Positions 1 through 64,000 of a stretch of DNA of 64,000 bases are shown here, one piece after another (the first letter of the stretch is position 1; every line of letters starts with the position of its first letter). Position numbers and translations under genes: made by a program. The DNA lies in sequence record PP856017.1, one strand, 5' to 3'. The notes under the pieces are model-generated. The model did no database searches and had not been told where the DNA came from. It worked only from the letters and a program-made list of their open reading frames with translations.

Positions 1-21
1 AGCCAGAGTGGTATATGGGCT

Positions 22-726
22 TTATGGATCTGGTGTGAAATTCGACGAGTATCTCGCATAATTGTAGTACCTGAAGTTGTCCAGGTTTCCAATCCACGGG
101 AACTCAGTGGTTGAGCCATTGGCTGTTTCGGAAATACAGCCAATGGTGAGTATGCTGGAATTCAGCGTCCACGCAGACGTATCGAGCGTTGCCGTCGAGA
201 CCTGTGCGCCATTCTTGTAAATCGTGAAGACTTTGCCTTTCTTGACGATCGCTGCATGATATTTGGTGTTCAGGTTGAATGTAGCCGGGTCAGCAGTGAT
301 GCTGTTGTGGATATCGTTCTGACCATTACTCCAGAACAATCCTAACTTCTGATATCGGCCGGTTACATAAAGCGCATAACCGAGAGCATTGTGATTGCCG
401 AGCGTGAAGAAAACTGATTGTCCGAAGTTACCCTGTGTGAGATTGTAGAAGTAATACTCGATCGTCCAATCATCTACAAAAGGATTAACTCCCCATGCAC
501 TTGTATCTGTTCGCAGATAAGTCGTCGCAGGAGTTACAACTGTTTTGGAAAATACTGCGTTTTGTGCTCCGGAAAGAACCGGCGTCGACGCAAGGGTCAC
601 GCCGGTATTCGTTACGGGCCAACCATGCGCGCTTGTATCAGTGAAACCGTTTTCGAAATCCATACCGAACACGAAATCGTTCGGAATTGCTGATTTCTTT
701 TTATAAAGGAGGTTAGTGTCAAGCAT
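22..726 (-). CDS. LamG/concanavalin A-like lectin-domain protein (putative tail fibre/receptor-binding paralog)
   Basis: 234 aa; WTIEYYF, HAAIVKKG...IYKNGAQV and IG...GNLDNFR motifs typical of LamG_3; N-term MLDTNLLYKKK; TAATG overlap with upstream paralog. Confidence 0.75.
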   Translation of the reverse strand: MLDTNLLYKKKSAIPNDFVFGMDFENGFTDTSAHGWPVTNTGVTLASTPVLSGAQNAVFSKTVVTPATTYLRTDTSAWGVNPFVDDWTIEYYFYNLTQGNFGQSVFFTLGNHNALGYALYVTGRYQKLGLFWSNGQNDIHNSITADPATFNLNTKYHAAIVKKGKVFTIYKNGAQVSTATLDTSAWTLNSSILTIGCISETANGSTTEFPWIGNLDNFRYYNYARYSSNFTPDP

Positions 727-1397
727 TATACTAATCCACCTACTGGAGGAGTGAAGTTACTGGTGATGATTGCCGAATCCCAGAAACCCCATTCGGCGGT
801 GTATACATTCAGGCCAGACTGACCGACAGTCATGACGTTATTGTTGATCATGGACGTTGCGTCCGAAAAGCTAGGATTGTTATACGTGGAACCGGTTCCA
901 TTAGCCAGCATGATTGCAGATCCGTTTATATAAACGGTATTCACGTTGGCTTTTCTGACCATGGCAAGATGATACCATGCACTCGACATCTGGGACTCAG
1001 TTACACTGGAATCCCAACATGTAGCAATCGTCGACATGGCGTAACCAAACTGAATTCGATTACCGAATCCTGCATCACCAGTCCGGAATGTAAAAGTACT
1101 ACCCAATAGTCCCGCATAACCGGTAGCACCTACAAGCAAAACACGCGTCATCGCAGTGAAGTCTTGAGTCGAGGTTCTGCTACCAGCTGCATACGTGACC
1201 GTATCGATACCTTTGACTGCCGTCGTATACCCGGCAATTGAGATTGGTGGAGTGACTGGAGCGCCCGCCGTATGACTTATTGGGGTAACTGTTCCAGTTG
1301 ATACATTGGAACTGTAATTCCATCCCCACAAAGGCGGAATAGAGTTAAGTCCACCCCCTCCCATCATTTTCTTTTTCAAAAGCAATGCGTCCTGCAT
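726..1397 (-). CDS. LamG/ConA-like lectin-domain protein (putative tail fibre paralog)
   Basis: Start moved to ATG 1397 (GGGGAAAG RBS, MQDALLLKKK); WYHLAMVRKANVNTVYING motif; C-term SNFTPP shared with paralogs. Confidence 0.72.
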   Translation of the reverse strand: MQDALLLKKKMMGGGGLNSIPPLWGWNYSSNVSTGTVTPISHTAGAPVTPPISIAGYTTAVKGIDTVTYAAGSRTSTQDFTAMTRVLLVGATGYAGLLGSTFTFRTGDAGFGNRIQFGYAMSTIATCWDSSVTESQMSSAWYHLAMVRKANVNTVYINGSAIMLANGTGSTYNNPSFSDATSMINNNVMTVGQSGLNVYTAEWGFWDSAIITSNFTPPVGGLV

Positions 1398-1435
1398 CTT
1401 CTTTCCCCAAATTGGATCTGTCACAGTATCGACCA

Positions 1436-1461
1436 CCTACCTAGCCTTTCGGCTAGGTAGG
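1436..1461 (-). terminator. Hairpin CCTACCTAGCC-GAAA-GGCTAGGTAGG after DNA polymerase gene
   Basis: Perfect 11-bp stem; no U-tract; TGTGAC about 10 nt downstream. Confidence 0.7.
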
Positions 1462-1471
1462 ATGGATTCGA

Positions 1472-3613
1472 TCAATACGTATCGTAGATCATTCGAGTGT
1501 TTTTCTTGTTGCTCATGAAGATACCCATGGTCTCCAGGATGTGGTAATAAGCACCACAGCAATCCCGCACAATCTTCCGTGCATTGGACCCAATCAGGAT
1601 CTCATCAGGAATACCTGAGATCTGAATGATGGATTGCGGAACATAAATCGTCGTCATGTACTTACGGCCAATTCGAGCACATTCCGCTTCGATGTCCTTG
1701 ACGAGATCCTTGTTCTGGATTTGATCGAGGTAGGTTTGCCAGTCCGTTACGTTGCCGATTTCCAACGAGACTTTCAGCGACGTGTAGGGCGGCTCATCGA
1801 CCATGCCATAGATCTTGCCGAACGTACGATTCCAGAACGTATGGTTAAAGTACGGCGTGCGATCTGCATCCTTTGCTTTGTAAGCGTCGGCTTTCTTCAG
1901 GTGAGCAGCACGGAAGTAATCGGTATTACCCGACTTGACGTCATCATAGATCGACCATTCTTTCTCGGCGACCATGTCGATGATGTCATTCATGTTCAGT
2001 CCCTTGCCATCCACCACATCTTGCATGGATTGAAGCAGGAACTTCTTGACTTCCTTCACAATCGTACCCGGCGTTGCCGAGGAGATCATGTTTGCACCCT
2101 TCAGTTCCAGATCCGGATAACGGAATACGTTACCTTCCTGGGCAGTCTTCATGGCGAAATAATGCTTAGCCATGGAAGTCGGGCAGAAGATCTTGAACTT
2201 GTACTCGTTCTTCATCTGCACATCGAAGTAACGCGACGGATGGACACCGTAATTCGCGCTCATCATTGCATGCAAATGCGAGGACGTTTGTGCGGCCAGA
2301 TACACCACGACGTCCGAGGTCGATTCCATTTCGTCCGTGAAACCGATTTCGCCGTAAACACGACCAACCCATTCCTGAACGGTAAACAGAGTCGAGTCTG
2401 TATCGCCACCGAGAACCGAACGGCGAAGACTGTACGGGAAGTTACCCGTCGAAGCAGGCATGTTGCCTGAGAGCCAGAAAGCATCGATCACAGGCTGGAT
2501 ACTGCAAAGCGTATTGTTGATGTTCTTGGCGTTCGATGCCAGGACGCCATAGTTATACTCCGATTCCTTCATGATTTCCTTAGGCTTCTTGCCCACGGAG
2601 AAGGAACGGCAAATCTGGCGTGACAGGTTAACGGTGTCTTCCGAAACCGTTTTCAATACAAACTTCGCTTCTTCAAGCGGCATGGTTTCGTCGATGAACC
2701 TGGACAGCTGATTCAACAGTGCCGTGACGAACACCTTGTTGTGTTTGTACAAATGGTAGAAGTCGCTGACATAAACGAATGCTGCACGCTCAAGCGGCTT
2801 CATGACTTCAACGAAATCCCACACAGGCTGCATGTGTTGGTTCGATTGGAAGTACAACAGACGACTACGATCAATACACTCGATCACGTCTTGAACGGTT
2901 GGCCAGTGCAACTGGAATTTCTGCATCGCTTCTTCGACCTTATCCAGATCGGTAATCGCGCAGATCGACACCAGGTTGTTCAGGATGGTATCGACGTCCA
3001 TGTAGTGGCGGTTGCCTTCGATGAACTTTTCGTTGTTTGCATTTCCGTACGCAGTCGTGTTACGACAGTTCGTCGTGAGAGACGAATGCGAAGTCGGATT
3101 AAATAGAGCCGTCGACGGAGTGAGTGAGGCTCCGGAGAGCGAGTTATTGGTAGTCTTTGCATTGTTCTGTCCGAGATCCTTAAACACATAGAGAACGGTA
3201 TCCCCTGCATTCTTGGCATCGAACATCTGATCTTTGAGCACTGAGCGCTTAACGATGTTATCCATCGTGTAAAGTGCCAGAAGCGATTGCCGGACGTCCG
3301 GCGAGCAATACGTCGTAAACGTAGGCGACATCGATTCGTTATTCTGGTAAACATCAGCCAGATAACGCGACATCGTGGTTTCTTTCAGTTCCCGATCGGC
3401 AAAGTTCTCGCGATGCAGATACTTCACCATCGGATCACGGAATTCGAACAAGCCACCTTTCTTCATGTTCTTGATGACGAATTCTCGGGCTGCTTCTAGG
3501 CTGATGTTCTTTTTCTTGGAAAGAAAAAGACTTGCCTGGTCTACATAACCGTTGAGCACTTTCGTGTCACGGAAGTAGTCCTTTTGTTCTTTACGGAAAA
3601 CAACTGTCTGCAT
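1472..3613 (-). CDS. Family B DNA polymerase, polymerase-domain half of the phiKZ-type split enzyme
   Basis: 713 aa; K...NSLSG (motif B-like), GGDTDS (motif C), KNEY...KHY, LELKG; no exonuclease motifs seen; phiKZ-like synteny near phuZ. Confidence 0.88.
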   Translation of the reverse strand: MQTVVFRKEQKDYFRDTKVLNGYVDQASLFLSKKKNISLEAAREFVIKNMKKGGLFEFRDPMVKYLHRENFADRELKETTMSRYLADVYQNNESMSPTFTTYCSPDVRQSLLALYTMDNIVKRSVLKDQMFDAKNAGDTVLYVFKDLGQNNAKTTNNSLSGASLTPSTALFNPTSHSSLTTNCRNTTAYGNANNEKFIEGNRHYMDVDTILNNLVSICAITDLDKVEEAMQKFQLHWPTVQDVIECIDRSRLLYFQSNQHMQPVWDFVEVMKPLERAAFVYVSDFYHLYKHNKVFVTALLNQLSRFIDETMPLEEAKFVLKTVSEDTVNLSRQICRSFSVGKKPKEIMKESEYNYGVLASNAKNINNTLCSIQPVIDAFWLSGNMPASTGNFPYSLRRSVLGGDTDSTLFTVQEWVGRVYGEIGFTDEMESTSDVVVYLAAQTSSHLHAMMSANYGVHPSRYFDVQMKNEYKFKIFCPTSMAKHYFAMKTAQEGNVFRYPDLELKGANMISSATPGTIVKEVKKFLLQSMQDVVDGKGLNMNDIIDMVAEKEWSIYDDVKSGNTDYFRAAHLKKADAYKAKDADRTPYFNHTFWNRTFGKIYGMVDEPPYTSLKVSLEIGNVTDWQTYLDQIQNKDLVKDIEAECARIGRKYMTTIYVPQSIIQISGIPDEILIGSNARKIVRDCCGAYYHILETMGIFMSNKKNTRMIYDTY

Positions 3614-3653
3614 ATATTTCCGTTCCTTAGGTTGACAGCAAAAAAAGATGAAA

Positions 3654-3687
3654 TCCCGTAAGGAAATCCGAAGATCTCTTTACGGGA
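3654..3687 (-). terminator. Intrinsic terminator (imperfect stem plus U-tract)
   Basis: TCCCGTAA...TTACGGGA followed on minus strand by TTCATCTTTTTTT. Confidence 0.6.
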
Positions 3688-3723
3688 CGGATTCAAACTA
3701 GATGGGGACCAGACAAAAAAATA

Positions 3724-4152
3724 TCAGGTCGTGGTGTTGGTACCACCGAAGTTGATCTGGAAGTTCACGAAACCTGCTTGCTTCAGCATGGTCGTGATAC
3801 GTGCCAGATCGCTCGTGGAGACGTTCGGAATGGTAACAACAGCCGTACTCACCTGGACTTCGACGATCGACGTCGGGTCGATCCAGGGCTCGCCGATGAT
3901 CGTAATCGATCCGTCGGCTTTCTTGATCCGGTAGTAGTTATACTGACGCGGATCGTTGGGGAATCCAGTGGGCAGGTTTCCCGACGAGACCACAGCTGCA
4001 TGCACAGGCTGAATGTCGCCTTGAAGCATGACTGCGGTTTCGAACGAGAAGTAGCCGAGGATCTCTACACGTTTGAAAGAAGTACCCAGGACATTCGGAG
4101 CATACGTCTCGAAGTCATAGATCTTCTTAGTGTCCATTGCTGGAGCCGCCAT
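3724..4152 (-). CDS. Conserved phiKZ-like hypothetical protein upstream of DNA polymerase
   Basis: ATG 4152 with AAGGTG RBS; YDFETYAPNVLG...IIGEPWI pattern recalled from jumbo-phage homologs. Confidence 0.65.
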   Translation of the reverse strand: MAAPAMDTKKIYDFETYAPNVLGTSFKRVEILGYFSFETAVMLQGDIQPVHAAVVSSGNLPTGFPNDPRQYNYYRIKKADGSITIIGEPWIDPTSIVEVQVSTAVVTIPNVSTSDLARITTMLKQAGFVNFQINFGGTNTTT

Positions 4153-4164
4153 GAGCAATCACCT

Positions 4165-4542
4165 TTATTTGATTGGGTTCTCGAATCTTTTCACCACAAT
4201 AGAGCGGTTATTCGTATTCGTTTCAGGTGCGTACTCGAAGCCGTCGCCCGTGTACAGGTCGTGCGCGCGCAATTGGCCCGCAATGTTTTTTACGAGAAGA
4301 AAAAAAGATTCCAGGAACCGTTGGAGGAATCTCGGGTCGGGCTCCAGATGGTCACGATAGAAATTCCCGAGCTTTGAAAGGTCGGGTTCATCGTGAGCAT
4401 CTTCGAGCTCGAAAATAATGACGTCGAAAACCATGTTCACGACGTCACTGAGTACATAGTCAGGTAGTTTGATTCCGGTGCCGAGATCGCGAACGAAGTC
4501 GCGAAGCGCATGCCGGAGATCGACAATTATCCGCTCAGACAT
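4165..4542 (-). CDS. Hypothetical protein (phuZ-downstream cluster)
   Basis: 125 aa, overlaps neighbour, phage-like codon usage. Confidence 0.7.
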   Translation of the reverse strand: MSERIIVDLRHALRDFVRDLGTGIKLPDYVLSDVVNMVFDVIIFELEDAHDEPDLSKLGNFYRDHLEPDPRFLQRFLESFFLLVKNIAGQLRAHDLYTGDGFEYAPETNTNNRSIVVKRFENPIK

Positions 4543-4958
4543 GCCCTTTCTTCCGTTTCGTCCACATAGGGTTCCCCGGCATCGAGGACCTTGATGACAA
4601 TATCCATATTTACAAAACCCTCAAAGGTCATTACCGTAGGAACCTTACTCAGGATCGCTAGGTCTTTCAAATAGCCGACCAACGAAACGCAGAACTCGTA
4701 GGCCAACTGCCCAACTTCATTCGCATCTTCTTCGTAGATCAACCCCGAATCAACGAGCCCCATCGCCATCACGAGTGCTTGCTCGTAGAGTTCGATGAAT
4801 TCGTTGTGTTTCTTGCTGCCGTCATATGCCAGCGCCATCGACATCATGACGAGCATCTTCATTAGGTCTTTCTGATGCTCTTCGGTCCGGAACGCTTCAT
4901 CGAAGTAGCTATTCCATTTCCGAATCCGGTCTTTTGCCGGAACGATGTATTTGTGCAT
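4527..4958 (-). CDS. Hypothetical protein (phuZ-downstream cluster)
   Basis: 143 aa, coupled to downstream ORF. Confidence 0.7.
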   Translation of the reverse strand: MHKYIVPAKDRIRKWNSYFDEAFRTEEHQKDLMKMLVMMSMALAYDGSKKHNEFIELYEQALVMAMGLVDSGLIYEEDANEVGQLAYEFCVSLVGYLKDLAILSKVPTVMTFEGFVNMDIVIKVLDAGEPYVDETEERACLSG

Positions 4959-5013
4959 GTTAACGATTCGCCGATAGGTGTCTCATAACCATTGCCGAAC
5001 GATCGATTGATTT

Positions 5014-5370
5014 TTATTCGATCACTTCAAACTTCAACGACATAAAACTGTCGCTTGGGATGAAGTGGATGTGCTGATGAATGTTTCCTGCACGTTGAAC
5101 TTCGCGAAGAATATGCGCACGGATCTTCATAAAGAAGTCCATGATGCGCATCTGCTGCCCATCAGTGAACGGCTTGACTTCCTGATGACCCTGAAACCAG
5201 TAGTCACCATAAACCATTCGCTTGATGTACGCGCGATCTTCACTATCTCCGCGAATTCCTTCGCACAGGTTGTCCAAGGTTTCCGAATAATCGATAAGCC
5301 CAAACTCCAGCGTGAAAAACTCACGGAACATTTTCAAAATGTGGATCTTATCGATCAGGACAACTTTCAT
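5014..5370 (-). CDS. Hypothetical protein (phuZ-downstream cluster)
   Basis: 118 aa, 1-nt stop/start overlap at 5370. Confidence 0.7.
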   Translation of the reverse strand: MKVVLIDKIHILKMFREFFTLEFGLIDYSETLDNLCEGIRGDSEDRAYIKRMVYGDYWFQGHQEVKPFTDGQQMRIMDFFMKIRAHILREVQRAGNIHQHIHFIPSDSFMSLKFEVIE

Positions 5371-5960
5371 CAGAACCTCAATCGCATTTTCAAAGCGTGA
5401 AGATTAGTCCATTGAAGACTACGTTCATCGATGGCATAATCGCCGTGAACATCACGGATGACAGACATGATGCCGTGCACCATCTCGTCAATGATTGCCC
5501 CGACTTTCGTGGCTTCCCGGATTTCATACTCCTCTACCGAATAGTTTCGATTGAAGGTGAAGTTCGAAAAATACGACGCCTCCTCTTCTCTCTTTGACCA
5601 CTCAGCCATCGCATCCGTCAAGTCCCGAAAGATCTGTACGTCACGTGTAGTTATATCTACTTCACGTTGAGTCGCCATGACACACGACTCAATGAAACCT
5701 TCCAGTTCGTGAGGATAGAAGTAGAACAGGTCGTCAGCTGCTCCGACTTGCTCAAACACTTTTCGGAAATCCACGAGATAGGTTTTCTCACCCATTCGCC
5801 GATCCTCGTGTAGCAGGACTGTGAGTCCTTCGATTTTCAAGGGGTTCTTTCTTACGAAACTTCGTACGCGCTCAGGGATCAAGGCCAGTCCCGGTTTTGT
5901 TTCGACCTGGATCAGCCTAGAAGAAATACCCGCGCTGTTCTTCGTAACGTTCTGGAACAT
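5370..5960 (-). CDS. Hypothetical protein (phuZ-downstream cluster)
   Basis: 196 aa, overlaps neighbours. Confidence 0.7.
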   Translation of the reverse strand: MFQNVTKNSAGISSRLIQVETKPGLALIPERVRSFVRKNPLKIEGLTVLLHEDRRMGEKTYLVDFRKVFEQVGAADDLFYFYPHELEGFIESCVMATQREVDITTRDVQIFRDLTDAMAEWSKREEEASYFSNFTFNRNYSVEEYEIREATKVGAIIDEMVHGIMSVIRDVHGDYAIDERSLQWTNLHALKMRLRF

Positions 5961-6342
5961 TTATAATCAGCTCCAATCTCTCGGTCACCCAGTACATGTC
6001 TTCTGGAAGTTCCGCAGCAATATCCGGGAAGAATGCCAGTACTTCAGCCAGTACCAAGTTTTCCAATTCCTGTTTTACAAAGTCTGCTTCACCATTGATC
6101 ATGCAATCAAGATTCAGCGCCAAGTCAAGTTCTTCATGAAGCTGACTTTGATCCATCTCGGGATCGAACACCTTCTCCACAATCAGGGGAATGATTTCCT
6201 TGATGTGGCAGGAGCTATACGTTTTTCCTTTTTCGGTGGCTCGTTTTACGTACCAGTTGATTGGCCGATGTAAACCTAGCTTGTAACGACCGCCATCGTA
6301 AGGTGGTTTCGGATATACCGGATCATCATCAAATAGTCTCAT
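5917..6342 (-). CDS. Hypothetical protein (phuZ-downstream cluster)
   Basis: Likely start ATG 6342 (MRLFDDD), which shortens the overlap with 6329..6904 to 14 nt. Confidence 0.65.
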   Translation of the reverse strand: MRLFDDDPVYPKPPYDGGRYKLGLHRPINWYVKRATEKGKTYSSCHIKEIIPLIVEKVFDPEMDQSQLHEELDLALNLDCMINGEADFVKQELENLVLAEVLAFFPDIAAELPEDMYWVTERLELIINVPERYEEQRGYFF

Positions 6343-6904
6343 GCCGGTTGTCGATCTTCTCTTGTTCCGCTTTGGTCCACTGGATGACTCGCCAATCAGC
6401 ATACTCTTCGATCATCAGAGTACGCAGGTCACGACCTTGCGTGAGGCGATGCAGAACAAAACGGTTCGGGTTCATATGCTCCGTCGTCAGAGCCACCAAC
6501 TGCTTGAGGACATCATCCAGCATGTCCGCCCACTTCTTGTTGGCAGGTTCATTCAGATCGTAGCGGAGATCTTCACGCAGGTCAGCTTCGATGTCAAAGC
6601 CAATCAACTCCCGAAGATTCAGAAGGTGAATGTGCCAATCACAATCGTCGCCATACACCCATGCACGCCGTCTGTTGACGATAGCTTCCATGATGGTAAT
6701 GACGATCTTGCGGACCAGGTGGGTCAGTGCCGGTTTTGTAAAATCGCTTTCCTGGATGCACGGCAGCATCTGGAAAATGTTCATGATCGCACTGATGTGC
6801 TCTTTCGGGTCGATGATAGTCATCTTGAAAGGAATGTCTGAAATCACAGACGTGTCCATCCAGAGATGTCCATCCGACGCTTTTGTGAATTCGGGTTCTT
6901 TCAC
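6329..6904 (-). CDS. Hypothetical protein (phuZ-downstream cluster)
   Basis: GTG start with AAGGAAGG RBS; 191 aa. Confidence 0.72.
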   Translation of the reverse strand: MKEPEFTKASDGHLWMDTSVISDIPFKMTIIDPKEHISAIMNIFQMLPCIQESDFTKPALTHLVRKIVITIMEAIVNRRRAWVYGDDCDWHIHLLNLRELIGFDIEADLREDLRYDLNEPANKKWADMLDDVLKQLVALTTEHMNPNRFVLHRLTQGRDLRTLMIEEYADWRVIQWTKAEQEKIDNRHETI

Positions 6905-7061
6905 CTAAATCCTTCCTTTTATAAAAATGCCTCTAAAAGCTGCAGAATGACCCCGTAGTGCATTTGATTAGTGTCGGATATAAGAATATACCTATAACCA
7001 TTCCAAAGCCTTCAGATCGCCTAAAATTTAAATATAAAAAAGTTGGCAGCAAAAGGAGTGT

Positions 7062-7089
7062 CTCCAGAACCCCCGAAGGAGTCCTGGAG
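7062..7089 (-). terminator. Hairpin terminator after phuZ
   Basis: CTCCAG...CTGGAG imperfect stem, T-rich tail on minus strand. Confidence 0.55.
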
Positions 7090-7100
7090 TTCACCCAGCT

Positions 7101-8117
7101 TTAGAACACGAGTCCGTTGGAGGCACGCTTCTTGGTGCCGTCCGACAGCTTGTTTTTCACGACGCGAGCAGCTTCACGCTGTTCGTAATCGGCGACTTGC
7201 TTGCGCAGACCCTTGACGACCGTGTCGAGGAAACCGTCAGCCACCGCGAAGTGCAGCGGGAAACGCATCGTGCGATCGTCTTTCGACAGCGCAGCTTCGC
7301 GTTCGACGATGTTCATCGGCACGCCCACACGTTGGTATTCGACCGGTTGGCCGACCTTCGTGTTGTTCAGGTCCGTGTTCAGCGTTGCCACCGAGATCAG
7401 ATTGACGTCACCGACCGTCAGCTTTTCTTGATGGATCGACAGCACACCGACTTGCGGCTGATACGTGGTGACTTCGTCGAAGTGCAGCCAATGGTGCAAA
7501 TCGCGTTCGTCCAGATTCTTGTTCTGGCCGCTGTACAGCGCGGTCAGGCAAGAAATCGCCACGTGAACCTTCAGGTCGATGTCTTCGATCGAACCGTCGA
7601 CACCGTTCTGCAGGAATTGCAGAACGACCGGCTGCTCGCGAGCTTCGACGATACCTTCGTACGATTCGAGGGTGCCGATGCAGTTCTCGATGTAGTTCTT
7701 GGTGTCGTCGCCACCGATCACGAATGCGATCACCGACTTGCCTTGGTTCAGTGCTTCCGAAACGATCGACGGACCCATCACCGAACCCGAGCCGCCAGTT
7801 GCGGAATGGATCACGATGTTGAAGTCTGCGAGAGGGAAACGTTGCAGCATTTCGCCGGTGTACTTGACGATGTCTGCGCCGTTGTGGCTGCGCTTGCCGC
7901 CCGAACCGTTGGCTTCCGGCAGCTGGTAGAAGTACTCAGCCGGCACGCCGAAGGTAGATGCTTTGGAGGTGTCCATGTACACCGGGTCGACTTCGGCGTA
8001 GCCAGGATTCTGCTTGCCACGTTCGAGTTCAAAATACTTGCCGATGCCGATGCCTGCACCGCCGGTGCAGAAAATACGGATTTTGCCCAGAGTGTTGGTA
8101 TTGTTCAGTTCCGACAT
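7101..8117 (-). CDS. phuZ: PhuZ phage tubulin
   Basis: Start ATG 8117; IRIFCTGGAGIGIG (T1 loop), SATGGSGS tubulin signature, LDERD (T7-like loop), C-term ...NGLVF tail. Confidence 0.93.
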   Translation of the reverse strand: MSELNNTNTLGKIRIFCTGGAGIGIGKYFELERGKQNPGYAEVDPVYMDTSKASTFGVPAEYFYQLPEANGSGGKRSHNGADIVKYTGEMLQRFPLADFNIVIHSATGGSGSVMGPSIVSEALNQGKSVIAFVIGGDDTKNYIENCIGTLESYEGIVEAREQPVVLQFLQNGVDGSIEDIDLKVHVAISCLTALYSGQNKNLDERDLHHWLHFDEVTTYQPQVGVLSIHQEKLTVGDVNLISVATLNTDLNNTKVGQPVEYQRVGVPMNIVEREAALSKDDRTMRFPLHFAVADGFLDTVVKGLRKQVADYEQREAARVVKNKLSDGTKKRASNGLVF

Positions 8118-8187
8118 GTTCAATTCTCGCTGGTGAATTTTAAAAGATAAATCAAGATCGAAGACGTTTCGATTCTGATTCACGTTT

Positions 8188-8195
8188 GTAATATA
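8188..8195 (-). promoter_or_regulatory. phiKZ-type early (virion RNAP) promoter core TATATTAC upstream of phuZ
   Basis: Exact match to the phiKZ early-promoter consensus about 70 nt before the phuZ start. Confidence 0.65.
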
Positions 8196-8226
8196 TCGCT
8201 GAATTTCGTTTAAACAAGGACTTGAC

Positions 8227-9039
8227 ATGCATTCTGGCGGAGCCATCGAAAAGGCCATCACAGAACTCAAGTTCATCATCCCGGAAGAAATTCTGGACCT
8301 GGTGTTCTTGAAGAAGGCCTACTTCTATCGTGATCGTCCCACCAACCTCGATCGCGAAATCATCAAAAAAGTAATCGCACCACGGGTGATGGTCGATTGC
8401 AGTTTGATCGGAGGTACAGACTATATCGTACCCCTGATGGACATTTATCGGGAGATGACCGAGGAATGGATGGCGATCTATCGCATTCCGAAGGAGTTCA
8501 CCGACAACCGTTCTATCATGTCGATTCTCGGCATCATGTACATCAATCCGTACATGGTATCCGCAGAAGCAGGCAACAGCACTTGTGGTTGGTCGCACAT
8601 CATGGCGACGACTCAGGCTGTGCTCGATGCGATGGCTCCGGTGCCTAACTTCGCATCTTCGGATGTGCAGCTGGAAGGCGAAAACGTAATCGTCATTCGC
8701 GACGCTCGTGTTCTGCCTGTCTACAGCTATGCTCGTGTGATCTTGTCCTACGACGAGTACATGAGCAACATTACTCCACGTTCGTATATCGCTTTCGCGA
8801 AGATGTGTGAGTTGGCTGTCAAGTCGTACATCTGGAAGAACCGGGTGATTCCGCTTGACCGTGGTGAACTGACTGCTGGTGTGACGCTTGGCGCCATCAA
8901 GGAAGTGATCGACGAGTACAAGGATGCGGAACAGATGTACCAGGATTATCGCAAAGACGTCATGCGAAAAGTCCTGATGCTCAACGATCCGCAACGTCGC
9001 CGTCGGCACATTACCCGCATTGTCGGTGGTTATAAATAG
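8227..9039 (+). CDS. Conserved phiKZ-like protein, probably virion-associated
   Basis: 270 aa, AAGGA RBS, divergent from phuZ, followed by a hairpin-TATG element. Confidence 0.7.
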   Translation: MHSGGAIEKAITELKFIIPEEILDLVFLKKAYFYRDRPTNLDREIIKKVIAPRVMVDCSLIGGTDYIVPLMDIYREMTEEWMAIYRIPKEFTDNRSIMSILGIMYINPYMVSAEAGNSTCGWSHIMATTQAVLDAMAPVPNFASSDVQLEGENVIVIRDARVLPVYSYARVILSYDEYMSNITPRSYIAFAKMCELAVKSYIWKNRVIPLDRGELTAGVTLGAIKEVIDEYKDAEQMYQDYRKDVMRKVLMLNDPQRRRRHITRIVGGYK

Positions 9040-9048
9040 TGTGGAACT

Positions 9049-9076
9049 CCTACTCTTGCCTTCGGGCAAGAGTAGG
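9049..9076 (+). terminator. Hairpin CCTACTCTTGCC-TTCG-GGCAAGAGTAGG, TATG at 9083
   Basis: Perfect 12-bp stem, UUCG loop, at convergent gene ends. Confidence 0.75.
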
Positions 9077-9096
9077 TAGGTCTATGCTTTTGCTGC

Positions 9097-9426
9097 CTAT
9101 AACGGCAACGATGAATCCGGCAGATCGCCGAAGATGATCTTGTCTTCGACGTCCATTTCGATCACGCGGTTGTAGATCACAAAGAAAATGAGCCACGCTG
9201 CCGCAATGAGAATTAGCGAGATGCCCGTTCGCCATTCGTGGTAAAAGATGCAAGCGATGCCGGCGACCACTGTCCAGAAGACAACCATGAGCGCCATGAC
9301 GTGAAAACCCGGCGAGTTCTTGTACCAGCTAAAGAGCAACGAATGCTCCTGATACATCAGTTGCTGAACCACCATGAAAAACGTGAAAGCGAAAAACAAC
9401 CAGAAGAAAACGTTAAGCACCCACAT
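9097..9426 (-). CDS. Small polytopic membrane protein (about 3 TM helices)
   Basis: ATG 9426 with GAGGTGG RBS; three hydrophobic stretches. Confidence 0.7.
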   Translation of the reverse strand: MWVLNVFFWLFFAFTFFMVVQQLMYQEHSLLFSWYKNSPGFHVMALMVVFWTVVAGIACIFYHEWRTGISLILIAAAWLIFFVIYNRVIEMDVEDKIIFGDLPDSSLPL

Positions 9427-9463
9427 GGTCCACCTCACTTTTGTTATTAAACGACGAAAAAAA

Positions 9464-9526
9464 AATACCAGATGATTAGTCTGGTATTAAAAGCTCCTAC
9501 ACTCGGGGAGAACCGAAGTAGGAGCT
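9464..9526 (-). terminator. Two tandem hairpins (9492-9526, 9464-9488) followed by U-tract
   Basis: AGCTCCTAC...GTAGGAGCT and AATACCAGA...CTGGTATT; A9 run on plus strand. Confidence 0.6.
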
Positions 9527-9536
9527 GGGCTACTGG

Positions 9537-9827
9537 TTAAGCCATTGCCTTCAGCATCAGACCAGCGCTCAGAACGACGCCCTTTTGAGCGCGTTCAATA
9601 GCGACAGCTGCCGCGCGTTCGGCATGTTCCGCTTCACGCATCGCCATACGTTGAGTAGCGACGTATTCGAGGACGCGCTTTTCTTCGCCGGCCGACAGGT
9701 TCTGACGTTCGACACGGAAGGTGATTTCGTCCCAATCCACTTGTTCAAACTTCTTGCCTTCCATGAACTTCTCGGAAAGATACAGGCAGAATTCGAGGAC
9801 GGTGACTTGATAAAGAGTGTTGTTCAT
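9537..9827 (-). CDS. Hypothetical protein
   Basis: 96 aa, GGAG RBS. Confidence 0.7.
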   Translation of the reverse strand: MNNTLYQVTVLEFCLYLSEKFMEGKKFEQVDWDEITFRVERQNLSAGEEKRVLEYVATQRMAMREAEHAERAAAVAIERAQKGVVLSAGLMLKAMA

Positions 9828-9873
9828 GATGATGCTCCTGAGGTTTGGAAAATTACACGGAAGGTGAAGTTTG

Positions 9874-10014
9874 TTACTTGGCCAGCTTGTCGGTCATGTA
9901 CCAGACCAAGGGGACGACGACGAACAGTGCGAATGCGACGAAGATTGCGATGTCTTGACGCTTGCTGTTCTTGACCTGATCGTTCGAACGTTTCAGCATT
10001 TGTTGCTTAGTCAT
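9874..10014 (-). CDS. 46-aa single-pass membrane protein (not in the ORF track)
   Basis: Read manually: MTKQQMLKRSNDQVKNSKRQDIAIFVAFALFVVVPLVWYMTDKLAK*; CAGGAAAA RBS. Confidence 0.65.
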   Translation of the reverse strand: MTKQQMLKRSNDQVKNSKRQDIAIFVAFALFVVVPLVWYMTDKLAK

Positions 10015-10058
10015 GATGTTTTCCTGTTGTTTGACTTTACTGCATTTTGATTAATCGG

Positions 10059-10523
10059 TTACTGCAGGGGAACACGCTTGCGGAAGGTATCGAACTGAAT
10101 CACGACGTACCCATCTTCGATTGTCACGTTCTTCACCCGCGCATCGCAAGTCCCGAATCCGTTTGCCTGGCGAACATCGCCATTGTTCAGGAACCAGAAC
10201 AACTGGTAATCCATCGCACAGCCTTGTTGATTGCCTGCAATCAGAACCAGCGGCGTGTTGCTGTAGGTTCCGTGCCATACGACTTTAATGCTGTCGTAGT
10301 TTTCGTTCATGTCAGTCACGTCTCCGTGATACTCCATGAACCAGGTACCCTGCTGGGTATCCTGATAGAAGCGTACCGTGTCCACGGTTTTCATGAGGAC
10401 AGGTTTGGCTTCTGCACCCGGTGCAGTCAGCACAAGGAGGGCGATGACAACTACTACCGACATCGCCCAGTAGATCCATTCATTGCGAATGTAGCTACGA
10501 ACTGCATTTTGAACAGCTTGCAT
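10059..10523 (-). CDS. Exported or membrane-anchored periplasmic protein with two Cys
   Basis: Hydrophobic segment ending AEA|K; GC...YQLF and FGTC motifs. Confidence 0.7.
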   Translation of the reverse strand: MQAVQNAVRSYIRNEWIYWAMSVVVVIALLVLTAPGAEAKPVLMKTVDTVRFYQDTQQGTWFMEYHGDVTDMNENYDSIKVVWHGTYSNTPLVLIAGNQQGCAMDYQLFWFLNNGDVRQANGFGTCDARVKNVTIEDGYVVIQFDTFRKRVPLQ

Positions 10524-10546
10524 TACGTCATCTCCAATACTACGTT

Positions 10547-10741
10547 TTAGAAAAGGTGCTTGTGACGAACGATTGTCATCAAGCGCTGCACTTCATTCCG
10601 AACCACCATTTCGGCAGTGAACGGAAGTTCGCGGAATTCGACATCGATGATGTCCGGCTCGGTGATGACCGGTGGAACGTACGGCTGAATTGCTGCATAC
10701 ATCTTCAAAGCCTGTGAAACGTATTGCTGGCTGTGTGCCAT
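10547..10741 (-). CDS. Small hypothetical protein
   Basis: Start ATG 10741 (GGAGG RBS, MAHSQQY); CATATAAC early-like motif at 10793-10800. Confidence 0.6.
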   Translation of the reverse strand: MAHSQQYVSQALKMYAAIQPYVPPVITEPDIIDVEFRELPFTAEMVVRNEVQRLMTIVRHKHLF

Positions 10742-10838
10742 AATGCGCCTCCGTTGAAAAGAATACAAAGTTCTTTATCCAACTTCACCGCAGTTATATG
10801 TGTTTGATTTATTCTAGGATTCGAAATTTGACGGCATA

Positions 10839-10867
10839 GGTAGAGGAGGGTTTTGCCCTCCTCTACC
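10839..10867 (-). terminator. Hairpin after ATPase gene, TATG immediately downstream (10838-10835)
   Basis: 12-bp stem GGTAGAGGAGGG/CCCTCCTCTACC. Confidence 0.72.
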
Positions 10868-10872
10868 GTAGC

Positions 10873-12186
10873 TTATGCTGCTTTCTTCAAACGTTCATTA
10901 CCACGTGCCGCGATCTCGGTCAGGAAATCGGAAAGCGATTCAGGATTCTCCTTGAACGCATTCTCGACTTCACAGCCCGGCAAACGGATATCCGAATTCA
11001 GGAAAGCCAGGACGCCCGGATGCGGTTGCAGGATCTTGTCATCCAGTTCGTACATCAGAGTGGCGTAAGCCCAGATCTCTTTTGTCCCGATCTCATCGAT
11101 CAGATATTCGTTATTGATGCGAGACTTGCGACGCACAGCCGAATCCAGATCATCCGGTCGGTTGGTCGTCATGAGAACGATGATATTGTCCAGTCCCACA
11201 ACGCCGTCGAATGCATTCAGGAATCCCGACATGGTCAGACAGTTCATGTCCATCACCATGTCAACAAGTTCTTTCTTCTTGTTTCGATCCTTGACTGCAT
11301 TACCTGCCTGATCCACATCTTCCATCAGAACGAATGAACCGGGTTTGATCTTCGCCAATGCATCGACGAGTGATGCATTCGTGTGATCGGTCAGATCGAT
11401 GACGTATAGATCTTTCTTGAAGTACGCAGCGAGCAACTTACACAGCGTGGTCTTGCCAGTTCCAGGAGGACCGAGGAAGAGGAACGATTCCTTGTAGGTC
11501 AAACCTTTCTTACGATACCAGTCTCGCCGGTTCGTGAACTCGGTGATCTTGTTCAGGATCTCAGCTTTGATATCTTCGTTCATGCAGAACGTGGAGATAT
11601 CGCGAAGCGGGACTTTGCCCACCTGTTCCCAGCTTTTGTTGGTGGCATCGAACTTGTGAATGAACACATCGTCCGCACCACCCTTTTTCGTATTGAACAG
11701 TTCGACCAGTTCCTGGAAAGCACTTTGCTTCCAGCCGAACGTGCGGAGCATGATTTCTTCTTTCTGCTTTTCCGAACCGCCACTTTCCAGTTTGCCTTTG
11801 TTGAACCAGAAGAACCGGCGTTTGTAAAAGAAGAAATGCCAACCATCGCCCACACCGAGCCGGTACGGTTTGTAAACCGTTTCATCTGCGAACATGTCGT
11901 CGCGATACTGACGGAACATGAAGAAGCTGCGACTGAATCTGCCATAGCCTGACTGCATGAACCATTTGTCGAACATGTTGTACGCATCCAAGTTACCATC
12001 GTAACCTGCATTGTTCAACCACATCGTCACGGTCGAATAGCTGACGATGAAATCCCAAACCTTCTTGGGAACATCTTTCATGAAATACATCAAGCCACCG
12101 ACAATCGGTAAAATCATCGTGGCGAGTAACGGATTGGCCTGAGTTGCAGCATTGTACTGTCGAAACACCTCGACGATCCAATTCAT
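10873..12186 (-). CDS. BCS1-like AAA+ ATPase with N-terminal TM anchor
   Basis: TM helix about aa 18-38; WY...G..YK..FLFLGPPGTGKT Walker A; VLMEDVD Walker B; TMSGFLNAFDG, MTTNRPDDLDSAVRRKSRI (SRH/Arg finger) as in Bcs1. Confidence 0.85.
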   Translation of the reverse strand: MNWIVEVFRQYNAATQANPLLATMILPIVGGLMYFMKDVPKKVWDFIVSYSTVTMWLNNAGYDGNLDAYNMFDKWFMQSGYGRFSRSFFMFRQYRDDMFADETVYKPYRLGVGDGWHFFFYKRRFFWFNKGKLESGGSEKQKEEIMLRTFGWKQSAFQELVELFNTKKGGADDVFIHKFDATNKSWEQVGKVPLRDISTFCMNEDIKAEILNKITEFTNRRDWYRKKGLTYKESFLFLGPPGTGKTTLCKLLAAYFKKDLYVIDLTDHTNASLVDALAKIKPGSFVLMEDVDQAGNAVKDRNKKKELVDMVMDMNCLTMSGFLNAFDGVVGLDNIIVLMTTNRPDDLDSAVRRKSRINNEYLIDEIGTKEIWAYATLMYELDDKILQPHPGVLAFLNSDIRLPGCEVENAFKENPESLSDFLTEIAARGNERLKKAA

Positions 12187-12251
12187 GGTACTTAACCCCT
12201 TTTAGTGTTATCAGAATAAATGTCGACCAAAGAAAAAAATATTCGACAAAG

Positions 12252-12288
12252 AGAGGAACCAGATACCCTCACGGGTACCTGGACTCTT
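12252..12288 (-). terminator. Imperfect hairpin plus U-tract
   Basis: AGAG..CCAG.TACCC/GGGTACCTGG.CTCT then T-run on minus strand. Confidence 0.55.
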
Positions 12289-12289
12289 C

Positions 12290-13066
12290 TTATTTTATTT
12301 TTGAAAGATCAAGATAGAACATCATCTTGTCGTCGGGCTTCGGGAAGAAGGCCTTGATTTTTCCAAGATAGTCTTTCTTATCGCTTCCGATCACCCGGGA
12401 GTAGAAACCTACTTCCAGAAGAACGCCACTGAACGGTTCTTCCTCGATGTTCACAAGTTCCTTGCGATCCATCGTCATGCGGTAAACCATTGGGTGGAGT
12501 TTCTCCAGAACGATAACGTTCTCTTCCAGATTGCTCTTGACGATTAAAGGCAGACTGATCTTGCCACCGTGCAACTGATGGCCATTGGCGTAACCCATAC
12601 CCAGACAGATTTGGGTGTTCGCCGTGTTGTAGCCAAACTCAGCTACGATCTCACGATCTTCTTGAATGAAGCGACTCATCACGTCCATACATCCGGACAG
12701 ATCGCGACGCAAGGTTTCCCCGAATTTTTGAATGCCCACGTCGTAGGGTTTCTTCTCCACGACACGAACTTCACCTGAGATCGGCTGAGACTCGATTACA
12801 GGCTCTACAACGGGTTGATATATCTTCGGTATAGCTGCGTAGGGCTTGACCCCTGGAACCGGGTCAGGGAGGCCACCAGGGACGATCGGCAGGCAGTATT
12901 CGTCATCCCAGTCACGATCCCCAGCTGCCGCCATTTTGTGGTCTGCATAATTCTTGGATCTTTTCACGGATTTTACTCCAGGTTGAAACATTGTAAAAGG
13001 AAACTGCAGGAATTCACGATGGTTATATGTTTCTGAAACAATCTGGAATTCCATCCTTTCAAACAA
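12290..13066 (-). CDS. Hypothetical protein
   Basis: 258 aa; start uncertain (TTG 13066 or ATG 13054). Confidence 0.68.
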   Translation of the reverse strand: MFERMEFQIVSETYNHREFLQFPFTMFQPGVKSVKRSKNYADHKMAAAGDRDWDDEYCLPIVPGGLPDPVPGVKPYAAIPKIYQPVVEPVIESQPISGEVRVVEKKPYDVGIQKFGETLRRDLSGCMDVMSRFIQEDREIVAEFGYNTANTQICLGMGYANGHQLHGGKISLPLIVKSNLEENVIVLEKLHPMVYRMTMDRKELVNIEEEPFSGVLLEVGFYSRVIGSDKKDYLGKIKAFFPKPDDKMMFYLDLSKIK

Positions 13067-13085
13067 TCACAACAGCATAGTTGCA

Positions 13086-13201
13086 AGACCAAGACACCCT
13101 TACGGATGTCCTGGTTCTCGCTGGGGGGATGAATGTGGTGTGTGATCCCTCCAGAGCATGGAGGGTCATCGTTTCTTTTTTACACGCCCCCACAGGCGTG
13201 T
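13086..13201. other. Three tandem hairpins (13086-13118, 13144-13167, 13182-13201); possible structured RNA or terminator cluster
   Basis: Inverted repeats read directly; TATG at 13079-13076 after the first on the minus strand. Confidence 0.45.
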
Positions 13202-13204
13202 CAT

Positions 13205-13345
13205 TCTTTTTCTTTCTTTCTTTCGAAAAATCACTATTAATGTAATTATTGTAAATACGTTAGTATTTACAATACTAACGTTTATAATACTAATTATAAA
13301 ATTCTCTCTACAAGGTTCTGATGACATTTAAAAAATTATTTATTT
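13205..13345. repeat. AT-rich region with interlocking inverted repeats (origin-like or regulatory)
   Basis: TATTGTAAATAC-GTTA-GTATTTACAATA (13247-13274), ACGTTAGTAT-TTACA-ATACTAACGT (13257-13281), TTTATAAT-ACTA-ATTATAAA (13281-13300); TTTC repeats upstream. Confidence 0.7.
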
Positions 13346-13444
13346 TAGTACCTGGAAAGGTACCCAGGACCCTCTTAAAAAATTCCAGGAAAGCACAGAT
13401 CATCTGACATCCGTTCCACATTCTTTCGCAAAGGACGACACGAA

Positions 13445-14092
13445 ATGGGCCTCGTAGGCACGCTGCGCGAGATCGAAAAGACCTCGCCCGAAGAACTGAA
13501 TCGCTACAACCCGAACCGTCCGGTTATGATCGACGGCAGCTTGTCCGAACTCGTGACCCAGGCGCTGAACGTCGCCTACACGAAAAAGGACATGACCTCG
13601 GGTGAACCGTACTACGGTCATCAAAACGCAACGGGAGAGCCGCCACCTGGTGCTGGCAACGTCCCGAACATTCTGACGCCGGACACTCCGCGTCAGGATC
13701 CGAACATGGTCAAGCCTTCTCTCGAAGGTATGCAGCAAATGACCGAGGGTCCGATCGCAGCTGCTGCGTACGTACTCGAAGAAGCCATCAACGTGCACGA
13801 CGGTGCTGAACATCGTGTCGGTGTCGATCCGATGCTGGTCTACGCGATTCCAGAAGACAACCGCGTGCCGGAAGAGATGAACTCGAACATCGAGATGTAC
13901 GGTGATTCGGGTGCTGTCGATCCGTCGAACTTTGTGTTCGTTTATACCGACAAGTCCGATACTGTTGGTGACCTGGACTTCCGTTGCGTGGATCTCACGC
14001 AAAAAGTCAAGGACTACGAAGGCAAGGGCGCAAAGGTGTACCAGTCGCTCGAATCGTTCCTGGCCGACTACAACAACCTGCGTCGAAAATAA
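13445..14092 (+). CDS. Probable virion head protein (phiKZ-like)
   Basis: DGSLSELVTQALNVAY motif recalled from jumbo-phage structural proteins; PSLE|G matches the S/A/G-x-E prohead-protease motif. Confidence 0.6.
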   Translation: MGLVGTLREIEKTSPEELNRYNPNRPVMIDGSLSELVTQALNVAYTKKDMTSGEPYYGHQNATGEPPPGAGNVPNILTPDTPRQDPNMVKPSLEGMQQMTEGPIAAAAYVLEEAINVHDGAEHRVGVDPMLVYAIPEDNRVPEEMNSNIEMYGDSGAVDPSNFVFVYTDKSDTVGDLDFRCVDLTQKVKDYEGKGAKVYQSLESFLADYNNLRRK

Positions 14093-14103
14093 CGGAGTAT
14101 CCC

Positions 14104-14535
14104 GTGCGTATCGAATCAACTAAATCCTTCGTCGAAGCTTTCAGCGTTTTACCCATGCTGAAGACTCTGGATGAATTCTATCCGGATCTGTCGTACTGGT
14201 ACGTCAACACCGTGGTGCCTGGACTGGTACTCGGTAAGGATGTCCTGTTGCTTGCGAAGGAAGCTGGTCGTACCGTAGGCGTAGCCTTGGGTAAGAACGG
14301 CGAAGAGAAGAAGTTGCGATGCGTGCGGGTCATTCCGGAATTCCAGAACACCGGGATTGGCCTGAGATTAATCGAGCGTATGTTCGATGAACTCGAAACC
14401 GACAAACCACACTGTACTGTAGCCTCAGAAATGCTGGGGCTCTACAGTCGTGCATTCGTGAACCGTTATGGTTTTCGATTGAGTTCGGTGGATAAGAGAT
14501 ACCGTCCTGGCAATCTGGAGTACGCTTTTAACTGA
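14104..14535 (+). CDS. GNAT-family N-acetyltransferase
   Basis: GTG 14104 with GGAG RBS; LRCVRVIPEFQNTGIGLRLI acetyl-CoA motif A; YGF motif. Confidence 0.78.
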   Translation: MRIESTKSFVEAFSVLPMLKTLDEFYPDLSYWYVNTVVPGLVLGKDVLLLAKEAGRTVGVALGKNGEEKKLRCVRVIPEFQNTGIGLRLIERMFDELETDKPHCTVASEMLGLYSRAFVNRYGFRLSSVDKRYRPGNLEYAFN

Positions 14536-14544
14536 GGACGACGC

Positions 14545-15792
14545 ATGGAAGGTCAGATCAAGAAGGTCCTGGATGCTGAGTTCGATCACTTGCCGGTCGA
14601 CAAAAAGCTCCTGGACCGAGTCCTGAAGTACGAGAAGGATTTCATCAACAAGAACGAAGACCACATCACCTTCTTCGGTGGCCACCTCATGGGTGTGCAG
14701 GTCGTACGGTTTGATCCGCGAGATCGCCAGTACTGGTTCGATGAGATTCTCGAAATCAATGAGCAGGCTCTTGAAGAACCGCTCTACGCTCTGCGTGATC
14801 CGCATCATCCGAAAGATCCGCTGATCGATCCCGAATTCAATGTCCGCAGTGACGTGATGAACATCACCTGCGGTTACCTGATTCACCGATTCCTCACGGC
14901 CAACAATCTTCCGCATGACAAGCAGAAGGAAGGCGCTGAAGCTGTGGTTCGAATCATGCTGTACAAGTTCCTGACGTCTTTGCTCTGGAACTACTTCAAG
15001 TACCCGGCCAATCCTGCGGTAGCGGAAGCTACCTACAATGCTTTGTCGCTGAAATTTGGCTTGAAGAAAAACGGCAACTGGAAAAAATACCTGGACGAAC
15101 GTGCTCACATCACAGTCGAGCCTGGTTCGATCCATTACAAGACGCTTGTCGAAATGAAAAACGACGAGCAGTTCCTGTACTTCATCGGCGATACGCAGGG
15201 TCGTATTCGTGGTACGGTGAAATCGATCTATTCGATCTTCGACCAGATGAACAAGGCTGGCATCAAAATTGTCTCCGCCTCCTCCGTCATGGAGTACGAT
15301 GGCGAAATGATCCTGAAAGACAAGTCCAGAACTTATCAATCGGAAATCCGTTACATCTCAGATGTGATCGGAGATCGTGGTTCGTTCATCAAACCGGAAC
15401 TTCTGAAGATCATCGAAAAGTCGGTACCGACCGCCAATCCGGATATGCTGCTGAAAACTCTGCAGTGGATGTCGGATAATGCAGGTTACGGCAAAGACGA
15501 TATCGTGAACCAGTTGACGACCAAGACGGTTATCTACTCGTTTAACTATCTCGCCCAGAATCCTGGCTTGATCAAAGGCAAACGCGACATCTCCGGCGTG
15601 CTTTTCCGTTTGCGTGGTTCGTTCATGGCGTCTCGTTCTTCGGACGAGGACCTCATGCAACTTCGTGAAATGGCTGAGCAGATTGCTGGCTTTGCTACGG
15701 GGTCACGAAATGATACCGTTAAGAAGTCGATTCGCACGGCTGTTTTGCTTTACATCATCGGCCGCATCATGGCGAAAGATTACTACAGCTAA
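14545..15792 (+). CDS. Conserved phiKZ-like virion structural protein near terminase
   Basis: 415 aa; FFGGHLMGV motif and position beside terL as in related jumbo phages. Confidence 0.65.
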   Translation: MEGQIKKVLDAEFDHLPVDKKLLDRVLKYEKDFINKNEDHITFFGGHLMGVQVVRFDPRDRQYWFDEILEINEQALEEPLYALRDPHHPKDPLIDPEFNVRSDVMNITCGYLIHRFLTANNLPHDKQKEGAEAVVRIMLYKFLTSLLWNYFKYPANPAVAEATYNALSLKFGLKKNGNWKKYLDERAHITVEPGSIHYKTLVEMKNDEQFLYFIGDTQGRIRGTVKSIYSIFDQMNKAGIKIVSASSVMEYDGEMILKDKSRTYQSEIRYISDVIGDRGSFIKPELLKIIEKSVPTANPDMLLKTLQWMSDNAGYGKDDIVNQLTTKTVIYSFNYLAQNPGLIKGKRDISGVLFRLRGSFMASRSSDEDLMQLREMAEQIAGFATGSRNDTVKKSIRTAVLLYIIGRIMAKDYYS

Positions 15793-15796
15793 GCTG

Positions 15797-16216
15797 ATGT
15801 ATACGCTCGCTTTGACAACGGATCTCTCGGCTGAGCAGGAACGTCAGTACAACGACCTGCTCCTCGAATCACAAGACGAAACGTTCTTCTACGGCGACAA
15901 GCTGGATCCGAAGCGTTCTCGCCAAGTCATCCTCAACGAAAAAGGTTGCGTTGTGGGTGCATTCGAATTCAAGCGAATGATGTTCGACGGTAAGTACTAC
16001 TGGAGAACGAATCGCCCCTACACCTTGAAAGCCTATCGAGGTCAGGGAATCATGAAACAGGTATTGAAGGACTGGTACGAAATTCGTAGACCGTCCATCG
16101 CCTGGATCGATGATGAAAACTTATCCTCCATCAGGTTGTTCGTTTCGATTGGTTTCCAGGAAGAACGAGCAGCCGAAATGCACGGAAAGCAGGGACATTT
16201 CTACGTCCTCGTATAA
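15797..16216 (+). CDS. GNAT-family N-acetyltransferase
   Basis: ATG 15797; YTLKAYRGQGIMKQVL motif A; N..SIRLF...GF motif B. Confidence 0.78.
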   Translation: MYTLALTTDLSAEQERQYNDLLLESQDETFFYGDKLDPKRSRQVILNEKGCVVGAFEFKRMMFDGKYYWRTNRPYTLKAYRGQGIMKQVLKDWYEIRRPSIAWIDDENLSSIRLFVSIGFQEERAAEMHGKQGHFYVLV

Positions 16217-16246
16217 ACGCCATCTTTAAAAGGCTAGGCACCCAAA

Positions 16247-16426
16247 ATGGCATCGCTCAAGTCAAAGCAATCCATGACTTCAAACCAGAAAATTCGTGAC
16301 GCACTCACGAATTCGGCCGCAACTATTTCGGTAGGTGAGCCGACCCTCATGTCCCGCAACGGTGCCCCGACGAGTTCCCTCAAGGTACAACTCGGCAAAC
16401 GTGGGATTGAGAAAGTTAAAAAATAA
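16247..16426 (+). CDS. 59-aa basic protein (not in the ORF track), paralog of next gene
   Basis: Manual translation MASLKSKQSMTSNQKIRDALTNSAATISVGEPTLMSRNGAPTSSLKVQLGKRGIEKVKK*. Confidence 0.55.
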   Translation: MASLKSKQSMTSNQKIRDALTNSAATISVGEPTLMSRNGAPTSSLKVQLGKRGIEKVKK

Positions 16427-16438
16427 AAATAGAATCCT

Positions 16439-16645
16439 GTGGATTATTACAGGAACTTCAAAATGTCGAACCGCCATAAAGGCCAGCATTTGATGCAGGC
16501 AAGCCTGAAGCAGCACAAAGAACATCACGTGAAAGATCTCTACATCGTCACGGAATCGGAACATCATGGCAAACATGTCACGAGTTCGGTTCATGTGAAG
16601 GTGGGTCGTGGTGGTCTGGAGCATGTCAAAAAGCAAACAGCATAA
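16439..16645 (+). CDS. Small His-rich basic protein
   Basis: 10 His in 68 aa; C-term TSSVHVKVGRGGLEHVKK aligns with upstream ORF; true start may be internal. Confidence 0.55.
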   Translation: MDYYRNFKMSNRHKGQHLMQASLKQHKEHHVKDLYIVTESEHHGKHVTSSVHVKVGRGGLEHVKKQTA

Positions 16646-16646
16646 C

Positions 16647-16676
16647 CCCTACACCAGACCGTGAGGTCTGGTGTAG
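16647..16676. terminator. Bidirectional hairpin with TATG on both sides
   Basis: CCTACACCAGACC-GTGA-GGTCTGGTGTAGG; TATG at 16679 (+) and 16644 (-). Confidence 0.78.
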
Positions 16677-16687
16677 GACTATGTCCG

Positions 16688-18868
16688 TCAATAAACGGTT
16701 GAACCAGAATCTGTGACTTTCCGGTACACACCGTCAAGCAGATTCTTATCGCTAGATTTGTGATGACTCATGCGTTTCTCTTCTCGGGTTTTCTTGATCA
16801 TGTCCGAGACGCTAAACGTTTCGCCTTCCTCTTCGACCACACGCGAGACCAATGCACCGATCTCAGATTCAATACGCATCTGCACGAAGTGGTCTTGAGT
16901 ACCAGCCATCCGTGCAACCAGTTCCTGGATGTCTTCACGCAGTTTGCGTTGCTGGATTTCAAAGTGAGACATTTCACGCAGGCTCTTCTTCACCAACGTG
17001 GAACTCATCACGGTCGTTGCATCGATGCCGTAGTAAGCCTGGTTCTGACCGAACATAGCAAACCAGCATGCAAGCAGCCATGCCACACAACCGTCGTCGT
17101 GCCCGCCCTTCGGGTGGTCGACTCGACCGTTCTTGACTTCAAGAGCCAGGATCTGATCGATGGTCTTGATATCATTCACCCGGTCCATTGCATGACGCAC
17201 GGCGTTTTGCAGAACCTGACCGTAAATGATCGAACGGGCATTTTCGCCAGTTGCAGAAGTGTTGTAACCGAAGTACGCTTTGTACTTGGTATAGAGATCG
17301 CCAAGCTGATACTTGTCAGCACGACGGATTTCATCCAGGACTTCACGATACTTATCGGGATCCTGAACGATTCGGTTAAAGAGTCGCTTGAACGCATTCT
17401 GACCAGTCATGCGGAACTTCATGCAAAGCTGGTCGATGATTGCTGGACCCGTGTTCTTGCATTCGATAACCGCCACGAGTTTCGGCCACTTCATCATGAC
17501 GTCGTAAAGCCACAACGAATAGTCGATGATGTTGGTCATGTTCACGAAACACGTGCCAATAACTTCGAGAGTGGTCAGGTCGACGTACTGCATGCCGATC
17601 TCATCCTTACCCTGTGCTTGGGAAGGATCGATACCGACCACAATGTTGCCTTCTGCCATGAGTTCATCACGGGTCTTCAGGCTAACGTACCACTTCGTCA
17701 TGTAGCGAGTCTTCGGATCGATTTCAGCGATGAAATCTTCCCGTTGATTTTCACGAAGGGTGTTGAGTTGTTCTGTTGAGAGCGGAGATCCACGGCCACC
17801 AGAAGTCCAGATGTTGAAGTAATCGCGATCGGCTTCTTCGCCGCTAATCATTGCCTTCTTGATATTCTCGTAATGCTGCTTGTCCGAGATACCGAGCATG
17901 CGGTGGCTAAACGTGCAGTTAATGGCAAAACCATTGCTGGACGAAGCCTCGACCATCACCTTCAGGTCATCCCAGTTACGAGCATCATAGATCTTGTCCG
18001 TGAATGAGAACGAGTCGGTCAGGATCTGATAAGCATATGCGCCATCACGGTCATCTTTCTTACCAGCAGTAGTTGCCAGCACAATGCCATGGTGCGCGTT
18101 GTTTTCACGAGCGGAAACGAATGCCGCATTGGTTGTCGACAGAATCGTCGTCAGCGTAGCTTTCAGCCAGGAGATGTATGCAAACTCGTCAATCCGGATG
18201 TTAGCAGAAGTAAAACCACGACCCACCTTGTAGGCGCCCTTCTCATCCATCCGGGGAACGTGCGTTTCGTACTTGTTCTCAACTGCGGACAAGTAGATGT
18301 ATTCCTGGTTGTTCGGATCTTTTTTCGGAATCGAGCGCCTGAGATACAACGGCAAAACTTCTTCGTATTCCTTCAGACGCTCAATGTCGTTTCGACGCAG
18401 CTGGTCTTCTTTCGTCAGCAAGTGAATGCTGGAGTGAACAAGACCGAAGTTCAGCAGGTAACGATCGAGCGACGCCATGTTAACGGACTTACCCGTCTGC
18501 CGCGGCTGGATCAGGAACGTTGTGATGTGGTTGAAGTAACACCACCAGAGTGCGATGTTGCCCCGGTTCGCTTTCACGATCCCAGGATTCATTGCACCTT
18601 GTTCAGGAATGCGTGCGATCTCGCGGAAGTAATACCAGGGATTGTCGAAACACTCCTGGGTAATCATCCCTTTGTATTCGAAGGAGAGCTTCGGATCGAA
18701 CGGATCGACTCCGATCAGATGTTTGTTGTGAAGGGCGAGAGGCCAGAGGTTATTCTGGATCCCCATGTCTTCGAGGATGTAGCAAATGTCAACGAAGGAC
18801 CGGTTTCGCGTATCCAGATCGATTGTCGCATCCGGGTATCTGTTCCAGTCCTCTTGAAACAGAATCAT
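16688..18868 (-). CDS. terL: Terminase large subunit (phiKZ gp25-like)
   Basis: NPWYYFRE, QPRQTGKS Walker A, IRIDEFAY Walker B, LATTAG, GIDP nuclease Asp, HPKGGHDD. Confidence 0.93.
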   Translation of the reverse strand: MILFQEDWNRYPDATIDLDTRNRSFVDICYILEDMGIQNNLWPLALHNKHLIGVDPFDPKLSFEYKGMITQECFDNPWYYFREIARIPEQGAMNPGIVKANRGNIALWWCYFNHITTFLIQPRQTGKSVNMASLDRYLLNFGLVHSSIHLLTKEDQLRRNDIERLKEYEEVLPLYLRRSIPKKDPNNQEYIYLSAVENKYETHVPRMDEKGAYKVGRGFTSANIRIDEFAYISWLKATLTTILSTTNAAFVSARENNAHHGIVLATTAGKKDDRDGAYAYQILTDSFSFTDKIYDARNWDDLKVMVEASSSNGFAINCTFSHRMLGISDKQHYENIKKAMISGEEADRDYFNIWTSGGRGSPLSTEQLNTLRENQREDFIAEIDPKTRYMTKWYVSLKTRDELMAEGNIVVGIDPSQAQGKDEIGMQYVDLTTLEVIGTCFVNMTNIIDYSLWLYDVMMKWPKLVAVIECKNTGPAIIDQLCMKFRMTGQNAFKRLFNRIVQDPDKYREVLDEIRRADKYQLGDLYTKYKAYFGYNTSATGENARSIIYGQVLQNAVRHAMDRVNDIKTIDQILALEVKNGRVDHPKGGHDDGCVAWLLACWFAMFGQNQAYYGIDATTVMSSTLVKKSLREMSHFEIQQRKLREDIQELVARMAGTQDHFVQMRIESEIGALVSRVVEEEGETFSVSDMIKKTREEKRMSHHKSSDKNLLDGVYRKVTDSGSTVY

Positions 18869-18904
18869 AGAGGATCTCCTAGCATAGGGTCATAAGGTTA
18901 GTGA

Positions 18905-18928
18905 TCGACTGGGCTTTCGCCCAGTCGA
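18905..18928 (-). terminator. Hairpin (GAAA loop) with TATG at 18894 upstream of terL
   Basis: 10-bp perfect stem TCGACTGGGC/GCCCAGTCGA. Confidence 0.7.
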
Positions 18929-18940
18929 CCTATCGCTTAA

Positions 18941-20659
18941 TTACCAGCTAGCAACCTGCTGGATAGGCACACCAGCCTGTCCGAGGATCAGGTCATCCGT
19001 CGGGCCTTGCTTAACAAACGTGAGGAACCACGTCTGGTCTTGCAGGACCGGGAAGTTGACCGTGAACTTCATATTCCAGTAGTCCGCGATCGCCAGGCGA
19101 ATCGTGTTAACCGAACCGCCATCACTGAAGATGACGTGGTCCGGCACAACCGGATCGCTTTCCAACTGCGGGTTGGTGAGCGGACGAGTGTTGGTGTAGA
19201 ACGCATCGAGCCAGTTCTCCAGCGAGCCGTAGCCCGACTGCATGTTGACTTCGCACAGGTTCTGGTTGATGAACTTCGACTTGACCACGTTGAGATCTCC
19301 GTATTCCGGGGTCTGATTCGGATCGAAGGCGATCTTCCACAGTGTGCTTACGCCGTCGAAGTTGGCACCTGCCTTAAGCAGAGTGATACCGACGGTTTGC
19401 ACGAAGCGGTAAGCGCGCCAGCTACCGTTGACCTTCGACAGATCGATGGCCATCGTGAGGTTTTGTTTGACACCGTAAAGTGTCGGGCTGAATGCCGGAC
19501 TGTTCGCACCGAGTTCGACCAGACCCGTGACGTCGTAGACGATGTCGCGATCGAGGTTGAGCATGAACCAGCGCAGACGGTAGCCGTTGACCGGATCTTG
19601 CCATACCGGGAACGGATAGAGCTTCACTGTCAGTTGGTTTTCGACGTCCACCACCACCACATCGACATCTTGCATGATGAAGCGGTTCGTGCCCACAGCA
19701 CCACCCGTGTAGCTGACTTCACCACCGAGCAGGTTGTACTTGAGCTTGAACGTCGCATGCTCGCCTGCCTGAGTCGGCGCGAACTCGCGCATGCCCAGCA
19801 GTTCGAAACGCGTACCGTCGACGTTGTACTGCTTCGACGAGCCACTGTTGTACGACACGAGACCGTACAGATTGATCGAGTTCAGCGTCAGGTTCAGCGG
19901 CACTTCCAGACGGTTGCCGACCAGCTTGGATACGAGCGGGCCTTGCAGCGAGATGCCGGTCACAGCAGCAATCGACTGATCGGTCGAAGCCGTGAATGAC
20001 GTCACCACTGCACGCAGATCCTTGGACGACAGGAGTGCGCCCGTATCGTCGAAGAGCGTCACGTACAGGAATTCGCCATCGGCGATGTCGAACGTCGTAT
20101 ACGCCGTCGGGATGTAGTACTGGGCCTTGTTGATTCCGTTGGGCATGACACCCAGTTGCAGCGGAATCTGCGTGCCGATCGGAAGACCCGATTGGTCCAG
20201 CACCAGGCTGATGATTTCTTCGACGCCGTTGACCGGATTGCCACGATACACGCGAGCCGTGGAGGCATTGCGTGCATTCACGTAGCAGCGCGCGTCGACT
20301 TGCAGACGATGAGGCGTAACCGTTTTGTCGATGAAGCAGCGGAAGGCATCCTTCGTTTGACCGAGGAGAACGTCTTCCGAGTCCATACTGGCAATCGGCA
20401 ACGGAGTGACACGTACGAGGGTCGGAACCCACAGATCCGACAACGCGGTCACCTTGTAGGTGATCATGTAATCGTAATCTTCGACGTAGTCGTTGATTTT
20501 CGGGATGTAGCGGCCAGCCGCATCACCACCGAGGTAGATCTCGGCTTTCGCCCAGGTCTTCCAAAGCGGATTCGTATCCCAGTTCTTGATCGGCAAGGCA
20601 CCGTCAGTACCCCACGGCAGTGGGGTATCGGGCACCGTGACCGTTGTCGTATCGGCCAT
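18941..20659 (-). CDS. Virion structural protein, probable baseplate (phiKZ gp26-like)
   Basis: 572 aa; synteny terL-gp26-gp27-gp28-sheath-tube. Confidence 0.72.
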   Translation of the reverse strand: MADTTTVTVPDTPLPWGTDGALPIKNWDTNPLWKTWAKAEIYLGGDAAGRYIPKINDYVEDYDYMITYKVTALSDLWVPTLVRVTPLPIASMDSEDVLLGQTKDAFRCFIDKTVTPHRLQVDARCYVNARNASTARVYRGNPVNGVEEIISLVLDQSGLPIGTQIPLQLGVMPNGINKAQYYIPTAYTTFDIADGEFLYVTLFDDTGALLSSKDLRAVVTSFTASTDQSIAAVTGISLQGPLVSKLVGNRLEVPLNLTLNSINLYGLVSYNSGSSKQYNVDGTRFELLGMREFAPTQAGEHATFKLKYNLLGGEVSYTGGAVGTNRFIMQDVDVVVVDVENQLTVKLYPFPVWQDPVNGYRLRWFMLNLDRDIVYDVTGLVELGANSPAFSPTLYGVKQNLTMAIDLSKVNGSWRAYRFVQTVGITLLKAGANFDGVSTLWKIAFDPNQTPEYGDLNVVKSKFINQNLCEVNMQSGYGSLENWLDAFYTNTRPLTNPQLESDPVVPDHVIFSDGGSVNTIRLAIADYWNMKFTVNFPVLQDQTWFLTFVKQGPTDDLILGQAGVPIQQVASW

Positions 20660-20671
20660 GGATATTAACCT

Positions 20672-23272
20672 TTAGGTGATAGCTTTCAGACGAAGGAAGT
20701 GGTTCAGCACTACCTTACCCTTCATGTAGACAGTGATCACCCACTGAAGGAACTGGTAGTAATAGATGTCGATGTCAATCACGTTCTCAAGGAAATGCGG
20801 ATCGACGATCACGTAGTTGGGATCGACAGCTGTGGCTGTTTGTGACGGGTCGAATGCGAGCAACCATTCGTAAGGAGCACAGATCTGCTTCACGAGGTTT
20901 GCATCGTACTGAACCTTCAACTGATTGATGTCAATCGTACCGGCCAGGCAATCGTACATGATTTTGCACAGGAACGGCGTGAAGACGTGGTACAGATCCG
21001 GGATGACATCCGGTCCGCTCGGAACAGGTTCCGGGAGTTTGGCAGAAAGGTAATCGCTTACTGCCTTGTCGATTGCACGAGCGTCGTCTCGCCAACTGTA
21101 CGTATCGCCGTCCGTGAGAGAACGCATTGGCACAATCATGTCACGTACCGAATACGGTTCACCATTGTTGCCATCGGGTACGGCGACAAGCGCATCGTTT
21201 TCCGAGAACAACAGATCGTCACGGAAACGCAGACGACCATCGACGATGATTCGCAGCACGCGGTCATCACGCAGGTTGTAGATCGAGTTGCGGGAGAGCA
21301 GATCGTACTTCAGGAAACCATTGTCTTCCGGAAGCTGTCGCGTCAGATCACTCTTGCAGAAGCCAGAGAACCGAACGGCAATCTGTTGCTCCTGATTGGC
21401 CGGATCGACCAGATACTTTTTGTTGCAGATCACGACCTTCGGGAATTGCACGAAGTAGTCGAGTCCTTCCGTGAGGCTGCGAGCATTCATGATGATGTCA
21501 AGCTCGCCTGCTGGAACAACCATCGCCTGGCTGCCAGTCTGTCCGTTCTTCGTCACCACCTGAATCAGGTCGAACGAGATTACGCCGTCGGGAAATTTCT
21601 CGGTGATCATGTACCCGAGCGAGTTCTTGTCCGAACGAACCAGCGTCGAGAAGTTATTCATGTTGATGATCCACGTCAGCTGGTTGTTAACAACCGAGTA
21701 TTGACCTGAACCCGTCACATCTTTCCAGTTGTTCTGGGCAACACCACCGATCTTGTCGCAGACATACATGCGATAGTTCAGTGTCGGATCCAGAGTCTGG
21801 ACCTGCGTGTCGTAGACTTCGTCGAGTTGCTGAGACGTGTGCCCGTAAATAGCTTCCACAAGCGTACACGTCTGGTTCTGAACGACGTACTGATCACCAA
21901 CGTCATGCAGGTACCAGCCGAGCAGAAGACCGTCCTGATCGTACTCGTAGCACGTCGCGTTTTCATACATGCCCTGAGGCAGGTTGACCATCTTTACGCC
22001 GTCGACAGTTACGACCTTCAAAGGCGTATCGCCCAGAACCTTCGACACTGCGTTATAACCCAATGCCGATTGAACCATGTCGCGTGTGATGACTTGGTCG
22101 TTTACCTGACCATTTTGCGTGCTGTTGGACAGACGCATGATCTTCGTGTAGTCAGCTGCTTCAAGAATAGCGGCCTGCCAGTTTGCAACGGTGGCGTTGT
22201 CGCCAATCATTGCGGGCAAGAAGTCACTCTCATGCAACTTGTACAATTCGTGGATCCGGTTCTTTTCGTAAACCAGAGGACGGTCGTAACCACTCTCACG
22301 AATCAGAGCCAGGACTTTGCATTGCTGCGGATCGGTCCAGCCAGGTTTCGCATCGACGAATGAATTGATGAGCGCAACGCTCATCGAGTAGTCTTTGTGT
22401 GTCACCATACGCAATGCAGCTGCGGTGTTCTTGTGGTGATACACGCCGTTGGCTTTGGCAGGAGCTGCAGGGCGTTGAATCAGGAACAGATCCACGTCAT
22501 CCTGATACTCGATACGAGTCATCGGATCCGAATAGTGGAGCAGATACTTGCGCTCGCTATCCATGGTCGAATCGAACGACGGAAGATTATTCACGTCGTA
22601 CTCAACAGTCTTCGTCACAGACGAATCATAGATCCATTCCACCAGGTCACCCACTTTACAAGTGAGCGGGCTGATTTCTTCAGACCAGTAGCCGTTGATG
22701 ATTGCATAAGCATAACCTGGCTTGGCTCGGTATTGCATGAACTTCGTCTGCATGTTCAGAATGTCGTTCATCATCAGAGGCGACATGCCCTGCGCGACGA
22801 TCATTTCCGTATTGCCGTTCGAGCGTTCCGATTGCCAGTACGCATTCGTGTACGTCCGGAAGAAAATGTCTTCCGTGTTGTAATCCACGTTGAGCAACGT
22901 GTCTTCTTTCTTCGTTGCGATGATGAGGTTCTTCGCCTTCGTCACCATGAAGTAGGTTTCGAACTTGGGAAGCATCACGCCCTTTTCGGTGTAAGCTTCG
23001 ACGACCATTCCCATCTGGTTGCATGCATCCAGGAAACTGATCCACTGGTTCTGCACCGGGGGAAGCCCGAAGTAGTCCGGATGAATCTGTCCAACCTGAT
23101 ACACATGCCAGTAATGCGTGTTGTCCGGAAGGTAGATCTGGAGCCAGTCCAGTTCCATCTTCACATACTCACCGCCATATTGGCTCAGCCGTTTAGGCCG
23201 GGACCGGAACTGTTTGTCCTGTCTCGGTGAGCACCAGATATTCTTCAGTGCATAATCGACAAGGTAATCCAT
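20672..23272 (-). CDS. Virion structural protein, probable baseplate (phiKZ gp27-like)
   Basis: 866 aa; N-term YLVDYALKNIWCSPRQD motif; synteny. Confidence 0.75.
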   Translation of the reverse strand: MDYLVDYALKNIWCSPRQDKQFRSRPKRLSQYGGEYVKMELDWLQIYLPDNTHYWHVYQVGQIHPDYFGLPPVQNQWISFLDACNQMGMVVEAYTEKGVMLPKFETYFMVTKAKNLIIATKKEDTLLNVDYNTEDIFFRTYTNAYWQSERSNGNTEMIVAQGMSPLMMNDILNMQTKFMQYRAKPGYAYAIINGYWSEEISPLTCKVGDLVEWIYDSSVTKTVEYDVNNLPSFDSTMDSERKYLLHYSDPMTRIEYQDDVDLFLIQRPAAPAKANGVYHHKNTAAALRMVTHKDYSMSVALINSFVDAKPGWTDPQQCKVLALIRESGYDRPLVYEKNRIHELYKLHESDFLPAMIGDNATVANWQAAILEAADYTKIMRLSNSTQNGQVNDQVITRDMVQSALGYNAVSKVLGDTPLKVVTVDGVKMVNLPQGMYENATCYEYDQDGLLLGWYLHDVGDQYVVQNQTCTLVEAIYGHTSQQLDEVYDTQVQTLDPTLNYRMYVCDKIGGVAQNNWKDVTGSGQYSVVNNQLTWIINMNNFSTLVRSDKNSLGYMITEKFPDGVISFDLIQVVTKNGQTGSQAMVVPAGELDIIMNARSLTEGLDYFVQFPKVVICNKKYLVDPANQEQQIAVRFSGFCKSDLTRQLPEDNGFLKYDLLSRNSIYNLRDDRVLRIIVDGRLRFRDDLLFSENDALVAVPDGNNGEPYSVRDMIVPMRSLTDGDTYSWRDDARAIDKAVSDYLSAKLPEPVPSGPDVIPDLYHVFTPFLCKIMYDCLAGTIDINQLKVQYDANLVKQICAPYEWLLAFDPSQTATAVDPNYVIVDPHFLENVIDIDIYYYQFLQWVITVYMKGKVVLNHFLRLKAIT

Positions 23273-23297
23273 TTTTCGACGCCATAAAAAAAGGTTA

Positions 23298-23328
23298 CCC
23301 TACCCACCGGATTGGCCGGCAGGTAGGG
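23298..23328 (-). terminator. Hairpin with T-run and TATG (23286)
   Basis: CCCTACC...GGTAGGG. Confidence 0.65.
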
Positions 23329-23340
23329 GATCGAGCTTTC

Positions 23341-24240
23341 TTACGACTTCAACGTTGCGGTCATTTGCAGCAGGAAGTCGTCAGCCTGGTTCTTGGCCGG
23401 AACGCGTTCGATCATCTTCGAGAGTTGCGAGCGAGTGTAAGCACGCTCGGACATCGCCGCAGTGATCATTGCCAGGAACGTCGGCACGTGTTCGACCGAA
23501 GTGGCCACGATCTCGTGCGAATTGGCGCCGTACCAGGTCGCATTGAGAATCGGATACAAAACGATGGAGCTGAAGTTCTTCAGCCGGATGTTACCCACGA
23601 CATCTTCCAGTCGCGAGCAGTAGTCCGTGATGTCCTTCACATAGTGTTGTCCATCGAGCACTTGCATGATGGATTCCACGCCGATTCGGGTTGCCTTGGC
23701 GATGCCTTGGCAGATCTTCAGGTAGTCTTTTTCGTCCGGCATATCCGCGTTGTCGAACAGCGAATAGTAGAACCAGGCCGAGAAGATCGACAGCTTGTAC
23801 TGATCCTCTGGCTCCAGGCCGAAACGTTTACTGATGTTCTCGCTCAGCCAGGAGGAATAGACACTCGCCGGAAGGGCGCTCATCGCTCGAAAGATGGTCG
23901 GAGGTTCACTCCGCCAGATGGCTTCCAGACCGGCACGCGCCAAAAGCAGATTGTAGTCAGCCTGCGAATTGATCTTCAGTTCACCGCTCTGGCGATTCTT
24001 CGTCACGAAGTGACGAGCATCCACATACAGACCATCGTATGGATGCTTTTCGATATAGAGAGGGTGTGAAAATGCGGGAATGTCGATGGGCCAATCCGAA
24101 CTGTCTTCAATGACAGTGTAGCCATCGGGATTTTTTGCAAGATAATTTGATACCGTTGCTTTTACGAGTGCCGCTTGAGTCGGCTCGGTGTGGTATCGGC
24201 GGCCGAAAGTGGTGTCGTACGCTGAAAGAAAAACAGGCAT
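23341..24240 (-). CDS. Virion structural protein (phiKZ gp28-like)
   Basis: 299 aa; AYDTT N-term, FSHP...VDAR motifs; divergent from sheath. Confidence 0.68.
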   Translation of the reverse strand: MPVFLSAYDTTFGRRYHTEPTQAALVKATVSNYLAKNPDGYTVIEDSSDWPIDIPAFSHPLYIEKHPYDGLYVDARHFVTKNRQSGELKINSQADYNLLLARAGLEAIWRSEPPTIFRAMSALPASVYSSWLSENISKRFGLEPEDQYKLSIFSAWFYYSLFDNADMPDEKDYLKICQGIAKATRIGVESIMQVLDGQHYVKDITDYCSRLEDVVGNIRLKNFSSIVLYPILNATWYGANSHEIVATSVEHVPTFLAMITAAMSERAYTRSQLSKMIERVPAKNQADDFLLQMTATLKS

Positions 24241-24350
24241 TTTTTGCCACCTCTAAACATGTATTTTTTTATTGCCGTAGCCCGACAATAAAGGAATTGG
24301 TTTCGAAATAAACGTCATATCATGAACTCATTTTCTAAGGAAGGCTGACG

Positions 24351-26456
24351 ATGGCAACTGCCAACTTCAACTCGATGCCTCAGAACGTTAACTACGGGGC
24401 ACGAGACAAATCCGTTCCGGATCCGATCCTGACCGCGAAGCAGTATGCCACGCATCTGCCGCTGTGGTTCATCTTCGCCCAGAAGGGTCCGACCACCCGT
24501 GTCGTTGCTGACGGTCCGACGCGTGAACAGCTGTTCGGGACGAGTTCGTTCGACCCGAGCTCGCCGTACTTCACGCATGCCACGCAATTCGCGAATCAAG
24601 CGAACAGCAAGGGTAACCAGAGCATTTACCAGCGAGTGGTTCCGGCTGACGCCAAGACCGCACAGCTGCGTTTGTGGCTGGACCTCTTGCCGACGCAAGT
24701 TCCCGAGTACCAGCGTGGTACCGATGGCAAGTATCTGCTCGATACGACGGGCAACCCCATTCCCACTGGCTCGAAGGTTGCCGGTTACCAGATGAAGTTT
24801 GTGAAGACGATCGTCGACGACACCACTGGTGGCGAATTCGGTCAAGCTTCGCAGATGCAAGGTGACCAGACCGACGTGGCCAGCGGCACGCAATCGACGC
24901 GCTACCCGCTCGTCGACATTCCGGTTTCGTTTGCCGGCCTGTACGGCGACGATCTCGGTTTCCGTGCATGGGCGCCGGTCGCTGGTTCGCGCGTCACCCC
25001 CGACGCAGAACTGATCGAAACGAACAAAGCGTATCCGTTCGTGTTCGCCTGCCTGGATCGTTCGAGCGACACCGCTCAAAACGTTCAAACGACGTCCGGC
25101 ACGCAAGAAGTTACCTGCGTGTTCCGTCGCAACCAGGTGAAAGCTTCGGTCGGCAATCAGGACGTCACGTTCGAATCGCGTTTCTACGACGCGTACAACG
25201 ACCGTGAACGTACGGGCCTCGCGCCGCTGTACGGTCCGTTCGATCAAGTGCACCTGTACTACGACAACCTCGTGACGGTGCTCAAGAAACTGTACGACGC
25301 GGAAAAGCCGCTCATCGATGCGTTCAGCGACTTCGATGGCTCGGGCTACTCCACGACCGACGAAGGTGAAATCTTCCGTTTCAACTTCATCGGCGGCAAG
25401 AGCTCGGCTGGTGTGCCGTACCACTCGTACATCATCAACCGTACCGACGCGAACGCTGAAGCAATGAGCGACATCTCGACGGTGTGGGCCGATGGTGGCG
25501 CCGACGGCGACATCTCGTTGAACAACTTCAACCGTCTGGTTCAGGCGGAAATGGAGCTGTACGGCGACATCAACCAGGAAGTCACGGACGACCGTCTGGG
25601 CAACCCGCAAAGCATCTTCTGGGATTCGGGCTTCGACTCGGATTGCAAGATGGCTATGGCCAACTTCATCAGCGTCCGTAAGGACACGCAGCTGGTGTGG
25701 TGCTTGCAAGATGCACAAGCAGCGCAACCGCTGACCGCCGACGAAGAATCGTCGATGGCAATCGCACTCTTCACGCGTGCACAACAGATGCCGGAATCTT
25801 CGGAATACGGCACTTCGGCAATCCGCGCGATGATCGTCGCATGTGACGGCATTCTGATCGGTTCGACCAACCGCAATCGTCTGCCGCTCTCACTGGAACT
25901 GCTTTCGAAGTCCGCTGAATACATGGGTGCTGGCAACGGCCTGTGGAACTCGGCCTTCAGCTTCTCGCATGGTTCCCGTGCAGAAGTGACGCTGTTCCGC
26001 GACGTCAACGTTGTGTGGCGTCCGATCGCCGCTCGTCAGCGCGACTGGGCAAACGGTATGGTCTACGTCCAGAAGAAGGACATGGATACGCTGTTCTTCC
26101 CGGGCCTGCGCACGGTGTACGCTGTGGATCAATCGATCTTCACGTCGTTCATCAACTCCTGCGTGCTCGTCGACCTCCAAAAGGTTGCCGATCGCGTGTG
26201 GTCGCAGTTCTCGGGTGCCGACGAGTACACGAACGAGCAGTTCAAGAAGTACGTCGAGCAGGAGTTCAAGACGGAAATCGAAGGCAAGTACGACAACCGC
26301 GTCACCGTGGTTCCGACTGTCTCGTTCTCCGCCGTGGACGAATACAACGGCTACTCCTGGACGCTGAACGTCGACCTGGGCGCCGACAACATGAAGACGG
26401 TGCAGTACACGGTTCTGACGGGCTACCGTCAAGAGTCGATGCCCGCCAGCAACTAA
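24351..26456 (+). CDS. Tail sheath protein (phiKZ gp29-like)
   Basis: 701 aa; HLPLWFIFAQKGP, FWDSGF, GLRTVY motifs; followed by tube gene. Confidence 0.88.
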   Translation: MATANFNSMPQNVNYGARDKSVPDPILTAKQYATHLPLWFIFAQKGPTTRVVADGPTREQLFGTSSFDPSSPYFTHATQFANQANSKGNQSIYQRVVPADAKTAQLRLWLDLLPTQVPEYQRGTDGKYLLDTTGNPIPTGSKVAGYQMKFVKTIVDDTTGGEFGQASQMQGDQTDVASGTQSTRYPLVDIPVSFAGLYGDDLGFRAWAPVAGSRVTPDAELIETNKAYPFVFACLDRSSDTAQNVQTTSGTQEVTCVFRRNQVKASVGNQDVTFESRFYDAYNDRERTGLAPLYGPFDQVHLYYDNLVTVLKKLYDAEKPLIDAFSDFDGSGYSTTDEGEIFRFNFIGGKSSAGVPYHSYIINRTDANAEAMSDISTVWADGGADGDISLNNFNRLVQAEMELYGDINQEVTDDRLGNPQSIFWDSGFDSDCKMAMANFISVRKDTQLVWCLQDAQAAQPLTADEESSMAIALFTRAQQMPESSEYGTSAIRAMIVACDGILIGSTNRNRLPLSLELLSKSAEYMGAGNGLWNSAFSFSHGSRAEVTLFRDVNVVWRPIAARQRDWANGMVYVQKKDMDTLFFPGLRTVYAVDQSIFTSFINSCVLVDLQKVADRVWSQFSGADEYTNEQFKKYVEQEFKTEIEGKYDNRVTVVPTVSFSAVDEYNGYSWTLNVDLGADNMKTVQYTVLTGYRQESMPASN

Positions 26457-26472
26457 CAAGCGAGGATAAAAC

Positions 26473-27339
26473 ATGAGCCGTATGTCCGACTCGATGATCC
26501 TTCCGGGCGTTGGCATTTCGTCCAACGTGGGTCGTCGCATGAGCAACCCGAACTACGGTGGCGTGATGGGCTGGTCGCCCAATCCGACACAGTGGGTCAA
26601 CAAAACTGGTTACGTTCGTCGTAACCTCATCCCGATCGTCCTGCGTGCGCCGGCTGGCTTTGCCTACCTGCCCAACCCGGACGACTGGTACGCAGCCACG
26701 CGTTCGATTTTCGAAACGCATCCGATCAGCATCGAAGGTCTGAACTCGACGCTGACGGTGGCTGCATCTGACACCCCGTACGGTGGTGCTGGTGAACAGT
26801 TCCAGGATCCGACCAACGTGACTCGCGAGCGTACCTCGCCGAGCTTTACGCTGCCGGATCTCTACGGTGCGCCGATCAACGCGTACCTGGAATCGTGGAT
26901 CCAGTACCTCATCATGGATCCGGAAACGAAGACGGCCCTCGTGAACACGCTGGGTGGTCAAGTTCCTCCGGACATGATGGCGGACATTTACACGATGGAC
27001 ATGCTCTTCATCGAGCCGGATCCGCAACAGTCCACGGTTATCCGTGCCTGGATCGTGTACAACATGTTCCCGCTCTCGGGTGGCGAAACCACGGGTCGTC
27101 GTGATATCACGACCGACATGGAACAGATCCGCTACACCATCCAGATGGCCGGCTTCGCGCAGGTCGGTACGGGTGTGAAGGCGTTCGCGCAATCCGTCCT
27201 CGACGGCATGCGTATCGCTGGTGCGAATCCGTACCATCGTCGTACGTACCTGGAAGGCATCGACGCCGACATTCTTCAAGCGAAGACTGGTTTCGGCAAC
27301 CAGATCCAGGAACTGTCCGACAACCAAGTCGTGGTCTAA
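26473..27339 (+). CDS. Tail tube protein (phiKZ gp30-like)
   Basis: 288 aa; YVRRNLIPIVLRAP, SIEGLNSTL, YLIMDPETK motifs. Confidence 0.85.
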   Translation: MSRMSDSMILPGVGISSNVGRRMSNPNYGGVMGWSPNPTQWVNKTGYVRRNLIPIVLRAPAGFAYLPNPDDWYAATRSIFETHPISIEGLNSTLTVAASDTPYGGAGEQFQDPTNVTRERTSPSFTLPDLYGAPINAYLESWIQYLIMDPETKTALVNTLGGQVPPDMMADIYTMDMLFIEPDPQQSTVIRAWIVYNMFPLSGGETTGRRDITTDMEQIRYTIQMAGFAQVGTGVKAFAQSVLDGMRIAGANPYHRRTYLEGIDADILQAKTGFGNQIQELSDNQVVV

Positions 27340-27369
27340 CCACACTCGGAAAACAAAAAAAAATAAGCT

Positions 27370-27393
27370 CTCCTACCCCGCGAGGGGTAGGAG
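27370..27393. terminator. Bidirectional hairpin: TATG on + side (27399), U-tract on - side
   Basis: CTCCTACCCC-GCGA-GGGGTAGGAG. Confidence 0.78.
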
Positions 27394-27410
27394 GGTCTTA
27401 TGCCGTCGAC

Positions 27411-28709
27411 TTACGACGGGAAGCGTTGAACGCCGACCATGACGTAGTTGTTGTTACCGTCGATGAGTGCGGCGTTGTTGCCCAGCTGGTTCGACACGAG
27501 CAGGTAGACGTAAGTCAGCTGTCCGTTAACAGTGCCCTTGTAGGCCTTGTAGTGAACCACTGCACCGTCAACCGGCTTGCCTGCCGACTGGAATGCCGGG
27601 AACATGGCCGAATCGCTTTCGCCGTTCGAATACTGAACGTTGCCAGCGCCGTCCCACGTTGCGACATCCTTCTTCGAGCAATCCTGGTATTCGTCGAATT
27701 GCTTGCCGGCGAGCTCCGTCGCGTCGGTGACTTCGGTCAGATCGGTCGATGCGAACACGTATTGGCCTTGGCTCGTGCCGTTGTTGCTAGCACACAGCAT
27801 GCCCACACGGTTACCCAGCGTCGAGATGACGCCGGTGAACGAACCTGCATCGGTGAACGACGTCACGTTGCCGTTGGCGTCGATGTTAGCCTTCGCCGAC
27901 AGCGAACCGCGATTCGGATCCGTGATGGCGATGCCGAACGTGTTGTCCAGGTTGATGGACGAACCGATGTTGAAGCTGGTCAGGTTGGGCGTGGTGAAAG
28001 CGATAGCCGAGAACGCTTGCTTGGTGAGCGTCGTGTCCGCGGTTGCAACCTTCGCCGTAACGTCGTTCTGCGTGAGACCGGCCGCCTTAAGCGACGTAGC
28101 GTACTGATCCAGCAGTGCGTCGTTCGCGTCCCCCTTCACAGCGCCGAAGGTCGAGTTGATGGGATTGAAGCCATCTGCCAGCTTCAGTTGGCCCGGCAGA
28201 GTCTGGATCGCTGCAGCGACCTTCGCGAGCGAAGCGGAGAGCTTGTCTGCGGTGATGCTACCCGACAGACTGCCCGACGTTGCGCCATTGAAGAAGTCTG
28301 CCGGAGCTTGCCCTGCCATTGCACCGACCATCGCATCCGTGAGCGGCGTGATGTTCGACGTACCCGGAGCAGGAGCCACCGAATACAATGCCTGGGAAAG
28401 GGCCTGGCCGTTCGCCTGACCGCCTGCCACCTGAATGGCACACGGATAGTCGTCCTGACTCAGCGTGGCCGTGTAGAGGCCGTTTGCGTCGGTCTGGGCG
28501 GTATGGCTATCGCCCGTCACGCACTTGAACGTCACGGTCGCACCGATGATGGGTGCGCCGATTGCTGCGGTGCCGCGAGTGACGACTTGCGGTTGATCGC
28601 CGTGGTCGTTCGGATTGCTTGCGTCGTTGCTACCACCGCCACCACCACCGCATGCTGCGAGTGCGAATGCCAGCGTGAAAACTGCGGCCAATTTGAGATT
28701 GGTTTTCAT
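27411..28709 (-). CDS. Bacterial-type lipoprotein (Burkholderiales-like, Ig/carboxypeptidase-regulatory-like N-domain)
   Basis: Lipobox LAA|C followed by GGGGGGS linker; GTAAIGAPIIGATV...TDANGLY...NITPLT pattern common in betaproteobacterial lipoproteins. Confidence 0.75.
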   Translation of the reverse strand: MKTNLKLAAVFTLAFALAACGGGGGGSNDASNPNDHGDQPQVVTRGTAAIGAPIIGATVTFKCVTGDSHTAQTDANGLYTATLSQDDYPCAIQVAGGQANGQALSQALYSVAPAPGTSNITPLTDAMVGAMAGQAPADFFNGATSGSLSGSITADKLSASLAKVAAAIQTLPGQLKLADGFNPINSTFGAVKGDANDALLDQYATSLKAAGLTQNDVTAKVATADTTLTKQAFSAIAFTTPNLTSFNIGSSINLDNTFGIAITDPNRGSLSAKANIDANGNVTSFTDAGSFTGVISTLGNRVGMLCASNNGTSQGQYVFASTDLTEVTDATELAGKQFDEYQDCSKKDVATWDGAGNVQYSNGESDSAMFPAFQSAGKPVDGAVVHYKAYKGTVNGQLTYVYLLVSNQLGNNAALIDGNNNYVMVGVQRFPS

Positions 28710-28740
28710 GTTCTACGGTCCTTTTCTTCTGAGATAAAAA

Positions 28741-28766
28741 AGTGGGTCTACCCTCGTAGACCCATT
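28741..28766 (-). terminator. Hairpin plus U-tract
   Basis: TGGGTCTAC-CCTC-GTAGACCCA then T-run on minus strand. Confidence 0.65.
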
Positions 28767-28792
28767 GTAAAAGGTTTACTACGTACTACTTA

Positions 28793-29554
28793 CTACTGGC
28801 CCTTGTGACCACCATGTTGCTGGTCATGTTGGCGACGACCGCCGTGACGGCGTTCTTCACGACGGCCCTGACCTGCGCTTTGAAACGCACGGGTCATCTG
28901 GTTTTCCCCCGGAGTAGCGAGTTCGACTGCGCGATCGGATGGAGCGGGAGCACCCGGCAGATCGACGAGATGACCGGGAGCCGAGACTTCGGTCATGTGT
29001 TCACCTTCGACAGGTGCCGGACCCACTGCTTCCTTGCCGGCCGGCTTGTGACCGGAATGCCACTGCCAGTGAACGCCCGAGTCCTGGTGAACGATGGCGG
29101 TCGGCGGCGTGTGTTCTTCTTCACCTTCGGAATTCCACGGACGGAAGCCGAACAGCCGGTCGATGACCTTCAGGTCGGTCGTGATCGGCGTGGTGATGTT
29201 CAGTTCACGCAGCGTGTCTTCGCTGGTGCACTTGATGTTGTAAATGTTCGACCACGGGCCGATTGCATAGCAAACGGCGATCAGATCTTCGTGATGGGCG
29301 ATCACGAAGTACTGGCGGTTTTCGAACGGGTCGCGGATCACGACGAACTTGCCCTGGTTCAGCAGCTGCGCATAGTGCGTAGCCAGTGCCGGGATCTTCA
29401 TCGTGATGCGTTGATCGTTGCCTGCGTCACCATGCTCATACACGCTGGCGTATGCCGTCATCAGCACGTCGAGGCCGAGATCCTTGATCTTCAGTTCGTC
29501 GGTACGCAGGGCTTGCTTGACACGTTGGGTCAGGTATGCGGAAGTTTTGCTCAT
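28793..29554 (-). CDS. Hypothetical protein with disordered Arg/Gly/His-rich C-terminus
   Basis: 253 aa, GGAG RBS. Confidence 0.7.
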   Translation of the reverse strand: MSKTSAYLTQRVKQALRTDELKIKDLGLDVLMTAYASVYEHGDAGNDQRITMKIPALATHYAQLLNQGKFVVIRDPFENRQYFVIAHHEDLIAVCYAIGPWSNIYNIKCTSEDTLRELNITTPITTDLKVIDRLFGFRPWNSEGEEEHTPPTAIVHQDSGVHWQWHSGHKPAGKEAVGPAPVEGEHMTEVSAPGHLVDLPGAPAPSDRAVELATPGENQMTRAFQSAGQGRREERRHGGRRQHDQQHGGHKGQ

Positions 29555-29627
29555 GATTGTTCTCCGAAAGGAATTTTTGCCAAAAAAGATTTGATTGTAA
29601 ACCAGAGACTACAGAAACATAGCCCAC

Positions 29628-29659
29628 GCATAGATCCTGCCTTGCGGCAGGATCTATGC
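29628..29659 (-). terminator. 14-bp hairpin with TATG at 29621
   Basis: GCATAGATCCTGCC-TTGC-GGCAGGATCTATGC. Confidence 0.72.
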
Positions 29660-29673
29660 TGGGTGCCGGGCTC

Positions 29674-30180
29674 TTACGAGCCGAATGCCGACGTGAACGA
29701 CTGGTTGATCGCCTCGCGAACCTTCGCGAGATCACCGCGCGAGTTCTTCGCGCCGTACGTTGCGTACTTCACCGTCGACGAGCCGTAAACGTCCTTCTCG
29801 CCGTCGACCTTGAAGTTGCCCGATTCCTTGTCCAGGACACGGTTCGGAACACGCGAATGACGCTCGAACGAGATGTCGAGCGAGCCGCGGCCGATTTCGA
29901 ACGAACCCGAGGCAGTGCCCAGGGTCTTGTGCTTCTTCATGGCGCCTTCGGCTGCACGACCGGCTGCGTGCGTGATGCCGGCGATGAAGTCGCTGCGGTA
30001 GTTGTCGTCGTCGATCATCTGATCGACATTGCGGCCGTCTTCGGTCGCGACGGTGCGGAATACGGTCTTCTGGACTTCTTCGTCGAAGTTGCCCTTCTCG
30101 TCGACCTTGCCGTCGAGTTGCGTGAAGATGCGATCCGAAAGAGATTGGATCTTGGCCGGCAATTTGAACTGTTCGCTCAT
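29674..30180 (-). CDS. Hypothetical protein
   Basis: 168 aa, AAGGAAA RBS, strongly biased codon usage suggesting high expression. Confidence 0.75.
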   Translation of the reverse strand: MSEQFKLPAKIQSLSDRIFTQLDGKVDEKGNFDEEVQKTVFRTVATEDGRNVDQMIDDDNYRSDFIAGITHAAGRAAEGAMKKHKTLGTASGSFEIGRGSLDISFERHSRVPNRVLDKESGNFKVDGEKDVYGSSTVKYATYGAKNSRGDLAKVREAINQSFTSAFGS

Positions 30181-30250
30181 CGCGATATTTCCTTTTAGAA
30201 AAGTTTTGAAGCGTTAACGTTAACTACAATTTTCGGTCTAGGCTGCTAGC

Positions 30251-30700
30251 TTAGCTTCGACCACCGAAACGACGGTTGTTATTGTTATAACCCCCACCGC
30301 CTTGATACGACTTCGGACGATCGTACGACTTCTTCTCGAACGTCCGCGGAGCTTCGTAGACCGGCGCATTCACGTCGACCTTCGGAGCAACGTACGGCTT
30401 GGCCTGGTTCAGATTGTACTTCGTCACGAACTTGGCCTTGAAACCCTTGTTGAAATCCAGATCGGGATCCGGCATGAAGATGAACACGTACTTGCCGTCA
30501 CGCTGGGTGATGATCGGCATCTTGTACTTGTCCTTCCAGTCTGCCGGAACCAGACTCTGATCGAAACTCACGAGTTCGTGTATCGGCGAACCCGGTTCGA
30601 TGAAGCTGGAATTCGCTTTACCGATGGCTTTCTCCAAGCCGTCGATAGTGTATTCTTTATCCAGGAACTTAATGATCCCGGAATTCGTACCATTGGTCAT
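30251..30700 (-). CDS. Hypothetical protein with G/Y/N/R-rich tail
   Basis: 149 aa, GAGGA RBS; TATATAAC early-like motif at 30815-30822. Confidence 0.72.
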   Translation of the reverse strand: MTNGTNSGIIKFLDKEYTIDGLEKAIGKANSSFIEPGSPIHELVSFDQSLVPADWKDKYKMPIITQRDGKYVFIFMPDPDLDFNKGFKAKFVTKYNLNQAKPYVAPKVDVNAPVYEAPRTFEKKSYDRPKSYQGGGGYNNNNRRFGGRS

Positions 30701-30814
30701 TTGATCCTCAATTGTAAAATTGACCCGTGTTCATCTCTAAACCAGAGATGTGTCCACTATTTTTTTACGAGTTTGAAACCGGATTATCAAAGTTTACTCA
30801 GGAAACTCACTGTT

Positions 30815-30822
30815 GTTATATA
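30815..30822 (-). promoter_or_regulatory. Early-promoter variant TATATAAC
   Basis: One mismatch to TATATTAC, in TCAAGC-ATATATAACAA context like other copies. Confidence 0.5.
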
Positions 30823-30846
30823 TGCTTGAAAATAATTAGAAAGCAT

Positions 30847-30877
30847 AATCTACAGGGGCTTTTGGCCCCTGTAGATT
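30847..30877 (-). terminator. Hairpin after protease gene, TATG at stem end
   Basis: AATCTACAGGGGC/GCCCCTGTAGATT 13-bp stem. Confidence 0.75.
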
Positions 30878-30887
30878 AGCATGACGA

Positions 30888-31670
30888 TTACAACTTCTTG
30901 GTGTTCATCAGTTCGAAGAAGTTGCGTTTCGCTTGTGGCGTATCGCGAACTTCCCAACCCAGTGCACCCATGAGTGCCTGAATCGGAATACCGACCGATT
31001 CATTCGAACCCGGACGCTGACGGATGTTGCGTGCGGATTGCTGAACCGCACCCTGCGTGAAGATCTTCGATGCATGACCTTCGAGCGAAGGCGAGTCGTA
31101 TTTCGTAGCCATGACGATACCAGGCTCGTTCACGTAGTCGAAAGTGACCACATGCTTCATCTCCTTGATCACGCGGCCACCGACGCGGTGAGGCATCGAG
31201 AAACAGCGAATCGAGAAGCACACGTTTTCGTGACCGTTCTGGATCGACTTCTCCAGTGCAGGACCGAACGGACCCGACGGAGAGACTTCGGACATGATGC
31301 CAACGATGGGCTTGCCACCAGCATCCTTGAAGTGATCGAAGTCCAGATAGATGCGCTTGTGATGGCAGCACGCACTCTGTTCGTCGATACGCAGGAGACG
31401 TTCAACGAACTTGTCGTCCGATTGACCCGTCTCCTGATTCGGGTGACCGTACTCACCACGCAGAACGCCCTTCCCCGCCATACGAACGAGATCGCTCGCT
31501 TCGTTGAAGAACTTCTTGCCGTAGTTGTAGTCGTAGAACTCACCCTTGTTGTTGGTCATGTTCAACGCACCCACGATCATGTCGTAGTATCCGTTGCCAT
31601 TGGGTTTGAGCGTTCCTGCCTTATTGGTCCCGTTCAGGACCTGGCAGCTGAACTCGACGGCGCCTTGCAT
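30888..31670 (-). CDS. Prohead (head maturation) protease, phiKZ gp175-like
   Basis: GEYGHP (His), FSIR (Ser), VTFDYVNEPG (Asp); SPSLE|G candidate autocleavage site. Confidence 0.9.
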   Translation of the reverse strand: MQGAVEFSCQVLNGTNKAGTLKPNGNGYYDMIVGALNMTNNKGEFYDYNYGKKFFNEASDLVRMAGKGVLRGEYGHPNQETGQSDDKFVERLLRIDEQSACCHHKRIYLDFDHFKDAGGKPIVGIMSEVSPSGPFGPALEKSIQNGHENVCFSIRCFSMPHRVGGRVIKEMKHVVTFDYVNEPGIVMATKYDSPSLEGHASKIFTQGAVQQSARNIRQRPGSNESVGIPIQALMGALGWEVRDTPQAKRNFFELMNTKKL

Positions 31671-31690
31671 CTTTAGCCTCTTTGCGAAAA

Positions 31691-32413
31691 TTACATACGG
31701 AGATATTCTTCGATTTGCTCGACACGCTCCGAAGGATTGTTCAGTGCTGCAATGATCCCTCGTTGTTGATACGAACCCGCGATACGGGTAAGCGTCGAGC
31801 TGGCCGAGTACTCGATGGTACGAATCGAAGTCGGCACAGATTCTTTTTCGATGAGGTCTTTCTCCGTCTTGATCTCGTGACGGAAATACTTCGACCGGTC
31901 TTTCGCAAGACGCGTGTTGGTGGCGACAATCAGTTCAGTAATTTCGCTCTGTTCCGTGATGTTCGTACCAGCGTAATTCGGTGCTGAGTCAAACACCTTG
32001 CATCGGTCCAGGTAATTCATGAACCAGGGCACACGAGCCTTAGCGATGATCTCGGTGAAGATGTGGTACACCAGACCACTGTTCCTCACCAGGTCCATGT
32101 TCGGGCACACGACCGTGTTCTTGTCGAAGTTGTAGAGGACGTAGATGTCCCCATCGACGTCAACTTCCGAAATGGATGTCGGCGTCAAAGGAATGAACGC
32201 ATTCGTCATGGTGATACAATAGCGGTTTCCCACAATCCATGCACAAATGCCGATGGTCTTGTTTTCGGAGCCGACCGTCGCGAGCTTCACTTCGACGAAG
32301 CGCTTGGGGATCATGATCGAGCAAGCATCTGCCGCCATGAGAGCCCCAGTCTTCGTGGTCACGAAACTACGCTTCGCGACTTCAGGATCACGAATGAGTT
32401 TCGTGACGTCCAT
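31691..32413 (-). CDS. phiKZ gp176-like virion protein (candidate accessory vRNAP subunit)
   Basis: 240 aa; position between protease and gp177-like gene; accessory-subunit role is recalled from SPN3US work. Confidence 0.6.
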   Translation of the reverse strand: MDVTKLIRDPEVAKRSFVTTKTGALMAADACSIMIPKRFVEVKLATVGSENKTIGICAWIVGNRYCITMTNAFIPLTPTSISEVDVDGDIYVLYNFDKNTVVCPNMDLVRNSGLVYHIFTEIIAKARVPWFMNYLDRCKVFDSAPNYAGTNITEQSEITELIVATNTRLAKDRSKYFRHEIKTEKDLIEKESVPTSIRTIEYSASSTLTRIAGSYQQRGIIAALNNPSERVEQIEEYLRM

Positions 32414-33846
32414 TAGCCGACTTCGATCTGGTCAGCAAACCAGCAGGCGACGTAGTTCAGAACAGCCAGGTTCAGCGCATCTTCCGTGCTGATGTCGGCG
32501 TTCATGCTCATCGCTTCGTTCACGCCGCGCAGGATTTCGATTGCGTCGGTGTGATTGAACAGCGTGTGGCATACTGCCTTCATCGCCAGGATGTCGATAT
32601 CCTTCAGTTCCGGATTGTACACGCGGGAGACGAACTCTTCGGTGTTGTCCAGAATCTTGTTCGCGTTCTGACGAACAACTTCGTCGTCGGTCGAGCGAAT
32701 GTACTGACGGATGAATTCGGCGATAGCGCGCCGTACCGAAATCAGCAGGCCGCCTTCAGCAGCTTGCTTGGCCAGCGTCACCTGGTAGCTCCAGGCTTGC
32801 TTGTACTTCTCGACACCAGCGACGATGTCTTCGAGGTACGTCTTCTTGTCACCCGAGATCGCAGCACCCAGGATCGTTTCGACGTCGCCACCTTCTTCCA
32901 TGAACTTGTCGTACACGGCTTTGTTGACGTACACAGTCTTGTTGTCCACGCGGTCGATCAGCTTGCCGATCTTCAGCTGCTGGTTGCGATACTCCGACGC
33001 GATGTACAACGCTGCACCCGAGACTTCTTGCAGGTTGCGCAGCGCGAACGTGTACTTCGAACCCGACAGACCGTTCGTGCCCGTACCGATCGGCACACCT
33101 TCGCCGCCGATCAGAAGGCGCGTAGCGAACAGGTACGTTGCGAAGTTGCGGGCCAGACCCTTGACGCGATCAGCACGGAAGTCGTCATACGTACGGAAGT
33201 TCGAGTTCTTGTGCGAGAACACCGTGTCCCACACTTCGCGAACCAGTTGGATGCCTTCGTTGGCGACGAATTCGTCGATCGCCGTATCGTAGGCTTCCGC
33301 ACCGATCTTCAGCAGTGCCAGCATCTCTTCGTCCGTCAGTGACGGATAGTCGAGTACCAGCGGCTGGTTTTCTTGCGGCGTGAGCTTGCTGAATTCTTCC
33401 AGCTTGCTGGCGATTGCCGGAACGTCGAACAACGGCGAGCCTGTGACCATTTCGACCGAGTAGCTGCGCACACCGACGCTCTCGTCGATGTTCATCACTT
33501 CCTTCAGCTTGTTGTGCAGCTCATGCACAGCCGGGATGACGACGGTGGTTGCGAACGCCACGTGACCAGCCAGCGCGCTACCCAGTGCAGCGGTTGCCTG
33601 ATCCATGTAGACGTCGTGCAATTGTTCCTGCACTTCGCCGTTCACGATCTGCGTTTCGTTGCCCGTGTACATCTTGGCCGGCAAGGCGTCGATTTCACCC
33701 AGGCAGTCGATTGCGTTTCCCCAGATTTTGGTGGCCGCGAGCGCTTCAGCGATCGGCGAACCAGCCACAGGACGCAGCGTCACGCCTTTATCGGCGAGGA
33801 TTGCGACGAGGTCCTTGGACGAGTTCAGTGCTTCGAGAGTCAGCAT
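32413..33846 (-). CDS. phiKZ gp177-like head/ejection protein
   Basis: Start ATG 33846 (AAGGAAA RBS); HVAFATTVVIP motif; synteny. Confidence 0.68.
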   Translation of the reverse strand: MLTLEALNSSKDLVAILADKGVTLRPVAGSPIAEALAATKIWGNAIDCLGEIDALPAKMYTGNETQIVNGEVQEQLHDVYMDQATAALGSALAGHVAFATTVVIPAVHELHNKLKEVMNIDESVGVRSYSVEMVTGSPLFDVPAIASKLEEFSKLTPQENQPLVLDYPSLTDEEMLALLKIGAEAYDTAIDEFVANEGIQLVREVWDTVFSHKNSNFRTYDDFRADRVKGLARNFATYLFATRLLIGGEGVPIGTGTNGLSGSKYTFALRNLQEVSGAALYIASEYRNQQLKIGKLIDRVDNKTVYVNKAVYDKFMEEGGDVETILGAAISGDKKTYLEDIVAGVEKYKQAWSYQVTLAKQAAEGGLLISVRRAIAEFIRQYIRSTDDEVVRQNANKILDNTEEFVSRVYNPELKDIDILAMKAVCHTLFNHTDAIEILRGVNEAMSMNADISTEDALNLAVLNYVACWFADQIEVG

Positions 33847-33859
33847 GATGTTTGTTTCC

Positions 33860-34135
33860 TTACAGACCGGCGTTAACGTTCGGGTTCGAACCACCGCTCG
33901 TGTGATCGCCCTGCTGCACCGACTTGTTGAATTGCCCCGTCGGCATTGCACGCAGCGCGCCTTCGAGTTTCTTGTGGACCTTCGTCATGAACAGGCGATA
34001 CACGGTATCGCGTGCTGCCGGCTGACCGAAGAAGTTGCGCACGTTGTCGTTGGTCATCATCGATGCCACGGTGTTACGCGTCAACTCGGCACCGTTGGCC
34101 AAGATGGCCATGTTCGTTTCGGGCGAGGATTGCAT
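33860..34135 (-). CDS. Small conserved hypothetical protein in the vRNAP cluster
   Basis: 91 aa, CAGGA RBS. Confidence 0.65.
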   Translation of the reverse strand: MQSSPETNMAILANGAELTRNTVASMMTNDNVRNFFGQPAARDTVYRLFMTKVHKKLEGALRAMPTGQFNKSVQQGDHTSGGSNPNVNAGL

Positions 34136-34178
34136 GTTGGATTCCTGTTAAAAAAGATGCTGATTTCTCGACAGACAT

Positions 34179-34207
34179 AAATGGGTGAGGACTGGCCTCA
34201 CCCATTT
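34179..34207 (-). terminator. Hairpin after vRNAP beta gene, TATG at stem end
   Basis: AAATGGGTGAGG/CCTCACCCATTT. Confidence 0.72.
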
Positions 34208-34218
34208 TTCGTTTCGGA

Positions 34219-37200
34219 TTACGAGTCGTATGCAGCCACTACCAGCTCTGCACCCTTCATCAGAATGGCAGTTGTCGTGCCACTGATATCAGGCGAATTC
34301 ACAATACGACGTGCAATCGACGTGTAGCTGAAGCGCCCAAGGATCTTCGTGCCGTCCTGGGCTTTCATGGGTTCTTTGATGACTTTGCCGATAATCGACT
34401 TCAGCTGGTTCACCAGAACAATCTTGTCACCCACGCCAGCAGGCTCCGGCCCAGTGATGTAGATACGAATTGCAACCGAGTCCAGAGGAATGGAATTCCC
34501 CTTAACCTTGAAGCCTTCGTCCACAGCACCAGTCACTACAGTCTTGTTGGCCGACTTTCGACGGTGTGCAATTTCACGGTCCGACGCAGAGACAATCTTC
34601 TTGATGCTCTCAGACATGTCTTCTTTGTCGCCGCGATAGAACACCTCGATGCGTTCAACTACGCCGTCGTATTTCGCTTTGGGAGCTTGAGAGCCGAGGG
34701 CTTTCAAACTATCAATGTCTGCTTCATCGTAGAGGTCGAGACCCGACGTGATCTCGTCCTGAATGATACACAGAACATCGTCATATTTGACTGCATCGCC
34801 AGTCTTGATCAGGCGAGCAATCTCCTGAGTGAACTTGACGATAATCGTCCGCTGTTTTGTCTGTTCGGTCATCAGCATGTCGGCCAGTTCCTGGGCGATC
34901 ACGCTTGCATCTTCAATGACGTCTGCAGGTTCGCACAGAGCGAAGTGGGCGTAAGTACCATTACACCACACAACCTGCCTCGGGTTCAGCGTATCGGGTT
35001 TGAAGAATCCCTTGTTGAAGGTAATTGCATCGCCTTCGGTAAACTTCGCACCCGCTTTGAGATTGGTCACGAGGGTATGCGGAATCGTCATCCCGGCGTT
35101 TTCACCGTACTGCCGTCCCAGCGGATAACCCTTGGTCGTACCGTCAGCGTACTGAACGGTAATGCCATGATCGGTAATTTCCTTGACCGTGCCTTTTTGC
35201 TTGGCGGTCACAGCGAAGAGTTCGCTCGTGCGGTGAGGAATCACGCGATCGTAACCTGTGCTCAGGATGTTTTCCATCTGACCGTTCACAGCCACACCGT
35301 GCTCATGTTGAATGGAAATAAAACCCATCCGCTTCATGTCGTCACGGGTAGCACCGGGGGAAGCCAGAACACTCGACGAGAAAATGGAACTCATCGAGAG
35401 ATCCTTTTCCTTCGGCGGTACAGGCATACCCAGTGTGTTGGTCAGCTGAGGATTCGGTGCCATGTAGGTGTTGATGCCGACTTCGCCCGAGTCCTTCGTA
35501 GCTTCAGAGATGATACCGATGTCGTTCTTCCCGTATTCACGGGTAGCGGCAGTCATGGTGTCTTTTGAACGACCACCTGCGCCAGTGAACGTGACTTCCT
35601 CACGCATCTTCAGGTTTGCAATCGGATTGATATCCTTCACCACGACAATCGACGGATCTTCAGCCAACGATTGCCAGATGGCAAAAGGTTTCATCTCGAT
35701 TGGGTAACGGCTCTTGCCAGGACGCGCGTTGTGGCTGCGCATCGACTTCACCAGTTCCTGGTAAACGGCACCTGCAATACGTTCGTAACCCTTGATGCGC
35801 ATTTCGCTCATGTCGAGTTCCGGACGATGCATGTCGTCCAACAGAAGTTCGGTTGCAAAGACCAGAATACCCATGAAGTCGGTCGGCTCCTTCAACTGGA
35901 GCAGCACATCCTTGGTGATCGGGTCGACGAACATGTCGCGAGCCAGCGTGATTTCACGCAGCACCCGAGTACCACCACCCGTCGTATCCAGAACGTTCTG
36001 ATAAACGCCCGGCTGATCGAAGTCCGTAATCGAGAAACCACGGATGATTCGACGGAATTCCTGGAAGCCGCCCAAGAGCAGACATGCAAGACGATCGTTC
36101 TTGGAGAAGAGCAGCGTTTCATCGCTAAACACCAGAGCCACTTCGTCAGGCTGTTGTTGAGTACGCGTACCAACAGGCACACGACGAGTCTTGATCTTCA
36201 GACGCTTGATTAGTTCAGTCAGACCGTAATCCCAGGCGAGAATCATACCAATCGGCACGTACTTACCAGCGATCTTGATCTCGACGAATTCAGCCGGCAT
36301 GCCCGACATATCCAGACCGAGGATTTCTTCCATCTCTCCGAGAGGCTTAACTGCCTCACCCGAGATCAGGTAGAAGCTGTCGCCTTCGTAGTAGATTATT
36401 TTGCGTTTGTCGCTGATGGCAATCGGCACGAACCCCTTATCGATCCAGGGTTGAACCACGGCCATGTTGAAGTTCTCATCGATCTTCGAGAGATCGAGGT
36501 GGAAGACAAAGCTTTCGCCTTCAGTGGTCTTCAGCGTGAACTCCTTGATCTGGTGCGCAAGCGCCGAGATCGATCGAGGAGCCTTGATGTCCATGTGGAA
36601 GACATTAGCGGTCTTGACGTCCGTCACGATGTCGATCGAGTTATCGAAACCCAACGACATGACTTCGTTGATCAGCCATTGCTGGTAATCATTCACAGCT
36701 TTGCGGCTACGGTAGATGAAGAACTTACCGTAGTAGCTCGTAATCGCCACGCGATTCGGTGCCACCTTACGGATCGGGAAGTCGCCGCGCTGATTACGCA
36801 TTGCATACTTCACGCCGTTAGCCGTGTACGTACCGTCTTCCTGAATCTCAGGGATTGGGAAACGCAGTGTGGTCGGTGCACCTTCAACAGGCACGATGCG
36901 AGCAACGAAGTTGTTGTTCGAACCCTGAATCGTCTCAGTCCTTTCGACTTCGAGGTGATCCAACATCACGTTCGCAGACTGAACGTGGGTGATCATCTTG
37001 AGCACGTGCTTGTTCAGCGTATGCTTGATGTAGGTTTGCTGGCTCTTTTCGATGGATGAATGCAACATCGACTCATCCACGACCACAGCGTTAGGCGCCA
37101 CGACGTGTTTGGTATCGACCTTGATCTCGTCCGGATGGATTTCCATCGCATCGACCAGAGTTCCCTTCCCGCCGAACGGATGAGGAATAGTTTTGTACTT

Positions 37201-38670
37201 CTCGGTGAGGTTCGAAAGACGCCGATACTCAGCAGCAGTCAAAAGACCCGCTTCAGCGAGAACGCCGATACGATCTTTCGTCTTATGTTCGTAAGGACGC
37301 GTGTCGTCAACTGCCAGAGGCAAGACTTCACCCGTGACAGGATTCACGATATCCTTCGACTCTTCAGAACTGTTGAGCTTTTCCAACTCAGCGAGATCGG
37401 CATCGATCATCGCGTTGATGTCTTCGGTGATTTCGAACCTGGAGGAATCTTCATCCTCGTGCTCAGTAAGCTTGGCTGCATTGCGAAGAAGTTCTTCGCT
37501 AGATTTCACCTCGGGCCCTTTTAAGTTCGAGGATGAGACCGTTGAGTCCGCCAGGTCCACGTCTTTTTTTACGGCAATTTCCTCCTCGTCTTCAGCATCG
37601 GGAGTCGTTGCCTCTTCACCTTCCGGAATTTCTTCAGGTACTTCCTTGCCGAGCAGCGCTTCAGCTTTTTGCTGAGCGATGTCCTTGGGAGCCACCAGTT
37701 TGTCCGAAGCCGCTGCGTTCGCATCGATTGCCGAAACCGAGCGTGCCGACATCAGGACCATGTACATGCGCAGAATGTACTTCTGCAGCTGTTTGTTGTT
37801 GTACGAGACGCTATCGATCTTGCGAACGTCCTTGGCTTGCATCTTGCCAGTCTTAACGTCCTGCTTGACCTGATCGTGGTATGCCTCGTTCACCGACTTC
37901 TGCCAGTAATAGAGACGCTCCAGATTCACTGCGACCCATTGATTCGAGTCTTCGATGATCAGGTTGATGTAGCGATAGTTCTTCGGCTCGATACGATCGA
38001 AGATGCTCTTGGGTTTCTGGCCGTCATCACCAGGCTCAGCCAGGAACTTCCACAACTCCAACAGGAAACGTGCACCGTCGGTGTGGAAGATCTTCAGCGA
38101 GTTCTGATCCATGTTCCTGCTGGCATTGTTCAGGCGACTGATTGCCGGCAGAACTTCAGGAGTCTTGACGATGAGCCACTGGTTACGTTGGGAAACGGTA
38201 GCGGCTCGATTCATCTCGCTGGTGACTGTGTGCATCAGGTCAACCCACGAGTTGTAATCCGCATAGAGCGATCGGATGTACTTGTAGTTGTGGTGAACCA
38301 CTGCGTAGTTCGCGACCACCATCGTCTTCACGTCCTTAGGCATCTTCTCGATGTCCAGGAGCTTACGGAAGCGGCGATTGCGAACGAAGTAACCACGCAG
38401 GATAGGGTTCGAGTCGAACGTCACGCGCCGCGGCTCATGCGGTGGGTCGATCAGCTTGAGTGGCGTGTAGATCAGAATCGGTTTCGTGATGCCTTTGAAG
38501 AGCGGGTGGTCTGAACCCGGTCCGACATCGATCTTACTCTCTGCAACATAATGCAAGAGCGAGTTTTGTGGCAACTCCAGATCCTGGAGCACCGAGACGA
38601 TCGGGGCGACCAACTGGCCACCCTTACGAATCATCCTCGCCCTCTCAAAGTTCTGATAAAGAAGGTTCAT
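34219..38670 (-). CDS. Virion RNA polymerase beta-like subunit, N-terminal part (phiKZ gp178-like)
   Basis: 1483 aa; TFTGAGGR, EATKDSGEVG, FISIQHEH, EDA, GVGDKIV (rpoB-like) motifs. Confidence 0.9.
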   Translation of the reverse strand: MNLLYQNFERARMIRKGGQLVAPIVSVLQDLELPQNSLLHYVAESKIDVGPGSDHPLFKGITKPILIYTPLKLIDPPHEPRRVTFDSNPILRGYFVRNRRFRKLLDIEKMPKDVKTMVVANYAVVHHNYKYIRSLYADYNSWVDLMHTVTSEMNRAATVSQRNQWLIVKTPEVLPAISRLNNASRNMDQNSLKIFHTDGARFLLELWKFLAEPGDDGQKPKSIFDRIEPKNYRYINLIIEDSNQWVAVNLERLYYWQKSVNEAYHDQVKQDVKTGKMQAKDVRKIDSVSYNNKQLQKYILRMYMVLMSARSVSAIDANAAASDKLVAPKDIAQQKAEALLGKEVPEEIPEGEEATTPDAEDEEEIAVKKDVDLADSTVSSSNLKGPEVKSSEELLRNAAKLTEHEDEDSSRFEITEDINAMIDADLAELEKLNSSEESKDIVNPVTGEVLPLAVDDTRPYEHKTKDRIGVLAEAGLLTAAEYRRLSNLTEKYKTIPHPFGGKGTLVDAMEIHPDEIKVDTKHVVAPNAVVVDESMLHSSIEKSQQTYIKHTLNKHVLKMITHVQSANVMLDHLEVERTETIQGSNNNFVARIVPVEGAPTTLRFPIPEIQEDGTYTANGVKYAMRNQRGDFPIRKVAPNRVAITSYYGKFFIYRSRKAVNDYQQWLINEVMSLGFDNSIDIVTDVKTANVFHMDIKAPRSISALAHQIKEFTLKTTEGESFVFHLDLSKIDENFNMAVVQPWIDKGFVPIAISDKRKIIYYEGDSFYLISGEAVKPLGEMEEILGLDMSGMPAEFVEIKIAGKYVPIGMILAWDYGLTELIKRLKIKTRRVPVGTRTQQQPDEVALVFSDETLLFSKNDRLACLLLGGFQEFRRIIRGFSITDFDQPGVYQNVLDTTGGGTRVLREITLARDMFVDPITKDVLLQLKEPTDFMGILVFATELLLDDMHRPELDMSEMRIKGYERIAGAVYQELVKSMRSHNARPGKSRYPIEMKPFAIWQSLAEDPSIVVVKDINPIANLKMREEVTFTGAGGRSKDTMTAATREYGKNDIGIISEATKDSGEVGINTYMAPNPQLTNTLGMPVPPKEKDLSMSSIFSSSVLASPGATRDDMKRMGFISIQHEHGVAVNGQMENILSTGYDRVIPHRTSELFAVTAKQKGTVKEITDHGITVQYADGTTKGYPLGRQYGENAGMTIPHTLVTNLKAGAKFTEGDAITFNKGFFKPDTLNPRQVVWCNGTYAHFALCEPADVIEDASVIAQELADMLMTEQTKQRTIIVKFTQEIARLIKTGDAVKYDDVLCIIQDEITSGLDLYDEADIDSLKALGSQAPKAKYDGVVERIEVFYRGDKEDMSESIKKIVSASDREIAHRRKSANKTVVTGAVDEGFKVKGNSIPLDSVAIRIYITGPEPAGVGDKIVLVNQLKSIIGKVIKEPMKAQDGTKILGRFSYTSIARRIVNSPDISGTTTAILMKGAELVVAAYDS

Positions 38671-38681
38671 GAAAAGTCCTG

Positions 38682-40298
38682 TTAGCGAGTCAGGTTGAAG
38701 CAGACGAGTTTCGCCGTATCAACCACCGCAGAAGCGATGAGCCGACCCTTCGGATCGACATAGGCAATTTTCTTTTTGAAGAGATCGTTCACCTCTTTGA
38801 CGCCCTCATCAGTGTAGAGCGCATTGGCCGAAGACGTATCGCCATCGAAGTCTGCATTGAGCAGCGCGAGGCGAATCATGTTCGGGCAGATGGTGTTGAT
38901 GAAGGCTTCGCCACGAATCGGGAAAGACATCACGTAGTCTGCTTCGTGACGTTCCCAATTGTCGTCCAACACCCAACGCTTTTCGCTGTTGGTGGTCGTC
39001 TTGATATACCCGATAGACGGATAGATCGAACCCAGAGATGCGACGGGATAACGCGTCACAAACAATGGGAGGGTACTCAGTTTTTTAACTACAGACAGAT
39101 AGATCAGTTCTGCGTAGGTAGCAGGACTGACGTTCGTCTTGTCCAGTGTCTCGGGCAACTCACCGATGTCTTGTAGCAGTCGAACCGTTTGGTCCGGACC
39201 ACGATAGACCAGAGCCAGGAAGTGGTTACCCACCATCGCAGGCTTGTGTCGCATCTCTACGTTCTGGAAGAGCGAGAAGAGCTTATCGATGCCTTCGTCA
39301 CTGAAGAACTTGTCCCAGTCGTCGGGCTTCAGCTGTACGTTCTCACTCTTGTACGTGTTCTTGTTTACCAGCCGGACAGGCGAGCCCGGTCCGTTGTGAA
39401 CTTTGGAGAGGAAGTTGTTTTTGAATTCGAAGATGGCCACAGGCCGGCATGCCCGGATTGCCTGGTAGAGACCATAGACCGTGTGGTTCGGGCCGATGTT
39501 GCCAGGGTCGCCGAGTTCAGTGATCCCTTCATCCAGAGGCGAGATAACATTTCGCGTACCGTCTGCAATGTGACGAGAAGCCCACTTACCGAGAACGAGT
39601 TTCCGTTTACCGGAGATCAGGTTCTTCAGGTTCTCGTAGATTTCGTTGAACGTCATCTGCAACTTAAAGCGTGCAGCATCCGACACATCTCGGTCAGCAG
39701 CCTTGCCATCGCCTGGAATGGTGTTAGCCACCATCAGTAAGCGACGATAGATCTTGTTGATTTCGTCTTCTTCACTACGACCATCTTCGCCCATCTGCAA
39801 GTCACGCATGGACGCAGGAATCACCATGACCTTATCGGTCAGGGCCACATGCTTGTAGTTGACGATGAGCTTCTGAGCTTCCATCTTCTCAGGAGACTTG
39901 GTCGGTTGCAGCTTGATGTCCTTCCAATGCTGCATGAAGAAACGAAAACCGGTTTTACCATTGATCGGGTCGCTCGGAATGAAATCACCTTCCTTATCAT
40001 CCCACACAGCGTAGCCCTTACCTGCGACGATGTCGAGGTAGAGATGTTTGTTACCCACCAGCGCGTTAAAGAACGCCGGATGGAAAATAAGCGTCTTGAC
40101 GTTGATGTAGCTGAATTTCTCAGCACGCATTTCCTCACCGACCTTACCGAAGATCAGTGTGGAAAACAGTCCATCAGGGTGAAAATTGATCCCGGAGTTG
40201 TCGAAGATATCCAGTGCCGTGACGGGCCGCAGGTTCTTCAGACGTTCATCCTTTGGATCAAGAATCTTGATATTAAAAGGTACATTGATAGGCTTCAC
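38682..40298 (-). CDS. Virion RNA polymerase beta'-like catalytic subunit (phiKZ gp180-like)
   Basis: NADFDGD catalytic motif; HPDGLFSTLIFG, TRYP; GTG start with AAGGA RBS. Confidence 0.95.
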   Translation of the reverse strand: MKPINVPFNIKILDPKDERLKNLRPVTALDIFDNSGINFHPDGLFSTLIFGKVGEEMRAEKFSYINVKTLIFHPAFFNALVGNKHLYLDIVAGKGYAVWDDKEGDFIPSDPINGKTGFRFFMQHWKDIKLQPTKSPEKMEAQKLIVNYKHVALTDKVMVIPASMRDLQMGEDGRSEEDEINKIYRRLLMVANTIPGDGKAADRDVSDAARFKLQMTFNEIYENLKNLISGKRKLVLGKWASRHIADGTRNVISPLDEGITELGDPGNIGPNHTVYGLYQAIRACRPVAIFEFKNNFLSKVHNGPGSPVRLVNKNTYKSENVQLKPDDWDKFFSDEGIDKLFSLFQNVEMRHKPAMVGNHFLALVYRGPDQTVRLLQDIGELPETLDKTNVSPATYAELIYLSVVKKLSTLPLFVTRYPVASLGSIYPSIGYIKTTTNSEKRWVLDDNWERHEADYVMSFPIRGEAFINTICPNMIRLALLNADFDGDTSSANALYTDEGVKEVNDLFKKKIAYVDPKGRLIASAVVDTAKLVCFNLTR

Positions 40299-40326
40299 AC
40301 TGAATCCTTAACGGAGTAATCGAGGT

Positions 40327-43300
40327 ATGGCGTCTAAAAAGAAAGGCGGGCGCAACGATTTCGATTTCGATAGCGATCTTGACTTTGACATTCCGGACTT
40401 CGGGGGTGATAACCCCGAAGCCGTGAAGAAGGATCGTAAACCGATTGCTACTGGCATGAAGTCAGCGGCAGCAGGGTTTGGCAAGACGTTTGCCAACGAG
40501 GCGCGTCTTCGCAAGACCCTGACGAAATCATTGCCCAAAGAGTATGAAGAGCCGATCTCGAAAGCATTCGAGATCAAAGACGGGGCAAGGGATCTATACA
40601 ATACCACTGCGACCCAGGCTGGCGAAATCCTTCGCGAGACCAAACGCTCGGTCGGGCGGATTGCAAGAAACCTGGACTCAGCTTTACCCAAAAAACTGTC
40701 TGACAAGCTCAAAGCTTGGGGCGACTCGGCGGATTCGGATTCATCCGGATCCATGTCGAAAAGCGAAATCGAGCAAGGCACGATCGACTCTGCCTTCGCC
40801 TCCATCTTCGCTCAGACTCAGCAAGCTCAAGCTGACAATCAGAAGAAGCAGGATGCTAAAGCGATCATTCAGGATCAGATCGACACCAAGCGTCATAAGG
40901 ACATGACTCAAATCCTGGGCTCGATCGACAACTCCCTGTTGTCGCTTACGACCTTCCAGGACAAGATCTCCACCAACTACATGAAGAAGTCCCTGGAGCT
41001 TCAGTTCCGTTCGTACTTTGTACAGAACGATATGCTGCAGCTGCAAGTGAAGTTCTTCGACCAGTTCAAGACCGATCTGCAAGCGATCACGAAGAACACG
41101 GGCCTGCCCGATTATGTCAAGAAGGCACCGAAAGAAGCCCTGATGGAACTCATGCGTCAAAAGACGTTTGATTCCCTCGCCAGCACCCTCTCGCGCAAAC
41201 GCAGCCAGTGGATGTCAGGCGTCTTCAAAAAAGCCGGCAAGAAGGTCACAGACGTCCTAGGCAATGTGCGTGAAGGCCTGAGTACCGTACTGGATACAGC
41301 AGAGAGCGGTACATCAATGTACGGCTCTGGCATGGGTCCTTCAGGTGCCGAAATGGCAGGCGACCTCGTAGGAGGATTCGCCGGCGGTAAAGCACAGGAC
41401 GCAATTGCCAAACGCATCAGAGCAGCGATGCTCAAGAACCCCAAAGCCGTGAAGCATGGCAACAAACTCGCTCAAGTCTTTGGTGGTCTGCCTCAATGGG
41501 TAGGCAACGAACTGGAGAACGGCAAATACGCCGACAAGATTCCCGAGTGGCTCAAGGAAATTCTCAAGCCCGAAGGAGAATCCTCTTCAGTTAACCTCTC
41601 AAGAGAAGTCGATCTCGATCGCGCAGCCAGATGGTCAGAGAAATCTGCCCGGTCTCTTAACATCGTGATCCCGGATCTGCTCTCCAAGATCCACCACGAA
41701 CTCTACGTTAGCCGCACCGGAGACGTGAAATCAAAACCCCTCGCATACGACTATGAGAAGGGTAAGTTCGTACAGAATAAAGATCGCCAGTCCCAACTGG
41801 CAGATACGATTGTTTCCGGTAAGACCAAGGAAGCAACCAAACATCAGATCGATTCGATCTTTAAAGAGATCGATCCTGAAGGCACCAAGATCCATCCGAA
41901 AGCAAGACAAGCCATAGCGGAAAGGATCTACGGAGCTAACAAGGATAACGTATACTTCAATCGTGAGAACATGCTATCGCATAGAGTGATAGGAGACCAC
42001 GATGGAGCGCGTGAAGCGATCCAGGAGTATATCGAAAAGGATCCCTCGGGTGCCAATGAAAGACGTCTGTCAAGGATGTTTGGAAATGTGGGAGCACATA
42101 ACGGGGAAGTCAAAGACGTAGTACAGAGTCTCATCGATCAGGGTCGCCATGGTGAGTTGGCAGACATGGGAATCCTGGATCTGAAGACTGGCCGGATCAA
42201 TATGGACATGATCCGGAAGATGGAGTTGGGGCATGGTTTTGGGGGTGGAAATAAAACACCCAATCGGCCGCAAACCCATACTGGGCAAGGGATTGAGGGG
42301 GGAGGGGCCGCTGGAGAGGACACGATTTTCTCAGCGTTCGGAAACATCTTCTCAGGCGGGAATGTCAAAGCCTTTGCCAAGGGCGGAGTCTTCTCCAACA
42401 AGGTGGTTAATCGTCCCACTGCCTTCCCGATGAAGAACGGCAAGACCGGTGTCATGGGTGAAGCCGGACCTGAAGCCATCATGCCTCTCTCACGAGATGA
42501 GAAGGGTCGTCTTGGTGTGAAGGTTGCCAAGGGTAAAACGGAAAAGGTCGTTGAAGAAATTCGCGACATCCTCAAACGCTTCGAAGCGAAAGGCTTCGGT
42601 GGCGGCATGATGGATCCTGAAATGTTGGAAGCCTACCTCTCGGGTAAGGTGCAAGACGCGAAGGGCTTCTTCGGTCGTGGTGGAGCACTCGCCAGGAAGG
42701 GTGTGTTCGGAGCAGGTAAGGCTCTGTGGACGGGAGCTAAAAACTCTTTCGACAGAACCAAGCGTATGGGCAAGACACTCACCGGTTGGGCCACATCGGG
42801 TGGGAGTTCTGCTCTTGACTGGCTCGGTAAACAGAAAGACAAGTTCGATCTGTATATCGGCAATGAAGTCGAGCCTCGTCTGTCCAGGGCCAAGCTGGAG
42901 GCAGGCAAGTACATCGACGAAGCGACCGGTAAGGTCATTGAGAAGTACGAAGACATCAAGGGCAATGTTAAAGACATTGACACGGGTGAGATCGTCCTGA
43001 GAGCGAGTGAGCTTAAGGATGGTATCCTCAAGAACTTTGAGACGGGTAAGTCCGTTCTCCTGAGGTTGACTGGCTGGGGTAAGTCGGCTATCAAGACCTC
43101 GATGGATAGGCTCAAGAAGACTATCGCTACTGCCACGGGTTTCAGTAAGTCCGTCTATGGTCTCGCCTGGACTGGCGTGAAGAAAGCCTATGAGCAGCTG
43201 ACCGATGCTCCTCAAGACGTGTATCTGAAAGACCAGTATGAGACGCCTGTTCTTTTGAAGCGGATCATGGAGCAAGGTCTGTACTTTGACAAAGCGACGC

Positions 43301-46300
43301 TCGATCCGATCACCAAGGTGAGTCAGATCAAGGGTCCTGTTGTTGACAATGAAGAAAACGTCCTTATCACCAAGGAAGACTTGGCCCGAGGTCTGTACGA
43401 CAAGGAAGGTAAGGAGATCAAGACTGGCTTTGACAAGATTGCCCAATTCGTTGGGAACTCTATCAAGGGTACGCTTGCGACTTATAAGAAGATCCTGGGT
43501 AAAGGCAAAGACCTGGGGATGAAGGCTATGGGTTGGCTCAAGGGCCTCTTTGGTTTCGACTCACCCTTCACCGTCTTCTCTAGCCGTACGAATGACATTC
43601 TGACGGCAATGTATGCCATGTTGAATGATCGCCTGCCGGGCGAGCGTTCTCCTGAACTCGATTCAATGATTGGCAAGTCTGGTAGTGGTAGCACGGGTCA
43701 GACTGTCAAGAAAGCAGGTAAGGCTGCGACTGCGTTCAAGCAAGGCTTCATGAGCCGTTGGCGCAAAGGTAAAGATCAGGCACAGGGTAAACTCGATGAA
43801 CTCAAGGAGCGGTTGCCTGGAGACATCGATCGGGCCAAACATATGGCACGCGAAGCACATCGCGATGCCTCTGACAAAGTCAACGAATGGAAGGATGAGC
43901 ACTGGGATCCGGCAGAGCAGGCAGTACGTGAAAAGCTTGGTCGTGGTAAAGACCGAGTAGTTGACGGATTGCATGCGGTTGTCGACACTCTGCGTGAGCG
44001 TCTGCCCGATAAGAAAGCCAAGCTGGAAGGCGATAGCGATGGTGACGGAGTTCGCGATGGTAGCATCGACGATATCCGTAAGAAACGCGCTGCTGCCAAG
44101 GCTGAGAAAGAAAAGGAAAAAGAAGAAGCTGAGAAGACTGCTGAAAAGGGCAGCTCCAAGGGTGCTTTTGCAGCACTGGCCAGTTTCTTCAAAAAGAAAA
44201 AGGGCGAAGACGATGAGAAGGATGATGATCATTCTCTCCTCGGGGACATCCTCGGTAGCGGTGGTGGAAAGGAAGTCGAGAAAGAAGGTGGCAAAGTAGC
44301 CAAAAAGGCAAGCCGCTGGAGCAAGATGATGCCAAAAGGCAAGGGTATCGGCTCAAGACTTCTGCGTGGTGGGATGAAAGTAGCAGGTGGTGCAGCCAAA
44401 CTCGGACTTAAGTTCGGTGGCGCACTACTGGGAGGGGGTCTCCTGAGCGCTGAGACGCTCTTAGGCGGGCTCTCACTGGTAGGTAGTGCCTTGGGTATGG
44501 CTGGCACTGCGCTCGCCGCTGTGGTCTCCTCACCCGTCACTGTACCTTTGTTGCTGGCAGCTGGTGTTGGAGCTGCAGGTTACTTTGCGTACAAGTGGTT
44601 GACCAAACCCGATCCGCAACCAATCGAAAAAGTACGTCTCGTTCAGTATGGCTTTAAGGCCAACGACACCGATGCGTACAAGAAGATGAAATCCCTGGAG
44701 CAACAGCTCGCAGGTGCAGTCGTCTTCAAGGGCGAAAATGCTGAGTTCGATCCGAAAAAGGTCGATCTCCAAGCTGCCATGAAAATCTACGGGCTTGACC
44801 CGTCCAGTAAATCGGATGCAACCAAGTTCGTTGCCTGGTTCGCAAACCGTTTCCGTCCGATCTATCTCCTTCACCGGGCATTGATCAAGACGTCGCAGTC
44901 TCCTAAGCCATTGGAAGATGTTGACTCGAATAAGCCTGACTTCAAGAAGTCGTATCTGGAGCAGTGCTCGTTCCCGGGCGATCATTACAACATCCCAACG
45001 AACCCCATCAAGGACAAAGACTATCTGCCGAGCTCGAAGTTCTCAGTCGACCAGCAGATCAAGATTGCCCTGGATGAGGTGGCTAAGGAAGGAACGAAGA
45101 AAGAAGACAATAAGGGTGCTGCCGCTCCTGCCGCTGCTGGTGGTGTAGCTGCTGCAGCCATGGCCAAGAATGAGGCCGACAAGAAGAAGTTCGAAGAAGA
45201 TCAAAAGAAGAACAATGCGAATCTGACGCCGATGCAGAAGGACCCCAAGCACGACGTCGATAAGCAACAGGCATTTAACCGTTTGCAGGCAGCAACTGTA
45301 GGCGCTAACGCGGCTCCTGGCGGCCCTGGTCGTGCACCTGGGGATCCGGTCACCGGTCCTTCTGGCCCCAATGGTCAGGCGAAACCTGCCAAGTCTAAAC
45401 CGGGCGTCAAGCCGATGTCGGGCGCTGCAGAACTCGTCAAGCAAACGTTATTGAAAGACATGCCGAAGTACGGGATTACTTCCCCGAACCAGCAAGCTGC
45501 CCTCCTGGGCAATATCGAACATGAGTCGGGTTTCCAACCCATCTCTGAGAACCTGAATTACAAGCCCAGCCAGCTGATGAAACTGTGGCCTAACCGTTTC
45601 CCTACGGAAACGCAGGCTCAGCAAGTCGCCTCCCAAGGCCCGCAAGGTATTGCGAACAATATCTACGGTGGTCGGATGGGCAATACGGATGCCAACGATG
45701 GTTGGGATTACCGTGGGCGTGGACCTCTCCAGATTACTGGTAAGAGCAACTACGCTGCGGTATCGAAAGCGATGGGTAAAGACATCGTGAACGATCCGGA
45801 CAAGTTGATTACCGATCCCCAAGCTGCTGCTGACTCGGCTCTTGCCTACTGGAAGTTGAACCCTGCCCTCGGTAAAAATGCCGACGCTGGAAACTTCCAG
45901 AAAGTTCGACAGATGATCAACGGTGGTGGGATTGGCGCTGACGACGCGAATGCTCGTGTCCAAAGCTACCTGGATAAGATCAAAAACGGTGAGCTCAGTG
46001 TTGGTGGTTCGTCAAGTGGTGCAGGTGGTACGGTCACTCCTACGGGAATGGTCGATTCGCCTAAACCCTCGACGCCTAACAGCATTGATAATAACCCGAA
46101 TACGGGACCGGTTCCGGACGCTTACAAGCAAGCTGGTAAAGCGACGTCCAGTACCTCTCCTGCGCAGCTCGTGTCTTCTCCCCGTCCTTCGTTCGATTCG
46201 AGCGCAGGTGGTGGTAGCCCGCTTACGTCGTCGAGTCCTGCCCCGTCGCAGAACTCCTTCGTGCGTCAGAATACACAGCTCAACACTGGCGATTCCATGG

Positions 46301-46515
46301 ACATCATGAAGCAAGGTCTCAAGGAATCCCAATCACAGACTGCATTGCTCAGCCGTATTGCGGATAGCATGGATAAGCTCACTGCTGCTTTGACTCAAGG
46401 CGGTGGTGCACCAGCAGCTCCTGCAGCACCCACTGAGCAGAATAACTACGGCAAGCCTGCCGCTCCCATGACGGCGCCGTCATTGGGATTCCGTCGCACA
46501 CTTGCTGGAGCATAA
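40327..46515 (+). CDS. Tape-measure/tail lysozyme protein (phiKZ gp181-like) with GH19 domain
   Basis: 2062 aa; N-term DLDFDIPDF; GH19 motifs HESG.F...ENLNY, YRGRGPLQITGKSNY; lambdoid TMP motif FAKGG...GEAGPEAIMPL. Confidence 0.88.
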   Translation: MASKKKGGRNDFDFDSDLDFDIPDFGGDNPEAVKKDRKPIATGMKSAAAGFGKTFANEARLRKTLTKSLPKEYEEPISKAFEIKDGARDLYNTTATQAGEILRETKRSVGRIARNLDSALPKKLSDKLKAWGDSADSDSSGSMSKSEIEQGTIDSAFASIFAQTQQAQADNQKKQDAKAIIQDQIDTKRHKDMTQILGSIDNSLLSLTTFQDKISTNYMKKSLELQFRSYFVQNDMLQLQVKFFDQFKTDLQAITKNTGLPDYVKKAPKEALMELMRQKTFDSLASTLSRKRSQWMSGVFKKAGKKVTDVLGNVREGLSTVLDTAESGTSMYGSGMGPSGAEMAGDLVGGFAGGKAQDAIAKRIRAAMLKNPKAVKHGNKLAQVFGGLPQWVGNELENGKYADKIPEWLKEILKPEGESSSVNLSREVDLDRAARWSEKSARSLNIVIPDLLSKIHHELYVSRTGDVKSKPLAYDYEKGKFVQNKDRQSQLADTIVSGKTKEATKHQIDSIFKEIDPEGTKIHPKARQAIAERIYGANKDNVYFNRENMLSHRVIGDHDGAREAIQEYIEKDPSGANERRLSRMFGNVGAHNGEVKDVVQSLIDQGRHGELADMGILDLKTGRINMDMIRKMELGHGFGGGNKTPNRPQTHTGQGIEGGGAAGEDTIFSAFGNIFSGGNVKAFAKGGVFSNKVVNRPTAFPMKNGKTGVMGEAGPEAIMPLSRDEKGRLGVKVAKGKTEKVVEEIRDILKRFEAKGFGGGMMDPEMLEAYLSGKVQDAKGFFGRGGALARKGVFGAGKALWTGAKNSFDRTKRMGKTLTGWATSGGSSALDWLGKQKDKFDLYIGNEVEPRLSRAKLEAGKYIDEATGKVIEKYEDIKGNVKDIDTGEIVLRASELKDGILKNFETGKSVLLRLTGWGKSAIKTSMDRLKKTIATATGFSKSVYGLAWTGVKKAYEQLTDAPQDVYLKDQYETPVLLKRIMEQGLYFDKATLDPITKVSQIKGPVVDNEENVLITKEDLARGLYDKEGKEIKTGFDKIAQFVGNSIKGTLATYKKILGKGKDLGMKAMGWLKGLFGFDSPFTVFSSRTNDILTAMYAMLNDRLPGERSPELDSMIGKSGSGSTGQTVKKAGKAATAFKQGFMSRWRKGKDQAQGKLDELKERLPGDIDRAKHMAREAHRDASDKVNEWKDEHWDPAEQAVREKLGRGKDRVVDGLHAVVDTLRERLPDKKAKLEGDSDGDGVRDGSIDDIRKKRAAAKAEKEKEKEEAEKTAEKGSSKGAFAALASFFKKKKGEDDEKDDDHSLLGDILGSGGGKEVEKEGGKVAKKASRWSKMMPKGKGIGSRLLRGGMKVAGGAAKLGLKFGGALLGGGLLSAETLLGGLSLVGSALGMAGTALAAVVSSPVTVPLLLAAGVGAAGYFAYKWLTKPDPQPIEKVRLVQYGFKANDTDAYKKMKSLEQQLAGAVVFKGENAEFDPKKVDLQAAMKIYGLDPSSKSDATKFVAWFANRFRPIYLLHRALIKTSQSPKPLEDVDSNKPDFKKSYLEQCSFPGDHYNIPTNPIKDKDYLPSSKFSVDQQIKIALDEVAKEGTKKEDNKGAAAPAAAGGVAAAAMAKNEADKKKFEEDQKKNNANLTPMQKDPKHDVDKQQAFNRLQAATVGANAAPGGPGRAPGDPVTGPSGPNGQAKPAKSKPGVKPMSGAAELVKQTLLKDMPKYGITSPNQQAALLGNIEHESGFQPISENLNYKPSQLMKLWPNRFPTETQAQQVASQGPQGIANNIYGGRMGNTDANDGWDYRGRGPLQITGKSNYAAVSKAMGKDIVNDPDKLITDPQAAADSALAYWKLNPALGKNADAGNFQKVRQMINGGGIGADDANARVQSYLDKIKNGELSVGGSSSGAGGTVTPTGMVDSPKPSTPNSIDNNPNTGPVPDAYKQAGKATSSTSPAQLVSSPRPSFDSSAGGGSPLTSSSPAPSQNSFVRQNTQLNTGDSMDIMKQGLKESQSQTALLSRIADSMDKLTAALTQGGGAPAAPAAPTEQNNYGKPAAPMTAPSLGFRRTLAGA

Positions 46516-46524
46516 GCGAAAGAG

Positions 46525-46554
46525 ATACACGAGAGGCGACGGCCTCTCGTGTAT
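46525..46554 (+). terminator. Hairpin with TATG at 46557
   Basis: ATACACGAGAGGC-GACG-GCCTCTCGTGTAT. Confidence 0.75.
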
Positions 46555-46588
46555 TTTATGATCTGTATTTTCCAATTTAGGAGTCACG

Positions 46589-48484
46589 ATGGGTGTAACC
46601 TCACGCGACGTACAATGGTTGCGTAAGTCATTCCTCCTCGCCACTGATAATCTCGATGACCAGTCGCTGGAAGAGTTTGGCTACACGGATACCATTGCTC
46701 GTCCATTCGATACGAGCCCAGGAGGCAATGAGGTGGTTAACCCTCTGCCCCAGTTCACTCGGCATGCTGACATCAAAGTCACCACGCCCCTCATGAATAC
46801 GTTTGGTATTGGTCGCTGGTACGATGAAACGTACGGTCAATATCAACAGAAAATCTACCTGCGCTTTGGTGTGCCTGAATTCACGCCGATGACGCAGTTC
46901 TTCACAGGCTTCTATAGCTACGAAGCATCGCTTCTGGCCCGTACCGGTCGTGCTTCTCCTGGAATTGCTTACTACCTGGGGCGTGGCATTGGTCTGGCGG
47001 TCACGATCTTCAACATCCCGCTTCTATTGACCTCGGTGGTTATGGAAGCCTATCGGTTCTTCACGCAAAAGCAGAGTTCGAAGTTCTATTACTTCAAACC
47101 TGCCATGCATCTGTACTGGAACACGGTGACCACACTCGTGAACCACTACTGTGTGAACCGAGGTATCATTCCGCGGATGTTTACGTCCGATGATAACCAG
47201 ACCATGGCTGCTGAGAACAGCTATACGCAAGCAGATCTTCAGCGCTTTGCACAAGTGCTTGAGATCTTCGATGCAAATGGTCAGGTGGACATGTACCGAT
47301 ACGCCTCTCTTGCCCATCGTCGCAAGAAAGCGTTCATGAACAAACTGAAAGACATGCTCGATGTGTCGAATCTCGACTTCTCGGCATTGCACAACAATTT
47401 CAAATCGGCTCTGAATCAGAAGACCTCTCCTGTTCAGGGGCGCGCATTCAAAGAGTACATGGATCTGTGGCTTAACAGCACGGAAGGTAATGCGAACTCT
47501 TCGAGTGGTTCGACTGACGGATCTCAGGGCGAGTCTGTAGCGGACACTCAGGTCAATACGATCGACTCGCCTCAGCGCGACGGTCTGTGGAAACTCCTCC
47601 AAACCGAATGGGATGACGGTACTGCATTTATCTGCTGCCGGGTGACTTCCACAGGTGAAGTATCGGAGAGTTTCTCTAGCTCCACAGCCAAGTCGGAAAT
47701 CGAAGACAAGATCAACGGGATGGCGTCTCAAGCCCGTAAGACATCGTTTAACTTCTCGGGCGGTAATCTGGCCGGGGTATTGGGTGGTGTGACGGGTGCG
47801 ATTGGGGATTTCGTGGGTGGTGTGGCTGACCAGTTCAACATTGCGGGTCTCGCTGTGTTGGGCGGAGCTGCATTTGTGGACATTCCGGAACATTGGGAAT
47901 CGTCTTCTGCGTCGCTTCCTCAACAGACGTACACCATGCAGCTGATTGCGCCTTACGGCAATGCTCTCAGTCAGTTGTTCCAGATGTACATCCCGCTCTT
48001 CATGATCCTCGCTGGTGCTCTGCCTCGCTCCACAGGTAAGCAGTCGTACACTTCGCCTCCCTTGGTGCAACTGTTCGATAAGGGTAAGCAACAAACCCGT
48101 CTGGGGATCATCGATTCGGTATCGGTACGTCGTGGTACGACTAACCTGCCGTTTAACAAACACATGCAGGCGATGGGTATTGAAGTGACCTTCTCCGTGA
48201 AGGATCTTTCTTCCATCATGCACATGCCTATTTCGGAAGGGTTCTCTCTGAATCCCACGAAAGGCATCTTTGACGAAGACACCACGTTCTCGGACTACAT
48301 GGGTGTTCTCGCAGGGCTGGATATTGACGATCAGATCTACTCGTTCCGTAAGTTTGCGCTTAACGTGACTCGTTATGCTTCGAACTGGAAGAGCTGGACG
48401 TCGAGTTCGCACATTGCTTCTTTCCTGGGCAATGGCACACCACTGCGTTTCGTCTCCATGCTCTACAAGGGTATCGATCCGTAA
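46589..48484 (+). CDS. Tail/baseplate hub protein (phiKZ gp182-like)
   Basis: 631 aa; NPLPQFTRHADI, YLRFGVPEF, FVDIPEHW, YTSPPL motifs; follows gp181-like gene. Confidence 0.75.
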   Translation: MGVTSRDVQWLRKSFLLATDNLDDQSLEEFGYTDTIARPFDTSPGGNEVVNPLPQFTRHADIKVTTPLMNTFGIGRWYDETYGQYQQKIYLRFGVPEFTPMTQFFTGFYSYEASLLARTGRASPGIAYYLGRGIGLAVTIFNIPLLLTSVVMEAYRFFTQKQSSKFYYFKPAMHLYWNTVTTLVNHYCVNRGIIPRMFTSDDNQTMAAENSYTQADLQRFAQVLEIFDANGQVDMYRYASLAHRRKKAFMNKLKDMLDVSNLDFSALHNNFKSALNQKTSPVQGRAFKEYMDLWLNSTEGNANSSSGSTDGSQGESVADTQVNTIDSPQRDGLWKLLQTEWDDGTAFICCRVTSTGEVSESFSSSTAKSEIEDKINGMASQARKTSFNFSGGNLAGVLGGVTGAIGDFVGGVADQFNIAGLAVLGGAAFVDIPEHWESSSASLPQQTYTMQLIAPYGNALSQLFQMYIPLFMILAGALPRSTGKQSYTSPPLVQLFDKGKQQTRLGIIDSVSVRRGTTNLPFNKHMQAMGIEVTFSVKDLSSIMHMPISEGFSLNPTKGIFDEDTTFSDYMGVLAGLDIDDQIYSFRKFALNVTRYASNWKSWTSSSHIASFLGNGTPLRFVSMLYKGIDP

Positions 48485-48494
48485 TGAACATACA

Positions 48495-48524
48495 TACACT
48501 ACCTGCCCTAGGGCAGGTAGTGTA
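48495..48524. terminator. Bidirectional hairpin with TATG on both sides
   Basis: TACACTACCTGCCC-TA-GGGCAGGTAGTGTA; TATG at 48534 (+) and 48492 (-). Confidence 0.75.
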
Positions 48525-48532
48525 GTGTGTCT

Positions 48533-49711
48533 TTATGACGAGGGATGACCTTCTTCTGCTGCACTGACCATACCGGCAAACCAGTCGTCGTCTGGAGACT
48601 GTACGCGCGGATCCACATCACGCGTTACCATGTTTGAACCGGTCGAGACGGATTGCGGGAAACGCTTCTTGATCTCATCGTCCACTGAGTAGGAGTTATT
48701 CAGGGCAGAGAGAGCAGCGTAGGTTTTATCGGCCGAATCGGTAGAAGTAATTCCACCGGTCGTGAAGATATTCTTCACCTGAACAGAAGCACCCAGCAAA
48801 GACGAGAGGTCTTTAAAGGTGGTGTTCGTGCCCACAGGCTGGAAAGAAGACTGATTCCAGGTCGGGTCGATTTTCTGATACGTTCCCTGGTACTGAACGA
48901 ATTGTCCATTCGCACCAGTGATGTCCGTCGTCGTATACGACGTCTTATCGTTTCGAGCCAGCTGAGACACGGCATTGGGCTGCAGCATTCCAACCGCACC
49001 ATTACCGATATAGTCAGACATAGCTGCAACAGAAGCCAGATCTCCGCGCGCGACTGCTGCTGGCAAAGAGCCTGTTGCAACAGTGTAGAGCATCGAACTT
49101 TTGTTCACAATGCTGGAAGAACTCTGGACTGCGTCAGCAATGACTCCAAAAGCTCCCTGAATGCCCTGTGCGCCTGCTTCGCCAACGAGTGAGGAGAATA
49201 CCCCACCGAGAGCTCCGTTGGCGCTGAGAGCGATTCCGACCTTCCCAGTGACGGCATTGATTGTATTGGCAATACCACGCAGATCTGAGAGGTTGCCAGT
49301 TTGTACTGCCCGAACAATGCCATTCACAGTCGTATAGACACGTGAGGCTTCTTTCAGTAGTCCGGTAACAGAATTCACATCGCTCTTGATGGCGGAGATA
49401 GCAGATTGACTGCCGCTCACTACATCGTTCACGAGTGATTTAGCTTTCGCGTATTCGTCCGAGAAAGCAGAAGAGATTTTGTCAGTCAACGACTCCGTGT
49501 CGAGACTCAGTGCGCCATCGGTGGCTGACTTCAGTACATTGCCTGAAGTGAATTTGCTCAAGAACCCGAACTGGTCGGATAGATCGAATCCCGTGAGATT
49601 CAGATCCTGAAAACTGTTGACGACGGAAGAGTCTGTCTTTGTGTAGACGTCTGCGACAACGGTTTTCTCATCCGGTGTCCGGCTAAGAATACTTGTTGCT
49701 AAAGTCGGCAT
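48533..49711 (-). CDS. Ser/Thr/Ala-rich probable virion protein
   Basis: Start ATG 49711 (GGTGA RBS); 392 aa. Confidence 0.62.
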   Translation of the reverse strand: MPTLATSILSRTPDEKTVVADVYTKTDSSVVNSFQDLNLTGFDLSDQFGFLSKFTSGNVLKSATDGALSLDTESLTDKISSAFSDEYAKAKSLVNDVVSGSQSAISAIKSDVNSVTGLLKEASRVYTTVNGIVRAVQTGNLSDLRGIANTINAVTGKVGIALSANGALGGVFSSLVGEAGAQGIQGAFGVIADAVQSSSSIVNKSSMLYTVATGSLPAAVARGDLASVAAMSDYIGNGAVGMLQPNAVSQLARNDKTSYTTTDITGANGQFVQYQGTYQKIDPTWNQSSFQPVGTNTTFKDLSSLLGASVQVKNIFTTGGITSTDSADKTYAALSALNNSYSVDDEIKKRFPQSVSTGSNMVTRDVDPRVQSPDDDWFAGMVSAAEEGHPSS

Positions 49712-49755
49712 CGCATCACCAAGAAAAAAATATAGGTCACAACATAAGCAGATTC

Positions 49756-49787
49756 CTGACATCGTAACCCGTAGGTTACGATGTCAG
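49756..49787 (-). terminator. 14-bp hairpin with TATG at 49746
   Basis: CTGACATCGTAACC-CGTA-GGTTACGATGTCAG. Confidence 0.72.
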
Positions 49788-49798
49788 TATCCATAGAA

Positions 49799-50338
49799 TT
49801 ACTTCTCCTGAATCGGGGTAAAGTTCATGTCGCGGAACTTCACAAACTCATGTTGACGCTCTCCGCGCATGATCTCGCGGACCTCATTCAGGATGCCAAT
49901 GTACAGGCTGCTGTGGCTCGGACGGATGGGTAATCTGTCTTCACCTTGCAGGTAATAATGGTCGAACGGGAGATCACTCTCGGCCATCATCTGTGCATAG
50001 TGGCTGTTGGTCTGCAACTTGAGAATCGTTGCATCGATGATCAGTTCCCTGAACTTGTCGCATGAATACTTCTGCGACAGGCGCATGAAATTGATTGCCT
50101 GATGCGGCTGCATATTGCGAATCGAATCTCGGGTACCACCTGTGTTCAGATAGCACCACATGTTCTGCACGGTACGGAAGTGTCCGAGCAACGGATGATG
50201 AATCGGCTCGCCCACATTGAATTGCAACGCGAGGAGTCGACCGAGCTTGGTCTTGGCCTTCAGCTGCGTGTTGATGTGGGTATAACCATCTTCCGTGGGA
50301 TCAGGGCGAACAGTCAGATCACTCATTGCCTTCTCCAT
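49799..50338 (-). CDS. Jumbo-phage protein, possibly NADAR/YbiA-like fold
   Basis: DGYTHIN...TKLGRLL...HP..GHF.TVQ..W and ESDLPFDHYY patterns; fold call from memory only. Confidence 0.45.
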   Translation of the reverse strand: MEKAMSDLTVRPDPTEDGYTHINTQLKAKTKLGRLLALQFNVGEPIHHPLLGHFRTVQNMWCYLNTGGTRDSIRNMQPHQAINFMRLSQKYSCDKFRELIIDATILKLQTNSHYAQMMAESDLPFDHYYLQGEDRLPIRPSHSSLYIGILNEVREIMRGERQHEFVKFRDMNFTPIQEK

Positions 50339-50894
50339 CCTTTTTATTTTTCTTGTGATTCAAGAGTTGTTTCATCAGTGCGTTGAGCTCACTGCTTTCG
50401 CCTTCTTTCTTGCTCTGGAGGAATTCATTGACCTGTGCGATCAGTTCACTCTCCGTATCTTCCTCACTCAGGGAGAGCAGGACATCAGGAGTCAGCGGAT
50501 AACGAACCTTACCGACAATACGACGACCATCTGCCATCTTCCAGATAGACAGTACTTCGATCTCTTCCACGCCAGCTACAACTGCTGCCTTGACGAAAGT
50601 CGAAATCGACATACCTTCATCTTCGGAAAAGACCTGGTTCGTGATATTGCCTCGTGCACTGGTTCTGTGCTCAGGCGTCTGTGGGATCCCGTTCTGAGGA
50701 TCCGTCACATATCGCTTAAGCAAAGCGTCCCAGGTTTCCAGGCGGGTAATGCCTAGTCCCTTGAACAGAAATCGGTGCACCAGATACCAAAGAATGTTCT
50801 TTGGGCGTGATGGGAAATTGAATATCCCTCTGGACGTTAAGTCCATCTGGCTATTGACGCGTCGAGTGACGCGACTGTCTTCTTTACGTGCCAT
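50319..50894 (-). CDS. Conserved hypothetical protein
   Basis: 191 aa, overlaps downstream gene. Confidence 0.68.
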   Translation of the reverse strand: MARKEDSRVTRRVNSQMDLTSRGIFNFPSRPKNILWYLVHRFLFKGLGITRLETWDALLKRYVTDPQNGIPQTPEHRTSARGNITNQVFSEDEGMSISTFVKAAVVAGVEEIEVLSIWKMADGRRIVGKVRYPLTPDVLLSLSEEDTESELIAQVNEFLQSKKEGESSELNALMKQLLNHKKNKKDGEGNE

Positions 50895-50948
50895 TTGATA
50901 GGCTCCAAACTAGGATATGGTGGTCCATACCGGTTAAGTAAACTTTGG

Positions 50949-51479
50949 TCATTCGCCAAAGTGAAGAAGTAATGCATCGAGGAATTCCGTCAGCGTCTGT
51001 GTGTATTTGTACAGTTGCCGATGGTTGTATTCCATTGAGCCATAAAGTTCCTTGTCGGCATTCTTCATGTACTCATGATAGGCGTCGATCAGCTCTACTG
51101 CTCTCTGGATCTTCACCGCTGCATCATCCACGTAGTAGCCTTCGTGGACAAAGAGGAAGTTATCGAATCGGACACTCTTTACGTTCCTCACGAAAAAGAG
51201 GCCTTGCTCTATGTGTTTCTTTTCTTTGATGTGGTCATTGACCTCCAGGAGTGATTTAATGAAGTCCGGCAAATTCTCAGAGAAGTTTTCGATTCTTCCT
51301 AGAGAAGCCGGCGACTTGGAAAGATGAAGTTCGGTTGTTCCGATGCGACCTAACGCAATCTCCAACTGCGTATAGACACTCTCCGGATCAGCTTTAACCT
51401 CCTCTTCCTTTACGGGGGCAGGATCTCTCTTGCCTCGCAAATAGCCGAACAGTCGCTGTATCATGTGATCTTCATTCAA
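50949..51479 (-). CDS. Hypothetical protein under an early-type promoter
   Basis: 176 aa; TATATTAC at 51507-51514. Confidence 0.68.
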   Translation of the reverse strand: MNEDHMIQRLFGYLRGKRDPAPVKEEEVKADPESVYTQLEIALGRIGTTELHLSKSPASLGRIENFSENLPDFIKSLLEVNDHIKEKKHIEQGLFFVRNVKSVRFDNFLFVHEGYYVDDAAVKIQRAVELIDAYHEYMKNADKELYGSMEYNHRQLYKYTQTLTEFLDALLLHFGE

Positions 51480-51506
51480 TGGATGTTCCAGACATAGATC
51501 CTAATT

Positions 51507-51514
51507 GTAATATA
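51507..51514 (-). promoter_or_regulatory. phiKZ-type early promoter core TATATTAC
   Basis: Exact consensus in TTTAAAAC...TCAGAC-ATATATTACAA context, matching the phuZ copy. Confidence 0.65.
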
Positions 51515-51543
51515 TGTCTGAGCTGTTTTAAAGGAGAAACATC

Positions 51544-51981
51544 GTGTCCGGTTTGACACCCGAACAGATCGAAGCCAATTTCCAGGACCTCGATTACACC
51601 ACCGGAATCCGCAAGCAGATCGTAGCTGCACTGCTGCCGGATGCGTTGGGAAGCAAAGATCCTGAGCTCGCTCGAACTGTCATGCAGGGCCTCGACGGCA
51701 TTGACAAGGTTTCGCTTGGACGCCTCAAACTCAACGAGAAAGCGCGTGAGAATGAGACGAGAGCAGACGAAGCCGCGGCAATGGCACAGTATCTGGTTAC
51801 TTTGGCAGACCGCCGTCAGAAGGAAGGTCGTCCCGAAGTAACGCACAACGAAACGGCGAATCGCAAGCTACCGGCAGACAGTCGGCCAGCCTACGATCCG
51901 TCGATCCGAGACGCAGCAGCAGGAAGCGAGAACACGGCGGAATTCACCGAACGTGTGGAAGGAAGCAACGGAAAGCGCTAG
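51544..51981 (+). CDS. Helical hypothetical protein (weak small-terminase-like resemblance)
   Basis: GTG start with AAGGAG RBS; 145 aa; lone + strand gene. Confidence 0.65.
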   Translation: MSGLTPEQIEANFQDLDYTTGIRKQIVAALLPDALGSKDPELARTVMQGLDGIDKVSLGRLKLNEKARENETRADEAAAMAQYLVTLADRRQKEGRPEVTHNETANRKLPADSRPAYDPSIRDAAAGSENTAEFTERVEGSNGKR

Positions 51982-52772
51982 TCGGGTTTCCGGAATTTCT
52001 CCAGCTTCTTATCCAGTTCATCAATCGAGATGTGCTTGGATACGTCCACTGCGTCTTGCGCCAAAATCCGTTCATCCGGATAGACGATTGAGAAGTTTTC
52101 CACGTTGATAAATTTCAGGCAAATCCTAGAGGCCAATGCGGCCTCTAGGAGCGCCAGGCTATTTATGCCGCGCTTCAGATGTTCGATGACTTCTTCGTCT
52201 TTATCCGGATCCATGTTGAAGTACACCATTGGTGCAATCAGCATGAGATACGGCTTGGGCTCTTTGATCAGAGCGTTGCTGTGGGTGTTCAGATACTCGT
52301 CATAATTGTACATGACCATCATGACGTAGTTTTCGAAGCAGTGGGTGGGTGTGAGTTCTTCGAGCGGTTTGCTCATCACGTTCACACCGATTGCTCCACG
52401 TACCTGCAAGTAGATGAGACTGCGCAGGTAAGCCATTTCGTCTGCCTGCAAGACATACGGCCAGACATTCACATCCAGCTGAGGCTTCTGGTGATGAGGG
52501 AGTTCATGTGCAATCGACTCCTTCATGATCTCCGAGATTTGAGGACGCAGGAACTGGAAGATGTTGGTCACCATCGAGGCTTGCAGGGTTTCGACTTCGT
52601 ACTTCTTGTACATCTCGTCGTATGCTGTTTTCTCGATACCTTCGAAGAAGTCACCCTTACGGCGATGGTAACCATTCTTCACGAGTTCCTTTGCTGCTTC
52701 CGGATTGAGGCGGTTAATCACGCCATAGCGGCAATCCAGGACCGAGTTGATATCGACGTAGAAGCTTTTCAT
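51978..52772 (-). CDS. Conserved phiKZ-like protein with HAD-like N-terminal motif
   Basis: FYVDINSVLDCRYG; 264 aa. Confidence 0.65.
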   Translation of the reverse strand: MKSFYVDINSVLDCRYGVINRLNPEAAKELVKNGYHRRKGDFFEGIEKTAYDEMYKKYEVETLQASMVTNIFQFLRPQISEIMKESIAHELPHHQKPQLDVNVWPYVLQADEMAYLRSLIYLQVRGAIGVNVMSKPLEELTPTHCFENYVMMVMYNYDEYLNTHSNALIKEPKPYLMLIAPMVYFNMDPDKDEEVIEHLKRGINSLALLEAALASRICLKFINVENFSIVYPDERILAQDAVDVSKHISIDELDKKLEKFRKPD

Positions 52773-53257
52773 TTTCCGATAGCGTCCGCAAGTACGTTAG
52801 GATCCCCGTAGACGAAAAACGTTGCCAGCATCACGAGGTGACGATTGTTCTTCAGAAGGTTTGCAACAGGTGCCGGATCGGGAATACGATCCGAGTATTC
52901 TGCTGACATGAACGACTGACGCGGGTCAGCTGCTTCCTTCGTATTGAACGAGTTTGCCAGATGCTCGATATACGTCTGGTAATCTTGCTCCGGCAGGATG
53001 AATCGGGTACGAAAGAGAGCGGTTAGCGTGTAGACCAGGTTGATGTGCAGAGTGTCCTTGTAGATCAGGTCCTGGATGTTCTGCAACGAATCTTCCGTGA
53101 ACAGCAGCCAGCCTTGCACTTGCATCAGGACTTCAGCTACGAACTGCGCTTCGTTGTTCCGATCGTCACCAGACGTAGCCAGATTCACGAAGTAATGGTG
53201 CATCGCCTGGTTGATCGCAGTGCCTGCGACATCGGTGATTTCTGCCATTGTTGCCAT
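52769..53257 (-). CDS. Conserved phiKZ-like (probably virion) protein
   Basis: Start ATG 53257 with GGAG RBS; 4-nt overlap with next gene. Confidence 0.65.
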   Translation of the reverse strand: MATMAEITDVAGTAINQAMHHYFVNLATSGDDRNNEAQFVAEVLMQVQGWLLFTEDSLQNIQDLIYKDTLHINLVYTLTALFRTRFILPEQDYQTYIEHLANSFNTKEAADPRQSFMSAEYSDRIPDPAPVANLLKNNRHLVMLATFFVYGDPNVLADAIGK

Positions 53258-53283
53258 AAAGACTCCGAACAAAAGGTACGACA

Positions 53284-53309
53284 GACTACCTGGCTCTCGC
53301 CAGGTAGTC
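53284..53309 (-). terminator. Hairpin after vRNAP beta C-terminal subunit gene
   Basis: GACTACCTGGC-TCTC-GCCAGGTAGTC. Confidence 0.65.
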
Positions 53310-53321
53310 ACACAGGATGGC

Positions 53322-54005
53322 TCACAGCGTGTTGTCGTAGTGCATGCCAATGAGAAGGTTGCGCAGCGAACGGGTCGAACCGACCTCACCCGCATAGGGT
53401 TCCAGAGCCTTCATCGAGGCTCCGCCAGTCTTCATGATCTGCTGATTCATGAGACGATTGCCTTTCACGTCGCCCCCGCGCCAGTGCATGAATTCTTCAA
53501 TGGTCTTTTTCAGACCGAAAGCTTTCAGCAGTGACAGTTCGGGGTAACTGATCTTCGAGCCCTTGGAGTCTCCAGTGACCTGACCAGTAAAGTCGTCGAT
53601 CGAGTGGTTGTTTTCCGGGATGGAGATCTTTTCCACCAGCAGCTGCGCCTGACGTCGTACCGGGAACGGTAGAATCAGATACGCATTCGGGGTCAGGAAC
53701 CAGTCGCCTGATTCATCCTGATACCAGATGTGCTGGAAGAACTCGATCCCATACTTCGGTCCCAGGACGCTGATGTTGCGCGTGACGTCGAGGGGGAATT
53801 TGCCACCTGGCGGATCGATATACACCAGGGCGCCTTCCTTGTTTCGCATGCGCTCAATCCAGTTATGGAACTGAGCGTCATTGAGATACTTCGGGCTTTT
53901 CGGGTCGAAAAGCTGTTGGTACAGAGCCACGTTCGGATTGCCCGGGGCAATCGAATCGATGATCTCCAAACACAGCTTCTCGGCCGCCTTTCTGTTACGT
54001 GCCAT
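53322..54005 (-). CDS. Virion RNA polymerase beta-like subunit, C-terminal part (phiKZ gp149-like)
   Basis: YLILPFPVRRQAQLLVEK...DDFTGQVTGDSKGSKISYPELSLLKAFG...EEFMHWRGGD aligns with the RpoB C-terminus (GYMYMLKL.HL..DK...TQQPLGGK..FGGQRFGEME..AL.AYGA...LQE.LT..SDD). Confidence 0.78.
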   Translation of the reverse strand: MARNRKAAEKLCLEIIDSIAPGNPNVALYQQLFDPKSPKYLNDAQFHNWIERMRNKEGALVYIDPPGGKFPLDVTRNISVLGPKYGIEFFQHIWYQDESGDWFLTPNAYLILPFPVRRQAQLLVEKISIPENNHSIDDFTGQVTGDSKGSKISYPELSLLKAFGLKKTIEEFMHWRGGDVKGNRLMNQQIMKTGGASMKALEPYAGEVGSTRSLRNLLIGMHYDNTL

Positions 54006-54483
54006 TGGGTTGGTCCGGTATGCGAATCATTCGAAGTTTGATTTGCTTGTCGTTGCACCGTTCCATCATATCTTTGGTTCCCGGACTATGACCGTCCCAG
54101 AAACCGAGACCATGGCTCGATACATTCGCCATCTCCTGATTGCGCATGAAGCCTGCCAGGGCATTGTAATCCTTGCCTTGAGCATTCTTCTTGATACGGG
54201 CACCAGGTACGTCGATGTTGTCCCAATCAGCCGGGCATTCATGCCAGCGCCAGCCATTGGCCTTACACCAGTCGACAATGAATTTGTCAGGCCCATCAAA
54301 GGCCATACCGGACACAAACACGGTATTTTCGGGGGTCATTGACCAGTCCTTGATCCAGCCCGTCAGACAGGCTTCGAACGTTTCCCGGTCGATATTTTTC
54401 CGACTGCCAAAAACGACTGCTACGTTTTTGAACTTTCTCAATTCGTCACGTCGGATCGGACGAATCGGCTTGCCATCGCTCAT
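53995..54483 (-). CDS. SLOG/YspA-like (DUF2493-type) protein
   Basis: VVFGSR, VSGMA.DGPD, PADW, AGFMRNQEM, FWDGHSPGTKDM motifs. Confidence 0.8.
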   Translation of the reverse strand: MSDGKPIRPIRRDELRKFKNVAVVFGSRKNIDRETFEACLTGWIKDWSMTPENTVFVSGMAFDGPDKFIVDWCKANGWRWHECPADWDNIDVPGARIKKNAQGKDYNALAGFMRNQEMANVSSHGLGFWDGHSPGTKDMMERCNDKQIKLRMIRIPDQPNGT

Positions 54484-54547
54484 GATTCCACAATCCCTTA
54501 AAACCCCGAAAATTGATAGTTCTTCTCAATATATCGAAGCATAAAAA

Positions 54548-54572
54548 GGAGAGCGGAACCAATCCGCTCTCC
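54548..54572 (-). terminator. Hairpin with T-run and TATG (54543) after uvsX
   Basis: GGAGAGCGGA-ACCAA-TCCGCTCTCC. Confidence 0.72.
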
Positions 54573-54576
54573 GGTT

Positions 54577-55998
54577 TTACTTCCAATACGGCTTGTACTT
54601 GTCCAGACGCATGCGCATCAAGTCCAGCGTGGAGAGGTAAGGTACGGGGTGATCGTCGTTGTTCAGACACCACCAGCCGCGGGTATTGCCCAGGATTTCG
54701 TCCCAGTCATAGCCCTTTTCCTTAATACCGTCGAAGAGTTCCTTCGGTGTGCAAAGCAGACCCTGGTTGCGCAACTCCGGCATCAGACGGGTCATTTGCA
54801 TGAGTTCCATCGTGATGTTCAGTGCGCGTTGCAGCATCGGATCGCTGTCGATCTTCGAACGAACTTTCGTTCGCGAAAGCTTGGCGTCCGGGCGAAGAGT
54901 CAGGAAGTAATTCTGATCGTTGCCTTCGAGTCCAAACGAATCCGGATGATCCCACAGATTATAGAACTCGGTCATCGCCGGCAGAATGCCCTGCTTTTGC
55001 GAGACGACCAGACGAATCGGCACACCCGACGGACCCGACTTGCCACGAAGCTCGACTGCATGTAGCACGTTCAAGTCCGTGTCGCCCTCAGCCTTGTCGT
55101 ATTCGTCACGCGGGAATTGCGGCAGCTTCGTTTGCTTGTGGATCAGTTTCTCCAGATTGTAGAACTGGAGAATCGAGTTCATGATGTACGTGAACTTGTC
55201 GGTCACGCCCTTCATCTTGACGTTGCCCTGGATATTCGACAGTTTCTTCTTTTCCGGATTGTACTGATCCAGATTGAAGATAGGGCCGACCTGAGCAGTC
55301 ATCGAGAAGTAATGCGAAGCCTTGTGAAGCAACGGCGGGAACTCGGAGAGCAGACGCAGCTTCTGAATACCCTGCTTCATGAACATCGTTTCAGCACCCT
55401 TCTCGCCGAGGCCGACATCGCTGTTCATCTTCGATACGTCTTTGGTCACGAAGTCGGTGAATGAATCGAGTCCGCCGAACGTCGGAATGATCATGTCCAT
55501 CAGTTCGTTCGTACCGAGCTTCAAGAACGGCAGGTTGGCGCGGTATTCCTTCTTCTTGCCCAGATCGACCTTCTGTTCCAGGAAGTCCTTGGTGTGGTCG
55601 TACCATTCGTCACCACTGTACTGCTTGCGCGAAGTTACGATGAAACGTTCGGTTTCAATCGGATCCAGGCCGTCGAACTCAGGAAGCTGGCTGGCCAGAT
55701 CGCCAACACGCGTACCCTGTGTGTTCATTTCGGTTTCGAACATCGAACCGGTAGATTCATGGTGAACCCGATACATTGCACGCAGGTTCTTGTAGAGCAT
55801 GGAGGTGGTCTTGAACAGGTTACCACCGCCCACGTAGCCACTCAACATGGCGTGTCCGCCGTTCAGGAGGGCTTCTCCGTGCTGGCCGTAATACCAGCGA
55901 CCGGTGATGATATCCATGCCCGCACCGACGTTAATCATCGGTGCCAAATGCTCGGCTTTTTGATACGGTTGTTTAAACAGCATGTGAATGCTCTCCAA
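54577..55998 (-). CDS. uvsX: UvsX/RecA-like recombinase (phiKZ gp152-like)
   Basis: INVGAGMDIITG, variant Walker A GGGNLFKTT, ETEM, LDSF Walker B, KSGPSG. Confidence 0.83.
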   Translation of the reverse strand: MESIHMLFKQPYQKAEHLAPMINVGAGMDIITGRWYYGQHGEALLNGGHAMLSGYVGGGNLFKTTSMLYKNLRAMYRVHHESTGSMFETEMNTQGTRVGDLASQLPEFDGLDPIETERFIVTSRKQYSGDEWYDHTKDFLEQKVDLGKKKEYRANLPFLKLGTNELMDMIIPTFGGLDSFTDFVTKDVSKMNSDVGLGEKGAETMFMKQGIQKLRLLSEFPPLLHKASHYFSMTAQVGPIFNLDQYNPEKKKLSNIQGNVKMKGVTDKFTYIMNSILQFYNLEKLIHKQTKLPQFPRDEYDKAEGDTDLNVLHAVELRGKSGPSGVPIRLVVSQKQGILPAMTEFYNLWDHPDSFGLEGNDQNYFLTLRPDAKLSRTKVRSKIDSDPMLQRALNITMELMQMTRLMPELRNQGLLCTPKELFDGIKEKGYDWDEILGNTRGWWCLNNDDHPVPYLSTLDLMRMRLDKYKPYWK

Positions 55999-56092
55999 TC
56001 ATTTGAAATGAAGAATGCGTGAGTCAAACTATGGGTTTTTTCATTAAAAAATATAGTTCGTCTCTTTAGTTTTTGTCCCTAGCGAGATAACC

Positions 56093-56971
56093 ATGGACCA
56101 AATTTTCCAGTCGAACATCTATTCGGATCGGGAGCCAGACCAGAACATGGTCCGGATGAACTCGTTGTTCCTCGACCTGATCTCAACCTCCGGTTACTGT
56201 GACTGCCAGTCGATGCCGCTGAAGCAGTACTTCGGCGACTTCTACACCAAGGCACGTTTCTCGGTGGAGAATACGTTCGACAAATTCCTTTCCAGTGCTC
56301 CGATCGAGCTGCGTCCGGCAAAGGTGTTCGAGCGTTTCGTGAGTACCAATCCGTACGCGGACATCATCCAGTATCGCGCTGAGATCCCCGAGGGTCTCAT
56401 CGTGCCGTATCTGGATTACCTGAAGGTTCTGATTCCCGCTCAGGAGTCGGCGAACCTCATCATCAAGGACGTAATCGATCCGTTCAGCACGTTCGTCTCG
56501 AAGATGATCTCGGACGAAATCTTCCGCAATCAGGCAGGCCATCAGATCAAGGAGTTCGCTAAACTTGAACCTGAATATGTCAGGATCAACAAGGAATTCG
56601 CCAAGTGCTTCGGCAAGAACGACTTCCGTGCATCCGCGGCATTCGGTGAAGTCGTGAAGCGAAACGGTGACTGGCGTGAAGTGTTTGCTGAAACGGCGAA
56701 CCTGAAGAAGCTCTATCAGGCATACCCGATTCAGGACCTCACCAAGAAACTGAACCGCCTGTACGAAATGCTCGACGAACTCGTCGATCAGATCAAACTC
56801 GATCACTACGAGCAGGTGGAGAAGGAAGTCACGCAACTGCTGGGTAACGGCATGTACTTCGTGGCGAAGATGGTGGAACTGTCCGCACTGACAACCTTCC
56901 GTAGCCGCACCTTCATCGAGGCGATCAACACCACGGTGAAGAATGTTGAAGAACTGCCCAACGTGAAGTAA
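56093..56971 (+). CDS. Virion (head) protein, phiKZ gp153-like
   Basis: 292 aa; IPEGLIVPYLDY motif; divergent from uvsX as in relatives. Confidence 0.62.
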   Translation: MDQIFQSNIYSDREPDQNMVRMNSLFLDLISTSGYCDCQSMPLKQYFGDFYTKARFSVENTFDKFLSSAPIELRPAKVFERFVSTNPYADIIQYRAEIPEGLIVPYLDYLKVLIPAQESANLIIKDVIDPFSTFVSKMISDEIFRNQAGHQIKEFAKLEPEYVRINKEFAKCFGKNDFRASAAFGEVVKRNGDWREVFAETANLKKLYQAYPIQDLTKKLNRLYEMLDELVDQIKLDHYEQVEKEVTQLLGNGMYFVAKMVELSALTTFRSRTFIEAINTTVKNVEELPNVK

Positions 56972-56999
56972 AGCAGCAAAAAAAAATAAACAGATTGAT

Positions 57000-57029
57000 C
57001 CATACCGGTGGCCTAGGCCACCGGTATGG
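57000..57029. terminator. Bidirectional hairpin: TATG on + side (57031), U-tract on - side
   Basis: CCATACCGGTGGCC-TA-GGCCACCGGTATGG. Confidence 0.75.
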
Positions 57030-57039
57030 TTATGTCTCT

Positions 57040-57498
57040 CTAATTGTCGGCCACTTCAATTGGCTGGTTCTTGGCAAAGCGTGCCAAAACCTGCTCTTGT
57101 CTGATCTTCGATGCAGCCTGACGGACTTTACGCACATAGCGTGGGTCGCCTGGGTTGTACATCGCGATAGCGCGGTCCATGTTACCAGAGCGCTGCAGAT
57201 TCCTGGAAAGCAGCGTTGCTCCAAATTGCACGTTTGTGCAGGCCTTGAAAAGGTCTTTTGCGTATATTTTCTTTTTCCTCAGTTCGGGGAGATGGATAGA
57301 ATTGATTTGCATGAGCCCGTAACTGACGGACCCGTTTCTGTCGTGGTGAACCGCTTTGGGGTTCCCAGTACTTTCGACTCTGATGATGGCGCGCAGGTCC
57401 ATTTCTTTCAGGCCGTTCTGCTTTGCAATGTCGGCGATGCAGTCTGCATGCGCGAATTGGAAGAGGCTCAGGAGGAGAGCTAAGATAAATAACCGCAT
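57040..57498 (-). CDS. Sec-exported lytic transglycosylase (SLT; IagB/VirB1-like)
   Basis: Signal peptide ...AHA|D; AIIRVES (catalytic Glu), GLMQIN, AIAMYN. Confidence 0.88.
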   Translation of the reverse strand: MRLFILALLLSLFQFAHADCIADIAKQNGLKEMDLRAIIRVESTGNPKAVHHDRNGSVSYGLMQINSIHLPELRKKKIYAKDLFKACTNVQFGATLLSRNLQRSGNMDRAIAMYNPGDPRYVRKVRQAASKIRQEQVLARFAKNQPIEVADN

Positions 57499-57564
57499 TG
57501 TTTCCCTTCTTATAACGGTGGTTTTAAAAAGTACTACAAGCGCTACAACTACACGACAACATAA

Positions 57565-57597
57565 ACCATCCTACCCCCTTGTGAGGAGTAGGATGGT
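57565..57597 (-). terminator. Hairpin with TATG at 57563
   Basis: ACCATCCTAC...GTAGGATGGT. Confidence 0.68.
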
Positions 57598-57614
57598 CTA
57601 GGTTTTCTTCTTCA

Positions 57615-58061
57615 TCATCCGGGTTGATGCTGGAACAACTGTTCACGCTTGGTCAGAAGTTCACGAACGTCGTTGGCGATCTTGAACGTGCTATCGTAGA
57701 CGAGCCAGCAGGGCATCATCACTACGATTTGCCGCGCGATACGAGTCATGTCGTGATCTGACTTCTCGTTGAGGTGATCTGAGCAGACAAGATCTTCTAC
57801 AGGACGTTTGCCCCAGATCTTGTTTGCACAGGCGACCGGAAGTTCCATTGCATGAGGATCGACTTTCGTCAGTTTGAACTCCTCTTGAATCTGCAATAGC
57901 ACCACACGATCAAACTCATTTGTCCCCGCTACCTTTCCTGACAGGGACGAAATGAACATCAAACGTTTCATACGCTGGGGTAAGAGGTGAAACAGGACCC
58001 GCAATGTCCGGGTCTGAAATCTCTTATTCGACAGTTTCATGGCTGAATAACCTGCGAACAA
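57615..58061 (-). CDS. Conserved hypothetical protein
   Basis: 148 aa downstream of RNase H. Confidence 0.65.
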   Translation of the reverse strand: MFAGYSAMKLSNKRFQTRTLRVLFHLLPQRMKRLMFISSLSGKVAGTNEFDRVVLLQIQEEFKLTKVDPHAMELPVACANKIWGKRPVEDLVCSDHLNEKSDHDMTRIARQIVVMMPCWLVYDSTFKIANDVRELLTKREQLFQHQPG

Positions 58062-58077
58062 TAAAGTTGATCATCCC

Positions 58078-59694
58078 CTACGCGGCTTTTTTCAGTTTCG
58101 TCTGCTTCGCCTTGTTCAGGCGCACATTCGAATAGTAACCGCAGTAGGCACCAGCGTCATCTCCTGTTTCGATGACGGTGAAATAACGGAACACACCAGG
58201 AGACTCTTCCCACGAAAGAAGCGTAACCTTTGGATTCGTCTCTTCGATCCTCTTGAGACCATTACGATCAGCCATATCAATGCCGAACGAGAGGATCGTG
58301 GGAAGCGTGATTTCCACGCCATTGGAGTCCCGGTAAAGAGCGTCTACCTCGATCGAAGCTACCCCTGGCTTGATCGACGCCTTCAGTTTCGTTACAGGAA
58401 TATCCTTGTTTTTCTTCTTCGTAATCGACGTCTCATATAAATGAGGCGTCAGATCCGTCACCGCATACCGGTTGATCGACTGGTCTTTGTTCAACCATTC
58501 GTCAAGACGGCTTGCCAGTACGTTCATGGCAAGAACGGCTTCCAAGGACTTCTTTGGTGGATCGACTACTTCCGTGACCACCTGTTTGTCTACGGATGAA
58601 AGATTGTTGTTGTAGCTGTTGGGTTGGTACAAGGACCACTTGCCGTATTCCGTGAACTGCTTGAACACACTGGCCTTGAAGAAAGCGCTCAGATGAGCCA
58701 CAACCATCTCGTCACGATGCCCGCCCAATTCTGCGTGGTGAGCGATCAAGGTCTCCAATGACTCGATGGGTTCCTTGGTTTGAATGACCGAGTAGGAGGT
58801 ATCACTCAGTCGCTTACCGAACAGGCCCAGATCTTTATCGATGGCGCCCATGTAGTAGCGACCCGTCTCCTGGTTGTTCAGTGACCCGTTAAAGAAGAGT
58901 TTCTGATGGCAGATCAGTGGATGTTTGTCCACTTCAGATGCCTTCCAGTAACCCTGTGCGTCAGACTTGTGGAACGCATCTTCCTTCAAGCCAGCCAAGG
59001 TCATGTTCTTACCCAGATTGGCATTGATGTCGGCCAGCTGGTTGCCCAGAAAGATCGAGTGACCCGGAATCCAGTCGCACCGGATATCGAAGTCCTTCAT
59101 CTCGTTCTTGAGCTTCCAGAGATGCTGCCACAGTTCTTTGTTCTTGATTTCGTTGCCGTCGCGACGGCGCCAGTGGTTTTTGGCCCACAGGGGGAGCACC
59201 TTGACGTAACCGTCGAGTGTGTACTCGCTATCTAACCAGAGGTAGATTGTGCGAATGTTCTCACGCTGGCAATATTCGAGCGCCTTGATGAGCGCTGTGA
59301 TTTCGGCGGCGTTGTTGGTCGAACGACCTTTCTCGTCTACGATCGGCGAAGGGCCGAAAGCATCGAGATAGAACAGAGGCGTTACTTCAAGAGCCTCCAT
59401 GTGGCGATCCAGGATCGACATCGTGCCTTCCTTCAGCTTCGATTCGTCCAGGTTCTCGTAAGGATCTTCGCCCTTACGGAATGCGTCGAGCATTGCTTTG
59501 TCGACGTAGCCTTCGTTGGTCAGATAGAAGTCGGAGTTACCACTTCCTTTCTTTGGGAGTTCATTCGAAAACGCATAGCCGTGGATCCCCCAGCCACCTT
59601 CGCCGGGATTCGGAACACACGAGCCGTCCGTATGCAGAATGATTGCATCGATTTTAAGATCGCTCATGTTTATCTCTATGTTGGCATTAGACAC
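58078..59694 (-). CDS. rnhA: Ribonuclease HI with long C-terminal extension (phiKZ gp155-like)
   Basis: HTDGSC.PNPGEGGWG, TNNAAEITAL, WLDSEY, NKELWQ, WIPGHS...GNQLAD. Confidence 0.9.
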   Translation of the reverse strand: MSNANIEINMSDLKIDAIILHTDGSCVPNPGEGGWGIHGYAFSNELPKKGSGNSDFYLTNEGYVDKAMLDAFRKGEDPYENLDESKLKEGTMSILDRHMEALEVTPLFYLDAFGPSPIVDEKGRSTNNAAEITALIKALEYCQRENIRTIYLWLDSEYTLDGYVKVLPLWAKNHWRRRDGNEIKNKELWQHLWKLKNEMKDFDIRCDWIPGHSIFLGNQLADINANLGKNMTLAGLKEDAFHKSDAQGYWKASEVDKHPLICHQKLFFNGSLNNQETGRYYMGAIDKDLGLFGKRLSDTSYSVIQTKEPIESLETLIAHHAELGGHRDEMVVAHLSAFFKASVFKQFTEYGKWSLYQPNSYNNNLSSVDKQVVTEVVDPPKKSLEAVLAMNVLASRLDEWLNKDQSINRYAVTDLTPHLYETSITKKKNKDIPVTKLKASIKPGVASIEVDALYRDSNGVEITLPTILSFGIDMADRNGLKRIEETNPKVTLLSWEESPGVFRYFTVIETGDDAGAYCGYYSNVRLNKAKQTKLKKAA

Positions 59695-59718
59695 TGTATC
59701 AGTGTCTGGCCTAAGTTT

Positions 59719-60036
59719 TTATCGACACTGTTCAACGCGTTGTCTCGTCTTGAGAATAACGTTGGCAAGTATGTCGATGTATTTATTGAGCCGGTCGATG
59801 TAATCCTGGATGTAAGAATCCAGAGATCCATCTTCAACACTCAAGGTTTGGAGTTTTTGTTTGTCGATGGTTGGACGACGCGGATAACGAGGCATGTTCT
59901 CCTGGTCACACATGTCAACCATAACTCGGTTCTGATGAGTAATATATTCTTGAGTTTTATCAGGTTCCGTTTTCTTCGGCGGTGTGGCGCAGGCCACCAG
60001 GAACGCGAAGAGGACCCCCGTCACAATTTTTTTCAT
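59719..60036 (-). CDS. Lipoprotein, candidate o-spanin
   Basis: Start ATG 60036 (GGAAAGAG RBS); lipobox LVA|C; Pro-rich PRYPRRP; extra Cys residues. Confidence 0.6.
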   Translation of the reverse strand: MKKIVTGVLFAFLVACATPPKKTEPDKTQEYITHQNRVMVDMCDQENMPRYPRRPTIDKQKLQTLSVEDGSLDSYIQDYIDRLNKYIDILANVILKTRQRVEQCR

Positions 60037-60094
60037 TTCTCTTTCCGGCAAAATAACCCCGGGAGCGGAGCTCTTGTTAGGAGCCCCGTGTTCC

Positions 60095-60592
60095 CTAGTC
60101 GTCGTACTTGTCAAAGAAATCCTGATAAGACTTCTTTCTTTTAGCAGCTACAGTCTGAGAGGCAACTTGGTCAGAGTTGCCTTCTCCCTCAGTGTGCGCT
60201 TTTCGGTGCTGCTCAGACTTCGTTTTAAAGGCGGTCACGACATTGTGTTCGGGAGGAGCGGGGATTGTTCCCTGGGTCTCAGCCGGATTCACACAGGTGA
60301 CGGGATTCAAAGTTGGTCGCGCTGCCAGCTTATCTTCCAACTCTTTGATTTGTTCTTCCATCCGATGAACGTTTGCGGCTTCAACGGATTTCTCTAGCTT
60401 GATGTGTTCCTGCGACAACTGGTAAAATTTGGGAATGATCAGGAAGAGCGCGAAGATCAATCCCGAAACAAAAAAGAGCAGGAACACCCTCTTTCTTTGA
60501 GTCCTCATCCCCTCTTTCAGGGTAACCCCGCCGAGTACCAATTCTTTTAAGAATGGCCAGACGAGCCTGAAGATGTAAAAAGCTGATGACAT
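60095..60592 (-). CDS. Single-TM coiled-coil protein, candidate i-spanin
   Basis: TM about aa 36-55, predicted coiled coil, periplasmic Cys; directly upstream of the lipoprotein. Confidence 0.55.
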   Translation of the reverse strand: MSSAFYIFRLVWPFLKELVLGGVTLKEGMRTQRKRVFLLFFVSGLIFALFLIIPKFYQLSQEHIKLEKSVEAANVHRMEEQIKELEDKLAARPTLNPVTCVNPAETQGTIPAPPEHNVVTAFKTKSEQHRKAHTEGEGNSDQVASQTVAAKRKKSYQDFFDKYDD

Positions 60593-60701
60593 GCCGAGGA
60601 CCTCTTATCCATTTTATGACGGTTCCGTGTTCCTCATGTATTTTACCACTTTTGGTGGAAAAATTCTAACAATTTTTTTGAACTGCTGTATAAGGTGAGC
60701 C

Positions 60702-62003
60702 ATGAATACCATCAAAGGCTTTGCTCTCAATCGCAATTTCGTCAACAACGCCCCCGGCGTCGTTGCTGATATCGGCGAGTTGTCTCCGCTGGGTTATACC
60801 TTCGCCAAGGAACCCAGGGTCTATTCCTCGCAGACATATCCCACATTATCACTAGTCCACATGCCGACGAACGGCAGCGGCGTGGGGTACACTGCGGCGA
60901 TTCCGGATGATCAAGTTGCACACATCCTGAACGTCATCAACAACATTTACACGAAGTCGCTGAGCAATACCTCGGTGATCCCTCCGGGTGACTTCGTGAC
61001 CTATCTGCAAAACCAGATGGGCAACGCAATCGCCAACATCACTGTTGGTGGTTCGGTCGTTTCCGGCAACCGTTCGATTGTTGAATGGGTCCAGTGGAAC
61101 AATCCGGCTGTCGACAACACCAACATCAACAAGGTGTGGTTCGTCAACTCGTCCTTCATGGGTCAGTTCGACGAATACGACTTCACGGTCATTCCGCCGT
61201 TCACGCCGGTTACCCAGTTCTTCGGTCAGCCGACGGATGTCAAGGCGCTGCTCGCATCGCGCAACTACAACCAGCAAACGCAGGCTGTGGACGATGCTCG
61301 TGCTGGTACGTCGGAAACGTTCCTCTGGGGTAACGAGTACAACTACGTGAACCCGGTGAATGCCAACGACAAGACGCCTGCGAAGTTTGCGGTGCTCGGT
61401 TACGGTGAAGCCGCGAACAACATCGACCTGATCAAGGAAGCGATCGTCAACTATCTGTTGACCAATTCCACCCAGACGCGAGATCAGTGGAAGGCAATTT
61501 TGCCTGACCTTTTTTTGCGAACGGAGGTGATGGTATTCCCCCAGTGGGGAACGATGGCGATTGAAAACGTGGCAGGCGGCACCAACGGGATCTACTCCCC
61601 GGTGCAGATCATGTCCGCTGTCCTCGCACAAGTGACGGCAGATGCGACGGATTACGACCCCACGTTTGTGTCGGCGAACGCGCAGATCTTCACGTTCCCG
61701 TACCAATCGATCTCCATCGCAACGATCGGCAATGCAGAAAACCGCGACGGCAAGACGAAGTTGTCTGACTGGTATCCGGATTACTTCTTCACTCCGAATA
61801 CCTCGGCTGACTTCAACCGCATGTCGCTCGACACCCAAGGCTGGTTTGCCCTGATGATGGCGATGCTTCCCATCGCTCGCGACATGACTTCCGGCTCCAC
61901 CATTCCGAACGGTTACTCTCGCGTTCTTCGTGGCACCAAGATGTACTTGGCCAAGAGCTACGATGACGTGCAGTTTCTCGTACAAGCACAGGCGGCACCG
62001 TAA
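60702..62003 (+). CDS. Virion structural protein (phiKZ gp157-like)
   Basis: 433 aa; IKGFALN...IGELSPLGYTF motif; W..ILPDLF..TE. Confidence 0.68.
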   Translation: MNTIKGFALNRNFVNNAPGVVADIGELSPLGYTFAKEPRVYSSQTYPTLSLVHMPTNGSGVGYTAAIPDDQVAHILNVINNIYTKSLSNTSVIPPGDFVTYLQNQMGNAIANITVGGSVVSGNRSIVEWVQWNNPAVDNTNINKVWFVNSSFMGQFDEYDFTVIPPFTPVTQFFGQPTDVKALLASRNYNQQTQAVDDARAGTSETFLWGNEYNYVNPVNANDKTPAKFAVLGYGEAANNIDLIKEAIVNYLLTNSTQTRDQWKAILPDLFLRTEVMVFPQWGTMAIENVAGGTNGIYSPVQIMSAVLAQVTADATDYDPTFVSANAQIFTFPYQSISIATIGNAENRDGKTKLSDWYPDYFFTPNTSADFNRMSLDTQGWFALMMAMLPIARDMTSGSTIPNGYSRVLRGTKMYLAKSYDDVQFLVQAQAAP

Positions 62004-62638
62004 TGGCATCCGAACTCCTTCCCGGCATTGGAGCCTCGGGGGATTGGTCCCTCAAGACTCCTCTTGACTCCAAGTACACCGCTGGTCTTGCTTATACCTG
62101 CAAGGCAATTCGCAAAATCAGCGAGATGGTCGCAAACGGCATCGACGTTCTGAACATGGTCTATATCCCGAACGGATTGGATCAGACAGCTTACGACAGC
62201 GATGTGCAGAACGATTACTCGATCATCACGCTTCAGTCTGCAGCTGGTGCTCTGTTACTCGTACCGAGTTCGTATCTGGCGGGTTGGCCCAGCGGCGATT
62301 CCGTACCCTACGTGGTCATGGGCATGATCATCAATCTGGGTCCGATTCCGAACACCATCGATCCGACTTTCCTCACGGACAAAGTTGCACCGGTGATTAA
62401 GGCGGCACTCGGTCTGGATCCTGAAATCCAGTACGCTACGTTGTCGGAAACGACAAACAAAACGTATGACGATCACGTGGCTCAAGAAGCTACGCGCACG
62501 GCGGCAATCACGGATGAGAATTCGGATTACGTCAAGCGCTTGAACGCTGAGGCTGATCTGACCGCTGCACAAGCACAGATCGCAGCGCTCCAGCAGTTCA
62601 TCATCGACGCAGGTCTGGCAGTACCGACAAGCTCCTAA
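62003..62638 (+). CDS. Virion structural protein with C-terminal coiled coil
   Basis: 211 aa; TAATG coupling to upstream gene. Confidence 0.65.
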   Translation: MASELLPGIGASGDWSLKTPLDSKYTAGLAYTCKAIRKISEMVANGIDVLNMVYIPNGLDQTAYDSDVQNDYSIITLQSAAGALLLVPSSYLAGWPSGDSVPYVVMGMIINLGPIPNTIDPTFLTDKVAPVIKAALGLDPEIQYATLSETTNKTYDDHVAQEATRTAAITDENSDYVKRLNAEADLTAAQAQIAALQQFIIDAGLAVPTSS

Positions 62639-62648
62639 ACGAAAGAGA

Positions 62649-62678
62649 CACTACCAGAGGCGAAAGCCTCTGGTAGTG
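62649..62678 (+). terminator. Hairpin (GAAA loop) before LamG cluster, followed by TGTGAC
   Basis: CACTACCAGAGGC-GAAA-GCCTCTGGTAGTG. Confidence 0.7.
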
Positions 62679-62713
62679 ATCTTGTGACTTTAATATTTAA
62701 AATGGAACTTATT

Positions 62714-63394
62714 GTGCATGAGTCTTCTCTTTTACTTAAAAAGAAAGTGCTAGCGCCGTCAGGTTCTCCTGAAGCACTCTGGGGCGCTGCCGATATGTTC
62801 CCTTCGAACACGTCGGTTGCATTGCCACTGAACGTAGCTCCTCCAGGAAGCTCTTCTGGCGTTAGTTTTGTCAGCAATGCTCCAGCACCTATTCCAAATG
62901 CCGCACTTTTTACTTCAAGTAACGCGCAGATTGCTTTAACCAATACGCCGTATCAGCTTCACGGTTATGCTGATTTTTGTGTAGAGTGGTGGATGGCGGT
63001 CAATGGCCCCAGCACGATTGCCAGTCTATGGCATCCCGGCACAGCAAGTGGTTGCGCGTGGTCTACTTCGATGAACATGACTGGCGTCGGAATGAGTGCT
63101 AATGCTTCGGTGAACTTAGCCACTTACTCTGAAGATGGGTTATTTGCTGTAGGTGTTTGGGCACATTGTGCGATTAGCCGTCAGAGTACTGCGACGAGAA
63201 TTTTTGTCAATGGCATTCTGAAACAAACAACGACAACTTCCCTGGACTTCTTTACCGGCGATTTGCCATTCTATCTCGGATATAGAAACGAATCAGTCGG
63301 TCTGGGTGGTGGGGGTTATTTGGCTGGCTTTCGTCTTACGCGCGGCAATGCTCGTTACACGCAATCCTTTACGCCTTCCACGGTATTCCAATGA
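62714..63394 (+). CDS. LamG/ConA-like lectin-domain protein (tail fibre paralog)
   Basis: GTG 62714 gives MHESSLLLKKK; ADFCVEWW, WAHCAISRQ...IFVNG, GFRLTRGNARYTQSFTP. Confidence 0.75.
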   Translation: MHESSLLLKKKVLAPSGSPEALWGAADMFPSNTSVALPLNVAPPGSSSGVSFVSNAPAPIPNAALFTSSNAQIALTNTPYQLHGYADFCVEWWMAVNGPSTIASLWHPGTASGCAWSTSMNMTGVGMSANASVNLATYSEDGLFAVGVWAHCAISRQSTATRIFVNGILKQTTTTSLDFFTGDLPFYLGYRNESVGLGGGGYLAGFRLTRGNARYTQSFTPSTVFQ

Positions 63395-64000
63395 TGCAAG
63401 ATGCTCTCCTACTTAAAAAGAAAGCAGCCGTAGCCAGCAAGACTGTGCTTCTCATGTCGCTTAATGGTGACTTGGTAGACCAGGTTGGAAGTACTGGAAT
63501 CACAGCCACTGGAAATAGCTGGAAAACAAATCAGAAGTTCGGTCGGCAAGCAGCTTCGTTCACAACTTCGGGTTACATCGCCGTTCCGACAACAGCGAAG
63601 CTTCAGTTCGCTGGAGACTTCACAATCGAGATGTGGATTAGCATGTCTCGACTGACTGGCGAACAGATGCTGTTTACCGCTGGCCCTGGGATGTATATCG
63701 ATTGTTATACCGGTGTCGGTTATAACGGCGGTTTACCGTGTTTCATCTGCTCCAATAGTCAGACGAACGACCACACCAATATGGTGATCGGAAGCAACCC
63801 GTTTACTGTTGGTACCCTCCACCATTTGGCATTCGTGCGCAGTGCGGGCATCATGAGCGTTTATGGTGACGGTGCTTCACTTGGGACTCCAGTAGCTAAC
63901 TCGACCGTATGGGCTAACTCGTCTACAATTATCGGTAACTACGTCTCTTCCCCAGCTTATGGTTTCGGTGGGGGCGTTCAGGAAGTGCGATTGTCGAACG
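63394..64000 (+). CDS. LamG/ConA-like lectin-domain protein, truncated by window end (not in the ORF track)
   Basis: TGATG overlap; MQDALLLKKKAAV...GDFTIEMWI...HHLAFVRSAGIMSVYGDG...QEVRLS, open to 64000. Confidence 0.75.
   Translation, partial: MQDALLLKKKAAVASKTVLLMSLNGDLVDQVGSTGITATGNSWKTNQKFGRQAASFTTSGYIAVPTTAKLQFAGDFTIEMWISMSRLTGEQMLFTAGPGMYIDCYTGVGYNGGLPCFICSNSQTNDHTNMVIGSNPFTVGTLHHLAFVRSAGIMSVYGDGASLGTPVANSTVWANSSTIIGNYVSSPAYGFGGGVQEVRLSN

Follow-up and report, generated by a model that had tools for sequence, protein, structure and literature searches.

The window analysed here, a stretch of 64,000 nucleotides, comprises bases 1-64000 of Burkholderia phage vB_BgluM-SURPRISE13 (PP856017.1), a phiKZ-like jumbo phage whose nearest kin belong to the genus Chiangmaivirus. 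The annotation of SURPRISE13, which includes a tubulin-like (PhuZ) protein, a putative nuclear shell protein and split RNA polymerase beta genes, together with the presence of a homolog of phiKZ gp123 and its Chiangmaivirus kin, places it among the phiKZ-like, nucleus-forming jumbo phages with their own multisubunit RNA polymerases. Phages of the genus Chiangmaivirus are candidates for the biocontrol of Burkholderia glumae and Ralstonia. A distant DNA search returned no relatives outside 11 Chiangmaivirus-level records, and the comparative analysis therefore rests on about three lineages. The hairpins of the window were compared across four phages, SURPRISE13, RSL2, RSF1 and FLC6 (~82% nucleotide identity). 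Searches of the window against Rfam yielded nothing at gathering scores, and no transcriptome was found in the literature for SURPRISE13, RSL2, RSF1 or the FLC phages.

Stem-loops followed by the tetranucleotide TATG recur between the genes of the window (Table 1). A sequence-only reading had listed 18 such positions, and the succession of a stem-loop and TATG was confirmed at all of them, with predicted folding energies of -27 to -34 kcal/mol and z-scores of -3.8 to -6.7 relative to shuffled sequences. When the window was scanned without bias for hairpins with no fewer than 9 Watson-Crick pairs, no more than one mismatch and a loop of 3-9, 23 strong ones emerged between genes, 14 of them with TATG on at least one side; adding the imperfect hairpins at 13079 and 23286, which the scan missed, reaches the 16 of about 25 hairpins that had been claimed. 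The five convergent junctions in that list were also recovered, with TATG on both sides at two of them (16648 and 48495). A generic scan for hairpins followed by T-runs overlooks most of the sites, among them 9049 +, 10839 -, 16648 on both strands, 18903 - and 27368 +.

Table 1. Intergenic hairpin elements in the window, with their flanks, putative roles and conservation.
Coordinates	Strand	Hairpin	TATG and flank	Assignment	Remarks
1436..1461	-		TGGTCGATAC, no TATG	hairpin after gene 003	
9049..9086	+	9049-9076 (12 bp, UUCG loop)	TATG 9083-9086	putative terminator of gene 012, convergent junction	hairpin and TATGC kept in FLC6 and RSF1
9464..9488	-		canonical T-run, no TATG	hairpin after gene 014	
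10835..10877	-	10839-10867	TATG 10838-10835 (CTATGCCGTCAAAT)	putative terminator of gene 018	+ strand TATG 10874-10877 overlaps the gene 018 TAA stop codon; stem with compensatory substitutions; TTATGCCGTCAAAT invariant in 4 phages; ATATAAC promoter-like motif 35 nt downstream
12259..12282	-		T-rich TTCCTCTCTTTGTCG, no TATG	hairpin after gene 019	
13076..13121	-	13083-13121 (imperfect)	TATG 13079-13076	no annotated incoming gene	12 compensatory cells
16641..16683	both	16648-16677	+ TATG 16680-16683; - TATG 16644-16641	putative bidirectional terminator, convergent genes 025 / 026 (terminase)	palindrome extended by CATAA...CTATG; 14 compensatory cells; + side CTATGTCCGTCAATAAA invariant; - side TTGTG in RSL2
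18891..18930	-	18903-18930 (sense RNA loop GAAA)	TATG 18894-18891	putative terminator of gene 027	
23283..23328	-	23298-23328	UAACCUUUUUUUAUGGCGUCG (T-run + TATG 23286-23283)	putative terminator of gene 029	
27350..27402	both	27368-27395	+ TCTTATGCCGTC (TATG 27399-27402); - canonical CTTATTTTTTTTT tract	putative bidirectional terminator, genes 031 / 032	+ flank is TATTTTTGCCGTC in FLC6, RSL2 and RSF1
28741..28766	-		TTTTTTATC, no TATG	hairpin after gene 033	
29618..29659	-	29628-29659	CATAG...CTATG in outer stem; second TATG 29621-29618	putative terminator of gene 034	in-stem TATG conserved; outer TATG only in SURPRISE13
30844..30878	-	30846-30878	TATG 30847-30844	putative terminator of gene 036 (head maturation protease)	followed by ATATAAC motif at 30821
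34176..34209	-	34177-34209	TATG 34179-34176 (TTTATGTCTGTCG)	putative terminator of gene 040 (RNA polymerase beta-like subunit)	
46523..46560	+	46523-46556	TATG 46557-46560; TAAGCGAAAGAG upstream	putative terminator of gene 042	9 compensatory cells; TATGAT conserved
48489..48537	both	48495-48524 (palindromic CTAG loop)	+ TATG 48534-48537; - TATGs at 48496 and 48492	putative bidirectional terminator, genes 043 / 044	
49743..49789	-	49754-49789 (sense RNA loop UACG)	TATG 49746-49743	putative terminator of gene 045	6 compensatory cells, 0 broken
53284..53309	-		TGTCGTACC, no TATG	hairpin after gene 051	
54540..54572	-	54548-54572	UUUUUAUGC (TATG 54543-54540)	putative terminator of gene 053	
56980..57034	both	56998-57031	+ TATG 57031-57034; - TTTATTTTTTTTT tract	putative bidirectional terminator, genes 054 / 055	13 compensatory cells; + flank is GTT-TGTCTCT in FLC6 and RSL2
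57560..57597	-	57565-57597	TATG 57563-57560 (TTTATGTTGTCG)	putative terminator of gene 056	GTTTGTG in relatives where SURPRISE13 has TTTATG
62649..62678	+	sense RNA loop GAAA	no TATG	hairpin after gene 061	

The association between hairpins and TATG is not a product of base composition. Within the 20 nt downstream of intergenic hairpins in the window, TATG ranked first among all 4-mers, and it was present in 18 of the 46 3' flanks against 3.7 expected from the intergenic background (p=7e-9). Over the whole genome TATG was again the most enriched 4-mer, and the count rose to 57 of 148 flanks, with 10.8 expected (p=9e-27). As controls, hairpins lying within genes presented TATG on either side in 1 of 23 cases in the window, and the genome-wide figure for hairpins in coding sequence was 4 of 78. 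The enrichment likewise survived against a composition-matched null: a strong fold in the 44 nt upstream (MFE at or below -15) was found for 70 of the 161 intergenic TATGs, versus 7-35 for the 11 remaining arrangements of these four bases, and this control revealed no enrichment of TATG in intergenic DNA away from hairpins. The repeated hairpin-then-TATG signals are hence real.

The orientation of the signal with respect to the neighboring genes was equally distinctive. At co-directional junctions across the genome, TATG was detected in 26/53 sense flanks versus 7/53 antisense flanks, and its frequency was highest in convergent flanks (22/34, versus 2/8 in divergent ones). The presence of TATG was associated with a gene coming in from the hairpin side (odds ratio 7.1, p=5e-7), such an incoming gene being found at 48 of the 57 TATG flanks, but not with a gene going out in the direction of TATG (odds ratio 1.7, p=0.13); where there was an incoming gene, TATG was no more frequent in flanks that also had an outgoing one. 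Fourteen hairpins in the genome carry TATG on both sides. The elements do not therefore present the arrangement of a late promoter, upstream of a gene and pointing toward it, and are instead placed as terminators would be, downstream of a gene and in both directions between convergent genes. Of the hairpins located after an incoming gene, only around one half have TATG, the remainder showing T-runs or neither. Gene class was considered as the distinction between the TATG and T-run types and discarded, as both follow structural genes and interchange between relatives.

The stems span 9-18 bp and constitute the stable, G+C-rich stem-loops of phiKZ-type terminators, with a CTAC...GTAG outer stem common to 19 of the 66 elements. 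Among 4-nt loops at co-directional junctions, GNRA or UNCG tetraloops were identified in 24/34 cases when read in the sense RNA and in 3/34 when read in the antisense RNA. Counted from the end of the stem, the G of TATG is found 4-8 nt downstream at 47 of the 48 sites, which is the position that a proximal U-tract would occupy. The extended motif can be written as a hairpin plus YTTATGYY(GTC), in agreement with the phiKZ-type flank YTTAT(G/T)YYGT directly after the stem; in the position counts over the 48 sites, in which TATG itself is fixed by site selection, pyrimidines occupy position -1 in 40, +1 in 38 and +2 in 45, and GTC is weaker. Sense flanks are richer in T than antisense flanks (0.48 versus 0.36), and the sequence-only reading was correct in that most sites lack a clean U-tract: the uninterrupted tract of a canonical intrinsic terminator (~5-8 nt) is wanting, with runs of at least five T in only 5 of 48 TATG flanks.

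Comparison across the four phages indicated that these elements are maintained. All 16 window hairpins hold their position in RSL2, RSF1 and FLC6, with 107 double-sided compensatory cells, and TATG is retained at most of the window sites. At three of them (27399 +, 57031 + and 57563 -) the relatives read TTTTTG, TTTG or TTTGTG instead. Judged by eye from the alignments, TATG is fully conserved at 9/10 co-directional window sites versus 4/7 convergent flanks; this conservation goes beyond simple U-richness and so leaves room for a second function, which TATG could have besides termination. The element at 13079 closes a conserved 390-nt non-coding region, and therefore probably terminates a transcript or leader that the annotation lacks. 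TATG was also evaluated as the start codon of a small ORF, and rejected, because the conserved GTC downstream falls in differing frames and no ribosome-binding site precedes it, the hairpin being directly upstream.

Elements of this kind have been mapped experimentally in related phages. In phiKZ, 61 terminators determined by ONT-cappable-seq have the motif BCCYCCCCHWWDGGGRRGGBYTTATKYYGT in common (Putzeys et al. 2024, PMC10914365), and ARNold classes the sites of this motif as intrinsic terminators (PMC10914365). A strongly similar "motif A" is present in 59 terminators of 201phi2-1, and eight terminators of this phage were validated in vivo: when cloned, they blocked a downstream reporter in host cells free of infection, and hence with the host RNA polymerase (PMC11512511). 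The hairpin analysis reproduced the signal in phiKZ (100-150 kb), with TATG in 19/54 flanks versus 4.2 expected and flanking the hairpin on both sides where genes converge, and in Ralstonia phage FLC4-3B (20/70 flanks versus 2.2 expected, rank 1). SPN3US and Vibrio phage pVa-21 presented T-runs and no TTATG flank, and the 50 kb of AR9 contained too few G+C-rich hairpins for TATG to be compared.

The SURPRISE13 elements share with the phiKZ and 201phi2-1 terminators a G+C-rich stem-loop followed by YTTAT(G)YY(GT), their location at gene 3' ends, bidirectionality between convergent genes and an abundance of dozens per genome. In contrast with those of phiKZ, their stems are longer (10-16 bp) and not of the C-run/G-run type, many having CCTAC...GTAGG outer pairs, and the G of TATG is almost fixed where the phiKZ consensus has K. 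They also differ from both sets in being known from sequence alone, and in that T-runs take the place of this flank in roughly half of the terminators. With canonical bacterial intrinsic terminators they have in common a stable hairpin, a U-rich 3' flank, stable tetraloops and an A-rich 5' flank at bidirectional sites, but their U-tract is short and broken by A and G. These data support, with a probability of roughly 0.85, that the hairpin-TATG elements are factor-independent (intrinsic) terminators, representing the Chiangmaivirus form of a conserved phiKZ-type terminator, and we infer that SURPRISE13 transcripts end at these sites. According to this model, the nascent RNA of the incoming gene would fold into a stable, G+C-rich stem-loop, usually capped by a GNRA or UNCG tetraloop, and a short U-rich stretch with interruptions, Y-U-U-A-U-G-Y-Y, would come 0-4 nt after the stem in place of a long U-run. 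At convergent junctions a single hairpin would serve both directions, flanked either by two TATGs, which form a CATA...TATG palindrome, or by TATG on one side and a T-run on the other. The sequence-only reading had considered a phage-specific terminator; the sequence evidence and the mapped phiKZ and 201phi2-1 motif uphold the terminator, but its phage specificity is unsupported, since the eight cloned 201phi2-1 terminators stop transcription in uninfected host cells.

The same four bases constitute the late promoter of phiKZ, which is read by the non-virion RNA polymerase (nvRNAP) with G as +1, and in which TATG is needed in vitro and single substitutions strongly lower activity (PMC4666361). 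Both sequences also favor a pyrimidine before TATG. This would allow a dual-use cassette, in which the hairpin would end the upstream transcript and the adjoining TATG would restart transcription, generating antisense RNAs at convergent junctions. The apparently higher conservation at co-directional sites noted above agrees with such a promoter, as do a distance of 14-147 nt from TATG to the next start codon, plausible for a 5' UTR, and the hairpin-free, outward-facing YTATGTCTG motifs that are conserved in four phages within the divergent region 51465-51543. Nonetheless, we regard it as quite unlikely. The SURPRISE13 elements follow genes rather than preceding operons, TATG frequency is set by the incoming and not by the outgoing gene and peaks at convergent junctions, and the hairpin to which TATG enrichment is confined is absent upstream of the phiKZ late promoter P119L. 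Moreover, at three window sites relatives tolerate A-to-T replacements (TATG to TTTG) and T-runs in its place, against the strong loss of activity seen in the phiKZ promoter. The major head operon and the tail sheath gene of SURPRISE13 have no TATG upstream on the relevant strand, and at five junctions across the genome, of which 10799 and 30821 lie in the window, the element is succeeded by a distinct ATATAAC promoter-like motif. The antisense late RNAs proposed from sequence for the convergent junctions thus find no support.

A different link between both uses of TATG would run through the polymerase itself. In phiKZ gp123, a pocket under the beta-lobe binds the non-template bases T-3 A-2 T-1 G+1 (PMC12809450), and an elongating nvRNAP might capture non-template TATG in this late-promoter pocket and halt beside the hairpin, the tetranucleotide thereby replacing the U-tract and perhaps allowing the enzyme to be recycled. 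Terminator flank and late promoter would then share TATG by way of a single nvRNAP pocket (gp123 in phiKZ, gene 124 in SURPRISE13), and the signal for pausing or termination could possibly extend to recycling or re-initiation. The tetranucleotide stands in the place of the proximal U-tract, and the TTATG flank is present in phiKZ, 201phi2-1, Chiangmaivirus and FLC4-3B and absent from SPN3US and pVa-21, a distribution that fits a lineage-specific property of the polymerase. In gene 124, the gp123 homolog identified with tblastn (28% identity), 7 of the 16 residues of the pocket are retained. SURPRISE13_233 was also examined as a gp123 homolog and set aside; it contains a Cys/His cluster near the N terminus and is not gp123-like. 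Weighing against the proposal, conservation of the pocket is partial (Y399H, Y406I and K190D), the pocket is reported not to be complete in the transcribing complex (PMC12809450), TATG is interchangeable with T-runs in relatives and the 201phi2-1 terminators function with the host enzyme. We consider this halting mechanism improbable, and the shared pocket it presupposes about as doubtful. Among the papers searched, none was found to link terminator TATG with the late-promoter TATG of nvRNAP.

Explanations other than transcription signals were weaker. A role in RNA processing or stability, with the hairpin guarding a 3' end cut by an endonuclease in the UAUG tract, would account for the selection that acts on the structure of the sense RNA, and processed and terminated ends look alike in sequence; yet the ARNold calls for the phiKZ motif (PMC10914365) and the blocking of a reporter by cloned 201phi2-1 terminators, which is not expected from processing alone (PMC11512511), make it very unlikely. 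The elements are, furthermore, inverted repeats with a recurrent outer stem, as a cruciform, a recombination or packaging signal or a dispersed mobile repeat could be. Such a DNA-level role is extremely improbable, given that stem sequences differ among sites and covary across phages, that tetraloop and flank asymmetries are strand-specific and track gene direction, and that the elements reside at gene 3' ends.

The putative terminators described here are of an already known kind, that of phiKZ and 201phi2-1, now extended to SURPRISE13, and the phiKZ terminator signature reaches two more lineages, while two others lack it. The terminator tract holds exactly the four bases bound by the phiKZ nvRNAP at late promoters, which sharpens the question of mechanism. 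Were the pocket of this polymerase indeed involved, the U-tract would have been replaced in one chimallivirus lineage, comprising phiKZ, 201phi2-1, Chiangmaivirus and FLC4-3B, and not in SPN3US or pVa-21. For the annotation of Chiangmaivirus genomes, the motif provides marks of putative transcription-unit boundaries at about 48 sites per genome.

Bases 1-64000 of PP856017.1, the 227,647 bp genome of Burkholderia phage vB_BgluM-SURPRISE13 (hereafter SURPRISE13), are identical to the window, and the genome annotation, which includes a putative nuclear shell protein, a tubulin-like (PhuZ) protein and split RNA polymerase beta genes, is that of a phiKZ-like jumbo phage. Relatives at ~82-83% nucleotide identity comprise RSL2, RSF1, FLC6, FLC8, FLC4-4C, FLC4-5C, FLC4-11C and RsoM3USA, of which RSL2, RSF1 and FLC6 are assigned to the genus Chiangmaivirus.

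A stem-loop followed by TATG was recovered at all 18 window positions listed by the sequence-only reading, and the listed hairpins fold at -27 to -34 kcal/mol (z-scores -3.8 to -6.7). A hairpin scan of the window, blind to that list, yielded 23 strong intergenic hairpins, and TATG ranked first among the 4-mers in their 20-nt 3' flanks (18/46 versus 3.7 expected from the intergenic background, p=7e-9); among intragenic hairpins of equal strength, TATG was present on either side in 1/23. The enrichment extended to the whole genome, where counts assembled piecewise from five loci gave TATG in 57 of 148 hairpin flanks versus 10.8 expected (p=9e-27) and, for coding-sequence hairpins, in 4/78. It also withstood a composition-matched null, with a strongly folding upstream segment at 70 of 161 intergenic TATGs and at 7-35 for the eleven remaining orders of the same four bases. 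After subtraction of hairpin-associated copies, no over-representation of TATG was detected in SURPRISE13 intergenic DNA.

Each hairpin flank was sorted by its neighbouring genes before TATG was tallied (see table). The presence of an incoming gene, transcribed toward the flank, was associated with TATG (odds ratio 7.1, p=5e-7), and no association was found between TATG in hairpin flanks and an outgoing gene (odds ratio 1.7, p=0.13); in flanks with an incoming gene, TATG was no commoner when an outgoing gene was also present. This dependence on the incoming and not the outgoing gene is the behaviour of a terminator, unlike that of a promoter. Alignment of 48 incoming-gene flanks on TATG outlined a Y-TATG-Y-Y consensus followed by a weaker GTC. 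The G of TATG lies 4-8 nt past the last paired base at 47/48 sites, so that TATG stands in the position of a proximal U-tract. A clean U-tract is mostly absent, as the sequence-only reading had noted, since runs of at least five T occur in 5/48 TATG flanks and a standard hairpin-plus-T-run scan missed most of the elements.

Terminators of this design have been mapped in related phages. ONT-cappable-seq assigned most predicted-intrinsic terminators to phiKZ, defining at 61 sites a stem-loop followed by TTAT (5'-BCCYCCCCHWWDGGGRRGGBYTTATKYYGT-3'), and reported six bidirectional terminator regions between convergent phiKZ genes (PMC10914365). The motif of 59 terminators in phage 201phi2-1 strongly resembles that of phiKZ (PMC11512511). 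As a positive control, we applied our own pipeline to phiKZ 100-150 kb, which revealed the same design (e.g. GGGAAGGC-TTTATGTCGT and GGACTCTC-TTATGTTGTT), with TATG in 19/54 flanks versus 4.2 expected and on both sides at convergent junctions. The mapped motifs and this control place the window element in a known terminator class, and we consider it highly probable (about 0.85) that the hairpin-TATG elements are intrinsic terminators, the Chiangmaivirus form of the phiKZ type. The TTATG flank was also top-ranked in Ralstonia phage FLC4-3B (20/70 versus 2.2 expected) and partly present in phage EL, where TTAT ranks first (TATG 7 versus 2.3). The same flank analysis found no TTATG flank in SPN3US or Vibrio phage pVa-21, which use T-runs. 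Among the nucleus-forming jumbo phages examined, the TTATG type occurs in Pseudomonas, Ralstonia and Burkholderia phages and the plain T-run in Salmonella and Vibrio phages.

Features of the stem-loop and its conservation bear on the same reading. At co-directional junctions, 4-base loops are GNRA or UNCG in 24/34 sense transcripts and in only 3/34 antisense, indicating that the hairpin functions as RNA in the sense direction. All 16 window hairpins analyzed are found at the same position in RSL2, RSF1 and FLC6, and the alignments present compensatory stem substitutions (107 double-sided compensatory cells). TATG is kept at most sites in these relatives, but is replaced by TATTTTTGCCGTC at 27399+, by GTT-TGTCTCT in two relatives at 57031+ and by GTTTGTG in all three at 57563-. 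Incoming-gene hairpins lacking TATG often carry a T-run starting TTAT (e.g. CTTATTTTTTTTT at 27368-). Single TATG substitutions strongly lower the activity of the phiKZ late promoter (PMC4666361), and the exchange of TATG for T-runs is more in keeping with a function as U-tract than as promoter.

Stems throughout the genome (e.g. 9049, 16648, 27368, 48495, 53284, 57565, 62649) carry CTAC in the 5' arm and GTAG in the 3' arm, an arrangement present in 19/66 intergenic stems versus 2/71 coding hairpins, with the reverse in 2/66; CCTACC-type stems also occur in EL and SPN3US terminators. Directly 5' of many hairpins lies a TAA(A/G)CGA(A/G)AGA motif, often including the stop codon, which on the opposite strand reads as a T-rich tract (TCTTTCGTTTA). 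Within CDS 049 (- strand) lies an 11-bp hairpin (52124-52150), followed on the + strand, after 11 nt, by TTTATGCCG; gene 048, which is convergent, may have its terminator here, inside the coding sequence of the adjacent gene.

Hairpin flanks with TATG by junction type, and coordinates of associated sequence features
Feature	Position	Strand	Flanks with TATG
Co-directional junction, sense direction			26/53
Co-directional junction, antisense direction			7/53
Convergent junction			22/34
Divergent junction			2/8
Regions upstream of major head operon without TATG	PP856017 127720-127831, 128474-128702	-	
ATTTCA-N3-4-ATAT(A/T)AC-N4-5-GTGA	window 8194, 10799, 13028, 30821, 51513	-	
ATTTCA-N3-4-ATAT(A/T)AC-N4-5-GTGA, further copies	PP856017 226357 and others		
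TAA(A/G)CGA(A/G)AGA	window 46513-46525, 34210-34220, 62638-62650; PP856017 91855, 101530, 180346		

The element at 13079 is the sole window element for which no incoming gene is annotated. It ends a 390-nt gene-free region (13055-13444), strongly conserved (minus strand) in RSL2 and RSF1, that contains, besides an AT-rich palindrome, three hairpins on the minus strand, of which the hairpin-TATG itself is the last. The most likely role of this element is to end a transcript or leader missing from the annotation, and terminators within 5' UTRs have been reported in phiKZ; a small RNA gene or an origin may lie in the region. Conservation does not extend to the ATG annotated as the start of gene 019 (13054), and the coding sequence annotated for this gene has an ATATAAC motif at 13028. 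The true start of gene 019 looks to be at a conserved GGAG-N7-GTG near 12975.

The late promoter of phiKZ is TATG, with G at +1 (PMC4666361), and the sequence-only reading had proposed antisense late promoters at convergent junctions as its alternative to termination. Its terminator half is upheld by the incoming-gene link and the phiKZ/201phi2-1 motif; the antisense-promoter half is not supported, given that TATG tracks the incoming gene, shows no link to the outgoing one and is exchanged for T-runs in relatives. The model phiKZ late promoter, P119L, is located in a divergent region and has no hairpin upstream. No TATG was found on the relevant strand at the equivalent SURPRISE13 position, between the DnaB-like helicase gene and the major head operon, nor upstream of the tail sheath gene on that gene's strand, and the late promoter of the genus may differ from TATG. 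TATG promoters may exist in SURPRISE13, since divergent regions (51465-51543) carry a conserved, outward-facing YTATGTCTG with no hairpin, yet they would not be the source of the hairpin-flank enrichment. Re-initiation at the TATG of co-directional junctions is possible. A different promoter-like motif, ATATAAC-N4-5-GTGA, lies ~25-40 nt past hairpin-TATG at five junctions genome-wide (10799 and 30821 in the window).

The extended form of this motif has 23 genome copies, 14 of them intergenic and nearly all of these oriented toward the downstream gene, including copies upstream of gene 011 (tubulin-like, PhuZ) and gene 235 (putative nuclear shell). It resembles the early promoter of phiKZ read by the virion polymerase, the AT-rich TATATTAC. 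Gene 029 and the tail sheath gene are separated by a divergent region (24241-24350) that is 100% identical in four phages ~82% identical overall, an unusual degree of constraint for a regulatory region.

A 2026 structure describes a pocket under the beta-lobe of the beta-like subunit gp123 that binds four non-template bases (PMC12809450). Possibly, elongating non-virion RNA polymerase binds non-template TATG in this promoter pocket and pauses beside the hairpin, which would explain the use of UAUG over mere U-richness. The gp123 homolog in SURPRISE13 (gene 124, 28% identity) keeps 7/16 pocket residues, with changes H185Y, Y399H and Y406I, lending this idea weak support at best. Against it, TATG is interchangeable with T-runs, and host polymerase suffices for 201phi2-1 terminators: eight mapped ones, not sorted by motif, blocked transcription from one reporter gene to the next in uninfected Pseudomonas chlororaphis (PMC11512511), so a phage polymerase is not needed for terminators of that phage. 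Among the papers searched, none connects the TTATG of terminators with the TATG of late promoters.

Follow-up and report, generated by a model that had tools for sequence, protein, structure and literature searches.

The locus examined here raises the question of what function is served by a short, extremely AT-rich island of DNA (positions 13205–13345) that lies between two genes of Burkholderia phage vB_BgluM-SURPRISE13, and that an earlier note had proposed to be a replication origin, a packaging start or an attachment site for the phage nucleus or PhuZ. SURPRISE13 is a 227,647-bp (227.6-kb) phiKZ-like jumbo phage of the genus Chiangmaivirus, which encodes a chimallin-like shell protein, a PhuZ-like tubulin and split multisubunit RNA polymerases. 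The literature that we examined on phiKZ-like, nucleus-forming phages (Chimalliviridae) defines neither a replication origin nor a packaging site, nor indeed any cis-acting DNA site. The window, meaning the whole 64,000-nucleotide stretch of DNA that was analyzed, is identical in sequence and numbering to positions 1–64000 of the SURPRISE13 record (PP856017.1), and genome-wide counts refer to the whole SURPRISE13 genome, joined from five pieces. Ten related records, representing RSL2 (two records), RSF1 (two), FLC6, FLC8, three FLC4 isolates and RsoM3USA, are ~80–82% identical to SURPRISE13 across the locus. Seven phages were aligned, namely SURPRISE13, RSL2, RSF1, FLC6, FLC8, FLC4-5C and RsoM3USA; because FLC6, FLC8 and FLC4-5C are 96–98% alike, these amount to about five independent lineages, all of them close relatives. 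A soil-metagenome contig that is ~90% alike was added as the eighth lineage, and was the sole relative recovered in a contig search with a 1001-nt query. One metagenome locus, found while more distant relatives were being sought, ends 31 nt before gene 020.

Composition and symmetry set the island apart. The earlier note had called it the most AT-rich stretch of the window, a description that extends to the entire genome: at 18% GC, against 51.7% for the genome, positions 13204–13303 are the lowest of any 100-nt span genome-wide (0.18, the next lowest being 0.23). Folding predictions and shuffled controls likewise bear out the overlapping stems that the note had described as 12 bp and 10–11 bp long. 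Stem 1 (13247–13274) has 12 bp and a GTTA loop, with a predicted DNA folding energy of −8.5 kcal/mol (z −7.4, equaled in 0 of 200 shuffles), and stem 2 (13257–13281) has 11 bp and a TAC loop, at −8.7 kcal/mol (z −4.8). The two are thus of near-equal predicted strength as DNA hairpins, no dinucleotide shuffle being as stable, and they exclude each other because positions 13257–13274 are common to both. Stem 3 (13281–13300; 8 bp, −3.7 kcal/mol) adjoins them where a third stem had been reported, but it is broken in four of the relatives. The repeat that the note had seen twice, with its complement once, is the octamer AATACTAA, present on the plus strand at 13271 and 13286 and as its complement at 13260–13267; the second direct repeat is not conserved. 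A direct 13-mer, TTTAYAATACTAA, has only two copies, the second of which lies within stem 3, and AATAC and GTATT half-sites alternate at 13254, 13263 and 13271. The TTTC-repeat run reported ahead of the stems corresponds to a 21-nt pyrimidine tract (13204–13224), TTTC-type on the plus strand and purine-rich on the minus strand, which only one other pure pyrimidine or purine tract of the genome exceeds in length. Its composition is conserved, although its exact sequence is not, and the soil-metagenome relative has an insertion in it. A separate feature of the genome's composition is that TATAAT occurs only 23 times on both strands, versus roughly 90 copies expected from base composition, which could mean either that host −10-like elements are avoided or that TA is depleted in general.

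The island is also found nowhere else. Its three copies of AATACTAA are the only ones in the SURPRISE13 genome, and the octamer is likewise confined to the island in RSL2, RSF1, FLC8 and RsoM3USA, so that it marks a single site in five genomes, in each of which the reversed control word has 2–4 copies. Sensitive self-comparison of the genome revealed no second copy of any part of 13040–13444. A search of 185,579 bacterial genomes gave no occurrence of the 25-bp palindrome, and within a viral contig collection it was found in RSL2 and RSF1 only; no dispersed repeat family emerged from these searches. By self-comparison and k-mer counting, the island motif is a member of no promoter class in the genome, and a de novo motif search for a second promoter class common to the island yielded only terminator hairpins from the sampler and only ATATAT from the k-mer count. 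The more distant nucleus-forming relatives FLC9 and RP12 have no comparable island at the same position.

Within the genus, an equivalent element is present at the syntenic position and is strongly conserved, contrary to the lack of conservation that the earlier note had named as evidence against a functional site. In sliding 40-nt spans, 13240–13339 is 91–94% conserved, which is the level of the best-conserved coding stretches nearby even though this DNA is non-coding, and which is far above the neutral rate in the relatives; the core at 13246–13330 is almost invariant among the seven aligned phages and the soil-metagenome contig. Throughout 13246–13284, which holds stems 1 and 2, the only positions that vary among the seven phages are 13251 (G>A) and 13270 (C>T), both in RSL2. 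These are exact pairing partners in stem 1 and so constitute a compensatory pair; two substitutions would fall on one pair with complementary bases by chance about once in a hundred. In the soil-metagenome contig, stems 1 and 2 are unchanged, and one alone (13285 T>A) of its 35 differences over 13021–13412 lies inside 13240–13345. A 2-nt deletion (13287–13288) has destroyed stem 3 and the second copy of TTTAYAATACTAA in RSL2, FLC6, FLC8 and FLC4-5C, and the stem 3 region also varies at 13285 (T>A) and 13296 (A>C). Farther right, 13289–13322 differs only at 13296, 13320 and 13321 in the seven phages and includes an asymmetric block, TAAAATTCTCTCTACAAGGTTCT (13297–13319), that is identical in all seven. 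As judged from the alignment, strong constraint is limited to the two interlocked palindromes and this block. Uniqueness, AT-richness, conservation and the compensatory palindrome favor a single special cis-acting site, and nothing found in the sequence is specific to replication or packaging.

The genes on either side are divergent, as the earlier note had stated, with gene 019 on the minus strand and gene 020 on the plus strand (start at 13445). SURPRISE13 gene 019 is annotated from an ATG at 13054, while all of the relatives start at the GTG equivalent to 12967, which is preceded by a good GGAG-type ribosome site. The start of gene 019 is most likely GTG 12967, and the annotated 29-codon N-terminus of SURPRISE13_019 is probably wrong; therefore, the true intergenic region should span approximately 12968–13444 (~477 bases), wider than annotated, and this whole divergent, non-coding stretch can be regarded as the control region. 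A coding gene across the island was ruled out, since open frames on both strands shift with indels and no start codon is conserved, although one relative annotates a gene there despite the frame shifts. No tRNA or tmRNA was found in the region, and Rfam gave no covariance-model match at gathering score (best E ~1). Among genes 018–025, which specify a BCS1-like AAA ATPase, two acetyltransferases, a homologue of the phiKZ gp32 head protein and products without assignment, we found no recognizable DNA-binding, initiator or small-terminase gene. The ATPase gene, 018 (10873–12186), carries a BCS1 N-terminal domain and an AAA domain (Pfam E 5e-11 and 5e-17). The gp32 homologue belongs to a rightward operon of genes 020–025, beyond which lies the large terminase gene 026, 3.4 kb from the island. 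Gene 020 itself is genus-specific, a search of the ESM Atlas gave nothing for its product, and the predicted folds of the gene 019 and 020 products (pLDDT 33–35) are unusable.

A promoter class that recurs in the genome provides a frame for reading the flanks of the island. This class, here called P1, was found as the common element of the genome's other AT-rich spots and consists of a T-rich stretch, cag-ACATATATWAC, a spacer of ~4 nt and GTGA. There are ~14 good copies, on the minus strand only, identified by regular-expression search because a weight matrix for the motif was too noisy; those in the window are at 8117–8200, 10795, 13024, 30817, 51510 and 59941. Each copy has a minus-strand gene downstream and often the terminator hairpin of the preceding gene upstream, and the genes served include those for the chimallin shell protein, the PhuZ tubulin and a non-virion RNA polymerase subunit. 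The copy for gene 019 (13024–13037, minus strand) has the T-rich stretch, cag-ACATATAAC, 4 nt and GTGA, is conserved in all of the relatives and sits inside the annotated 019 coding sequence of SURPRISE13. P1 is also present in the distant relative FLC9. The early promoters of phiKZ-like phages, which are used by the virion polymerase, have an AT-rich element at about −10 with a T-rich part upstream (PMC7598289, PMC8244752), and the sequence of P1 fits this description.

To the left of the island lie three hairpins, of which the outermost is the most informative. Hairpin A (13083–13121, minus strand) is a terminator-like structure with an 18-bp covarying stem and a four-base loop, GUAA in SURPRISE13. 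When it is read as minus-strand RNA, none of 126 base-pair cells is broken across the seven phages and six pairs are doubly changed, and five positions with G-U pairs on the minus strand would be A-C mismatches on the plus strand. The minus-strand loops are GUAA, GAAA or GCAA, of the GNRA type, except in RSF1 (GUCA). The form of hairpin A matches that of the genome's own terminator hairpins, which a motif sampler found at dozens of gene ends, and it stands ~45 nt ahead of the gene 019 promoter, an order of terminator and then promoter that recurs elsewhere in the genome. Because it is kept on the minus strand, has the form of a terminator and occupies this position, we read hairpin A as the likely end of a minus-strand transcript that contains no gene. 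A promoter for that RNA would therefore be needed between 13121 and ~13345, where there is no gene. In general, the terminator hairpins of SURPRISE13 have long, perfect, GC-rich stems and four-base loops (UUCG, GAAA), many without a clear U-run (e.g. 18869–18940 and 30840–30880).

Hairpin A is followed toward the island by a linker (13121–13138; CTGGGGGGATGAATGTGG on the plus strand) that is C-rich on the minus strand and predicted to be single-stranded. The linker is identical in six of the seven phages, RSF1 having one substitution and a 1-nt insertion, and within it GGGGATGAATGTGG shows no variant among the seven and has no second copy in the genome. Hairpin B (13145–13167, minus strand) has an invariant, GC-rich 7-bp stem, CCCTCCA/TGGAGGG, plus one extra pair, G-U when read from the minus strand but A-C from the plus strand. 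The strand of hairpin C (13182–13201) is ambiguous: its 7-bp stem shows one compensatory change, C-G to T-A, in five relatives, and the T-rich tract that follows it on the plus strand gives it the score of an intrinsic terminator there. Over 13075–13330 as a whole, predicted RNA folding is stronger on the minus strand (z −7.6) than on the plus strand (z −4.95). A covariance model of hairpins A–C found nothing in FLC9 or RP12; in the SURPRISE13 genome it gave a weak plus-strand match (E 0.05) between genes 174 and 175 (163299–163405), which probably reflects just hairpins. FLC9 and RP12 have at this locus a divergent, non-coding gap of 600–700 bp with several terminator-like hairpins, ahead of the operon for the gp32 homologue. 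A large non-coding hub may have occupied this locus since before the genus arose, despite the lack of sequence conservation.

On the right of the island, a candidate early-type promoter (13323–13345, minus strand) points leftward into it from a position just left of hairpin D. This element is degenerate in SURPRISE13, where it reads ATAAATAAT with GTCA in place of GTGA, but the P1 pattern matches at the site in five of the seven phages (RSL2, FLC8, RsoM3USA, FLC6 and FLC4-5C) and RSF1 has a near match, TATATAAT; GTGA stands ~5 nt farther from the motif than it does in standard P1. Read on the minus strand, the invariant block at 13297–13319 lies 3′ of this element and bears a loose resemblance to the conserved sequence downstream in P1. 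Hairpin D (13348–13363) has a 5–6-bp stem with compensatory changes and likely belongs to the leader of gene 020, two G-U cells weakly favoring the plus strand, and an invariant 25-nt block in the same leader (13393–13417, plus strand) occurs once in the genome. Pairing of 13102–13110 or 13131–13138 with the gene 020 leader was considered and dropped, as it is not conserved in the relatives. Gene 020 has no P1 promoter of its own and needs a start site in or beside the island.

The best explanation of these features is that the island forms the core of a genus-specific, single-copy transcription control region. The flanks provide sequence evidence of minus-strand RNA running outward from or through the island, and indicate that the gene 020 operon must start beside it; therefore, a role in transcription is the best-supported part of any model. 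More specifically, we tentatively favor a leftward, non-coding transcription unit for which the island supplies both the AU-rich front and the site of control. Such a unit would start at or just right of the island, and its transcript would cross the AU-rich palindromes, the purine-rich tract, the two GC hairpins and the invariant C-rich linker and would end at hairpin A (13121 down to 13083), with its 18-bp, mostly GNRA-capped stem, before the early promoter of gene 019. If the promoter at 13323–13345 is used, transcription of the island would be early and the island would form the AU-rich front of a ~245-nt non-coding RNA, whose first transcribed stretch would be the block at 13297–13319. 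The gene 020–025 operon would start rightward, back to back with this unit. The palindromes could then act either as two alternative RNA hairpins or as the target of a factor that binds their particular sequence and governs the output of both units. We infer the transcript, its start sites and any switch or function of this kind from several signs in the sequence: hairpin A is kept in all seven phages only as minus-strand RNA and has the form of the genome's own terminators, which elsewhere stand just upstream of P1; the P1 pattern is aimed into the island in most of the phages; the minus strand has the stronger predicted fold; the sole substitutions within 13246–13284 are the compensatory pair in stem 1; and gene 020 requires a start in or beside the island. 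In addition, small RNAs from 5′ leaders and intergenic regions are documented in the related jumbo phages 201phi2-1 and phiKZ (PMC11512511). Several observations sit less comfortably with the leftward unit. The promoter-like element is degenerate in SURPRISE13, the island motif falls in no promoter class of the genome, and no DNA-binding regulator is recognizable nearby; hairpins made of A-U pairs alone are weak, a sequence that is invariant even in its loops suggests that what is recognized is DNA, not an RNA structure, and the resemblance of hairpin C and its T-run to a plus-strand terminator is left unexplained by this model.

The extreme composition of the island, the invariance of its loops and stems, its single-copy status and the adjacent purine/pyrimidine tract ask for more than an ordinary promoter, and a transcription-activated replication origin is a possible, if rather unlikely, way of accounting for them. 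In the T4 origins oriF(uvsY) and oriG(34) and in the T7 primary origin, a phage promoter is followed by an AT-rich unwinding stretch. By analogy, an early promoter here would fire leftward through the island, which would serve as an easily melted unwinding element, and the purine-rich RNA would hybridize stably with the pyrimidine tract and prime leading-strand synthesis, while the GC hairpins would stop or pause the transcript. Several features speak for this role: 18% GC over 100 nt, the extreme of the genome, makes the island easily melted, it is single-copy in five genomes, its strong conservation includes a compensatory pair, most relatives have a promoter-like element directly upstream of it with respect to the proposed transcript, the second-longest purine/pyrimidine tract lies just downstream, and the examined literature defines no origin for the Chimalliviridae. 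However, the inflection in GC skew that the earlier note had suggested looking for does not exist at 13 kb, either in bulk or at third codon positions, the skew instead following gene strand; neither a DnaA box (within 2 mismatches) nor an IHF site was found at the island, and no replication gene is adjacent. Moreover, the covarying hairpins and the invariant linker exceed the needs of a primer RNA, the corresponding gaps of FLC9 and RP12, long and rich in hairpins, contain no comparable island, and the promoter is degenerate in SURPRISE13. The full proposal, that 13081–13345 is the replication origin of Chiangmaivirus, with a virion-polymerase promoter transcribing through the palindromes and the RNA priming at the pyrimidine tract, is likewise rather unlikely, although it would provide the first origin defined in cis for a nucleus-forming phage. 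It is compatible with, rather than opposed to, the leftward transcription unit: because a promoter followed by AT-rich DNA is itself the layout of an origin in T4 and T7, the two readings are inseparable on sequence. An origin of the iteron or initiator type finds no support, as the island has two direct 13-mers only, the second lost in four relatives, rather than at least three conserved repeats, lacks a DnaA box and is flanked by genes, 019 and 020, that belong to no replication family.

Less probable than an origin, but able to explain the invariance of the loops alongside that of the stems, is a DNA site for a phage-encoded protein that has no role as RNA, for example one that serves segregation or nucleus anchoring, or a repressor operator in which three AATAC half-sites alternate at intervals of ~8.5 bp. 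The alternation of AATAC and GTATT at 13254, 13263 and 13271 and the uniqueness of the element agree with such a site, which we nevertheless consider improbable given that no candidate binding protein was identified (the 019 and 020 folds being unusable), that the island contains no centromere-type repeat array and that the element is absent from FLC9 and RP12, the other nucleus-forming phages examined. Two further possibilities seem very unlikely. A start site for headful packaging, at which terminase would recognize the unique palindrome and make the first cut in the concatemer, would suit the uniqueness of the sequence, its proximity to the large terminase gene 026 (3.4 kb) and its place at the head of an operon that includes a head protein homologue, and the termini of SURPRISE13 are unconfirmed (PMC11898562). 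Yet genes 019–025 include no recognizable small terminase, strand-specific RNA hairpins on both flanks would not be expected of a packaging site, and the start of the genome record was set by alignment to RSF1 rather than by mapped ends (PMC11898562). We attach similarly little weight to the idea that TACAAT and TATAAT hexamers constitute sigma-70 promoters from which host RNA polymerase transcribes one or both flanks. The phages RSL2 and RSF1 produce no progeny in rifampicin (PMC5468394), a sensitivity that host promoters would fit; the island holds three −10-like hexamers, a promoter scan gave one minus-strand match at 9 of 12 positions, and elsewhere in the genome TATAAT is scarce, as the count given above shows. 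Promoter-like sites are, however, no more numerous than in shuffled sequence, the best −35-like hexamers are spaced by 11–13 nt rather than 16–18 nt, and the hexamers themselves are not kept, TATAAT becoming TATAAC after the 2-nt deletion in relatives, AATAAT becoming AATAAA in RsoM3USA and TTGTAA becoming TTATAA in RSL2.

The island is the best-marked non-coding site in the genome, being unique, extreme in composition and kept nearly letter for letter, with a palindrome maintained through a paired change, and the region around it offers a precise 250-base target in a phage group without defined cis sites in the literature examined. Because the region seems to be copied into structured non-coding RNA, the island should be at least a transcription control site. 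Even if it is a control region only, a genus-wide early promoter motif and a likely structured non-coding RNA will aid the annotation of phages for biocontrol of crop pathogens.

Comparison with known systems helps to place both the control region and the proposed leftward transcription unit. Like the early promoters of phiKZ-like phages (PMC7598289, PMC8244752), P1 combines an AT-rich element at ~−10 with a T-rich stretch farther upstream and recurs before early-type genes, and it is linked to this locus by the copy for gene 019 and, in the relatives, by the variant that is aimed at the island; its conserved downstream part (GTGA...) is not described in those studies. The island differs from these promoters in that it contains no P1 motif and no recurring −10-type motif of this class, its own motif being unique and its 13-mer being found nowhere else. 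The small RNAs of 201phi2-1 and phiKZ (PMC11512511) resemble the unit proposed here as short, non-coding units with a promoter and a nearby terminator hairpin that are conserved within a phage group, although there is no sequence or Rfam match between them and the unit here would contain the AT-richest stretch of its genome. Attenuators and RNA switches with mutually exclusive hairpins share with the island two overlapping stems of equal strength and a U-rich run that follows the second on the plus strand, but the stems here are almost purely A-U, and no leader peptide, ligand-binding fold or known family is associated with them. Finally, the T4 oriF and oriG and T7 primary origins have no sequence similarity to the island, which is palindromic and invariant in sequence rather than merely AT-rich, has a promoter-like element that is degenerate in SURPRISE13 and is followed by three conserved hairpins; what it has in common with these origins is a single-copy, intergenic arrangement in which a promoter-like element lies directly upstream of the most meltable stretch of the genome, which its transcript would cross.
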